DNA from: Gemmatimonadales bacterium
Lineage (GTDB): Bacteria; Gemmatimonadota; Gemmatimonadetes; Gemmatimonadales; GWC2-71-9
DNA length: 33,648 bases
Reading direction: 5' to 3'
Assembly (NCBI GenBank): GCA_050733295.1
Contig: JBOHSQ010000104.1
Location: 1-33,648, forward strand
Below are positions 1 through 33,648 of the stretch, piece after piece. How positions within the stretch are numbered: the stretch's first letter is position 1; each line of letters starts with the position of its first letter. The notes under the pieces were generated by a model. That model searched no databases. It saw only the letters and a list, made by a program, of their open reading frames with translations, and was not told the DNA's origin. Made by a program: the position numbers and the translations under genes.

Positions 1-1
1 T

Positions 2-1576
2 CCCTCCTCTTCGCTGGAACGCCACGGCATCCGCCACACGGGCACCGCGCACTGGAACCTCGTGCCGGCCGGCCTCTACGAGGAAGCGGTGCGCCGGGGC
101 GAGGGCCAGGTTGCCGCAGGCGGGCCCATCGTGGTGCTCACCACGCCGCACACCGGCCGCTCGCCCAACGACAAGTTCACGGTGGACGAGCCTGCGTCGC
201 GGGAGCGGATCTGGTGGGACAAGAACAAGGCGATGACCGAGGCGCACTTCGAGGCGCTGATGGGCGACGTGCGGGCCCACCTCGACGCGCAGCCGGAGCT
301 GTTCGTGCAGGACCTCTTCGGGGGCGCGGACGAGAAGTACCGGCTGCCGGTCCGGTTCATCACGCCGAACGCGTGGCACGCCCTGTTCGTGCGCAACATG
401 TTCATCCGCCCCGCGGTGGAGCAGCTGGCCGGGTTCACGCCGGGCTTCACCGTCTACCACGCGCCCGAACTCCAGGCCGACCCGTCCCGCCACGGCACCC
501 GGAGCGGGACGTTCATCGCCCTCACCTTCGCGCGCCGCGCGGTGGTGATCGGGGGCACGCGCTACGCGGGCGAGATGAAGAAGTCGATCTTCACCATCCT
601 CAACTACCTGCTTCCGCTCCAGGGCGTGCTGCCGATGCACTGCTCGGCGAACGTGGGCTCCTCGGGCGACGCGGCGATCTTCTTCGGGCTGTCGGGCACC
701 GGAAAGACCACGCTGTCGGCCGACCCGGCACGCCGGCTCATCGGCGACGACGAGCACGGGTGGAGCGACCGCGGGGTGTTCAACTTCGAGGGCGGGTGCT
801 ACGCCAAGGTGATCCGGCTTTCGGCGGAGGGCGAGCCGCAGATCTTCGCGGCGACGCAGTCGTTCGGCACGGTGCTGGAGAACTGCGTGCTGCACGCCGA
901 CACGCGGGGCATCGACTTCGACTCCGACCGGATCACCGAGAACACCCGGGCGAGCTATCCGATCGACTTCATCGACAACCACGAGCCGAGCGGGCAAGCG
1001 GGACACCCGAGGAACGTGGTGTTCCTGACCGCGGATGCATTCGGGGTGATGCCGCCGATCGCGCGGCTCTCGGCCGAGCAGGCGATGTACCACTTCCTGT
1101 CGGGGTACACGGCGAAGGTGGCCGGGACCGAGCGAGGGGTGACGGAGCCGTCGGCAACGTTCAGCGCCTGCTTCGGCGCGCCGTTCCTGCCGATGCATCC
1201 GGGGGTGTACGCCAAGATGCTGGGCGAGCGGATCGCGAAGCACGAGGCGCGGGTGTGGCTGGTGAACACCGGGTGGACCGGCGGGCCGTACGGCACGGGG
1301 CACCGGATGAAGCTGGCGCACACGCGGGCGATGGTCGCGGCGGCGCTGAGCGGGGGGTTGGACGGGGCGAGCTACACCAAGGATCCGGTGTTCGGGTTCG
1401 AGGTGCCGACCGCCGTGCCGGGGGTGCCCTCGGACGTGCTGCAGCCGCGGGCGACGTGGACGGACCCGGCGGGGTACGATGCGCAGGCGGGGAAGCTCGC
1501 GGAGATGTTCCGGAAGAACTTCGCCACGTTCGAGGCCGGGGTCGAGGACGCCGTTCGCAAGGCTGGGCCGCGGTAA
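2..1576 (+). CDS. pckA: phosphoenolpyruvate carboxykinase (ATP); 5' end runs off the window
   Basis: Translation has PckA hallmarks ([19 protein letters not shown] kinase motif, [16 protein letters not shown]). The frame stays open back to nt 2 ([20 protein letters not shown]...), which resembles the normal PckA N-terminus, so the GTG at 62 is probably internal. Stop TAA at 1574-1576. Confidence 0.93.
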
Positions 1577-1603
1577 CTGCGTCGAGTTCCTGACGGAGCC
1601 CAG

Positions 1604-2890
1604 ATGACCCGAGCCGACCCGGATTTCGAGATCATCCGCGACCCGCTCTGGGACAACATCCGGCTCGACCGCCTGACGATGGCGCTGGTGGACACGCCTG
1701 CGGTCCAGCGCCTGCGCTACGTGCGCCAGCTCGGGCACGCCTTCCTGGTCTATCCCGGCGCCACCCACACCCGCTTCGAGCACGCCCTCGGCGCGCACCA
1801 CCTGGCCAAGACCGCGCTGTCGGTGATGGCGGAGCGGGGGGAACTCGCGCGGGTGCCGGAGGAGGAGCAGGTGTCGGTGCGCCTCGCCGCACTACTCCAC
1901 GACATCGGCCACTATCCGTTCTCGCACGGGCTCGAGGAAGCCGGCTTCCCGCACCATGAACAGCTGGGCCGGACTCGCCTGGGCCAGGGGGAGCTGGCGG
2001 CGCAGCTCGAGGCGTTCGGCATCCCCGGCCTGGGCCGGCGCATCGGCGAGCTGATGACCGGCACCGGCCGGCATCCGCTGGGCGGGCTCATCTCCGGCTC
2101 GCTCGACCTCGACAAGATCGACTACCTGAGCCGCGATGCGCGGAGCTGCGGCGTCCCCTACGGTATGCTCGACGTGGACCGGCTGCTCGCCTCGCTCACG
2201 CTGGTGGAGACCGAGCGCGGCTCCGAGGTGGGGGTGCACGAGAAGGGTGTCAGCGCGCTCGAGTCGCTGCTCTTCGCCAAGTACCAGATGTACCGGAACG
2301 TGTACTGGCACCACGCGGTGCGCTCGGCCACCTGCATGTTCAAGCGCGCGGTACGGCAGGCAGTGGCGGCGGGGCACCTCACGGCGGAGTGGATCGCCTC
2401 GGCGACGGACGGAGCGCTGGTCGAGCGGCTGCTCGCGGCCGATCCGACAGGGCTGGCCACACGGGTGCACCAGCGCCGGCTCTACAAGCGGGCGCTCGAC
2501 CTGCCGGCGAGCGACGTGCCGCCCGACGCGCAGCCCTGGCTGGCGGAGGACGCGGAGCTGCTGGCGCGGGCGGAGGACGCCCTGGCGCACGAGGTGGGGC
2601 TCTCACCTGGCGAGCTGCTGCTCGACTTCCCGGCGCGAAGCGCGATGCTGGGCGTGGACCTGCCGCTCCGGACCCGGGGCGGCACGGTGGAACGGCTCAC
2701 CGACGAGGGACGCGCGGGGCAGCTCGGGCTGCCGCGGGTGGCGCAGGAACTCTACCAGAGCGCGCGGCGACTCCGGGTGTTCGTGGCGGAGACGCCGTCG
2801 CGGAAGCTGGACGGCCTGCTGGAGGCGCTCACGCTGCCCGCGGAGGAGGCGCGGGTCCGGGTGGCGACCGGGGAGGGCCTGCTGAGCTAG
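1604..2890 (+). CDS. HD-domain metal-dependent phosphohydrolase (dNTPase/SAMHD1-like, COG1078-type)
   Basis: 428-aa ORF with HTRFEHALG, LLHDIGHYPFSH and DLDKIDYLSRDA motifs typical of HD phosphohydrolases. GGAG lies 6 nt upstream of the ATG. High GC3. Confidence 0.85.
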   Translation: MTRADPDFEIIRDPLWDNIRLDRLTMALVDTPAVQRLRYVRQLGHAFLVYPGATHTRFEHALGAHHLAKTALSVMAERGELARVPEEEQVSVRLAALLHDIGHYPFSHGLEEAGFPHHEQLGRTRLGQGELAAQLEAFGIPGLGRRIGELMTGTGRHPLGGLISGSLDLDKIDYLSRDARSCGVPYGMLDVDRLLASLTLVETERGSEVGVHEKGVSALESLLFAKYQMYRNVYWHHAVRSATCMFKRAVRQAVAAGHLTAEWIASATDGALVERLLAADPTGLATRVHQRRLYKRALDLPASDVPPDAQPWLAEDAELLARAEDALAHEVGLSPGELLLDFPARSAMLGVDLPLRTRGGTVERLTDEGRAGQLGLPRVAQELYQSARRLRVFVAETPSRKLDGLLEALTLPAEEARVRVATGEGLLS

Positions 2891-2966
2891 GACGGCCGGA
2901 GACGGGAGGAGACGGGCGGGGACAGGCGGGGACGGGCGGAGGGCGGGAGGTGGCAGGCGGGAAGCG
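2891..2966 (+). repeat. G-rich tandem repeat array, period 10 (GACGGGCGGG-like, about 7 units), starts 1 nt after the HD gene stop
   Basis: gacggccgga/gacgggagga/gacgggcggg/gacaggcggg/gacgggcgga/gggcgggagg/tggcaggcgg read directly from the sequence. Confidence 0.9.
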
Positions 2967-3080
2967 GCTCGACTGGCACGAAACACGCTCACCTGACGTC
3001 ATCGCGGCTCCCCCTGTGCCGCTCAAATCATTGTCAATCAAAGGTTTGCCAAGTCACCGTCGCCGGGGAGCGGGTTTGCG

Positions 3081-3554
3081 ATGACGTGGGAAATGGCATT
3101 TCGTCTGTGCAATCTCGCAGTCGTGCCGGTCTGGCTGCTGATGATCCTCCAGCCCAACTGGCCGGTGACCAAGCAGCTGGTCCGCTGGGCGCCGGTCCCG
3201 ATGTTCCTGTCGGGGATCTACACGCTGCTCGTCATGAGCCACCTTGACCACACCCCGGGTGGCTACAGCTCACTGATCGAGGTGCGGCAGATGTTCTTCC
3301 ACAAGCCGGTGCTGCTGGCCGCGTGGATCCACTACCTCGCGGTGGACCTCCTGCTCGGCGGGTGGATGTTCGAGGAGGCCCGGCGGCTGCACATGCCGCA
3401 CCTGATCCTCGCTCCCTGCCTGCTGCTCACCTTCCTGCTCGGCCCCGTGGGGCTCGGGCTCTTCCTTCTCTTCCGCCTGCGCGCGCTCAGGGGCTCGGCC
3501 GAGGACAAGCGGCTGAGCCTGGGCCACTGGCCGGGGATGTTCAGGACGGAGTAA
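3081..3554 (+). CDS. DUF4281 (ABA4-like) integral membrane protein
   Basis: 157-aa hydrophobic ORF. The N-terminal LAVVPVWLLMILQPNW, then AAWIHYLAVDLLLGGW and LLGPVGLGLFLLFR, match my recollection of the DUF4281 family pattern. Confidence 0.7.
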   Translation: MTWEMAFRLCNLAVVPVWLLMILQPNWPVTKQLVRWAPVPMFLSGIYTLLVMSHLDHTPGGYSSLIEVRQMFFHKPVLLAAWIHYLAVDLLLGGWMFEEARRLHMPHLILAPCLLLTFLLGPVGLGLFLLFRLRALRGSAEDKRLSLGHWPGMFRTE

Positions 3555-3595
3555 GGCGAGACGGGCGAGACGGTCGAGACGGACGGGACGGGCAG
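3555..3595 (+). repeat. G-rich tandem nonamer array (GGCGAGACG x2, GTCGAGACG, GACGGGACG, GGCAG), starts 1 nt after the stop at 3554
   Basis: Period-9 repeat read directly. It fills the gap between convergent genes 3081..3554 (+) and 3603..5006 (-). Confidence 0.9.
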
Positions 3596-3602
3596 ATTCA
3601 GA

Positions 3603-5006
3603 TCAGAATCTGAGAAAGAACTCCAGCAGCGCCTTCTTCCAACGGCTTCCCGGGAACGGTGGGCGGAAGAGACGCACGGGGTTCCAGCGCGGCTGGACGA
3701 AGACCGACTTGTGATGGGAGAGGGTGAAAAAGCCCTCGCGCCCGTGATAGGCGCCCATCCCGCTCTCCCCCACCCCGCCGAACCGCAGGCCCCGCTGGAC
3801 GAAGTGCCATAGCACATCATTGGCGACGAGCTGCCCCGACACGGTGCGCCGCTCGACCTGCTTCCGCCCCTTCGCCCCACCGAACCAGTAGAGCGTGAGC
3901 GGCCTGGGCCGAGCATTCACGTAGTCGATCGCCGCGTCCAGATCATCCACCTCCAGGACCGGCAGGACCGGCCCGAAGATCTCCTCCTTCATCACCCGCA
4001 TTTCCGAGCTGACGCCGAGCAGCACGACGCCCGGGAAGAGCCGGGTCGAAGGATCCGCAGGCTCGTCCGGGAAGACCTCGATCACCCGCGCGCCCTGGCT
4101 TCGCGCCTCGTCCACCAGTGACCGGAGCCGGTCGAAATGGGTCTGGTTCACGATGGTGGTGGTATCGAGGTTGCCGGCCATCCGGCCCGCGCGGAGCCGG
4201 CGTTCATGCCCGGCCACCAGGCGGGCGAACCGTTCCCCTTCCCCACGCGGCACCAGGGCGTAGTCCACCGCGATGCAGGTCTGCCCCGCGTTGAAATACC
4301 GGCCCAAGGCGACACGCTCCGCGGCGAACTCGATCCGCGCGGCCCTCTCGACGATGGCGGGCGACTTGCCGCCCAGCTCGAGGGTCACCGGCACGAGGTT
4401 GGCTGCCGCGACCTGCGCGACCTTGCGGCCGATGGCGGTGCTGCCGGTGAAGAACAGGTGGTCGAAGCGCAGACGGCTGAACTCCTCGCCCACCTCGGGG
4501 CCGCCCTGCACCACCCCCGCCACGTCGGGCGGCAGCGCCGCCGCCACCAGTTCGGCCAAGAGCGCACCGGTGCGCGGCGCCTGCTCCGAGACCTTGAGCA
4601 GCACCCGATTCCCGGCGGCGAGCGCACAGGAGACCGGCATCAGGGCGAGGCTCACCGGATAGTTCCAGGCCGACATCACGCCGACCACGCCGAGCGGCTG
4701 GGGGACGACGTGGGCGCGGGCGAAGAAGCTGTGGATGTCCGCGGCCCGCCACTCGGGGCGCATCCAGGCGCCGAGGTGGCGGCGGAGGTAGCGGCTGTAG
4801 CGGAGCGTGGGGGTGACTTCGCCCCCGAGGGTCTCGGCCGGGGAGCGCTGGCCGAAGTCGGCGCTCACGGCCCGGGTGATGTCGTCGCGGCGATCGAACA
4901 GGACCCGCTCGAGCGCGCGCAGGCGCCCGCGGCGGGTGGCTGCGTCGGGGAACCCGTCGCGGAGGAAGGAGGCTCGCTGGCGCTCGAGGAGGTCGGGGAG
5001 TTTCAA
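3603..5006 (-). CDS. NAD(P)-dependent aldehyde dehydrogenase (coniferyl-aldehyde/class-3-like)
   Basis: 467 aa with FFTGSTAIGRKV, ELGGKSP (catalytic Glu region), NAGQTCIA (catalytic Cys) and EEIFGPVLP. TTG start overlaps the upstream gene stop (TTGA). Confidence 0.9.
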   Translation of the reverse strand: MKLPDLLERQRASFLRDGFPDAATRRGRLRALERVLFDRRDDITRAVSADFGQRSPAETLGGEVTPTLRYSRYLRRHLGAWMRPEWRAADIHSFFARAHVVPQPLGVVGVMSAWNYPVSLALMPVSCALAAGNRVLLKVSEQAPRTGALLAELVAAALPPDVAGVVQGGPEVGEEFSRLRFDHLFFTGSTAIGRKVAQVAAANLVPVTLELGGKSPAIVERAARIEFAAERVALGRYFNAGQTCIAVDYALVPRGEGERFARLVAGHERRLRAGRMAGNLDTTTIVNQTHFDRLRSLVDEARSQGARVIEVFPDEPADPSTRLFPGVVLLGVSSEMRVMKEEIFGPVLPVLEVDDLDAAIDYVNARPRPLTLYWFGGAKGRKQVERRTVSGQLVANDVLWHFVQRGLRFGGVGESGMGAYHGREGFFTLSHHKSVFVQPRWNPVRLFRPPFPGSRWKKALLEFFLRF

Positions 5007-5737
5007 TCCACCGCTTCGATCTTCACGACGATGGCGGTGATGTTGTCGAGCCCGCCACGGTAGTTGGCCTCGGTCACCATGCGGTCGACCCAGGCCTCGG
5101 GACCGCCCTCGGAGCCGAGGATGCGGAGCAGCTGGTCGTCCTCGAGCATGCCGGTGAGGCCGTCGGACGCGAGCAGGATGATGTCGCCGCGGCGCAGGGC
5201 GCCGAAGTAGATGTCGGGCAGGACCTCGCTGCCGGCGCCGACGCAGCGGGTGATGACGTTGCTGTAGGGATGCACGCGCGCCTGGTCGGGCGTCAGCAGC
5301 CCGGCATCCACCTGCTCCTGCACGTAGGAATGGTCCTTGGTGACCTGGAAGAACTCGCCGTCGCGAAGCAGGTAGGCGCGGCTATCGCCGACCTGGCCGA
5401 TGAGGTAGCGGCCGCGCATCAGCACCAGCACGGTGGCGGTGGTGCCCATGCCGCGCTTGTCGTGCTCGGCGAGGGTGCGCTCGTATATGGCCTCGTTGGC
5501 GGCGACGATGGCGGACTGCAGGCGGCGCGAGGCCTCGGTGTCGTCCACGCCGCGCAGGGCGCCAACCTCGCGGGCGATGATGCGCACCGCCATCTCGCTC
5601 GCCACCTCTCCCGCCGCGTGGCCGCCCATCCCGTCGGCCACCACGAAGATCCCCTTGTCCGACAGCATCAGGTAGCTGTCCTCGTTCCCGGACCGGACCA
5701 CCCCGACGTCGGTCCGCGCGGCGCAGGTGTAGTTCAC
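5003..5737 (-). CDS. PP2C-family Ser/Thr protein phosphatase (Stp/PrpC-like)
   Basis: 244 aa with RSGNEDS, ADGMGGHAAGEVAS, ASDGL and DNITAIVV motifs. GTG start lies 4 nt after the FHA gene stop. Confidence 0.9.
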   Translation of the reverse strand: MNYTCAARTDVGVVRSGNEDSYLMLSDKGIFVVADGMGGHAAGEVASEMAVRIIAREVGALRGVDDTEASRRLQSAIVAANEAIYERTLAEHDKRGMGTTATVLVLMRGRYLIGQVGDSRAYLLRDGEFFQVTKDHSYVQEQVDAGLLTPDQARVHPYSNVITRCVGAGSEVLPDIYFGALRRGDIILLASDGLTGMLEDDQLLRILGSEGGPEAWVDRMVTEANYRGGLDNITAIVVKIEAVD

Positions 5738-5741
5738 GCGG

Positions 5742-7019
5742 CTATCCGAGAATGAGGGCGGCGGCCGCGGCGAGGGCGGCGAGGATCACCACGATGACGA
5801 CCCAGCGGGTGGCGCTGCTCTGCTTCGGGGCGGCGACGACGACCGGACGGGCGGGACGGGCGGGACGGGCCGGACGGGCCGGTGCCTCGACGGGCAGACG
5901 ATCGGGCAGCGATGGCATCGGGATGGTCCGCTGCCCCTGGGTGGGCGCCGGCAGCTCCGCCGGGTCGAAGAGGACCTTCACCTCGCCGAACCGGATCGAG
6001 GCGCCCGGAGTGAGGACCGCCTCGTCGGCGACGCGTTCGCCGTCGACCCAGGTGCCGTTGGTCGAGCCCTGGTCGGTGAGGATCCAGAGCTCCTCGCGCC
6101 GCTGCAGCTTGGCGTGCACGGTGCTCACGCTCGGGTCGGACAGGACGATGTCGTTGTACTCCGCGCGGCCCACGTTCACGACCGGCGCACGGACCTGGAG
6201 CCGCTCTCCCTTCAGGTCGCCGCTCCGGACCAGGAACGCCGCAAGCGGGCGGGGGGAGGGCTCGGGCCGCGGCGGCAGCCCTGTCGCGCCCGCGCCGACG
6301 GGCAGTCCCATCAGCGTGTCGTTGAGCCGCGCGGCCGCGCCCTCGGGCAGGGGTGGCGGACCGGGCGGGGGGCCGCCTTCCGACGAGAACCGGAACTCCT
6401 CGCTGCCCACGCGGATGAGGTCGCCGCGCGCGAGCAGGATGGTCTCGGGGACGCGCCGGCCGTTCACGAAGGTGCCGTTGGCACCGCGGTCGGTGAGGCG
6501 ATAGCCCTCGGGGCCCGGGGTGATCTCGCAGTGCACCCTGGAGACGTCGTCGCCCTCGACCACGACGTCGGCTGCGGCGTCGCGCCCGATGACGAGCGGC
6601 CTCGCCTCGATGCGGTACTCGCGGCCGTCGGTGAGCGACACGAGGCGGCCGTTGGTCGCGGCCGGCCGGGCAACGGCGGTGTGGTCGGGCACGGCGCGCA
6701 ACCGCTCGGCATCGGCCAGGATGCGGGTGGCACCGGCGCGCTCTTCCTGCACCACGCGGAGCTCGTGGTCTCCCAGGAAGAGCTTGTCGCCGTGGAAGAC
6801 GGGGGTGGGTTCGGCCGAGAGCCGGACGCCGTTCAGCGTGGCCGCGGCGCCGGGGATGGGACGGACGGAAACCGATCCGGTGCGTTCGCGGGTGAGGACG
6901 AGGTGGCGCGGCCGGACGTCTTCGCCGGCGACGACCAAGTCGCACGACGAGTCGGAGCCCACCGTAAAGGAATCACCCGCGAGCGGAAACCGCTGCGAGC
7001 CGAACTCGAGTTGCAGCAT
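5742..7019 (-). CDS. membrane-anchored protein with three FHA domains
   Basis: 425 aa. Three FHA-like modules (GSDSSCDLVV...RPRHLVL; IGRDAAADVVV...SRVHCEI...TDRGANGTFVNG; VGRAEYNDIVL...VSTVHAKL...TDQGSTNGTWVDG). An (ARP)4 stretch is encoded by the nonamer repeat, followed by a C-terminal TM helix (WVVIVVILAALAAAAALILG). Confidence 0.9.
   Translation of the reverse strand: MLQLEFGSQRFPLAGDSFTVGSDSSCDLVVAGEDVRPRHLVLTRERTGSVSVRPIPGAAATLNGVRLSAEPTPVFHGDKLFLGDHELRVVQEERAGATRILADAERLRAVPDHTAVARPAATNGRLVSLTDGREYRIEARPLVIGRDAAADVVVEGDDVSRVHCEITPGPEGYRLTDRGANGTFVNGRRVPETILLARGDLIRVGSEEFRFSSEGGPPPGPPPLPEGAAARLNDTLMGLPVGAGATGLPPRPEPSPRPLAAFLVRSGDLKGERLQVRAPVVNVGRAEYNDIVLSDPSVSTVHAKLQRREELWILTDQGSTNGTWVDGERVADEAVLTPGASIRFGEVKVLFDPAELPAPTQGQRTIPMPSLPDRLPVEAPARPARPARPARPVVVAAPKQSSATRWVVIVVILAALAAAAALILG
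5844..5884 (+). repeat. G-rich nonamer array (CGGACGGGC/GGGACGGGC x4) inside the minus-strand FHA gene
   Basis: The + strand reads ccggacgggcgggacgggcgggacgggccggacgggccgg. On the coding (minus) strand it translates as [12 protein letters not shown]. Confidence 0.9.
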
Positions 7020-7087
7020 CAGAATCGGGGTCCATCCATCGGGAATCCGGGGGTGGAAAACCTATCGGCTGGCCGGCGGGGGGCGCA

Positions 7088-7163
7088 AGGAAGGCGGGCA
7101 GGCGGGCAGGACGGGCGGGACGGGCAGGACTGGCAGGACGGGCAAGACGGGCGGGAAGGGCGA
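7088..7163 (+). repeat. G-rich nonamer array (about 8 units, AGGACGGGC-like) between the ABC exporter stop and the FHA gene start
   Basis: ggaaggcgggc aggcgggc aggacgggc gggacgggc aggactggc aggacgggc aagacgggc gggaagggc read directly. One unit is 8 nt. Confidence 0.9.
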
Positions 7164-7170
7164 ACAACCA

Positions 7171-8961
7171 CTAGGCCGGGTCGGGGGCGACGGGGACCGG
7201 AGGCGCAGCGAACTGCAGGCGGACGAGCCTGCGGTAGAGGCCGTCCTGGGCGAGGAGGGTGGCGTGGTTGCCGCGCTCCCGGATGCGGCCGTGGTGGAGC
7301 ACGAGGATCTCGTCCGCGTCCACGATGGTGCTCAGGCGGTGGGCGACGACGAGGCTGGTCCGACCGCTCATCAGCTCGCGCACGGCGGCCTGGATGCGGG
7401 CCTCCGCCTCGGCATCCACCGAACTGGTGGCCTCGTCGAGCACGAGGATGGCCGGATCGCGCGCGAGCGCCCGGGCGAAGGAGAGCAACTGGCGCTCGCC
7501 CACGCTCAGGGAGCGGCCCCGCTCGCCCAGGATGTGGCCGTACCCCTTCGGCAGCCGGGCGATGAACCGGTCGGCGCCGGTGCGGCGCGCGGCCGCGGCG
7601 GCCGTCTCTCGACCGCCCGTTGCGTCGAGCAGGATGTTCCGCTCGATGTCGCCCGCGAAGAGGAAGAGGTCCTGCTGAACGTAGCCCACGGCGCTGCGCA
7701 GGTCGGACAGGGACGGGTCGCGGATGTCCACGCCGTCGAGCAGGATCCGTCCGCGGTCGGGATCGTAGAAGCGCAGCAGCAGGCTGATGATCGTGGTCTT
7801 CCCCGCCCCGGTGTGGCCCACGAGGGCGACGGTCTCGCCGGGACGGGCCGTGAAACTCACGTCCTCGAGCACCCATGGTCCTTCCGCCCGATAGCGGAAC
7901 CAGACCCCCTCGAAGCGCACCTCGCCACGGAGCGGGACGGGGAGCGGGACGGGATTCTGCGGCTCCGGCACCTCGACCGGCGTGTCGAGCAGCCGGAAGA
8001 TCCGCTCCGAGGAGGCCATGGCGCTCTGCAGCAGGTTGAACTTGTCGGAGAGGTCCTGCAGCGGCTGGAAGAAGCGCCGGGTGAGCTGGATGAACGCCGC
8101 AAGCACGCCCACGGTGAGCGTGCCCCCGATGCGCAGGCCCCCGACCCAGAGGAGCGAGGCGAGCGCCACCGCGGTAATGACCTCGCCGATGGGGAGGAAG
8201 ACGGCGTAGATGGTGATGGCGCGCAGGTGCGCGCCAAGATGGTCGCGGTTCACGGCATCGAACCGCCGGGCAGCCTCTTCCTCGCGCCCGAAGAGCTGCA
8301 CCACCCGCATTCCCGAGAGGTGCTCCTGCAGGAATGCGTTCAGCCGCGCGACCTTGCCGCGAATGTCGCGGAAGGCGTCGCGAATCCGCCGCCGGAACAT
8401 CACGGCGATGATCCAGATGAGGGGGACCACCGTGAAGGCCACGAGGGCGAGCCGCCAGTCCATCACCAGCATCGCCACCATGATCGCGGCGAGGGTGAAG
8501 AAGTCGCCGAAGAGGGCGACGAGCCCGCTGGAGAACAGCTCGTTCAGGGTCTCGACGTCGGAGGTGACGCGAGTGATGAGGCGGCCGACCGGGTTGCGAT
8601 CGAAGTAGGAGATGCTGAGCCGCTGGAGGCGTTCGAAGAGCTGGGCCCGCAGGTCGAGCATCACCCGCTGGCCGATGCGAGTGGTGACCAGGGTCGAGGC
8701 GTACTCCTGGACGAACTCGACGAGCAGTGCGCCAAGGAATGCGGCGGTGAGGAGGACCAGCATGCCGCCGTCGCGGCGCGGGATGGCGACGTCGAGGGCG
8801 CGCTGGGTGAGCCAAGGGCCGACCAGCGCGAGGAGCCCGCCCGCCATCAGCAGCGCGACCGCGAGCGCCACATCCCTGCGGTAGGGGAGCGCGTAGCGCA
8901 GGAGGCGGCGAAGCAACGCCGCGTCGTAGGGTCGTTCGGGTGCCTCGTCCTGCTGGTCCAT
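7171..8961 (-). CDS. ABC transporter, fused permease/ATP-binding exporter (MsbA-like)
   Basis: Six-TM exporter domain followed by an NBD with Walker A GHTGAGKTT, signature LSVGERQ and Walker B ILVLDEATS. I place the start at ATG 8959-8961 (MDQQDEAPERPYD...), giving 596 aa. The 984-aa track ORF upstream of this is read-through across the neighbouring gene. Confidence 0.9.
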   Translation of the reverse strand: MDQQDEAPERPYDAALLRRLLRYALPYRRDVALAVALLMAGGLLALVGPWLTQRALDVAIPRRDGGMLVLLTAAFLGALLVEFVQEYASTLVTTRIGQRVMLDLRAQLFERLQRLSISYFDRNPVGRLITRVTSDVETLNELFSSGLVALFGDFFTLAAIMVAMLVMDWRLALVAFTVVPLIWIIAVMFRRRIRDAFRDIRGKVARLNAFLQEHLSGMRVVQLFGREEEAARRFDAVNRDHLGAHLRAITIYAVFLPIGEVITAVALASLLWVGGLRIGGTLTVGVLAAFIQLTRRFFQPLQDLSDKFNLLQSAMASSERIFRLLDTPVEVPEPQNPVPLPVPLRGEVRFEGVWFRYRAEGPWVLEDVSFTARPGETVALVGHTGAGKTTIISLLLRFYDPDRGRILLDGVDIRDPSLSDLRSAVGYVQQDLFLFAGDIERNILLDATGGRETAAAAARRTGADRFIARLPKGYGHILGERGRSLSVGERQLLSFARALARDPAILVLDEATSSVDAEAEARIQAAVRELMSGRTSLVVAHRLSTIVDADEILVLHHGRIRERGNHATLLAQDGLYRRLVRLQFAAPPVPVAPDPA

Positions 8962-8969
8962 CGAATGCC

Positions 8970-10058
8970 TCAGGCCGCGGGAACCGCCCGCTCCCGCCCG
9001 GGGGCCGGGTCGAGGGCCCGGAGCCCCTTCCGCACCCAGGAGTAGAAGATCGCCCCGCCCACGCCGAGGGTGATCCAGCTCGTCACCATCCGCCAGATCA
9101 TGGTATAGAGGGGCGTGAGCTCGCGTGGGACATAGCTCGACATCACGGCGGCGGAGAGGATCTCGGCGACACCGGAGCCGCCGGGCGTCGGGGCGAAGAA
9201 GTAGAGCAGGAAGGTGATCATCGTCTGCAGCAACAGGATGTCCACGAAGTGGGCCTCGATGCCCACGGCGCGCAGGGCGACGTATCCCGCCAGCAGCTTG
9301 TTCCCGTGCGACGGCCCCGAGATGAGCGTGGCCCAGAGGAGGGCGAGCCAGCCCTTCGGGGAATTGAACGCGACCACGCTCTGGTGCGCCTCGTCGAGCC
9401 CCGCCTCGATGGCCTCGAGCCGGTGGGCGAAGCGGGGATGCTTCCGCCGGGCCCAGACCGTGAGGCGGTGGAGCAGGCGGTGGAAGTGCTTCGGAAAGAG
9501 GATCACGGCGCAGAGCAGAACGCCGATGCCGACGAACAGCCAGAGGCTGCCGAGGAAGAGGTCGTAGAGCGAGAGGCCGAGGACGTCGCCCTTCTGGCCG
9601 AGGGACTTGCCGGCCCCGGCGAGGATGGCGACCGGGCCCGCGAGGGCGAAGAAGGCCACCGTGGCGATGAAGGTCATCAGCACCGCGGTGGCGGCGACGG
9701 GAACGGGAATGCCCCGGCGCCGCATGGTGTAGATCATCATCGGCGCGGCGCCCGACTGCGCCGGGGTGACGTACGCACCCCACGCGCCCATCCCCCCGGT
9801 GAGGATCAGGGACTTGAGCGAGACGTCGGGCTTGAGGTGACGGGCGACGACCCAGAGGCGGAGGCCGCCCCCGAGCCAGTCGAGGGAGGCGACGCCGACG
9901 CCGAGGAGGACCCAGCCCCAGCGGATCCCGCCGAGCGAAGCCCAGAAGGCGCCGAGGTCGTTGCCGTACCAGAGAATGCCAATGAAGGACAGGGCGGAGG
10001 CGAGGACGAAGAACTCGAAGCCCCGGAGGATCATGCGCGGCGTGAGGAGCCTGGCCAT
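8970..10058 (-). CDS. flippase-like / lysyl-PG-synthase-TM-region (UPF0104) family membrane protein
   Basis: Polytopic membrane protein of 362 aa from ATG at 10058 (MARLLTPRMILRGFEFF...). Topology and the Gly/Pro-rich loops resemble the LPG_synthase_TM family, from memory only. It ends 8 nt before the ABC gene start, so the two are likely co-transcribed. Confidence 0.55.
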   Translation of the reverse strand: MARLLTPRMILRGFEFFVLASALSFIGILWYGNDLGAFWASLGGIRWGWVLLGVGVASLDWLGGGLRLWVVARHLKPDVSLKSLILTGGMGAWGAYVTPAQSGAAPMMIYTMRRRGIPVPVAATAVLMTFIATVAFFALAGPVAILAGAGKSLGQKGDVLGLSLYDLFLGSLWLFVGIGVLLCAVILFPKHFHRLLHRLTVWARRKHPRFAHRLEAIEAGLDEAHQSVVAFNSPKGWLALLWATLISGPSHGNKLLAGYVALRAVGIEAHFVDILLLQTMITFLLYFFAPTPGGSGVAEILSAAVMSSYVPRELTPLYTMIWRMVTSWITLGVGGAIFYSWVRKGLRALDPAPGRERAVPAA

Positions 10059-10072
10059 TGAGGGGGAAACGT

Positions 10073-10120
10073 AAGGAGGGAGGGAGGGAGGGCGGGAGGG
10101 CGGTGAACGGGGGGTCGGGG
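10073..10120 (+). repeat. (GGGA)n / G-tract block in the divergent region upstream of uvrA
   Basis: aaggagggagggagggagggcgggagggcgg followed by tgaacggggggtcgggggg. Multiple G3+ runs on the + strand. Confidence 0.85.
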
Positions 10121-10176
10121 GGCATTGGAGAGGCCAGCGAAGTTCGGGGCCTCGGTGAACGGGACTACCTTTCGGC

Positions 10177-13173
10177 ATGACCGATGGCGTGATCCGCATC
10201 GTCAACGCCCGCCAGCACAACCTCCAGGGCATCACGGTGGACCTGCCGCGCCGCGCGCTGGTGGTGGTGACGGGGCCGTCGGGGTCGGGGAAGAGCTCGC
10301 TCGCGTTCGACACGCTGTATGCCGAGGGACAGCGGCGATACGTCGAGTCGCTTTCGACCTATGCGAAGCAGTTCCTCGACCGGATGCCCAAGCCGCTGGT
10401 GGACCGGCTGGAGGGGATCGCGCCCGCCGTCGCCATCGAACAGCGGAATCCCACCGTCTCGAGCCGCAGCACCGTGGGCACCGCCACGGAGGTGTACGAC
10501 TACCTGCGCCTGCTCTGGGCGCGGGCGGGGACGCCGTACTGCCGCAACTGCGGGGCGCTGGTGCGGCGGGACACGCCGGGGGGTGCTGCAGCGGCGGTGG
10601 AGACGGGTGGCGGCGGGAAGGTGGTGGTGGCCTTTCCATTGCCGACGGGCGGGACGGGCGGGACGGGCAGGACGGGCAGGACGGGCAAGACGGGCAGGGA
10701 CGGGCGGAGACGGGCAGGGACGGGCGGAGACGGGCAGGAGCGGATGCATGGGCTGATCGTCGAGTTCCTCACCGCGCTCGGGTTCGTGCGGGTGATCGCC
10801 GACGGGGTGATGCTGCACGTGGAGGAACTGCCGGCCGGGACGGACCTGGCAGCGGCGAAAGAGTTGCTGGTGGTGGTCGATAGGTTGGTAGTGAGGAAGC
10901 GGGACGGGCAGGACGGGCAGGACGGGCAGGACGGACAGGACGGGCTGGGGCGGTTGGTGGAGGCCCTGCAGACAGCATTCGCGGAGGGGGAGGGGGTGGC
11001 GGTGGTGGTGCGCGAGGACGGGAGCCGGGTGCGGTTCACCGAATTTCCGTCCTGCAGCGTGTGCGACACGCCGACGGTGCCGACCACCCCTGCCCTCTTC
11101 TCCTTCAACAACCCGCGCGGCGCATGCCAGGGATGCAACGGGTTCGGCGCGGTCCTCGAGTACGACGAGTCGCTGGTGGTGCCCGACGCCGAGCGCACGC
11201 TCCGCGGCGGGGCGATCGACCCGTGGACCAAGCCACGCTACGAGGCGCGGCGCCGGCTGCTGCTCCGGGCGGCCGAACAGGTGAGCGCCGATCCCGACAA
11301 GCCGTGGCGCGCGCTCAAGCCGGCGCATCGGCGCGAGCTGCTCTACGGCAGGATCGGGCGGTATCTCGGGATCTTCCCCTTTCTCAAGAAGCTCGAGGAG
11401 AAGCGCTACAAGCAGTACGTGCGCGTCTTCCTGCGGCAGTACCAGCTGGCCAAGACCTGCCCCTCCTGCGGCGGCACGCGGCTCAACGAGCACGCGCTGG
11501 CGGTGCGCGTGGGCGGCGAGACGATTGCGCACGCGGCATCGCTCACCATCGCAGAACTCGCCGGGTGGCTCGAGGAGCTCGACCTGCCCCCGGCGCAACG
11601 CCAGGTGGCGGATCTGGTGCTCGCCGAGGCGCGGGACCGGCTGGCATTCCTGCTGGACGTCGGCCTCGGCTACCTGTCGCTCGACCGCCAGACGCGCACG
11701 CTCTCGGGCGGCGAGGCGCAACGGATCGCCCTCTCGAATGCGCTGGGGGCGCGGCTGGTGGATGCGCTCTACGTGCTGGACGAGCCCTCGATCGGGCTTC
11801 ACCCGCGAGACACCGACCGGCTGCTCGCGGTGCTGCGCCGGCTCCGCGACTACGGAAACACGGTCGTGGTGGTGGAGCACGACCCGGCGACGATCTCCGC
11901 GGCGGACTGGATGCTGGAGCTGGGCCCCGGAGCGGGGGAGCACGGTGGGCGCGTGGTGCACGAGGGTCCGCCGGACGGCTCGGGCACATCGCTCACCGCC
12001 CAGTACCTCCGGGGGGAGCGCCGGATCGCAGTGCCGAGCCTCCGCCGGGTGGCGGGACCCCGCTGGCTCCGGATCCGGGGCGCCAGGATGCACAACCTGG
12101 CGGGCGTGGATGCGGACATCCCGCTGGGCACCCTGGTGGCGGTGACGGGCGTGTCGGGCTCGGGCAAGAGCACACTGGTGCAGGACGTCCTGTACCGGCA
12201 ACTCGAGGCCCGGCTCCACGGCGAGCACAGCGCGAAGACCCACCTGGGTGAGGAAGTGGGCGAGGTGGAGGCGCTCGAGGGCTGGGAGCGGCTCACCGAC
12301 GTGGTGCTGGTGGACCAGTCGCCGATCGGGCGGTCGCCGCGGTCGAACCCGATCACCTACGTGAAGGGCTTCGACGAGATCCGGGAGCTGTTCGCGAGCC
12401 AACCGCTGGCGCGGGCGCGGGGCTACACCGCGAGCACCTTCTCCTTCAACCTGCCGGGCGGACGGTGCGAGGCGTGCGAGGGCGCGGGGCACGTGCAGGT
12501 GGAGATGGTTTTCCTGGCCGACGTGTTCGTGCCGTGCGAGGTGTGCGAGGGGACCCGGTTCAAGGCCGAGGTGCTGGAGGTGAAAATCCACGGCCACTCG
12601 ATCCACGACGTGCTGCAGTGGACGGTCGAGGAGGCGTCCCAGCGGTTCAAGCACCAGCCCAAGCTCGGCGCGGCCCTGCACCAGCTGCGGCAGGTGGGGC
12701 TGGGCTACCTGCGGCTGGGGCAGCCGGCCACGACGCTGTCGGGTGGCGAGGCGCAGCGGCTCAAGATCGCGCGGGAGCTGACGACGGCGGGCGGGCGGGC
12801 AGGCGGACAGGCGGGCAAGCGGACCGAGGGGGGCACGAAGCTCTACATCCTCGACGAACCAACCACGGGGCTCCACCTCGAGGACGTGCGGATCCTGCTG
12901 CAGGTGTTCGACCGGCTGGTCGAGGCGGGGCATACGGTCCTGGTGATCGAGCATCACCTGGACCTGATCAAGCGGGCGGATTGGGTGATCGACCTCGGAC
13001 CGGAGGCGGGCTCGGCAGGCGGGCGGGTGGTGGCGCAGGGGCCACCGGAAGGGGTGGCGGGGGTGCCGGAATCGGTGACGGGCCGGTACCTGGAGAGGGT
13101 GCTGGAGATGGGGGGTCGGCAGCCTACGCGGCCCGAGGCTGAGGTCGGGGCCTCGGTGAGCGGTGAGCGGTGA
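10177..13173 (+). CDS. uvrA: excinuclease ABC subunit A, carrying three in-frame repeat insertions and a C-terminal tail
   Basis: 998 aa. N-terminus [37 protein letters not shown], zinc modules (CxxC pairs), two LSGGEAQR signatures, [37 protein letters not shown]. Confidence 0.97.
   Translation: [998 protein letters not shown]
10644..10740 (+). repeat. G-rich 9/10-bp repeat array inside uvrA (aa ~156-188: [31 protein letters not shown])
   Basis: Six 9-bp units (GACGGGCGG/GACGGGCAG/GACGGGCAA), then alternating 10-bp units GACGGGCAGG/GACGGGCGGA. The total keeps the ORF in frame. Confidence 0.92.
10901..10953 (+). repeat. G-rich nonamer array inside uvrA (aa ~242-259: [17 protein letters not shown])
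   Basis: GACGGGCAG x3, GACGGACAG, GACGGGCTG read directly. Confidence 0.92.
12785..12834 (+). repeat. degenerate G-rich repeat inside uvrA (aa ~870-886: [16 protein letters not shown])
   Basis: ggcgggcgggcgggcaggcggacaggcgggcaagcggaccgagggggg. It sits between the second ABC signature and its Walker B. Confidence 0.75.
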
Positions 13174-13188
13174 GCGGTGAGCGGTAGC
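13154..13188 (+). repeat. heptamer tandem repeat CGGTGAG x4 + CGGTAGC spanning the uvrA stop and reaching the stop of the convergent gene
   Basis: cggtgag cggtgag cggtgag cggtgag cggtagc. The uvrA TGA (13171-13173) lies inside unit 3. The minus-strand gene stop (13188-13190) starts at the last base of the array. Confidence 0.92.
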
Positions 13189-14288
13189 TAGGGCCGGTAC
13201 GGCCGGCTGAACACGTCATCCCACGGCTCGAGCGCGGGCTTCGGGTTCATGTCGACGTCGGCCAGACCGAGGTTCGCGAAGAGGGACAGGGCCGAGCCGG
13301 GCAGCTCTGGGATGGCGGCGAGGTCGAGGTCGAAGAAAGTGCGCTGAAAAACGGCGCGCGCTCCAGCCTCCTCGAGCAGCTCCGCCTGGCGCTCGATGTA
13401 GCGGCGCTGCATTTCCGGCGACAATGCGACCGCGCCCACCGGCTTCGACCGCCACCCGCCCTCGACCACCAGCAGCGGCAGTGAGGTGCCCTGCCCCACC
13501 CGGCCATAGTACTCGAGCGGAATGTCCTCCGGATCGCTGAAGCCACTGAGATACGGATAGCTGGACAGGCCGAGCGCCTCGACGAACGGAAAGTCGGCGA
13601 GGTCCTGGGCGATGCCGGCGTACGGCCCCGCAGGCCGGCCCCACGCCACCTCCACCTGCACGCTCACGAACAGCCGGGTGTCGATTCCAGCGGCGTCGAT
13701 CTCCGCGGCCGCGGCATTCGCCATGGTGACGAGCGCCTGGTACACCGGCGCGGGCGCTGCCGCGCGGATCAGGTTGGTCTCCGCAACGAGACCCAACCAA
13801 TCCGGCGGGAGCTGAGCGGCCACCTCCCCCGCCCATTCGCGATAGAGGTCCTGGATCGCGGGCTCGGTGATGCTGCGTCCGCGGGCCACGAGCTCAGGCG
13901 CGTCCGCGCTCCGGTCGAGCCCGTTGGTCGGGTCCACGACGAAGACGAGCTCCATCCCGCGGGCCCGGTAGAGGGCCGCGAGCGGAAGCTCGAGCGCCTC
14001 GACGACGTCGGCCGCGGGGATGCCATCGAGCAACGCGTCCCAGCGGGGCGAGACGTGCATGATCGCAGCGTCGGCACGATCGTCCCACCGGTCGATGCCC
14101 GGGACGACGATGTCGGGGTCCGGCCGCGGCGGGATCGCCGAGAAGCCCATCAGGAAGGAGCGGGTGGGCCCGGAGGGCGCGGAGGAGGAGTCGCCGCCAC
14201 AGGACCCGAGCGCCACAGCGGCCAGGAGGGTGGCGGTGAGACGCCACCGGAGATTCGCCGTCCGGAGCCCGCTACCCGGCGGCCGCAT
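13188..14288 (-). CDS. putative lipoprotein, glycoside-hydrolase-like fold (function unknown)
   Basis: 366 aa. N-terminal signal with lipobox-like LGSC (MRPPGSGLRTANLRWRLTATLLAAVALGSCGG). High GC3. VAETNL and VVEGGW segments resemble acid/nucleophile strands of (beta/alpha)8 glycosidases (weak, from memory). Its start overlaps the upstream decarboxylase gene by 17 nt. Confidence 0.6.
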   Translation of the reverse strand: MRPPGSGLRTANLRWRLTATLLAAVALGSCGGDSSSAPSGPTRSFLMGFSAIPPRPDPDIVVPGIDRWDDRADAAIMHVSPRWDALLDGIPAADVVEALELPLAALYRARGMELVFVVDPTNGLDRSADAPELVARGRSITEPAIQDLYREWAGEVAAQLPPDWLGLVAETNLIRAAAPAPVYQALVTMANAAAAEIDAAGIDTRLFVSVQVEVAWGRPAGPYAGIAQDLADFPFVEALGLSSYPYLSGFSDPEDIPLEYYGRVGQGTSLPLLVVEGGWRSKPVGAVALSPEMQRRYIERQAELLEEAGARAVFQRTFFDLDLAAIPELPGSALSLFANLGLADVDMNPKPALEPWDDVFSRPYRP

Positions 14289-15690
14289 GCCGGAGCTCCT
14301 CCCACACCGCGCGGACGTGGCGTTCTTCGGTGAGCCGACCGCCGACGGCGACGCGGATGACCTGGCGCCCGCCGAGGATCGTTCCCGTGAGGTGAAAGCG
14401 GCGGTCGCCGTTCACGCGCGCGAGGATCCGGCGGTTGTGCTCGTCGGCGGCTTCGGGTGATGCGCCGTTCGGCGCGTGCCGCAGGCAGACCAGGGCCAGG
14501 GGCGCGGGGGCGACGACCTCCCAGCCTGGCTCCTCGCGCGCGAGCCTTTCGAGCAGCCTCCCCGACGCAATTCCCTTCCGGATGTGCTCCCGCAGTCCCT
14601 CGACGCCCAGGCTCCTCAGGACGAACCAGAGCTTGAGCGCCCGGAAGCGGCGGCCGAGCTGGATGCCCCAGTCGCGGTAGTTGGGGACCTCGGCGTCGTG
14701 GGCCCCGCGAAGGTACGCGGGCGCCGTGCCGAAGGTACGGACCAGCAGGGCCGGGTCGCGAACGAAGTAGGCGGAGCAGTCGAAGTTGGTGAGCAGCCAC
14801 TTGTGGGGATTGAAGACGAAGCTGTCGGCACGCTCGACGCCGTCGAGCATGGCGCGGTGCTCGGGGCAGACCGCGGCGCTCCCGGCATACGCGGCGTCCA
14901 CGTGGAGCCAGGCGCCGTGGCGGGCGCAGTGCTCGCCGATCGGGCGCAGCGGATCGAGCGCGGTCGAGCTGGTGCTGCCCACGGTAGCGACGACGCAGGC
15001 GGGGATGAGGCCGGCCGCGCGGTCGGCATCCATCAGCTCCGCGAGCCGGTCAGGCCGGAGGGCGAACGTGTCATCCACCGGCACCCGGCGGAGCCGGTCC
15101 TCGCCGAAACCGGCAAGGCGGACCGCCTTGGGCACGGAGGAGTGGGCCTCCTCCGAGGCGTAGGCGACCAGCAGGCCGGCGCCGGCCGCGGAGGCGCCGG
15201 CGGCCGCGAACCCGCCACCGGTGGCGCGCTCCCGGGCCGAGAGCACGGCCACGAGGGTGGCGGTGCTGGCGGTGTCCTGGATCGAGCCGATGAATCCCGT
15301 GGGCAACCCGATGAGCTGGCGCAGCCACTCGAGGGTGACCTGCTCCAATTCGGTCGCCGCGGGGGAGGTCTGCCAGGACATGCACTGGGCGGCGAGCGCC
15401 GCAGTCGCCATCTCGGCGAGAATGGACGGCCCGCTCGAACTCGCGGGGAAGTACGCCATCCAACCGGGGTGCTGCCAATGGGCCATGCCCGGGAGTACCA
15501 GGTCCTCGAAGTCGCGCCAGATGTCGGCGAAAGGCTCGGCGTGCTCGGGCGGGCTCGTCGGCAGCCGGGCAGCGGTGGCGCCAGGGGTCGTGTCGGGCGT
15601 GACGGGGCGGGCCTCGAGGGTGTCGAGGTAGTCCGCGATCCAGTCCACCAGGGCGTGGGCCTGACGGCGGAATTCGGCGGGTGGGGTCAC
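14272..15690 (-). CDS. pyridoxal-phosphate-dependent group II decarboxylase (aromatic-L-amino-acid/tyrosine decarboxylase-like)
   Basis: AEFRRQAHALVDWIADYL, HWQHPGWMAYFPASSS, STATLVAVLSARE and the PLP-lysine motif NPHKWLLTNFDCS. I place the start at GTG 15688-15690 (VTPPAEFRR...), giving 472 aa. The longer track ORF (to 16008) would overlap the divergent FGE gene. An alternative TTG start is at 15747. Confidence 0.88.
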   Translation of the reverse strand: MTPPAEFRRQAHALVDWIADYLDTLEARPVTPDTTPGATAARLPTSPPEHAEPFADIWRDFEDLVLPGMAHWQHPGWMAYFPASSSGPSILAEMATAALAAQCMSWQTSPAATELEQVTLEWLRQLIGLPTGFIGSIQDTASTATLVAVLSARERATGGGFAAAGASAAGAGLLVAYASEEAHSSVPKAVRLAGFGEDRLRRVPVDDTFALRPDRLAELMDADRAAGLIPACVVATVGSTSSTALDPLRPIGEHCARHGAWLHVDAAYAGSAAVCPEHRAMLDGVERADSFVFNPHKWLLTNFDCSAYFVRDPALLVRTFGTAPAYLRGAHDAEVPNYRDWGIQLGRRFRALKLWFVLRSLGVEGLREHIRKGIASGRLLERLAREEPGWEVVAPAPLALVCLRHAPNGASPEAADEHNRRILARVNGDRRFHLTGTILGGRQVIRVAVGGRLTEERHVRAVWEELRHAAAG

Positions 15691-15831
15691 CGGAACCAGA
15701 CTCTCCCGGCGGGGGTATCGGGGCGCATTCTGGATGGTCCACCGCAACCGTTGACCACGCAAGGCGGGGCTGGCGGAACGATCCGGGACGTGCAGGTTAT
15801 CGTCGCCGACCAAACATCGGGAGAGCACCGC

Positions 15832-16806
15832 GTGCCTGCCAGAACCGGAGGGATGGCCTGGATCCCGGGCGGGGCGTTCCTGATGGGATCCGACGGCCAC
15901 TATCCGGAGGAAGCCCCGGCCCACAAGGCGGCGGTCCGCGGTTTCTGGATGGACCCGCGCACCGTCACCAACCGGGAGTTCGCGCGGTTCGTGGAGGCGA
16001 CGGGCCACGTGACGCTGGCGGAGCGGCCGGCGGATGCGGCGGACTATCCGGGCGCGAAACCCGAGCTGCTGGTGCCTTCCTCAGTCATGTTCCGGAAGGC
16101 CACCGGGCCGGTGGACCTGCGCAACCCTTACAACTGGTGGGCGTACTTGGCGGGGGCGGACTGGCAGCACCCCCGCGGGCCGGACAGCTCGCTCGACAAG
16201 CTGTGGGACCATCCCGTGGTGCACGTGGCGTACGAGGACGCCGAGGCGTACGCGACGTGGGCGGGCAAGGCGCTGCCGACCGAGGCGGAGTGGGAGTTCG
16301 CGTCCCGGGGCGGGCTCGAGGGGGCGCCCTACACCTGGGGCCAGGACTTCGCGCCCGGCGGGCAGATGATGGCCAACACCTGGCAGGGCCGGTTCCCCTT
16401 CGAGAACCTGCTCGAGGATGGCCACGAGTGGACCGCGCCGGTGGGGTCATTCCCGGCGAACGGCTACGGCCTGCACGACATGGCCGGAAACGTGTGGGAA
16501 TGGACCAGCGACTGGTACCAGCACCACGGGACGATCAAGAGCCCCTGCTGCACGCTGGACAATCCCCGCGGGGCGAAGCTCGAGGACAGCTATGACCCGC
16601 GGACGCCGGACGTGCGTATTCCCCGGAAGGTGATGAAGGGGGGCTCGTACCTCTGCGCGCCGAACTACTGCCACCGCTACCGGCCCGCGGCCCGGATGGC
16701 GCAGGCGATCGACACCTCGACCTGTCACCTGGGGTTCCGGTGCATCGTGCGGTTGACCAATGGTGGCCGCGTTGCCCAGTCCCGCCGCAGGAGCAGTGAG
16801 GAGTGA
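15832..16806 (+). CDS. formylglycine-generating enzyme (sulfatase-modifying factor, SUMF1/FGE family)
   Basis: WIPGGAFLMGSD, TNREFARFVEATGH, WEWTSDWY and GGSYLCAPNYCHRYRPAAR (catalytic Cys pair region). Start is either GTG 15832 (GGGAGA 7 nt upstream) or ATG 15853. No signal peptide. Confidence 0.9.
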   Translation: MPARTGGMAWIPGGAFLMGSDGHYPEEAPAHKAAVRGFWMDPRTVTNREFARFVEATGHVTLAERPADAADYPGAKPELLVPSSVMFRKATGPVDLRNPYNWWAYLAGADWQHPRGPDSSLDKLWDHPVVHVAYEDAEAYATWAGKALPTEAEWEFASRGGLEGAPYTWGQDFAPGGQMMANTWQGRFPFENLLEDGHEWTAPVGSFPANGYGLHDMAGNVWEWTSDWYQHHGTIKSPCCTLDNPRGAKLEDSYDPRTPDVRIPRKVMKGGSYLCAPNYCHRYRPAARMAQAIDTSTCHLGFRCIVRLTNGGRVAQSRRRSSEE

Positions 16807-17183
16807 TGGAAGGCGCGCTGCACAACGCGGCGCGCTACGTCGCGCTCGGGTTGGACGGGCTCTCGCTGCTCATGGTCGTGATCGGCGCAGCGGAGGCCAT
16901 CGTCGCCATCGGCCAGCGGGTGGTCCGCGGCCGGACGAGCGGCTGGGAGCGGCGACGGGTGTGGATGGGGTTCGCGCACTGGCTGGTGGCCGCGCTCACC
17001 TTCCAGCTCGGGGCGGACATCGTGCGGACGATCATCGACTCGGGCTGGGAGGAGATCGGCCGAGTGGGGGCGATCGCCGCGATCCGGACGTTCCTGACCT
17101 ACTTCCTGGAGCGGGACATCGAGGCGATGCACGCAACGCAGCGGGAAGCTTCGAGCGGAGGACACGATGCCGGTCCAGGGTGA
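16803..17183 (+). CDS. DUF1622 family small membrane protein
   Basis: 126 aa. LTFQLGADIVRTII and IAAIRTFLTYFLERDIEA match my recollection of the DUF1622 signature. Its start overlaps the FGE stop. Confidence 0.75.
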   Translation: MMEGALHNAARYVALGLDGLSLLMVVIGAAEAIVAIGQRVVRGRTSGWERRRVWMGFAHWLVAALTFQLGADIVRTIIDSGWEEIGRVGAIAAIRTFLTYFLERDIEAMHATQREASSGGHDAGPG

Positions 17184-17820
17184 TCCCGGCGGCCTGCTGA
17201 GCCTCGGGGCGGTGTTCACGCTCTTCTTCGTGACGCTGGGGCCGCTCAAGGTGGTCGGCCCATTCGCCGCGCAGACGCGCGAGTTCGACCGTGCGACGAC
17301 CCGGCGAATCGCCGTGCGCGCCTTCGTCCTGGCAGTGGTGGCGGTACTGGCGGGCGGGTTCGGGGGCCGGTTCCTGATGCAGAACTGGCGGATCTCCGTC
17401 CCGGCAATGATGCTCTCCGGAGGGTTGATCTTCCTCCTGGTCGGGCTGCAGGTGGTGCTGGAGCAGTACCGGCCGGCACCGGCGCCGCCGCCGCTCCCGG
17501 GCGACGCGATGGCCGCAGCGATGCGGGTCACCTTCCCCACCCTGGTCACACCCTACGGGATCGCGGCGCTGATCGTGATGCTGGCGAACACCCAGGACTC
17601 GCAACGCGCGGTCGAGATCGTGGCGATCCTGCTCGGGGTGATGGTGCTCAACCTCCTCGCGATGCTCTTTGCCCACCGGATCGTCGGGGGGATAAGGCAG
17701 GTGGCGCTGCAGATCCTGGGGGCGGTGCTCGGCGTGCTGCAGGTGGCGCTGGCCGCCGAACTGATCCTCCGGGCACTGCAGGACCTGGGAGCGCACCTCG
17801 GCCCGACGGCGGGAGGCTAG
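17167..17820 (+). CDS. MarC family (UPF0056) integral membrane protein
   Basis: 217 aa, about 6 TM segments. The N-terminal FFVTLGPLKVVGPFAAQT and central MLSGGLIFLLVGLQVV resemble the MarC family pattern. It overlaps the preceding gene by 17 nt. Confidence 0.65.
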   Translation: MPVQGDPGGLLSLGAVFTLFFVTLGPLKVVGPFAAQTREFDRATTRRIAVRAFVLAVVAVLAGGFGGRFLMQNWRISVPAMMLSGGLIFLLVGLQVVLEQYRPAPAPPPLPGDAMAAAMRVTFPTLVTPYGIAALIVMLANTQDSQRAVEIVAILLGVMVLNLLAMLFAHRIVGGIRQVALQILGAVLGVLQVALAAELILRALQDLGAHLGPTAGG

Positions 17821-17881
17821 AACCCGGGGGCCGGCCCGGCCACCCGCGGGGAACGCGGGCGCACACGAGGGAGGAGGCGGC

Positions 17882-18352
17882 ATGGACGCGACAACGCCCG
17901 CGCGCGTGGCGGGGCAGCCGGATTTCGACCCGGCAACCGAGCTCGCTGCGCGGCGCACCGGGATGTCGTTTCAGCGGACCCGGCTGAGCGCCGACCGCAC
18001 GCTCATGTCGGTGATGCGGACCTCCCTGTCGCTGATCGGCTTCGGGTTCACCATCTACCAGGTGTTCCAGAAGCTGCAGGAGTCGGAGGTGCTGAGCGGG
18101 GCCCGGGCCGCGCGCAACTTCGGGGTGACCCTGGTGGCCCTCGGCATCGGGATGCTGGTGGTGGGCATCGTCTACCATGTCCGGTTCATGGTGGGGCTCC
18201 GCGAGGAACGGGCCTCCATGAAGGCCGCCGGGCTCATCCACGGCGAGAGCCAGTTCCCGGTGTCGTTCACGCTGGTCATTGCGGTGCTCCTCCTGATCGT
18301 CGGCCTGGTCGCGATCGGGAGCATGGTGTTCCGCGTCGGGCCGTTCGGGTAG
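17882..18352 (+). CDS. DUF202 (YidH-like) membrane protein
   Basis: 156 aa. ELAARRTGMSFQRTRLSADRTLMSVMRTSLSLIGFGF is the duplicated (E/Q)RT motif of DUF202. GAGGGAGGAGG Shine-Dalgarno lies upstream. Confidence 0.75.
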   Translation: MDATTPARVAGQPDFDPATELAARRTGMSFQRTRLSADRTLMSVMRTSLSLIGFGFTIYQVFQKLQESEVLSGARAARNFGVTLVALGIGMLVVGIVYHVRFMVGLREERASMKAAGLIHGESQFPVSFTLVIAVLLLIVGLVAIGSMVFRVGPFG

Positions 18353-18398
18353 GCGCGACGGGCAGGACGGGCAGGACGGGCAGGACGGGCAGGAGCGG
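18353..18398 (+). repeat. G-rich nonamer array (GACGGGCAG x4), starts 1 nt after the DUF202 stop
   Basis: gcgcgacgggcaggacgggcaggacgggcaggacgggcaggagcgg read directly. Confidence 0.95.
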
Positions 18399-18422
18399 TA
18401 ACGCAATCGAGAGGAGCATCAC

Positions 18423-19997
18423 ATGGCACAGAAACCGAGGACGAACAAGTCAAGCCAGTCGAACTCATCCACCCCGCCGAACATCCTGGTGATCTGGGGT
18501 GACGACATCGGGATCGCCAACCTGAGCTGCTACACGCACGGGCTCATGGGCTACCGGACCCCGAACATCGACCGGATCGCGCGGGAGGGGATGATGTTCA
18601 CCGACTCGTACGGCGAGCAGTCGTGCACCGCCGGCCGGGCCGCGTTCATCACCGGGCAGAGCGTGTTCCGCACGGGCCTGTCGAAGGTGGGCCTGCCGGG
18701 CGCGCCGACGGGCATCCAGGGAGAAGACCCGACGATCCCGGAGCTGCTCAAGCCGCTGGGGTACGCGACGGGGCAATTCGGCAAGAACCACTTCGGGGAC
18801 CTGAACCGGTTCCTGCCGACGGTGCACGGGTTCGACGAGTTCTTCGGCAACCTCTACCACCTGAACGCGGAAGAGGACCCGGAGGACCCCGACTATCCCA
18901 CGGATCCGCGGTTCAAGGCGCAGTTCGGCCCGCGCGGGGTGCTCCATTGCCGGGCGACGGACAAGGACGACGCGACCGAGGAACCGCGCTGGGGCCGGGT
19001 GGGCAAGCAGAAGATCCAGGACACGGGGCCGCTCACCCGGAAGCGGATGGAGACCTGCGACGATGAGTTCGTGACGGCGGCCAAGGACTTCATCAAGCGG
19101 CAGCACCGCGCGGGGAAGCCGTTCTTCTGCTGGGTGAGCACCACCCACATGCACCTGCGCACCCACACCAAGCCGAAGAGCCTGGGCCAGGCGGGCCCGC
19201 ACCAGTCGTTCTATCACGACGCGATGGTGGATCACGACAAGAACGTGGGCCAGCTCCTGGACTACCTCGAAGAGCTGGGCATCACGGAGAACACCCTGGT
19301 GATGTACTCCACCGACAACGGGCCCCACATGAACACCTGGCCCGACGGCGGGATGACTCCCTTCCGCAGCGAGAAGAACACCAACTGGGAGGGCGCCTTC
19401 CGGGTGCCGCTCATGGTCCGCTGGCCGGGCAGGATCCCGGCGGGCGTGGTGTCGAACGAGATCGTGCAGCACCACGATTGGCTGCCCACGTTCCTCGCGG
19501 CGGCAGGCGAGCCGGAAATCGTCGAGAAACTCAAGAAGGGCCACAAGGCCGGAGAGAAGCGGTTCAAGGTCCACATCGACGGCTACAACCTGCTGCCGTT
19601 CCTGACCGAGAAGGGGACGAAGAGCCCGCGGCAGGGCTTCATCTACTTCAGCGACGACGGCGACCTGGTGGCCATCCGCGCCGGCAACTGGAAGGCCGTC
19701 TTCATGGAGCAGCGCTGCCAGGGAACGTTGCAGGTATGGGCGGAACCGTTCACCGTGCTCCGGATCCCGAAGCTCTACAACCTGCGCACCGACCCGTTCG
19801 AACGGGCGGACCTCACCTCGAACACCTACTGGGACTGGTACATGTCCAAGGCCTACATGATCATGGCGGCGCAGGCCCTGATCGCGCCCTTCCTGGCCAC
19901 GTTCAAGGACTATCCGCCGCGGCAGAAGGCGGCGAGCTTCACGATCGACCAGGCAATGGAGAAGCTGGCGACTTCACTGAGCGGCGCCGGGCACTGA
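18423..19997 (+). CDS. arylsulfatase-family enzyme (type I sulfatase), no signal peptide
   Basis: 524 aa. NILVIWGDDIG, the FGly motif SCTAGRAAFITGQS (C-x-A-x-R variant), GKNHFGD, YSTDNGPH and NWEGAFRVP. GAGAGGAG Shine-Dalgarno at about 18409. Confidence 0.92.
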   Translation: MAQKPRTNKSSQSNSSTPPNILVIWGDDIGIANLSCYTHGLMGYRTPNIDRIAREGMMFTDSYGEQSCTAGRAAFITGQSVFRTGLSKVGLPGAPTGIQGEDPTIPELLKPLGYATGQFGKNHFGDLNRFLPTVHGFDEFFGNLYHLNAEEDPEDPDYPTDPRFKAQFGPRGVLHCRATDKDDATEEPRWGRVGKQKIQDTGPLTRKRMETCDDEFVTAAKDFIKRQHRAGKPFFCWVSTTHMHLRTHTKPKSLGQAGPHQSFYHDAMVDHDKNVGQLLDYLEELGITENTLVMYSTDNGPHMNTWPDGGMTPFRSEKNTNWEGAFRVPLMVRWPGRIPAGVVSNEIVQHHDWLPTFLAAAGEPEIVEKLKKGHKAGEKRFKVHIDGYNLLPFLTEKGTKSPRQGFIYFSDDGDLVAIRAGNWKAVFMEQRCQGTLQVWAEPFTVLRIPKLYNLRTDPFERADLTSNTYWDWYMSKAYMIMAAQALIAPFLATFKDYPPRQKAASFTIDQAMEKLATSLSGAGH

Positions 19998-20012
19998 GTC
20001 CGGCTTCCGCTG

Positions 20013-20044
20013 GCCGGCGGTGCGTCCCCGGACACACCGCCGGC
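20013..20044. terminator. GC-rich hairpin between convergent genes (10-bp perfect stem, 12-nt loop), no U-tract
   Basis: gccggcggtg (20013-20022) pairs with caccgccggc (20035-20044). It lies between the sulfatase stop (19997) and the stop of 20055..20558 (-). Confidence 0.4.
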
Positions 20045-20054
20045 GTCTGCCGGC

Positions 20055-20558
20055 TCAGGCCGCGGCGTTGCCCCAGCCGCCGGCCCAGGGCCAGGGGAGT
20101 GTCGGGAAGAACCAGGCCGCGAGCAGGGGGAGGAGGTCGCAGCGAAGCTCGAGGATGGAGAGCCCCTGCTCCGCTGCGGGGACGTGCTCGCCGACGTGGG
20201 GCCACGGCGCCGAGGGATCGAAGGGCGCGTCCAGTTCCGAGGCGAGGACGGTCAGCTCCTGGGCGTAGACATGGTCGGCATCACGCCAGAGGCCCCACAT
20301 GCGATGCGACGCGTCCGGGTCGGGCCCGCCATAAGCGGTGACCAGCGCCGACGCCACCCCACCGTGCACCAGCCGCGAAATCCCCTCCCGCCACTGCCGC
20401 TCGTACTCGCCGATGCCCCAGTACCGGAGGTCGGCCAGGAACCGAACCCGGTCAGTGCCAAGGAGCAGCTCGGCCCCGGCCAGGGGTGACCCCTGCCCAT
20501 CGAGCAGCGCGGGCGTGAGAAAGCGGATGCGAAACACCTGTAGTGCCGCCTCATGCAA
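20055..20558 (-). CDS. hypothetical protein
   Basis: 167-aa ORF with non-shadow-like composition (Trp/Tyr/Glu/Leu present) and high GC3. No family recognised. Confidence 0.5.
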   Translation of the reverse strand: MHEAALQVFRIRFLTPALLDGQGSPLAGAELLLGTDRVRFLADLRYWGIGEYERQWREGISRLVHGGVASALVTAYGGPDPDASHRMWGLWRDADHVYAQELTVLASELDAPFDPSAPWPHVGEHVPAAEQGLSILELRCDLLPLLAAWFFPTLPWPWAGGWGNAAA

Positions 20559-20720
20559 GGGACCAGTTCTCGGCCCCCGTCCAGAACCTCCATCTGGGGA
20601 GACGGACGAGGCCTCGCCGCATAGACGGGCAACGGCCGTGCCAGCGGACCGCGCGTGGGACTCGCATCACAAATCTGCGCAACGCACCCCACAGTGGTGG
20701 ATCATTCGGCGGCCCGAGCG

Positions 20721-21212
20721 TCACTGCAGCGCCCGCCCGCACCCGCGACGCGTGGTGAGGCGGTCCAGCACGTACTGCACGGTGGACTCGAAGGCCTCCC
20801 CGCTCATGTCGTCGCGGCAGGGTGCAGCAGCGATGGCCAAGGTGAGCTCGCGTTCCCCGGCCGTGAGGCTCCAGAACCGCCGGCCGGTGGCCGAATCCAC
20901 CTCAGGCGTCCCGCCGGGAAACCGGAGGGTGTCCGCGCCATAGTTGTTCACCAGTACGACGCTGTCCCGCCATACCGTCAGGACCCACCCGGGCTCGTTG
21001 CCCCAGCCCCGAAACTCGGCGCCGGCGAGGCGAATCCGCTCGACATCGGTGTCGCGCACGTTGACCCGGCACTGCCAGGTGCGGTCTTCGTGCTCGAGCG
21101 TCGCCTCGGTGCCCCGGTTCCAGAACACGGTCGAGCCTGCGCCGTATTTCGCACCCGACGCGGACGGCAGGTGCTCGAGCTCGAGGGTGCCATCGGCAAG
21201 GCGGAGCGACAT
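20721..21212 (-). CDS. MliC-family (C-type lysozyme inhibitor) + COG3650-like lipoprotein; the true 5' end very probably lies upstream of this ATG
   Basis: LPSASGAKYGAGSTVFWNRGTEATL...C matches E. coli MliC (ISASGARY...VFWSKGDEAT...C). The C-terminal half has GWGNEPGW ... CRDDMSGEAF ... RRGCG. The same frame is open to 21488 and encodes the first MliC Cys plus a signal peptide/lipobox (LSRLAALSLLIAAC), but contains no ATG/GTG/TTG there. Confidence 0.65.
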   Translation of the reverse strand: MSLRLADGTLELEHLPSASGAKYGAGSTVFWNRGTEATLEHEDRTWQCRVNVRDTDVERIRLAGAEFRGWGNEPGWVLTVWRDSVVLVNNYGADTLRFPGGTPEVDSATGRRFWSLTAGERELTLAIAAAPCRDDMSGEAFESTVQYVLDRLTTRRGCGRALQ

Positions 21213-21481
21213 CCGGTCGGTGTCCCTGTGGTGAACGGCCAGGAACCGGTACTCGGGCTCACAGGAGAACGCGGTGGGCTCGCCGGCGAGCTGTGTGGCC
21301 GGCTGGACGGCGGGCGGACCGGACGGCTGGGCGGCAGGCTGTTCGGCATCGGCGGCAGGCCCGGGCGTCTTCTGGCAGGCTGCGATGAGCAGCGAAAGCG
21401 CGGCGAGGCGCGAGAGAGCGGCAGGCGTCGTGTCCTCGACGGTAGCGGAGTGGCGGCTGCTAGATTCCGTTCCGGCAGCCC

Positions 21482-22648
21482 ATGACCATCACGCACGCGG
21501 TCTTCGAATCGTCGGCGGGTCCGTTCGCCCTCCTCTGGAACCAGGCGGGGCTCGCCGGTGTGGCCCTCGCGGCCACCGACGGGGAGCAATCCGGCACGCC
21601 GCGCGTTCCCGACGGCTCGAGCCGGGCTCGCACGGTGCCGGGCTGGGTGCGTCGCACCGCGCGGCGGGTGGGCCGCCACCTGGAGGGCAGCCCGCAGGGG
21701 TTCAGCGACGTCGCGCTCGACGTCTCACGCATCCCACCCTTCCACGCCCGGGTCCTCAAGCTGGTGCGCGGACTCGTGCCCGGCTCGGTGGTGAGCCACG
21801 CCTGGCTGGCCTCCAGGGCCAAGGAGCCCGGCGCCACGCGCGGTGTGAGCCGCGCCATCGCGGGGAATCCGTGGCCGGTCGTGGTACCGTGCCATCGCGT
21901 GGTGGCGTCGGGGGCCCATCCGGGAGGGTACAGCGGCGCCGGCGGTCTCGCCACCAAGGAATGGCTGCTGGCCGCCGAAGGGGTGCGGCTCGACCGCTCG
22001 GTGGCCGCGGGCGGGTATCGCACGACCGGCCTGGCATTCGACGCGCGCGCCGCGCTCGCGGTGCTGGGGCGGGACCCGGTCCTCCGTCCGCTGATGCGCC
22101 GGGGCGGGCCGTTCGCACCGGACCTCGCGCCGGCGCAGAGCCCGTACGAGGCGCTCGCGGAGGCGATCGTGTACCAGCAGCTGAGTGGGCGCGCGGCGGG
22201 CACGATCCATGCCCGGGTGGAGGCGCTGGGCGGGAACCGCTTCCCTTCCCCAGACCGGATGCTGGCGCTGCCGGAGGCGAAGCTGCGCGGGGCAGGCCTC
22301 TCGCGGGCCAAGACCGCCGCGATGCGCGACCTGGCACGGCGAGCGCTCGACGGCACCGTACCGGGGCTCGCCACGCTGCGCCGGCTCCCGGACGACGAGA
22401 TCGTCGAACGGCTGACCGAGGTGCGCGGCGTGGGCCGGTGGACCGTGGAGATGTTCCTGCTCTTCCGGCTGGGCCGCGGGGACGTGTGGCCGGTGGACGA
22501 CCTCGGCGTGCGCAAGGGATTCGCGCGCGCCGCCGGATTCACCGCGATGCCGACTGCGAAGGAGCTGATGGCCGAGGGCGAGCGGTGGCGCCCGTATCGC
22601 TCCGTGGCGGCCTGGTACTGCTGGCGCGCGCTCGACGCCGGGGGCTAG
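21482..22648 (+). CDS. fusion protein: O6-methylguanine-DNA methyltransferase (Ogt/MGMT) N-terminal half + DNA-3-methyladenine glycosylase II (AlkA, HhH-GPD) C-terminal half
   Basis: 388 aa. AIAGNPWPVVVPCHRVV (PCHR active site), then EAIVYQQLSGRAAGTI, LTEVRGVGRWTVEMFLLF (HhH) and WPVDDLGVRKG (catalytic Asp). Confidence 0.88.
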   Translation: MTITHAVFESSAGPFALLWNQAGLAGVALAATDGEQSGTPRVPDGSSRARTVPGWVRRTARRVGRHLEGSPQGFSDVALDVSRIPPFHARVLKLVRGLVPGSVVSHAWLASRAKEPGATRGVSRAIAGNPWPVVVPCHRVVASGAHPGGYSGAGGLATKEWLLAAEGVRLDRSVAAGGYRTTGLAFDARAALAVLGRDPVLRPLMRRGGPFAPDLAPAQSPYEALAEAIVYQQLSGRAAGTIHARVEALGGNRFPSPDRMLALPEAKLRGAGLSRAKTAAMRDLARRALDGTVPGLATLRRLPDDEIVERLTEVRGVGRWTVEMFLLFRLGRGDVWPVDDLGVRKGFARAAGFTAMPTAKELMAEGERWRPYRSVAAWYCWRALDAGG

Positions 22649-24762
22649 GCGCCGGCCTTCGTGGCGGTCCCGGCGCGGGTGGCCGCAACTCCGGCGGGAA
22701 TCGGATAGAGCCCAGTCATCGCACGCTCCCCCGACAGCATGGCCCGGGCGGTCTCGACCGCGGCGCTGGTGCCGGCGAGGGCCACCAGGTCGCCCGCGGC
22801 GAGCCTGGCGTCGGCATCGGGGAACGGGATGCGTTCCTGCCCCCGCACCAGCGCCACCACGGTGGCACCGCTCCGCCCGCGCAGGTTCAGCTCCTTCAGC
22901 GAACGGCCGACCGCCGGGCTGCCCGGCGGGATCGCGGCCGAGGTGGGCGCGCCGATGCCGGGCAGCGTCATCCGCATGACCGCCATCGAATCGGACATGC
23001 CGGCCGTCCCCTGGCGCGCGAGTGCCTCGGCCACAACCTCGGCGGTGGCCCGCACGTGGCCGCGCAGGTCGGCCGCGGTGCGCCAGATGGCGATCACGCC
23101 GAGCAGCAGGACCATCCCCAGCACACCCAGACCGCCGTAGAGCGGGACGAACGGCAGGGTCACCGCCACGAGCGGCGCGGTGATCAGCAGCACGATCATG
23201 ACCTCGATGGTGCGCTGCAGCGCGCTTCGTGGCGCGCGCGCCATGTCGAGATCGGTGGCGCGGCTGGCGAACGCCTGGTCGGCGAGCCGGCGCGCCAGCA
23301 GCCGGCCGTTGCCGATGATCCCGACGAGGAATGGGAACGTGGCCGCGAGGACCAGTGCCACGACCGCCACGCCGGCCGCCCGGGGGCTGAGGCCGAAGTC
23401 GCCCTGCAGCGCGGTCACCGCCCAGGGCCGGGTGAGCGCCGCGCCGATGACGATGGCGGCGAGCACCACCGTGTCGATCACGATCACCCGCACCTCGCGG
23501 GGGCGCGCGGCACCACGCGCCGTATCCCGGGCGGAGCGCAGCCCCTCGAGCCAGGAGCCGTACAGGCCGACCCAGGTCTGGAGCGCCTTGGGAAGCCGGC
23601 GGTCCACCCAGAGGGCGATCTCCTCCGCACGGCCGACGAGCAGCGGGGTGGCGGCGATGGTGAACACCGCGGCCGTGACGGTGACAGCGAGGAAGGAGGG
23701 ATCCACCTGGCGGGAGACCACGGCCAGCCCCGCGATGATGAACGAGAACTCGCCGATCTGGGCGAGCGAGAGCCCGGCCTGGATCGAGGTACGCACCGGA
23801 GAACCGGTGAGGAATGTGCCCACCGTCACCCCGACCAGCTTCCCCACGAACACGACCGCGGTGAAGAGGAGCGCGCTGGGCCAGACGCGCGCGACCACCG
23901 CTGGATCCACAAGCATGCCGATCGCCACGAAGAACACGGCGGCGAAGACGTCGCGCAGGGAGCGAACCGAGTCGGCCACGATGCGGCCCGCGCCGGACTC
24001 GGCCACCAGCGCGCCGGCCACGAACGCGCCCAGTGCCACGGAGAATCCGGCGCGGAGTGCGAGGATGGCAACGGCGAAGGCGAAACCGGTTGCGGCGACG
24101 ACGGTGGTCTCGGCACGGCGGAGGCGGACGACCATGCGCGCGGCGCGGGGCACGACGAGCAGGCCGGCGACGATGAGGGCAGCGACGAAGAGGCCGAGGC
24201 GGGCCATCTCGCCGCCCAGGAAGGAGGCGGAGACGCCCTGGCCACCGACGAGCGCGGTGATGCCCGCCAGCACGACGATGGCGACGAGGTCCTCGAAGAC
24301 GAGGATGCCGTAGGCGCGGTCGGCGACCTCGCCGCCCACGTGGAGCTCCTCGAAGGTGCGGGCCACGACCATCGTGGACGAAACGCAGAACACCGCACCG
24401 GCGAGGACGGCGCCGAGCGGGGAGAAGCCGAGGAGCGACGCGACGAGATAGGCGAGCGAGAAGGTCACGCCCATCTCGAGCGGAGCCACGACACCGCCGG
24501 TCGGCGCCATGCGGGCGAGCTTCTGGATGGTGAAGCCGAGGCCGAGCGAGAACATCAGGAGGATCACGCCGAGGTCGGCGAGGGTGTGGATGACCGCGAC
24601 ATCGACGGTGGGCGTGAAGGCCACGTGCGGCCCGATGAGGACGCCGGCGAGCAGGTAGCCCAGGATGACCGGGAGGTGGAAGCGTTGGAACAGGATCGTG
24701 ACCAGGGCCGCGGTGCAGAGCACAAGGGCGAGGTCGGCGACCAGGTGGAGCGGCGTGGGCAT
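22645..24762 (-). CDS. cation:proton antiporter (CPA2/Kef-type) with C-terminal RCK_C (TrkA-C) domain
   Basis: 705 aa. N-terminus LHLVADLALVLCTAALVTILFQRFHLPVILGYLLAGVLIGPH and about 12 TM segments. The C-terminal GRSLKELNLRGRSGATVVALVRGQERIPFPDADARLAAGDLVALAG is a typical TrkA-C. Confidence 0.9.
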   Translation of the reverse strand: MPTPLHLVADLALVLCTAALVTILFQRFHLPVILGYLLAGVLIGPHVAFTPTVDVAVIHTLADLGVILLMFSLGLGFTIQKLARMAPTGGVVAPLEMGVTFSLAYLVASLLGFSPLGAVLAGAVFCVSSTMVVARTFEELHVGGEVADRAYGILVFEDLVAIVVLAGITALVGGQGVSASFLGGEMARLGLFVAALIVAGLLVVPRAARMVVRLRRAETTVVAATGFAFAVAILALRAGFSVALGAFVAGALVAESGAGRIVADSVRSLRDVFAAVFFVAIGMLVDPAVVARVWPSALLFTAVVFVGKLVGVTVGTFLTGSPVRTSIQAGLSLAQIGEFSFIIAGLAVVSRQVDPSFLAVTVTAAVFTIAATPLLVGRAEEIALWVDRRLPKALQTWVGLYGSWLEGLRSARDTARGAARPREVRVIVIDTVVLAAIVIGAALTRPWAVTALQGDFGLSPRAAGVAVVALVLAATFPFLVGIIGNGRLLARRLADQAFASRATDLDMARAPRSALQRTIEVMIVLLITAPLVAVTLPFVPLYGGLGVLGMVLLLGVIAIWRTAADLRGHVRATAEVVAEALARQGTAGMSDSMAVMRMTLPGIGAPTSAAIPPGSPAVGRSLKELNLRGRSGATVVALVRGQERIPFPDADARLAAGDLVALAGTSAAVETARAMLSGERAMTGLYPIPAGVAATRAGTATKAGA

Positions 24763-24775
24763 CGGGCGAATATAC

Positions 24776-24810
24776 GGGAGGCAGGACGGGCGGGACGGGC
24801 AGGACGGGCA
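24776..24810 (+). repeat. G-rich nonamer array (AGGACGGGC-like x3-4) between the tRNA-Asn terminator and the antiporter start codon
   Basis: gggaggcaggacgggcgggacgggcaggacgggca read directly. Confidence 0.9.
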
Positions 24811-24847
24811 AAAACGAAGGCCGGTGCGCGGAGAGGCGCACCGGCCT
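24809..24847 (-). terminator. intrinsic terminator downstream of tRNA-Asn
   Basis: Perfect 12-bp stem (24818-24829 / 24836-24847) with a 6-nt loop. On the minus strand it is followed by tcgtttttg. Confidence 0.8.
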
Positions 24848-24852
24848 GGCAG

Positions 24853-24926
24853 CTCCCGAGGAGGGATTCGAACCCCCGACCCGCTGATTAACAGTCAGCT
24901 GCTCTAACCAACTGAGCTACTCGGGA
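24853..24926 (-). tRNA. tRNA-Asn (anticodon GTT)
   Basis: The reverse complement tcccgagtagctcagttggttagagcagctgactGTTaatcagcgggtcgggggttcgaatccctcctcgggag folds as a cloverleaf: 7-bp acceptor, D-arm gctc/gagc, anticodon loop ctGTTaa, T-arm with ggttcgaatcc. CCA is not encoded. Confidence 0.93.
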
Positions 24927-24937
24927 AGGAGGGATGG

Positions 24938-24966
24938 AGAATAGCGTGGTGGGAATCGGATTACAA
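24938..24966 (-). promoter_or_regulatory. candidate sigma70-type promoter for tRNA-Asn (-35 TTGTAA, 17-nt spacer, -10 TATTCT)
   Basis: The minus strand reads cTTGTAAtccgattcccaccacgcTATTCTccatccctcc, followed by the tRNA 5' end. Hexamers and spacing were read directly. No experimental support. Confidence 0.45.
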
Positions 24967-25519
24967 GCTGTTGGAATGCGGGGAGTTAGGGGGGTCGGCC
25001 GGCCTTCGTCCGGGAAAGGCGGGACCGCGGCCTCGGTGAGCGGTGAACGGGCCGCTCCTCGCCCCCGCCCCGGTTGCTTCACCGCAGCAGCGTGGATGGC
25101 GCGGAGGACGGATTGGGGATGGGTGGCACGCGGTCCAGGGAGGTTGGTGTTGAGGTGATGACGTGACAGTGGCGGCAATGCCGCTGGTTGAGGCCCCTGC
25201 GGGACAGACCGCCGATGCGGGGGTGCGGCGGCGGGACAGTGGGTCCTGGGTGGGAGTTATGGCGCCGGACCGGCCAGTTTCCACACGTCGGGAAGTTAGA
25301 CAGCTCGGTCTGCCATCGCGGTACGTCGGGGCAGTGGAGGGAAGCGATCGGTGTGACCGGGATCACAATCGGCAAGTTCCAATGCGCCCAAGAGTTAGGC
25401 AATTTGTGAGCGACTGCTCGCATTTATTTTGATGTGAGTAAGCGCTCGCAAAGCGACACTCAGCCATTTTGGCTCACTGCACAGCGGCCCCGAATCGCAT
25501 AAGTTGTTGTCGAAAAAGA

Positions 25520-25528
25520 TGTTACAAT
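25520..25528 (+). promoter_or_regulatory. candidate extended -10 element (TGtTACAAT) about 42 nt upstream of holB
   Basis: gaTGtTACAATagcc lies in the only AT-rich patch of the window. No convincing -35. Confidence 0.3.
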
Positions 25529-25570
25529 AGCCAGACTCCCCCATTTCGACTTAGCATCTAGTTTGCCACC

Positions 25571-26671
25571 GTGACAATGCACCCGCTGGTGGGACACCTC
25601 GAGGCACGACGGTCCATCGCCGAGGCGGTCGGGGGCGGCAAGCTGCCCCAGACGATCCTGGTGGTGGGGCCGGCAGGGGTGGGGAAGCAGCGGTTCGGGC
25701 TCTGGGTGGCGCAGAGGACCCTTTGTAAGGATGGGCAGGACGGGGAGGTCGAGCCCTGCGGAGAGTGTCGTGAGTGCAGGCTGGTCCTGGGCCTCGCGCA
25801 CCCCGACGTGCACTGGATGATACCGGTCCCGCGGCCGAAGGCCGGCGAGGCCGACAAGCAGGTGGAAGAAGTCGAAGAGGCGATCGCGGGAGTCCTGGCC
25901 GAACGGCGGGAAAAACCGCTGTGGGGCGCACCAGACGGCCTCGCGGGACACGGAGTGGCGACGGCGCGGCTGATCGGACGGCGCGCAGTGCTCACGACGG
26001 TGGAGGGCCGAGGGCGGGTGTTCCTGGTGGGCGACGCGGAGCGGCTCGCGGTTCAGGAAGGCCAGGAGGATGCAGCCAACGCGCTGCTCAAGCTCCTGGA
26101 GGAACCGCCGGGGGGCACGACGTTCGTGCTGACGGCATCGGAGCCGCGGCGGCTCCTGGCGACGATCCGGTCGCGGGCGGTGGCGGTGAGGCTGGGAAGG
26201 CTCACGGACGACGAGGTCCGGGACTTCCTGTCGGCGCGCCTCGACCCGGCGCCCAAGGGGAAGGACCTGGAGGAACGGGTGCGGCGCGCGGAAGGGGCGA
26301 TCGGCGCCGCACTGAGTGACGATGCGGACGAGGCCGCCAAGGCGTATCGCGACGCAGGCACCTTCCTCGAGGCGGTACTGGCGGGACCGGAGACGCGGCT
26401 GGGCGCGGCACTGTCGCAGGGACCGTTCGCGGCACGGGGCGGGTTCACCGCGATGCTCGACGCAATGGCGGACCTGCTGGGCGAGGCGGCGCGCGAGGCG
26501 GCGGGCGGCAAGGCGAGACGGCCGATTCCGCGGGGACTGGGGCGGCGCCCGCTGGACGCGCTGCTGGATGCGCAGGGCCGGGTGGCAGTGGCGCGGGAGG
26601 CGGCGCAGGGGAACGTGAATCCGCAGTTGCTGGCGGGGGTGCTGGGAGTGGAGCTAGGGGCGAGGCTATGA
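25571..26671 (+). CDS. holB: DNA polymerase III subunit delta' (clamp-loader AAA+ subunit)
   Basis: [20 protein letters not shown] (P-loop), zinc module C..x..[41 protein letters not shown] and SRAVAVRL (sensor). GTG 25571 or ATG 25577 as start. Confidence 0.85.
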
Positions 26672-27198
26672 CGGGCGGGGCGGGCGGGACGGGCGGGAAG
26701 CTCTCGCACCTGGACGAGGAAGGACGGCCCCGGATGGTGGATGTCGGGGCGAAGGCGGTGACGGCGCGGGAAGCCGTCGCCTCGGGCTCGGTGAGGATGA
26801 GCCCGGAAGCCCTGAAGGCGCTGGCATCGGGCCTTCCCAAGGGCGAAGTGCTCCGCACCGCGGAGCTGGCCGGCACCCTGGCGGCGAAGCAGACGAGCGT
26901 CCTGATCCCGCTCTGTCACCCGCTGCCGCTCGACACGGTCGAGGTCCGGGCCGAACCGGACACGGGAATGCCGGGCGTGCGAATCACCGCCACAGTGCGC
27001 GCGACCGCGCGCACGGGCGTGGAGATGGAAGCGCTGACCGCAGTCGCCGTCGCGTGCCTGACCGTCTACGACATGGTCAAGGCCGTGGACCGCGGGATGA
27101 CGATCGAAGACATCCGCCTGCTCCGGAAATCCGGTGGAGCGCGCGGCGACTGGGCGAGGCCAGCCGGTCCGGAGGCCAGTCCCGAGGAGGCACGGTGA
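26668..27198 (+). CDS. moaC: cyclic pyranopterin monophosphate synthase
   Basis: [62 protein letters not shown] overlap with the holB stop. The N-terminal [11 protein letters not shown] is encoded by a G-rich repeat (26670-26700). Confidence 0.93.
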
Positions 27199-27950
27199 GG
27201 AAACCGACTTCGAAGTACGAAATGCCCGAACGGCCGACCCTGCGCCAGCTCGCACTTCGCGGCACCCTGCTGGCGGCGGTCGTGGCCGCGCTGGGCATGG
27301 CTGCCGGGCTCACCCGCGGCGTGCGCGCCGCGGACGAGACCGAGGCGTCGGGTCTCGAATTCGCCTCCCGCGAAGTGGCGGACCTGCAGGTGCAGCTCAG
27401 CGCGGCCCGGGGCGACCTGGCGGTGGCGAAGCTCGCGACCGAGCGGGCGGAGACGATCCTCAAGTACTCCACCCAGTACCAGATCCCGGCCGACCTGGCG
27501 ACGTCGATCCACGACGTGGCGCTGAGTGAGGGAATCGATCCCTCGATCGGGTTCCGGCTGGTGCAGGTGGAAAGCAACTTCAAGTCGAAGGCCCGGAGCA
27601 GCGCAAGCGCGATCGGGTATACGCAGGTGCGGCTGCCGACCGCGCGTTTCTACCAGGCGGGCATTACCGAGCGGCAGCTGTACGACCGGGACACGAACCT
27701 CAGGATCGGGTTCCGGTTCCTGAAGGACCTGCTGGGGCACTTCGACGGCGACCTGCGGCTGGCGCTGCTGGCGTACAACCGCGGCCCGCAGCGGGTGCGG
27801 GACATCCTGGCGGCGGGCGGCGACCCGTCGAACGGGTATGAGGGCTGGGTGATGGGGCTCAAGCGGAAGGCCCCGGTGCGGCCGGCGGCAGTGGAGGTTC
27901 CCGCTCCCCAGGTTCCGGTGGTCCTGGACTCGGTTCCAGTGGGGACCTGA
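27195..27950 (+). CDS. lytic transglycosylase (SLT domain) with N-terminal membrane anchor
   Basis: Start at GTG 27195 with GAGGAGG 5 nt upstream, overlapping the moaC stop. TM segment [18 protein letters not shown] motifs VQVESNF (catalytic Glu-Ser), AIGYTQV and LLAYNRGP. The 27054 start of the track ORF lies inside moaC and is rejected. Confidence 0.8.
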
Positions 27951-27962
27951 GCAGGTACTCCA

Positions 27963-27998
27963 CCGCGGAGGCGCGGAGGCGCGGAGGGCCGCGGAGGG
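27963..27998 (+). repeat. octamer tandem repeat CGCGGAGG x4 (left arm of a nested palindromic element)
   Basis: ccgcggagg cgcggagg cgcggaggg ccgcggaggg read directly. Inverted copies lie at 28124-28143 and about 28161-28172. Confidence 0.85.
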
Positions 27999-28070
27999 AA
28001 TCACCGCAGAGGCACAGGGGACGCAGAGAACGGCAACAGCTTTTGGGTGAACTGCAACAGCAACAACAAG

Positions 28071-28109
28071 AAAGCGGGGTGGTGGGGAGCGTCCCCATCA
28101 CCCCGCTTT
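28071..28109. terminator. bidirectional intrinsic terminator between convergent transglycosylase genes
   Basis: 18-bp stem aaagcggggtggtgggga / tccccatcaccccgcttt (one G-U pair) with a 3-nt loop. It is flanked by an A-run (aacaacaagaaa) upstream and a T-run (ttcatttt) downstream. Confidence 0.85.
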
Positions 28110-28178
28110 TCATTTTCTCTGCGCCCTCCGCGCCTCCGCGGTGAACGCTGTTGCTGTTCTCAGCGCCTCCGTGATGGA

Positions 28179-29717
28179 TTACCGGACGCGGAGCCGCTGG
28201 CCGACGAGGACCTTGTTGCCGCGCAGGCCGTTCATGCGCTTGAGGCTCGTCTCGGAGATGCCGTAGCGCCGCGAGATCGACCAGACGCTCTCGCCCGGCT
28301 TCACCCGGTGGTACTGGCGCGCGGAGCTGCCGCCCTTGGCGGCGCGGGGCTCGTCGTCGTAGCGCGCGGCGTAGGAGGCCGCCCCGCCGGAGCCGGTCGG
28401 GATGATCAGGCGCTGGCCCACACGCAGCGACTTGGGCTTGACCCGCGGGTTCGCGTCCTGGAGCGCCGAAAGCGACACGCGATAGCGGCGCGCGATGCCG
28501 CCCATGGTCTCGCCCTTCCTCACCCAATGCTCGACGTAGGTAACCCGCTTCGACGCCGGCAGTTCGGCGTAGGCCACCTGGACCGCCGGGCCGGTGGCGA
28601 CGGGGAGGCGGACCATCGAGCGCTCGCCCGGCGGGGTCGCCAGGCGGAGGTAGCGGGGATTGAGCTCGCGCAGGTTCGCCGTCGTGGTGCCGGAGAGCCG
28701 GGCCAGGACGTCGAGGCCGGTCATGTCCGGCACGATGATCGAGTCGTACGCGAACGGCTCGACATCCGCCGGCGGCGCAAACCCGTAGCGCCCCGGCTCC
28801 TTCGCGATGAGCGCGGCGGCGATGAGCTTCGGCACGTAGTCCTTGGTCTCACGGCGCAGCAGCCGGGTGTCGTAGAGCCGGAAGAAGTCGGCGTCGCTCG
28901 GCCCGTCCTCTTCCTCGGCGCCGTCCGCGGCCTCGTCCTCCGGCAGGTCCTCCTCGTCGGCGGGGCCGAGCCGCTTGAGGCCGCGGGAGACGCGCCCGGC
29001 GCCGGCGTTGTACGCCGCGGCGGCGAGGTAGAGCGACCCGAAGCGCTGTTGGAGGTCCTTCAGGTGGCGCGCGGCGGCGTGAGTGGCCCTGTAGGGATCG
29101 CGGCGGTCGTCGACCCAGCGGTCCACGCGGAGGCCATAGCCCCGGCCGGTGGCCTTCATGAACTGCCACATGCCGACCGCGCGGGCACGGCTGGTGGCGC
29201 TGTTGGAGAAGCCGCTCTCGATGAGCGCCAGGTAGACCAGGTCGCCCGGCATACCCTGCTCCGCCAGGCGCTCGCGAATCATGTCCTCGTAGCGCGGGAG
29301 GCGGCCGAGCCAGACGTTCATCCGCTCGCGGCCGGGGCCCTGGAAGAAGTCCAGGTAGTACTGGACCCGGTCGTGCTCGCCGAAGGTGACGACGTCGATG
29401 TCCCAGGTGACGGCGTCGGCGCCGCCGGTTCCATCCTCGGACTCGGGCCCCGAATCGGCCGCGAGGGCGAGGCGGTCGAGCACCGCGGCATCAGCCGCGG
29501 AATCCGCCGCGATCCGGGCCTCTGCGGCGAGCTCCTCCGGAGGCAGTGTCGTGACAGTCGATGGCTGGGCGGCTGGATCGCTGGATGGCTGGCCTTGCGA
29601 GACGACCGGCTTCGGTGACGGAACCGGCTGGTCCGGCAAGGACTTGTGGCCCCCGCAGGCGGCCAGGAAAAGCAATGCGGCGAGCGCTGGAATTCGTCGC
29701 ATCATCAGGGTCTCCAT
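28179..29717 (-). CDS. MltD-like membrane-bound lytic murein transglycosylase lipoprotein with C-terminal LysM domains
   Basis: Lipoprotein signal MMRRIPALAALLFLAAC. SLT motifs LIESGFSNSATSRARAVGMWQF and AAAYNAGAGRV. At least two clear LysM repeats (YVEHWVRKGETMGGIARRY...; YHRVKPGESVWSISRRYGI...LVGQRLRV). The start may be ATG 29705 (GGAG 8 nt upstream) rather than 29717. Confidence 0.9.
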   Translation of the reverse strand: METLMMRRIPALAALLFLAACGGHKSLPDQPVPSPKPVVSQGQPSSDPAAQPSTVTTLPPEELAAEARIAADSAADAAVLDRLALAADSGPESEDGTGGADAVTWDIDVVTFGEHDRVQYYLDFFQGPGRERMNVWLGRLPRYEDMIRERLAEQGMPGDLVYLALIESGFSNSATSRARAVGMWQFMKATGRGYGLRVDRWVDDRRDPYRATHAAARHLKDLQQRFGSLYLAAAAYNAGAGRVSRGLKRLGPADEEDLPEDEAADGAEEEDGPSDADFFRLYDTRLLRRETKDYVPKLIAAALIAKEPGRYGFAPPADVEPFAYDSIIVPDMTGLDVLARLSGTTTANLRELNPRYLRLATPPGERSMVRLPVATGPAVQVAYAELPASKRVTYVEHWVRKGETMGGIARRYRVSLSALQDANPRVKPKSLRVGQRLIIPTGSGGAASYAARYDDEPRAAKGGSSARQYHRVKPGESVWSISRRYGISETSLKRMNGLRGNKVLVGQRLRVR

Positions 29718-29886
29718 CCGGCGGGCGGGGGAACGGGCTCAGGGAGGGCCAATTCCGTGCCACCTCGTCGGATACGACGGGACAGCGGTTCCCAAGGTTG
29801 TCAGGCAGTGACGCTCCGGAGGGGATGCCCGGAAGTCCGGGAGCGTCGCGCCGGGGCCGGCCGTGACCGGCCGTGGGGCCGTGCGG

Positions 29887-30306
29887 CTACCGCATGAAGA
29901 GGCGGTTGCCGAGGATCCGGTTGGTTGCGTTGAGGACGGCCAGCGCGGCAGCGCGCGCCGTGTCGTCCTCGGTGAGACACGAGCCCACCACGCGCGGGGG
30001 CACGCCCTCGCCCTTCGCGCCCAGCGAGACGATGACGACCGTGGAATCGAAGACACGGACCGACTTCACCCCGACCAACTCGAAGACGACCTGCCCCTCC
30101 ACCGCCTTGGAGAGCGCCTGGAGGCACGCCTCCGCGGCGCAGCGCAGTTCCCCGGCCTGAGAGGTGAGGCCGGCGGCCTCGCCGCGGTACTCCTTGCCCT
30201 CGAGCCAGGTGAGGAGGACGGAGGCCTGGCAGCGGCCACTGGGCAGCCGGTCGACCTTGAACTCAGCGAAGCGGAGGCGCTGCTCCGCGCCGAAGGGAGG
30301 GGTCAT
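29887..30306 (-). CDS. hypothetical protein (139 aa), last gene of a three-ORF cassette
   Basis: High GC3. Start placed at ATG 30306 (MTPPFGAEQRLRF...), 7 nt after the upstream stop. Two internally similar segments end in Ala-rich helices (ELRCAAEACLQAL; ARAAALAVLNATNRIL). No family recognised. Confidence 0.6.
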   Translation of the reverse strand: MTPPFGAEQRLRFAEFKVDRLPSGRCQASVLLTWLEGKEYRGEAAGLTSQAGELRCAAEACLQALSKAVEGQVVFELVGVKSVRVFDSTVVIVSLGAKGEGVPPRVVGSCLTEDDTARAAALAVLNATNRILGNRLFMR

Positions 30307-30313
30307 CTCGGGC

Positions 30314-30562
30314 TCAGACGGGATCGAAGCGGACTTCGAGCTGGCGATTGGGCACATCGGGCGAACGCACCACATCGACCTCGAGCCGGGCACGGCCGAG
30401 CTCGTCGGCGTCGAGGGTCAGGACGACGAGGTTGCCGTCGGCCAGCTCGATGCGGAGCTGCCGCAGGTCGGAGCGCATGACGGCGTCGACGACCGTCCGG
30501 CCGCGCAGCTGGGCGAGGGAGTCGGCGACCCGCCGGAGCTCCTGCATGGGGACTTGAGACAT
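30314..30562 (-). CDS. hypothetical protein (82 aa), middle gene of a three-ORF cassette
   Basis: ATG 30562 (MSQVPMQELRRVADSL...). I translated it codon by codon and nearly every third position is G/C. The longer track ORF (to 30775) overlaps the upstream gene and has a shadow-like N-terminus. Confidence 0.6.
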   Translation of the reverse strand: MSQVPMQELRRVADSLAQLRGRTVVDAVMRSDLRQLRIELADGNLVVLTLDADELGRARLEVDVVRSPDVPNRQLEVRFDPV

Positions 30563-30570
30563 GGTGCCGA

Positions 30571-30810
30571 TCAGGCCAGGCGCTCGCCGAGGAACGCGGC
30601 GATCCGCTCGGGCGGAATGGTTTCCGCCTGCGCGAAGACGGCCGCCTTCGAGGCGGATTCGACCGGATAGGGCACCGCGACGGAGGGACCCGTCCCGCCA
30701 TGCGGCCGGCACGACAGGATCAGGCGATAGAGCGCCGAATGGACCCCGCGCTCGGCCGCCGGTGTGACAGCCCATACCGTGTCGCCGACCTCGACTTGTC
30801 GCCAGGCCAT
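30571..30810 (-). CDS. hypothetical protein (79 aa), first gene of a three-ORF cassette
   Basis: ATG 30810 (MAWRQVEVGDTVWAV...) with GGAGG about 10 nt upstream. GC3-rich. No family recognised. Confidence 0.55.
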   Translation of the reverse strand: MAWRQVEVGDTVWAVTPAAERGVHSALYRLILSCRPHGGTGPSVAVPYPVESASKAAVFAQAETIPPERIAAFLGERLA

Positions 30811-31094
30811 GGGTGTCGAACCTCCAGCGCCGTGCTCAGGGGGGAGCGGAGCCAATATCCCCCGTGGCCGGCGGAATGGTCAAGGGAGGGAGGAGGGGGG
30901 ACGGCGAGCGTCGATTGCGAGGCCGAGTTCGGGGACTCGATGAGCGCGGGGTCGGGAACCGGCGTGGAGGGCCGGGGTAGCGGATCGCAGGCAACTGGTG
31001 CGCGGGCCCACTCGACGCCAGTCTCTCCTGCGTTGGCGCCCCCGGGGCATGGGAGGCGCCTCGCGTTCCACCCCTGCCCCGGAGTGCTCGTCCC

Positions 31095-33425
31095 ATGGCA
31101 AGGCAACCGTTCAAGGGCGTGATCAAGCTGGACGTGCGCGATTCGACGCCCGACTGGGAGCCGTTCACCCCAGCGCGCGCGCCGGAAGGCTCCCCGAACA
31201 TCCTGCTCATCACGTTCGACGACACCGGGCTCGCGGCGTGGTCGCCGTTCGGCGGGCGGATCGAGATGCCGACGCTGCAGAAGCTGGCCGACCGAGGCCT
31301 GATGTACTCCCAGTGGCACACCACGGCGCTCTGCTCGCCGACCCGCTCCACCATGCTGACCGGGCGCAACCACCACCTGAACGGATGCTCCTGCATCACG
31401 GAGGCCGCGCAGGGCTTTCCCGGCTGGAGCGGACGACTGCCGGAGGAGTGCGCGACGATCGCCCAGGTGCTGCAGGACGCGGGGTGGAGCACCTACTGGC
31501 TGGGGAAGAACCACAACGTCCCGGAGCAGGACGTCTCCCCGGGCGCGAGCCGGAAGGAGTGGCCGCTGGCGAAGGGCTTCGACCGTTACTACGGCTTCCT
31601 GGGCGGCGAGACCAACCAATGGTACCCCGACCTGGTCGAGGACAATCGCTTCGTGGAGCAGCCCTACGGGCCGGAGGAGGGCTACCACCTCTCCAAGGAC
31701 CTGGTCGACAAGGCGATCGGGATGATCCGCGACCAGAAGGCCAGCAACCCCTCGAAGCCGTGGTTGATGTGGCTATGCCCCGGCGCCAATCACGCCCCAC
31801 ACCATTCGCCCAAGGAATACGTGGACAAGTACAAGGGGAAGTTCGACGACGGCTACGAGGCGTACCGGGAGTGGGCGCTGCCGCGGATGATCAAGAAGGG
31901 GCTGATGCCCAAGGACACCAAGCTCACCCCGATCAATCCGCTGCCGGACGACGTGGCCAACCCGGGTGACCTGGTGCGATCATGGAACTCGCTCAACGCG
32001 GACGAGAAGCGGCTGTTCGCGCGCATGGCCGAGGTGTACGCCGGGTTCTCGGAATACACCGACGTCGAGATCGGACGCCTCATCGACTACCTCGAGACGT
32101 CGGGCCAGTTCGACAACACCCTGGTCTTCTACTGCTCGGACAACGGCGCCTCGGGCGAAGGGAGCCCCAACGGGTCGGTCAACGAGAACAAGTTCTTCAA
32201 CAACTACCCGGACGAGCTGTCCGAGAACATGAAGCTGTTCGACAAGCTGGGCGGGGTGGACACCTACGGCCACTATCCCACGGGGTGGGCGGTCGCGCTC
32301 TCGACGCCGTTCCAGATGTTCAAGCGCTACTCGGAGTACGCCGGCGGCACCTGCTGCCCGATGGTGATCTCCTGGCCCAAGGGGATCAAGGCGCAGGGGG
32401 AGGTCCGCCACCAGTACCACCATTCCACCGACCTGGTGCCGACGATCCTCGACGTCTGCGGCCTGCAGATGCCCAAGGTGTACCGGGGCGTCAAGCAGTA
32501 CCCGCTCTCGGGGGTGTCGATGCGCTACAGCTTCGACGCGAAGCCCAAGGGGAAGACGAAGAAGAAGCGCCAGTACTACTCGATGCTGGGCACGCGCGGG
32601 ATCTGGGAGAACGGCTGGAAGGCGGTGGCGCTGCACGCCCCGCTCACCGGCAAGGGCAACTTCGACCAGGACGAGTGGGAGCTCTACCACGTGGACGAGG
32701 ACCGGTCGGAGTCCACCGACCTGGCCAAGGAGCATCCCGACAAGCTCAAGGCGCTGATCAAGTTGTGGTTCGACGAGGCGGAGGAGAACCTGGTGCTGCC
32801 TCTCGACGACCGGAGCGCTGCAGAGCTGCTGGGCGTCGAGCGGCCCTCCGAGGAGGCGCCCCGGGAGCGGTACATCTACTACCCCGGCACCTCACCGGTG
32901 CCCGAGGGCGTGGCGGTCAACACCCGCGGGCGGTCCTACAAGATCCTGGCCAACGTGGACATCGACGATGGCAAGGCCGAGGGGGTCATCTTCGCGCACG
33001 GCTCGCGTTTCGGGGGCCACGCCCTGTTCGTCAAGGACAACAAGCTCCACTACGTGTACAACTTCCTGGGCATCAAGCCGGAGCAGAAGTTCGTCTCGCC
33101 CCCGCTGGCCCCGGGCAAGCAGACGGTGGGGATGGAGTTCGTCCGCGAGAGGTCGGGGCAGTACGGCGAGTCGATCGGCAAGGCCAAACTGTACGTGAAC
33201 GACAAGGTGGTTGCCGAGGGCGAGCTGAAGACCCAGCCGGGCAAGTTCACGCTTTCGGGCGACGGGCTCTGCGTGGGCCGGGACAGCGGTGACGCGGTGA
33301 GCGAGGACTACACCACCCCGGGCGAGTTCGAGGGCGGGAGCATCCAGGCGGTGGCGGTCACGGTGGAGAAGAAGCAGTACCTCGACCTGGAGAAGCTCGC
33401 TGCGTCGGCGATGGCGGTGGACTAG
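31095..33425 (+). CDS. large arylsulfatase (AtsA-like, about 780 aa class), no signal peptide
   Basis: 776 aa. NILLITFDDTG, the canonical FGly motif LCSPTRSTMLTGRNHH, GKNHNVP, YCSDNGASGEG and a C-terminal beta-rich extension. Confidence 0.92.
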   Translation: MARQPFKGVIKLDVRDSTPDWEPFTPARAPEGSPNILLITFDDTGLAAWSPFGGRIEMPTLQKLADRGLMYSQWHTTALCSPTRSTMLTGRNHHLNGCSCITEAAQGFPGWSGRLPEECATIAQVLQDAGWSTYWLGKNHNVPEQDVSPGASRKEWPLAKGFDRYYGFLGGETNQWYPDLVEDNRFVEQPYGPEEGYHLSKDLVDKAIGMIRDQKASNPSKPWLMWLCPGANHAPHHSPKEYVDKYKGKFDDGYEAYREWALPRMIKKGLMPKDTKLTPINPLPDDVANPGDLVRSWNSLNADEKRLFARMAEVYAGFSEYTDVEIGRLIDYLETSGQFDNTLVFYCSDNGASGEGSPNGSVNENKFFNNYPDELSENMKLFDKLGGVDTYGHYPTGWAVALSTPFQMFKRYSEYAGGTCCPMVISWPKGIKAQGEVRHQYHHSTDLVPTILDVCGLQMPKVYRGVKQYPLSGVSMRYSFDAKPKGKTKKKRQYYSMLGTRGIWENGWKAVALHAPLTGKGNFDQDEWELYHVDEDRSESTDLAKEHPDKLKALIKLWFDEAEENLVLPLDDRSAAELLGVERPSEEAPRERYIYYPGTSPVPEGVAVNTRGRSYKILANVDIDDGKAEGVIFAHGSRFGGHALFVKDNKLHYVYNFLGIKPEQKFVSPPLAPGKQTVGMEFVRERSGQYGESIGKAKLYVNDKVVAEGELKTQPGKFTLSGDGLCVGRDSGDAVSEDYTTPGEFEGGSIQAVAVTVEKKQYLDLEKLAASAMAVD

Positions 33426-33496
33426 GTCGGCACGTACCGGAACGAATCGGGGGTGGGGTTCTACGTGGAATCGGAGTACGTGATCACACGGATGCA

Positions 33497-33569
33497 GTGA
33501 GGGCGGTGGGGATCGAACCCACGACCGTCGGATTAAAAGTCCGCTGCTCTCCCAACTGAGCTACGCCCT
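33497..33569 (-). tRNA. tRNA-Lys (anticodon TTT)
   Basis: The reverse complement gagggcgtagctcagttgggagagcagcggactTTTaatccgacggtcgtgggttcgatccccaccgccctca has a 7-bp acceptor gagggcg/cgccctc, D-arm gctc/gagc, anticodon loop ctTTTaa and T-arm gtggg/cccac. There is one mismatch at the top of the anticodon stem. Confidence 0.9.
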
Positions 33570-33648
33570 CACCGGGAAACGTCGCATCGGGAAGCGCCCC
33601 GTACAAGACGTCCGGGGGAGGGGGCTACGCCTGTACAAGACCCCAGGG

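Follow-up and report, generated by a model that had tools for sequence, protein, structure and literature searches.

What keeps a short G-rich tandem repeat on a single strand of a bacterial genome, whether it lies between genes or inside them? The question is raised by the window analysed here, the entire 33.6-kb contig of a metagenome-assembled genome (MAG) from a soil bacterium of the order Gemmatimonadales, in which such arrays occur about once per 3 kb, both between genes and in frame within genes. The results below indicate that the short tandem repeat family (GACGGGCRG)n is lineage-specific, of recent origin and hypervariable. Its arrays have the look of a by-product of DNA replication that evolves quickly, and not of a genetic system of a new kind.

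A dense repeat family on one strand

The initial annotation had claimed a dense G-rich nonamer family with every array on the + strand, and both parts were confirmed. In the window, GACGGGC[AG]G had 30 matches on + and none on −, and the shorter GACGGG was distributed 67:7 (+:−). A two-unit probe, the 18-mer GACGGGCRGGACGGGCRG with at most 3 mismatches, gave 30 matches, 30/30 on +, against 1.70 ± 1.40 (maximum 7) in dinucleotide shuffles. Tandem Repeats Finder recovered 10 of the 12 arrays previously listed, with coordinates within a few bases: 2891-2941/2961 (period 10), 3555-3593, 5843-5882, 7095-7161, 10644-10739 (10.2 copies), 10902-10945, 12786-12822 (period 8), 18357-18394 (4.2 copies, 100% matches), 24780-24810 and 26670-26698. 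The other two did not stand as members of the family. The one at 25737-25760 is a single degenerate dimer (25730..25760, +) inside holB, and 10073..10120 (+) belongs to another kind of G-rich repeat, GGAG/GGGAGGGC, whose period is 4/8.

The dominant unit variant differed array by array, with 8-, 9- and 10-nt periods mixed. Array lengths ranged from 27 to 97 bp, and long ORFs stayed in frame. All six frames of the nonamer are free of stop codons and its 9 nt equal three codons, so that arrays are possible within proteins. No palindrome, terminal inverted repeats, spacers, RAYT, transposase or cas genes accompanied the nonamer arrays in the window, in agreement with the earlier view that they are non-CRISPR, non-palindromic and without a transposase nearby. 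A separate 8-nt G-rich repeat, (CGCGGAGG)n, forms an inverted pair at 27954-28183, which means that not all G-rich repeats in the window are polar.

By the sequence rule, the nonamer family is G-quadruplex (G4)-capable. Putative quadruplex sequences (PQS) found by regular expression overlapped 9/12 tracts, G4Hunter scores were ≥ 1.26 in 8/12, and PQS in the window were distributed 21:1 compared with ~10:1.4 expected from composition. The G3-N1-7 x4 rule, previously applied to the arrays as a whole, fitted most of them and failed for others such as 3555-3595, which has three GGG runs.

Arrays at gene ends

Six arrays lie in short spacers, mostly flush with an ORF end, and most are nearer the 5' ORF. 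Per base, arrays were ~16-fold enriched in intergenic DNA (six or seven in a contig that is ~10% non-coding), and four arrays of the window begin 0-1 nt past the stops of + genes. The array at 2891..2966 (+; 5-8 units of 9-10 nt, GACGGGCGGA type) has its first base directly past the TAG stop (2888-2890) of an HD-domain gene, with the next + gene 114 nt on; its orthologue in the relative L117 (2595-2652) is built of other units. The array at 3555..3595 (+; GGCGAGACG x4.3) forms the spacer between a convergent ABA4-like gene (+, stop 3552-3554) and an aldehyde dehydrogenase gene (−, stop 3603-3605), and its L117 orthologue (3258-3333) has 8 units. At 7088..7163 (+), ~8 units fill the spacer between the start of an FHA gene (7019) and the stop of an ABC transporter gene (7171); both genes are minus-strand and the array is C-rich in their transcript, while the L117 orthologue (6871-6960) has 10 units. 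The tract at 18353..18398 (+; perfect (GACGGGCAG)x4, perfect units from 18357) starts on the first base past the TAG stop of a DUF202 gene (18350-18352), 24 nt ahead of a sulfatase gene. The ~3.5 units at 24776..24810 (+) lie 13 nt upstream of the start of a minus-strand Na+/H+ antiporter gene (24762) and, on the minus strand, just 3' of tRNA-Asn (24852-24926) and its hairpin/T-run terminator (24847-24818); the orthologous arrays differ, with 4.5 units in L203 and 8-mer and 9-mer units in L117. The different repeat at 10073..10120 occupies the divergent spacer between an LPG-synthase-like gene and uvrA, where the relative has a 7-unit nonamer array.

The gene contexts given in the initial annotation were correct (within the FHA gene, downstream of the ABC gene and upstream of the antiporter gene, all three on the minus strand). 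Its statement that no annotated feature explains the density and strict polarity left out of account that the arrays in spacers follow a position rule published for families of G-rich simple sequence repeats (SSRs) (PMC4692102), and that five arrays are in-frame coding insertions.

Arrays inside coding sequence

These five comprise three in uvrA (+), one in the FHA gene (−) and one at the N-terminus of moaC; the uvrA placement had previously gone unrecognised for three correctly located arrays, and the moaC codons had been missed. The longest array, 10644..10740 (+), has 10 units of 9 or 10 nt, encodes TGGTGGTGRTGRTGKTGRDGRRRAGTGGDGQ at uvrA site 1 and is missing from most Gemmatimonadales UvrA proteins. 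Site 2 (10901..10953, +) encodes RDGQDGQDGQDGQDG in frame, and site 3 (12785..12834, +; period 8-9, GGCGGGCA type) encodes TTAGGRAGGQAGKRTEGG between the ABC signature and Walker B motifs. UvrA is 998 aa in the window compared with ~932-937 aa in orthologues, where the three loop-site insertions are mostly missing. Array-free orthologues carry GGGACGGGG and CAGGCGGGCC at sites 2 and 3, with a GACGGGG seed at site 2. Within the uvrA arrays the reading frame drifts, because 10-nt units are mixed in. In the minus-strand FHA-domain gene (5742-7019), the array at 5844..5884 (+) is read in frame on its C-rich strand as 13 residues. The ~3 units at 26670..26700 (+) overlap the holB stop (ATGA) and make up codons 2-11 of moaC, in which there is no further in-frame start codon ahead of the conserved LSHLD motif. 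The holB gene of the relative carries a 4-unit array at another place than the window dimer. Since the uvrA insertions are mostly missing in orthologues, their frame drifts and the FHA array is read from the opposite strand, the insertions point to a process at the DNA level and not to peptide selection.

Rapid turnover among relatives

The sampled DNA comprised ~76 kb from two syntenic genomes and 4 kb from a third. A syntenic relative with ~85% DNA identity (ENA contig, independent assembly, 42 kb) carried 14-16 arrays, all on the same strand, at matching sites and with differing copy numbers; its unit counts by strand were 43:1, 6:0 and 7:0, and that of the third relative, L203, was 3:0. 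Many arrays are orthologous between the window and L117. The initial annotation had proposed comparing copy number at orthologous loci, and among the window, L117 and L203 both copy number and unit varied. Arrays found in one genome only were likewise all + (18353 in the window; 790, 6975, 27939 and 33969 in the relative). The syntenic relative L198 (81% UvrA identity) had no arrays, nor had L118 and L119, pointing to a hypervariable family of recent origin. In L201, a nonamer array has taken the place of the 5' arm of a heptamer hairpin that L200 has in full, with GACG shared at the junction.

In other Gemmatimonadales MAGs, the GACGGGCRG-type unit occurred on both strands within 100-300 bp, with inverted array pairs just past the stop codons of convergent genes and one array 3' of a tRNA; the unit also turned up in MAG contigs of this order that are 0.4-0.8 Mb long. 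Arrays within 10 nt of a stop were G-rich in sense in 12 cases and C-rich in 0, beginning 0-6 nt after the stop. Strict polarity, as first described, therefore holds in the window and in 42 kb of the relative but is not intrinsic to the repeat, and transcription or function can set its orientation where the unit follows gene orientation, as in these other MAGs.

Strand asymmetry of the lineage

With arrays masked, GC skew in the window was +0.073 (z = 11). On the + strand, GC3 skew was +0.11 in + genes and +0.19 in − genes, and AT3 skew was +0.21 and +0.35, respectively; the relative gave the same picture. An excess of G and A at third codon positions on + in genes of both orientations is a replication-type asymmetry. 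The + strand is presumably the leading strand, as judged from skew, with oriC and terminus outside the view. G-rich k-mers were generally skewed to +, and isolated GACGGGC was distributed 10:1 in the window and 12:3 in the relative. This seed skew of ~85:15 makes the array polarity less improbable than a 50:50 null implies. A replication-linked, strand-specific slippage process, one of the possibilities raised at the outset, was favoured by the + strand G excess in both gene orientations and by the polarity over the relative's 42 kb.

Weighing the explanations

The reading that we hold to be probable, with considerable reserve, is a repeat family generated by slippage or template switching, which ORF ends and protein loops tolerate and whose orientation is set by replication asymmetry. 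Arrays would start from short GACGGG- or GGCGGGC-like seed sequences; replication slippage would create them and alter their length, probably together with template switching from one array to another. They may survive where they do least harm: in short spacers, mostly flush with the ORF end 5' of the G-rich strand, and in surface loops or termini of UvrA, the FHA protein and MoaC. The locations are observed, and least harm is their inferred cause. The single orientation tracks the replication-associated asymmetry of the lineage: the strand with the G-rich repeats is also the one rich in G and A. If leading, it would be the nascent strand of leading synthesis and the template of lagging synthesis, and orientation-dependent G4 formation or stability could produce the bias. 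In E. coli, folding of a G4 strand with a block to synthesis is essentially limited to the case in which that strand is the lagging-strand template (PMC13308219). A cellular function is not required to explain the arrays.

It is unlikely, although worth serious attention, that the arrays are instead functional transcript 3'-end elements, acting as G-rich RNA or as a hairpin of G-array and C-array after the stop, in transcription termination or mRNA 3'-end protection, with antisense C-rich RNA as a possible Rho loading site and the window polarity secondary. The 12/12 sense-strand arrays, convergent inverted pairs and tRNA-linked array of other MAGs agree with this, as do the four window arrays abutting + gene stops, the resemblance to terminators of heptamer inverted pairs followed by a T-run, and the small number of canonical terminators (two strong ones in 33.6 kb). 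Xanthomonas repeats are also transcribed and are found on the coding strand no more than 50 bp from a stop, but Rehm et al. 2015 saw no regulatory role for them (PMC4692102). Moreover, arrays at minus-strand gene ends (7088-7163, 3555-3595 and the L117 orthologues) are C-rich in mRNA, five arrays lie within coding sequence, 24776-24810 sits between a terminator and a start codon, only a single arm is present at the convergent ABA4/aldehyde dehydrogenase pair, and matching gene ends of close relatives are without arrays. Polar signals of chromosome organisation or replication, whether KOPS- or Chi-like or RRS-like G4 sites gapping the lagging strand, are a far less probable explanation. Orientation does strictly follow the G-rich strand over ~76 kb, and some units contain GGGCAGGG, the E. 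coli KOPS consensus, or GAGACGGG, one mismatch from the B. subtilis SRS. The native E. coli RRS places its G4 strand on the lagging-strand template (PMC13308219), but it consists of two conserved 222-bp elements and not of hundreds of variable arrays. Outside arrays, however, the KOPS consensus GGGNAGGG was unskewed (5:6 and 5:4), known polar motifs are single octamers without tandem arrays, close relatives lack arrays entirely and other MAGs tolerate inverted pairs.

It is just as improbable that a dedicated agent, such as a mobile element, a single-strand HUH/RAYT-type transposase on the lagging template or a reverse-transcriptase/telomerase-like templated polymerase, writes the unit at preferred sites, e.g. 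ORF ends. Such an agent would suit the spread of one unit to many loci in short evolutionary time, array starts on the base after stop codons, the exchange of one repeat family for another at an exact position, and the fact that IS200/IS605-type single-strand transposition is polar with replication. Nevertheless, conserved flanks, terminal inverted repeats and target duplications are missing from the arrays, the window and the relative's 42 kb contain no gene for a transposase, RAYT or reverse transcriptase, seeds already exist at insertion sites, and array-specific variants with mixed periods fit local slippage over single-template copying. Neutral SSRs with no polarity mechanism of their own, explained by the seed skew and shared ancestry, have a slim chance of accounting for the data. 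Many arrays of the window and L117 are shared by descent, and at p = 0.85 we calculate a probability of ~0.07 that 16 loci are one-stranded; yet the isolated-seed skew far exceeds the base-composition skew of ~0.07, some seeds may be array remnants, arrays private to one genome are all + as well, and the PQS bias exceeds that expected from composition. An assembly or sequencing artefact, conceivable for G-rich, error-prone repeats in a short-contig MAG, is effectively refuted, as arrays recur at matching positions in assemblies of other samples, the unit is found in much longer MAG contigs, and long ORFs are left in frame.

The slippage reading has difficulties of its own. Orthologous arrays are not independent events, and plain slippage accounts neither for one unit at so many loci nor for frequent array starts on the base right after a stop codon. 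A lagging-template G4 should favour contraction too, and the direction in which the bias runs does not follow from first principles.

Comparison with known systems

REP/BIME, MITEs and CRISPR share with the nonamers short, mainly intergenic repeats, whereas the nonamers are free of their palindromes, terminal inverted repeats, spacers and RAYT, transposase or cas genes. KOPS, Chi and other 'architecture-imparting sequences' are G-rich motifs overwhelmingly co-oriented with the leading strand, as the nonamers here presumably are, but KOPS and Chi are single octamers that FtsK or RecBCD recognise and not tandem arrays missing in close relatives. CEB1 minisatellites and telomeric repeats are tandem arrays able to form G4, and their stability varies with orientation to the fork; in yeast the unstable orientation has the G-rich strand as leading-strand template, and CEB1-type minisatellites are eukaryotic, have longer units and, unlike the nonamers, form no dispersed intergenic family. 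The E. coli RRS resembles the nonamers in holding a G4-capable strand in fixed orientation to replication, here inferred to be the lagging template, and differs as two conserved elements symmetric about dif whose gap formation was shown experimentally (preprint PMC13308219).

The closest known systems are the G4-forming heptamer SSR families of Xanthomonas (GGGAATC) and Nostoc/Anabaena (GGGGA(C/T)T, cyanobacterial STRR type) (Rehm et al. 2015, PMC4692102). They share with the nonamers head-to-tail G-rich short units at many loci, commonly about four, a strong non-coding excess closer to the 5' ORF, occasional inverted pairs, and sites conserved among relatives with highly variable length and sequence; they show no leading/lagging preference, whereas the nonamers of this lineage are one-stranded and co-oriented with GC skew, and X. 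campestris carries 186 repeats (PMC4692102). The unit here is 9-10 nt in the phylum Gemmatimonadota and, being codon-compatible and stop-free, also occurs in frame within conserved genes, unlike the heptamers. For an X. campestris genome of ~5 Mb, the density there is roughly one repeat per 27 kb, compared with ~1 array per 3 kb here.

A dispersed family of nonamer arrays with one polarity

The window, a complete MAG contig of 33,648 bp, has a G+C content of about 70%, and 10 of the 12 G-rich tracts listed in the initial annotation were recovered at their places by Tandem Repeats Finder, with periods of 8-10 nt and 3-10 copies. The two weaker ones fell away, since 25737-25760 is only a degenerate dimer and 10073-10120 is a GGAG/GGGC repeat distinct from the nonamer. 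The arrays are 27-97 bp long, and 11 of them were counted in 33.6 kb. It had also been claimed that every array is G-rich on the + strand, and the counts bear this out: GACGGGC[AG]G occurs 30 times on + and 0 times on -, GACGGG 67 and 7 times, and a two-unit probe allowing up to three mismatches gave 30 matches, 30/30 on +, compared with 1.7 ± 1.4 in dinucleotide shuffles. Putative G-quadruplex (G4) sequences of the form G3N1-7 number 21 on + and 1 on -, where composition predicts about 10 and 1.4. The G4 rule ascribed to the arrays applies to 9 of the 12 tracts, which overlap such a motif, and fails at 3555-3595, which has three GGG runs only; G4Hunter, a sequence proxy for G4 folding, scored 8 of the 12 at 1.26 or more. 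The dominant unit variant differs from array to array, 8-, 9- and 10-nt periods are mixed, and comparison of the array flanks found no sequence in common. The observation of a dispersed, one-stranded nonamer family was confirmed.

Arrays within genes and their variation among relatives

Genes were mapped by GC3 frame analysis together with Pfam. On the + strand lie PEPCK (2-1576, also listed as 62-1576, cut by the contig's left end; the database partial product has 520 aa against 533 aa in relatives), an HD-domain protein (1604-2890), an ABA4-like gene (3081-3554), UvrA (10177-13173), DUF202 (17882-18352), a sulfatase (18423-19997), HolB (25571-26671) and MoaC (26668-27198). The - strand carries an aldehyde dehydrogenase (3603-5006), PP2C (5003-5737), an FHA protein (5742-7019), an ABC transporter (7171-~8961), an LPG-synthase-like gene (LPG, 8970-~10064), a PLP-dependent decarboxylase (14272-~15700), a Na+/H+ antiporter (22645-24762) and tRNA-Asn (24852-24926). 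Five arrays are coding and all of them are in frame: three in uvrA (+), one in the FHA gene (-) and one in moaC. The uvrA arrays (site 1, 10644-10740; site 2, 10901-10953; site 3, 12785-12834) translate as TGGTGGTGRTGRTGKTGRDGRRRAGTGGDGQ, RDGQDGQDGQDGQDG and TTAGGRAGGQAGKRTEGG. In the FHA gene the C-rich strand is the coding strand and 13 residues are encoded, while the moaC array makes up codons 2-11.

UvrA is usually 932-937 aa long among 120 homologues, and the window protein has 998 aa; the closest homologues of the window's proteins are labelled Gemmatimonadales. In the UvrA alignment the three arrays stand out as insertions, each at its own loop site. P0001, the closest UvrA (86% identical, 977 aa), has repeat tracts at all three sites, shorter and different, and P0040, from a separate lineage (73% identical), has an independent DGRDGQHGQDGQDG tract in the site 2 loop (10636-10677 of its locus, L199). 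None of the remaining aligned orthologues has a repeat tract at the three sites. No second nonamer array was found in the 21.7 kb of L199, which has other repeat families, (CCGCTTA)x15.6 and (CTTTCCC)x5.4.

The gene for P0001 lies on an ENA contig of 69.7 kb, which shares synteny with the window and about 85% DNA identity. Across the 42,156 bp compared (three pieces, L201, L117 and L202), this contig has 14 arrays after merging (16 before), every one on the + strand as defined by the window and 0 on the opposite one. Many arrays stand at matching places in both: past the HD-domain and ABA4-like stops, within the FHA gene and the spacer between it and the ABC transporter gene, at each of the three uvrA sites, and upstream of the antiporter. 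The initial annotation had proposed comparing orthologous loci for copy-number polymorphism, and such polymorphism was observed, as copy numbers and unit variants differ between the window and the ENA contig. The ENA contig also has private arrays: past a Cys/Met-metabolism gene, within holB and within the decarboxylase gene. L203, which derives from a farmland sample and represents a third relative, has 4.5 units in the array upstream of the antiporter vs 3.5 in the window. An assembly artefact is excluded, because the arrays recur at orthologous places in the relatives' assemblies.

Next in relatedness comes L198, which is syntenic throughout, has a UvrA identity of 81% and lacks nonamer arrays; other short repeats occur at some of the same gene ends. 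No nonamer arrays were found either in the more distant L118 and L119, among at least two Gemmatimonadales-like loci from a metagenome scan of uvrA neighbourhoods. Variability in near relatives together with absence from L198, L118 and L119 shows a recent expansion in one sublineage with VNTR-like behaviour.

The ENA contig lacks a block of about 5 kb (~15700-20725; DUF1622, MarC, DUF202, sulfatase, CdiI_N-like). This block has a lower G+C (about 0.66), and a perfect nonamer array is still present at 18357-18392; the CdiI_N-like immunity gene (20055-20558) has no CdiA nearby.

Arrays and other repeats at gene ends

The other six arrays (6 or 7 of 11 depending on the count) lie in the non-coding DNA, about 10% of the window. 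Because about 90% of the contig is coding, array density per base is about 16-fold higher in intergenic DNA. Read along the G-rich strand, most arrays lie directly against the ORF 5' of them. Four begin 0-1 nt past the stop of a + gene (2891, 3555, 18353 and 26670); at 10073 and 24776, 8-13 nt separate the array from a minus-strand gene start. The distances to the 5' neighbour are 0, 0, 68, 8, 0, 13 and -2 nt in the window and 0, -1, -2, 61, 38 and 10 nt in the syntenic relative. The FHA-ABC spacer is the sole clear exception in both genomes, the window array there (7088-7163) being closer to the ABC transporter stop; the array in the relative's LPG-uvrA spacer is a tie between both neighbours.

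Other repeats are found at gene ends as well. A perfect heptamer array, (CGGTGAG)x4.6 at 13154-13185, supplies the uvrA stop (TGA, 13171-13173) and the last UvrA residues, and fills the spacer as far as the convergent gene (stop 13188-13190). In relatives, gene-end heptamers are (GAGTCGC)n in L117 (12935-12975 and 16100-16175) and (GTGAGAC)n in L200, a locus from another relative (~2521-2585 and 6925-6960). A TGA inside a heptamer places a stop in each of the three frames, and this would account for the start of heptamer arrays at stop codons. Between convergent SLT genes lies a composite element (27954-28183), in which (CGCGGAGG)n at 27961-27997 and its complement at 28115-28143 form an inverted pair of 8-nt tandem repeats flanking a canonical terminator, a 19-bp hairpin plus T-run (28070-28110). 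Similar CACCGCRGAGG... elements occur past PEPCK in L117 (~1100-1320) and L200 (~11602-11810), and also in L201 (~3770-3890). This G-rich 8-nt family is not one-stranded, unlike the nonamer arrays of the window. Downstream of tRNA-Asn there is a strong intrinsic terminator (24847-24818, then TTTTT), directly followed by the 24776 array and the antiporter start codon, which leaves hardly any room for a promoter. Canonical terminators at the arrays were rejected, since a strong hairpin with T-run occurs only at 24847-24818 and 28070-28110 and neither is built of nonamers.

Array orientation and strand asymmetry

Once the arrays are masked, the window has a GC skew of +0.073 (z = 11) and L117 one of +0.060. 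On the + strand, GC3 skew is +0.11 in + genes and +0.19 in - genes, and AT3 skew is +0.21 and +0.35, respectively (window; the relative is alike). The G and A excess in genes of both orientations indicated a strand property independent of transcription direction, that is, a replication signature, and from this skew + is most likely the leading strand. The third-position excess covers both purines (G>C, A>T) on the + strand of the window and the ENA contig, with AT3 skew of +0.21 to +0.36. A presumed leading strand that is purine-rich, not keto-rich, is unusual outside PolC-type bacteria.

G-rich k-mers also lean to + in the window (GGAGG 123:43, GGGGG 74:23), as does isolated GACGGGC, with +:- counts of 10:1 for the window and 12:3 for the relative. 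The arrays thus follow a polarity that is general to the region. Given the seed skew of about 85:15, the probability that 16 loci all fall on one strand is about 0.07, not 10^-5. GC skew and array orientation showed no clear relation in 8-kb loci of other MAGs; these loci are too short, and their skew is dominated by gene orientation.

A scan for (GACGGGCAG)x3 with one genome per species gave at least 116 loci. Among the matches listed, most are single matches in Streptomyces and other high-GC taxa, chiefly intragenic, and placement was G-sense for 43, C-sense for 16 and intergenic for 50. Matches beyond Gemmatimonadales (L030, L043, L092, L116) are often in-frame collagen-like G-Q-D, Gly-X-Y tracts, so the spread of the 27-mer over phyla has mixed causes. 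Several Gemmatimonadales MAGs have many matches each among those listed; their G+C is 64-68% with little replication-type skew, and arrays lie on both strands within single loci. Typically, a G-array is followed 20-170 bp on by a C-array, forming an inverted pair at a convergent-gene junction, with each arm starting 0-6 nt past a stop and G-rich on the sense strand of its gene; one array follows a tRNA. Within 10 nt of a stop, 12 arrays are G-sense and 0 C-sense, by an approximate GC3-based gene caller (it mis-called the PLP-decarboxylase region, for example) that makes context counts beyond the window and the ENA contig rough. The repeat is therefore not intrinsically one-stranded: the single polarity noted at the outset holds in the window and the ENA contig, and is no trait of the unit itself. 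Orientation goes with gene direction in those MAGs and probably stems from replication-type asymmetry in the window lineage.

Origin of the arrays and competing explanations

Array-free orthologues have seed look-alikes, GGGACGGGG and CAGGCGGGCC, at uvrA sites 2 and 3. Past the Cys/Met-metabolism gene, L200 has an intact (GTGAGAC)n/(GTCTCAC)n hairpin followed by a T-run (~893-975), which looks like a terminator. At the same position in L201 (790-880), the 5' arm is replaced from the stop codon onward by (GACGGGCAG)4 and the hairpin is destroyed; the 3' arm is intact, and its junction with the nonamer array shares GACG. Seeds, private unit variants, mixed periods and unshared flanks fit local slippage with occasional template switching between arrays. 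A discrete mobile element fits poorly with seeds, array-specific units and unshared flanks.

We regard it as somewhat more probable than its negation that the arrays are a young, hypervariable simple sequence repeat family, G4-capable at the sequence level. Such a family would spread by slippage and template switching, would persist where ORFs end and where proteins form loops, and would, in the window lineage, take its orientation from replication strand asymmetry. The main rival has the arrays act at the 3' ends of transcripts, as terminators, stabilisers or sites for Rho loading. It would account for the stop-codon position rule and for the inverted pairs in sister genomes, but it sits badly with C-sense arrays, with arrays inside coding sequence and with close relatives that dispense with them, and we consider it unlikely. 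A bolder reading, which we hold to be quite improbable, takes the arrays as the footprint of a directional, replication-coupled 'repeat-writing', or equivalently as dense lagging-strand gap sites resembling the E. coli replication risk sequences (RRS). Template switching on one template strand would copy G4-prone units between loci, overwriting ORF-end contents such as the replaced heptamer hairpin arm and also invading loops of essential genes; in the equivalent form there would be one RRS-like gap site every ~3 kb. If true, this would be a strand-specific mutational or architectural system undescribed in bacteria.

Comparison with known systems

Literature searches gave no match for the repeat sequence, nor for tandem repeats in Gemmatimonas. 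Known RNA families were rejected, as the Rfam matches in the window are two tRNAs only. The earlier statement that the arrays are neither CRISPR nor REP was upheld: units of 8-10 nt are directly adjacent without spacers, whereas CRISPR has 23-50-nt repeats with unique spacers, and arrays G-rich on one strand, without palindromes or terminal repeats, rule out REP/BIME or MITE. The nonamer arrays are not among the 25 longest inverted pairs listed for the window. As had been noted, no transposase is present; neither a transposase nor RAYT was found in the 30 window ORFs or in the gene lists of the ENA contig, and the window has no reverse transcriptase or cas gene. A collagen-like (Gly-X-Y)n origin was rejected, since DGQDGQ occurs at uvrA site 2 only and other arrays read TGR, RAG or PAR, shift frame within the array or are non-coding. 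KOPS and Chi are single octamers strongly skewed to the leading strand along the whole chromosome. In the ~76 kb of the two genomes the E. coli KOPS consensus GGGNAGGG is unskewed outside arrays (5:6 in the window, 5:4 in the relative), which counts against a KOPS role, and isolated GACGGGC is skewed.

Of the elements described so far, GGGAATC repeats in Xanthomonas and GGGGA(C/T)T repeats in Nostoc come closest; they are dispersed, mostly intergenic, commonly of four units with occasional inverted pairs, fold into G4 in vitro, vary between close relatives and have no leading/lagging preference (Rehm et al. 2015, PMC4692102). Like them, the window arrays are head-to-tail, with a short unit containing a G-run and 3-10 copies, lie at many dispersed loci and are over-represented in non-coding DNA (window and 42 kb of the relative), keep the published position rule nearer the 5' ORF, and vary in length and sequence at kept positions between close relatives. 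Unlike them, they have a GACGGGCRG unit of 9-10 nt vs the heptamer GGGNATC, belong to a different phylum, are roughly ten-fold denser, are frequently in-frame coding insertions and all lie on the positive-skew strand. The arrays are thus of the same kind as these elements and, by their unit and strand bias, stand outside that sequence family.

For E. coli RRS, folding of the G4 strand and the block to synthesis are essentially confined to the case in which that strand is the lagging-strand template (2026 preprint, PMC13308219). This matches the probable orientation of the nonamer arrays, whose G-rich strand would be the lagging-strand template, and could plausibly lead to repeat instability that is strand-specific. 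The likeness ends with that orientation: RRS are conserved, about 222 bp long and present as two copies symmetric about dif, whereas the arrays measure 27-97 bp, vary, are numerous and are missing from close relatives.

Being free of stop codons, the nonamer is able to enter a conserved protein such as UvrA more than once, a source of rapid low-complexity insertions, and the arrays inflate ORFs and may mislead gene callers and aligners on high-GC MAGs. The array-rich lineage is an unusually clean case, with a very dense, young family and array-free sister genomes for comparison. Its single orientation coincides with strong replication-type asymmetry, while sister lineages orient the GACGGGCRG unit by gene direction, and this contrast lets one ask directly which of the two, replication or transcription, determines the polarity of repeats prone to form G4.

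Follow-up and report, generated by a model that had tools for sequence, protein, structure and literature searches.

Three repeat arrays within uvrA

The stretch of DNA considered here, referred to below as the window (33,648 nt), belongs to a Gemmatimonadales soil bacterium and contains on its + strand a uvrA open reading frame of 998 amino acids plus a stop codon. This frame encodes a complete class I UvrA and, as had been observed at the outset, holds three tandem arrays of a repeat family with the unit GACGGGCRG (9 bp, with 10-bp and 8-bp variants), all of them in frame:

10177..13173, + strand: uvrA coding sequence, with both ABC modules, zinc modules, UvrB-binding domain and a short insertion domain
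10644..10739, + strand: array 1, units GACGGGCRG(R), encoding a 31-residue peptide, a net gain of 28 codons over the 6-aa empty site
10902..10947, + strand: array 2, made of five 9-bp units that encode (DGQ)4DGL, within the UvrB-binding domain in the loop that leads from strand to helix following VVVDRL
12786..12822, + strand: array 3, about 4.6 copies of the 8-bp variant GGCGGGCA, encoding an 11-residue peptide, a gain of 10 codons

The protein scores 1023.5 bits against TIGR00630, the UvrA equivalog model (cut-off 729.8), and 1046 bits against NF001503, which is under the stricter cut-off of 1147 for that model, and it aligns end to end with the solved UvrA structures 2r6f (1.4e-250), 3pih and 3zqj. 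A match to PF17760 (UvrA interaction domain) at residues 187-280, together with the alignment of the structure model with 3uwx_A, indicates the presence of a UvrB-binding domain, which is absent in class II UvrA. The Walker A, signature, Walker B and H-loop motifs and the zinc-module cysteines were checked in an alignment of 121 UvrA sequences from close Gemmatimonadales, the window included, and all of these columns are invariant:

G33-S40, L509-E513, D535-P537, H568: ABC module 1
G658-S665, L854-E858, D893-P895, H926: ABC module 2
122/125, 293/296, 317/320, 428/431, 764/767, 787/790: zinc Cys pairs

With these catalytic and zinc columns preserved, and a dN/dS of 0.22 between uvrA of the window and that of the relative L081, which indicates continuous selection on the UvrA protein, the gene is read as functional.

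That uvrA carries three in-frame arrays, as the initial annotation had proposed, was borne out by Tandem Repeats Finder and by a count of the family 18-mer GACGGGCRGGACGGGCRG (up to two mismatches), which occurs 27 times in the window versus 0.13 times in shuffled sequences (maximum 2). The program places array 1 at 10644-10739 (period 9, 10.2 copies, with period 18-20 also called), array 2 at 10902-10945 (period 9, 4.9 copies, 94% matches) and array 3 at 12786-12822 (period 8, 4.6 copies). The extent first given for array 1 stands, whereas the edges of arrays 2 and 3 had been misplaced by 1-3 nt, and the three insert peptides originally quoted match the translation exactly. The change from 9-bp to 10-bp units described for array 1 agrees with the spacings between its units (9,9,9,9,9,10,10,10,10) and with its codons, which drift in register from TG[GR] through DGR, RRA and GTG to GDGQ. 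Array 2 adds 9 codons relative to the nearest relatives and 13 relative to a typical 8-aa loop, and the ancestral QAGK..G.K loop is still visible 3' of array 3. The latter is assigned to the family because single arrays at other places (window 7093-7164 and L081 21669-21736) pass from 8-bp to 9-bp units.

The three sense-strand frames of the unit encode TG[GR], DGQ and RAG, all of them small or polar residues, and none of its six frames contains a stop codon. Gain or loss of a 10-bp or 8-bp unit would shift the reading frame, whereas that of a 9-bp unit, the kind that makes up array 2 and half of array 1, would not. Three canonical G4 motifs lie in array 1 and one in array 2, but array 3 has no match to the canonical G3N1-7 quadruplex motif, which leaves two of the three quadruplex-prone tracts that had been suspected. 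Arrays 1 and 2 match four-fold G3N1-7 and their predicted fold is a quadruplex; the predicted RNA energy of array 1 falls from -39 to -72 kcal/mol once quadruplexes are allowed.

An AlphaFold model of the protein (pLDDT 78, pTM 0.72) has TM-scores of 0.81-0.89 to 2r6f_A/3uwx_A and of 0.84-0.89 to 3uwx_A alone, and places the inserts as follows:

Residues 158-184: insert 1, coil with pLDDT <50, between strand 147-154 and helix 185-201
Residues 244-253: insert 2, coil with pLDDT <50, between strand 230-239 and helix 253-270
Residues 873-885: insert 3, coil with pLDDT <50, between signature II helix 856-875 and Walker B strand 887-893

In the model, all three inserts lie in low-confidence coil that joins secondary-structure elements, outside the folded core and in keeping with the loops predicted for them, although low pLDDT is partly expected for residues missing from the alignment and is weak proof of disorder. 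Sites 1 and 2 are within or beside the PF17760 match, in the UvrB-binding domain, to whose region array 1 had been assigned. Insert 3 falls in the second ABC module, in the linker from the signature II helix to the Walker B strand, where it corresponds to an 11-residue gap in Geobacillus and Thermotoga UvrA between ...AxEL and LYILDEP, again as first described.

A repeat family on one strand

The arrays in uvrA are part of a family with ten GACGGGCRG-type arrays in the 33.6-kb window and about 16 in 22.9 kb of L081, counts that cover one region in each of the two genomes. Strict calling gives 7 and 13, compared with at most three in any other contig examined, and the strictly called arrays of the window and of L081 are without exception on the + strand, despite coding bases being split evenly between the strands (14.5 kb vs 14.3 kb). 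The + strand is probably the leading strand. The family arrays outside uvrA, and two further repeats next to the gene, are:

2891..2961, + strand: family array of 10-bp units, directly after the stop codon of a + gene, orthologue of an HD-domain gene of L081
3555..3596, + strand: family array, directly after the stop codon of a + gene orthologous to an ABA4-like gene of L081
5843..5882, + strand: family array inside a - strand FHA-domain gene, the C-rich strand being read in frame as (ARP)4
7093..7164, + strand: family array, 8-bp grading to 9-bp units, between two - genes and just upstream of the FHA gene start
10075..10103, + strand: G-tract array with units GGGA/GGGAGGGC, lying upstream of where uvrA starts, on the sense strand of that gene
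13154..13185, + strand: heptamer array (CGGTGAG)n, spanning the uvrA stop
18357..18394, + strand: four perfect GACGGGCAG units between two + genes, 5 nt past a stop codon
24780..24812, + strand: family array about 40 nt 3' of tRNA-Asn (- strand) and upstream of a - gene, orthologue of a Na/H-exchanger gene of L081
26670..26698, + strand: family array overlapping the TGA stop codon of a + gene ending at 26671

Although by a rough estimate near nine tenths of the window is coding, six of its ten arrays lie between genes: four next to stop codons of + genes and two upstream of - genes. The three uvrA arrays are exceptions to this placement. An orthologous, longer array in L081 corresponds to the one at 24780..24812, and a 9/10-bp family array of L081 occupies the place of the G-tract upstream of uvrA. 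The heptamer array belongs to a different repeat family and encodes the end of the UvrA C-terminal tail, which is itself lineage-specific and has pLDDT <50 at residues 980-998.

In 80 other Gemmatimonadales uvrA neighbourhoods (1.2 Mb) the exact family 18-mer had no match, and a looser chain search of the same neighbourhoods returned chance-level matches only. In-frame arrays of the same nonamer do occur in other enzymes on unrelated metagenome contigs: an acyl-CoA dehydrogenase, a flavoprotein and an RNR-like protein contain runs of DGQ or LPV, which qualifies the initial view of the uvrA tracts as unusual. Canonical G4 motifs in the window number 21 on the + and 1 on the - strand; since mononucleotide shuffles already give 15.6 and 3.7, this raw count is weak evidence, and the signal lies in the tandem arrays. 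Across 120 metagenome contigs with (GACGGGCAG)3, array orientation agreed with GC skew in 53 and disagreed in 51, a comparison that is uninformative because most of these contigs are short and carry a single array, only the window and L081 being array-dense. In the 10-bp units the sequence GGGCAGGG appears, a fit to the KOPS consensus of E. coli, GGGNAGGG; an FtsK-orienting (KOPS-like) signal was rejected, as GGGNAGGG outside the arrays is distributed 5:6 between the strands, without polarity. A search of Rfam returned two tRNAs and no RNA family over the arrays, and the literature yielded nothing specific on repeats or quadruplexes in Gemmatimonadota and nothing relevant on uvrA and G-quadruplexes in bacteria.

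Age, turnover and origin of the inserts

Among the 121 UvrA sequences, site 1 measures 6 aa and site 3 measures 9 aa in 119, longer versions being confined to the window (34 and 19 aa) and to the 86%-identical protein P0001 of L081 (22 and 21 aa); site 2 is a naturally variable loop. Inserts at sites 1 and 3 are thus seen in two genomes only, and in a check of protein clusters for length variants P0001 formed a singleton cluster while the UvrA of the window had no exact entry in the collection. In L203 and L204 (~81% identity) the sites are empty and the neighbourhood is fully syntenic. Judged from this alignment, the inserts are lineage-specific and recent rather than ancient. L081, an independent assembly from a separate sample, has arrays at the same three loops, built differently: six 9-bp units at site 1 versus five 9-bp and five 10-bp units in the window, four 10-bp units at site 2 versus five 9-bp units, and at site 3 four 10-bp units 3' of QAGR versus 8-bp units 5' of the ancestral QAGK codons, the insertion codon itself being different. 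All are in frame in both genomes, which fits the earlier suggestion that selection acts on total length.

The nearest array-free orthologues contain sequences close to the unit at each empty site, namely GCG CGG GCG GAC at site 1 (L204), CGG GAC GGG GCC at site 2 (L203) and CAG GCG GGC CGG at site 3 (L203 and also L204), and these could be seeds at the same codons. A more distant protein, P0040 of L082 (73% identity), has an array of the same GACGGGCRG-type unit at site 2, with no other family array on its 21.7-kb contig, and this array appears to be of independent origin.

The account that we consider probable is that the arrays are hypermutable G-rich repeats, born by slippage and tolerated in disordered loops, and not mobile copies. 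Each uvrA array would have arisen in place by replication slippage on a short sequence resembling the unit, as a local spill-over of a genome-wide, strand-polar G-rich 8-10-bp family that sits mainly at the ends of intergenic spacers in a narrow Gemmatimonadales lineage. Such arrays would persist only where extra residues are harmless, here in three solvent-exposed connecting loops. Since all sense frames of the unit give small or polar residues and no stop, any array with a multiple of three nucleotides yields a flexible Gly/Arg/Thr/Asp/Gln loop, and purifying selection would discard the frameshifting lengths and keep UvrA intact elsewhere. Near-neutral passengers that the protein tolerates, rather than functional modules, is the best reading of the inserts. 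The uvrA gene is non-essential in most bacteria, contrary to its description as essential in the initial annotation, and the tolerance of inserts is therefore less remarkable than first stated.

The picture of a gene 'colonised' by moving copies is disfavoured by the same observations. Import of ready-made arrays, whether by a mobile element, ectopic gene conversion or templated repair from other family arrays, would explain why one unit and one strand are common to all arrays and why the family is dense in the lineage of the window and L081 and nearly absent from the next relatives. Yet there are no terminal inverted repeats, target-site duplications or associated genes, only pure tandem units with ragged ends; near-unit sequences already exist in the empty sites; unit length and insertion codon at site 3 differ between the window and L081; and L082 has its lone site 2 array without the rest of the family. 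Import is decidedly unlikely on this evidence, and a MITE- or IS-like element in particular was rejected, as terminal features and duplicated flanks are lacking and the empty sites hold near-unit sequences. Equally improbable is that the peptides are adaptive, with an Arg/Gly-rich loop and a basic loop near signature domain II tuning contacts with UvrB, Mfd or DNA. UvrB touches the UvrB-binding domain of one protomer and signature domain II of the opposite one (PMC11985968), and it is in the former that sites 1 and 2 lie and directly after the signature II helix that site 3 lies; array 1 encodes many Arg-Gly pairs, and inserts at all three sites have been kept across 14% protein divergence in two lineages. 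However, frame, length and the position of site 3 differ between the two genomes and the peptide sequence is not conserved, the opposite of the outcome under peptide selection; one DNA unit gives DGQ, TGR or RAG by register alone, and sites 1 and 3 are short, invariant loops in 119 of 121 relatives.

A DNA- or RNA-level regulatory or contingency device is unlikely as well. Here, quadruplexes in the non-template strand or the mRNA would throttle uvrA, or gain and loss of 10-bp and 8-bp units would reversibly frameshift the gene in a subpopulation and so switch excision repair. Units that are not multiples of three are indeed present inside the frame in both genomes (four 10-bp spacings in array 1 and 8-bp units in array 3 of the window, four 10-bp units each at sites 2 and 3 of L081), arrays 1 and 2 have their canonical G4 motifs on the sense strand, allowing quadruplexes lowers the predicted RNA energy of array 1, a further G-tract precedes the start codon, and the arrays evidently change fast. 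Against this, the two known alleles both keep the frame, neither being a frameshifted copy, four 10-bp copies are short beside classical contingency loci, uvrA is unlike the surface or host-interaction genes usual for phase variation, dN/dS speaks for continuous selection on the protein, and quadruplex formation is a prediction only. A wider version, in which the five slippage-prone G-rich tracts around uvrA (one upstream, three internal, one over the stop) form a hypermutable or quadruplex-dependent repair dial, is highly improbable; if true, subpopulations with altered repair and mutation rates would exist, and UvrA levels could be coupled to the load of non-B DNA made by the same repeat family. 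The repeat does disturb assembly, as 41 of 126 arrays of the GACGGGCRG-type unit in metagenome contigs sit at contig ends, but repeat-induced misassembly that moved an intergenic repeat into uvrA can hardly account for arrays of <100 bp that lie exactly in frame within one uninterrupted ORF and recur at the same three loops in L081.

Slippage with neutral tolerance, the preferred account, faces difficulties of its own. Slippage from random starts does not by itself account for the unit common to all arrays; a bias towards this unit, copying from array to array or selection has to be at work as well. Of the four window arrays that lie inside genes, three are in uvrA, which makes up ~10% of the coding sequence (post-hoc binomial ~0.004), and this concentration, with the promoter-side G-tract and the heptamer array at the stop codon, suggests that the arrays may not be neutral.

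The present evidence brings to light neither a new mechanism of repair nor a new type of genetic element. It does show that two otherwise length-invariant UvrA loops, the UvrB-binding domain's strand-to-helix loop and the linker from signature II to Walker B, accept 10-28 extra, apparently disordered residues in nature, a tolerance of use in the tagging or engineering of UvrA and of other ABC ATPases. It further describes a Gemmatimonadales lineage in which a G-rich 8-10-bp family is unusually dense and strictly strand-polar, a natural system in which the birth, spread and selective policing of quadruplex-prone repeats at gene boundaries and inside genes could be studied.

Comparison with known systems

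Compared with class I UvrA of Geobacillus (2R6F/3UWX), Thermotoga (3PIH) and Mycobacterium (3ZQJ), the UvrA of the window has the same full domain set and all catalytic motifs at 42-45% identity. As differences, three of its loops are longer by ~28, 9-13 and 10 residues, its C-terminal tail is extended, and its insertion domain is short, as it also is in the Gemmatimonadales relatives.

The closest counterparts of the repeat family are the GGGNATC heptamers of Xanthomonas and Nostoc, quadruplex-forming G-rich repeats for which the coding strand within ORFs is an under-represented location (Rehm et al. 2015, PMC4692102). Both are short G-rich units with a single G3 run each, arranged in tandem at many dispersed loci, and the family described here falls within a definition by tandem 6-9 nt units with a run of at least three G at many such loci. 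Both have a strong bias to non-coding DNA, a position near sense-strand stop codons or upstream of ORFs on the antisense strand, and about four or more units per array in variable copy number; the window arrays follow this placement, the three uvrA arrays excepted. By analogy, the sense-strand position of all three uvrA arrays, where the Xanthomonas/Nostoc class is under-represented, would argue against the slippage reading. The unit here is 9 bp, with 10-bp and 8-bp variants, rather than 7 bp, the host phylum is Gemmatimonadota, every array in 33.6 kb is on one chromosome strand, three coding-strand arrays share one ORF, and the quadruplexes are predicted only.

Intragenic in-frame tandem repeats and VNTRs occur in bacterial genes, and the uvrA arrays resemble them as slippage-prone tracts within an ORF of which only frame-keeping lengths survive and whose copy number differs in close relatives. 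The host gene, however, is a conserved cytoplasmic repair ATPase and not a surface protein, three separate arrays share one gene, and mixed unit lengths let the register drift within an array; in the central part of prokaryotic coding regions, simple sequence repeats are suppressed (Lin and Kussell 2012, cited in PMC4692102). As in the phase-variable contingency loci of Haemophilus and Neisseria, some units that are not multiples of three lie in coding sequence, where a change of one unit would shift the frame, but no off-state allele was observed, tracts of about four units are short, units of 8-10 bp are long and the gene class is atypical. The arrays in UvrA are an unusual detail; the genome feature itself is of a known kind.

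Three in-frame arrays within uvrA

The window has a G+C content of 70% and a GC skew that is positive in all 2-kb blocks. Its uvrA ORF (10177-13173, + strand) encodes a full class I UvrA of 998 residues, which scores 1023 bits against TIGR00630 (cut-off 730), has Pfam matches to the UvrA interaction and DNA-binding domains, and aligns over its whole length with the solved structures of UvrA (2R6F/3UWX, 3PIH and 3ZQJ). The initial annotation, made from the sequence alone, had placed three in-frame repeat arrays in this gene; repeat calls and translation confirm that they are real, and the peptides quoted there match the translation exactly.

Repeat arrays in uvrA, as called by Tandem Repeats Finder
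10644-10739, + strand: array 1, period 9, also 18-20
10902-10945, + strand: array 2, period 9
12786-12822, + strand: array 3, period 8

A two-unit probe for the family, whose 9-bp units have 8-bp and 10-bp variants, finds 27 matches in the window against 0.13 expected. The units take the forms GACGGGCAG and GACGGGCAGG. Array 3 consists of the 8-bp variant GGCGGGCA and is counted as a family member because 8-bp and 9-bp units intergrade within single arrays elsewhere, namely at 7093-7164 of the window and at 21669-21736 of L081, the contig that carries the most similar UvrA. Unit spacings in array 1 are 9, 9, 9, 9, 9, 10, 10, 10 and 10, so that the register drifts across the unit's three sense frames.

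Repeats also flank the gene. The divergent spacer 5' of the start codon contains a (GGGA)n / GGGAGGGC tract (10075-10103) in the sense orientation of uvrA, and L081 has a 9/10-bp family array at the matching spot (9888-9975); the uvrA promoter or leader is therefore repeat-occupied too. A heptamer array, (CGGTGAG)n, runs across the stop codon (13154-13185) and supplies the final codons of a C-terminal tail that is lineage-specific.

Loop lengths and placement in the protein

The closest genomes in a species-representative collection are Gemmatimonadales metagenome-assembled genomes, with only about 70% protein identity. In a large protein collection the best match is P0001, the UvrA of L081 (86% identity, 977 aa); the next four matches have 939-949 aa and an identity of 78-79% in the search table or 81-82% in the multiple alignment, and most other listed matches have about 70% identity and 930-940 aa. 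Loops were measured after aligning the window protein with its 120 best matches (121 sequences).

Loop lengths at the three array sites
Site 1, flanks FPLP ... H..IVE: 6 aa in 119 of 121; window 34 aa; P0001 22 aa
Site 2, flanks VVVDRL ... RLxE: 8 aa in 106 of 121, range 6-40; window 21 aa; P0001 14 aa
Site 3, flanks AREL ... KLYILDEP: 9 aa in 119 of 121; window 19 aa; P0001 21 aa

The 40-aa loop at site 2 belongs to P0040, a relative's UvrA with a GACGGGCAG-type array of its own. Aligned to the window UvrA, the Geobacillus and Thermotoga proteins show 11-residue gaps opposite sites 2 and 3. The short loops in these proteins and in the relatives thus mark the inserts as lineage-specific additions and not ancient parts of UvrA. 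All catalytic and zinc-binding columns are invariant among the 121 sequences, dN/dS for uvrA is 0.22 for the window against L081 and 0.11 for the two array-free relatives against each other, and purifying selection still acts on the gene. It had also been called essential, which uvrA generally is not.

An AlphaFold2 model built from the 121-sequence alignment (mean pLDDT 78, pTM 0.72) superposes on 2r6f_A and 3uwx_A with TM-scores of 0.81-0.89.

Among the segments of the UvrA model with pLDDT <50 (residues)
158-184: links strand 147-154 to helix 185-201
244-253: links strand 230-239 to helix 253-270
873-885: links the signature II helix (856-875) to the Walker B strand (887-893)
980-998: C-terminal tail

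All three sites are modelled between secondary-structure elements at pLDDT <50, in agreement with the initial structural reading of loop inserts. Low pLDDT is partly expected where no homologue has the residues, so the model by itself is weak evidence for disorder, with which loop position and Gly/Thr/Arg/Asp/Gln composition agree. Sites 1 and 2 lie in the UvrB-binding domain, of which residues 155-200 are described, in a paper on M. tuberculosis UvrA, as disordered in Geobacillus and Thermotoga crystals (PMC3167621). By a rough correspondence of residues (window UvrA 196 aligns with MtUvrA 189), site 1 maps inside this stretch. The contacts of UvrB are with the UvrB-binding domain of one protomer and signature domain II of the other (PMC11985968).

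The repeat family in the window and in related contigs

The window was compared with the contigs encoding P0001 (L081), P0005 (L203), P0002 (L204) and P0040 (L082). Its neighbourhood is common to L081, L203 and L204, with PEPCK (missing from the shorter L204 contig), HD and ABA4-like genes on the + strand, and aldehyde dehydrogenase, PP2C, FHA, ABC and LPG-synthase genes on the - strand, followed by uvrA; L082 conserves only the block from the PP2C gene to uvrA. A chain search with the ACGGGC core finds about 10 family arrays in the window and about 16 in L081, all on the + strand, and strict calling gives + to - counts of 7:0 and 13:0. Genes in the window are evenly split between the strands (14.5 kb vs 14.3 kb of coding bases), and the polarity therefore tracks the chromosome strand and not gene direction. 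With arrays masked the GC skew is still +0.07, and we infer that the array-bearing + strand is the leading strand. Lone GACGGGC heptamers outside arrays are also distributed 10:1 between the strands of the window and L081. The E. coli Chi octamer, GCTGGTGG, stands at 12:2 over the whole window; many other G-rich octamers behave alike, so this may only mirror the GC skew.

Family arrays in the window are mostly intergenic. Four begin right at, or only a few bases from, a + strand gene's stop codon (2891, 3555, 18357 and 26670). Two lie upstream of - strand genes, one at 7093 and the other, which is also immediately 3' of tRNA-Asn, at 24780. Arrays seem to expand up to the coding constraint. In L081, too, intergenic arrays (2595 and 3258) start at the stop codon of the preceding + strand gene or run over it. 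An example of such a junction in the two contigs is T-GAC, where TGA is the stop and GAC opens the first unit.

tRNA genes in the window
24852-24926, - strand: tRNA-Asn (GTT)
33497-33570, - strand: tRNA-Lys (TTT)

The stop-to-stop ORF at 22645-24894 overlaps the tRNA-Asn gene, and that gene must therefore start downstream of the array. None of the unit's six frames contains a stop codon, as direct reading of the sequence shows, which explains its ability to extend into ORFs. The FHA-domain gene (5742-7061, - strand) carries a family array at 5843-5882, in frame on the C-rich strand as (ARP)4, immediately ahead of a hydrophobic C-terminal segment. In L081 the orthologous gene contains several larger arrays (5579-5683 and 6028-6081).

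Orthologous arrays of the window and L081 differ throughout in copy number and unit length, and the family is almost missing from the next relatives. Short 8-bp arrays occur in L204 at 1409-1434 and 2023-2048, with three copies each of GACGGGAA (+ strand) and GACGGGAC (- strand). The spacers that contain them are the orthologues of those at window 2891 and 3555, so repeat occupancy of these spacers predates the present unit. At the place corresponding to the uvrA stop-codon array, the relatives have other heptamers: L081 has (CAGCTAT)n and (AGTCGCG)n, L203 has (GGGAGAG)n and L204 has (GGGGAGC)n. The last two contigs also carry a C-rich array in inverted orientation just downstream, which could give a long hairpin lying between convergent genes.

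Metagenome contigs matching an exact (GACGGGCAG)3 probe number at least 120; their G+C content is 50-77%, and they usually carry a single array. About one fifth of the non-terminal arrays have an ORF-like context. In two contigs (L143, L187) an acyl-CoA dehydrogenase has (DGQ)n inside the match to its C-terminal domain, another (L170) has (DGQ)n close to the C-terminus of an RNR small-chain-like protein, and a fourth (L149) has (LPV)n between domains of an aspartate-oxidase-like flavoprotein. In-frame nonamer arrays are thus not unique to uvrA; what is distinctive in the window and L081 is the local array density and the strict polarity. That 41 of 126 arrays in metagenome contigs lie at contig ends suggests that nonamer arrays break assemblies.

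Origin of the arrays and likeness to known repeats

All uvrA array sites are empty in L203 and L204. L081 has arrays at all three, and they are unlike those of the window: at site 1, six 9-bp units in the same TG[GR] frame, to which the window adds a 10-bp section; at site 2, four 10-bp units vs five 9-bp units in the window; and at site 3, four 10-bp units after the ancestral QAGR codons, the window having 8-bp units before a still recognisable QAGK..G.K. The reading frame is kept in every version. The empty sites hold near-units exactly at the array positions (GCG CGG GCG GAC at site 1, CGG GAC GGG GCC at site 2, CAG GCG GGC CGG at site 3), and L082 has a single array, at site 2, with no other family member in 21.7 kb. 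Together these differing in-frame arrays, near-units and the lone L082 array point to slippage that repeatedly gave rise to arrays on the spot and reshaped them, and not to ready-made import. Import by copying or a mobile element is improbable, as the uvrA arrays have neither inverted termini nor duplicated flanks, and the initial description of uvrA as 'colonised' overstates their mobility. An assembly artefact is contradicted by the independent assembly of L081 and deserves hardly any credence.

Arrays 1 and 2 satisfy the G3N1-7 x4 motif, with three and one predicted three-layer RNA quadruplexes, respectively, and a predicted energy for array 1 of -72 kcal/mol when quadruplexes are allowed vs -39 without. 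Array 3 fails the canonical motif: its three G3 runs are spaced by 1-nt loops, a 13-nt loop comes next, and the prediction is limited to a two-layer structure. Of the three G4-prone tracts claimed earlier, only two are canonical G4 motifs. A switch on uvrA expression, acting via quadruplexes or frameshift, is unlikely, if slightly less so than import. Adaptive peptide loops rate no higher than import, as the inserted peptides are not conserved between the two carriers, the window and P0001. Slippage within permissive loops is the probable explanation: the arrays would arise as hypermutable members of a strand-polar G-rich family, uvrA would tolerate them only in three permissive loops, and selection would act on the frame and the remaining protein and not on the inserted peptides. 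This slippage reading accounts neither for the dominance of a single unit nor for the fact that three of the four intragenic arrays of the window lie in uvrA.

The arrays add to two known kinds of feature, simple repeats that are dispersed and quadruplex-prone, and tandem repeats that lie in frame within genes; the host gene is unusual, and so is the strictness of the strand polarity. The placement of the family arrays in the window matches the published one of the quadruplex-forming GGGNATC repeats in Xanthomonas and Nostoc, which lie near stop codons or upstream of ORFs (PMC4692102). That class is under-represented on the coding strand inside ORFs (PMC4692102), and the three sense-strand arrays of uvrA are therefore atypical for it.
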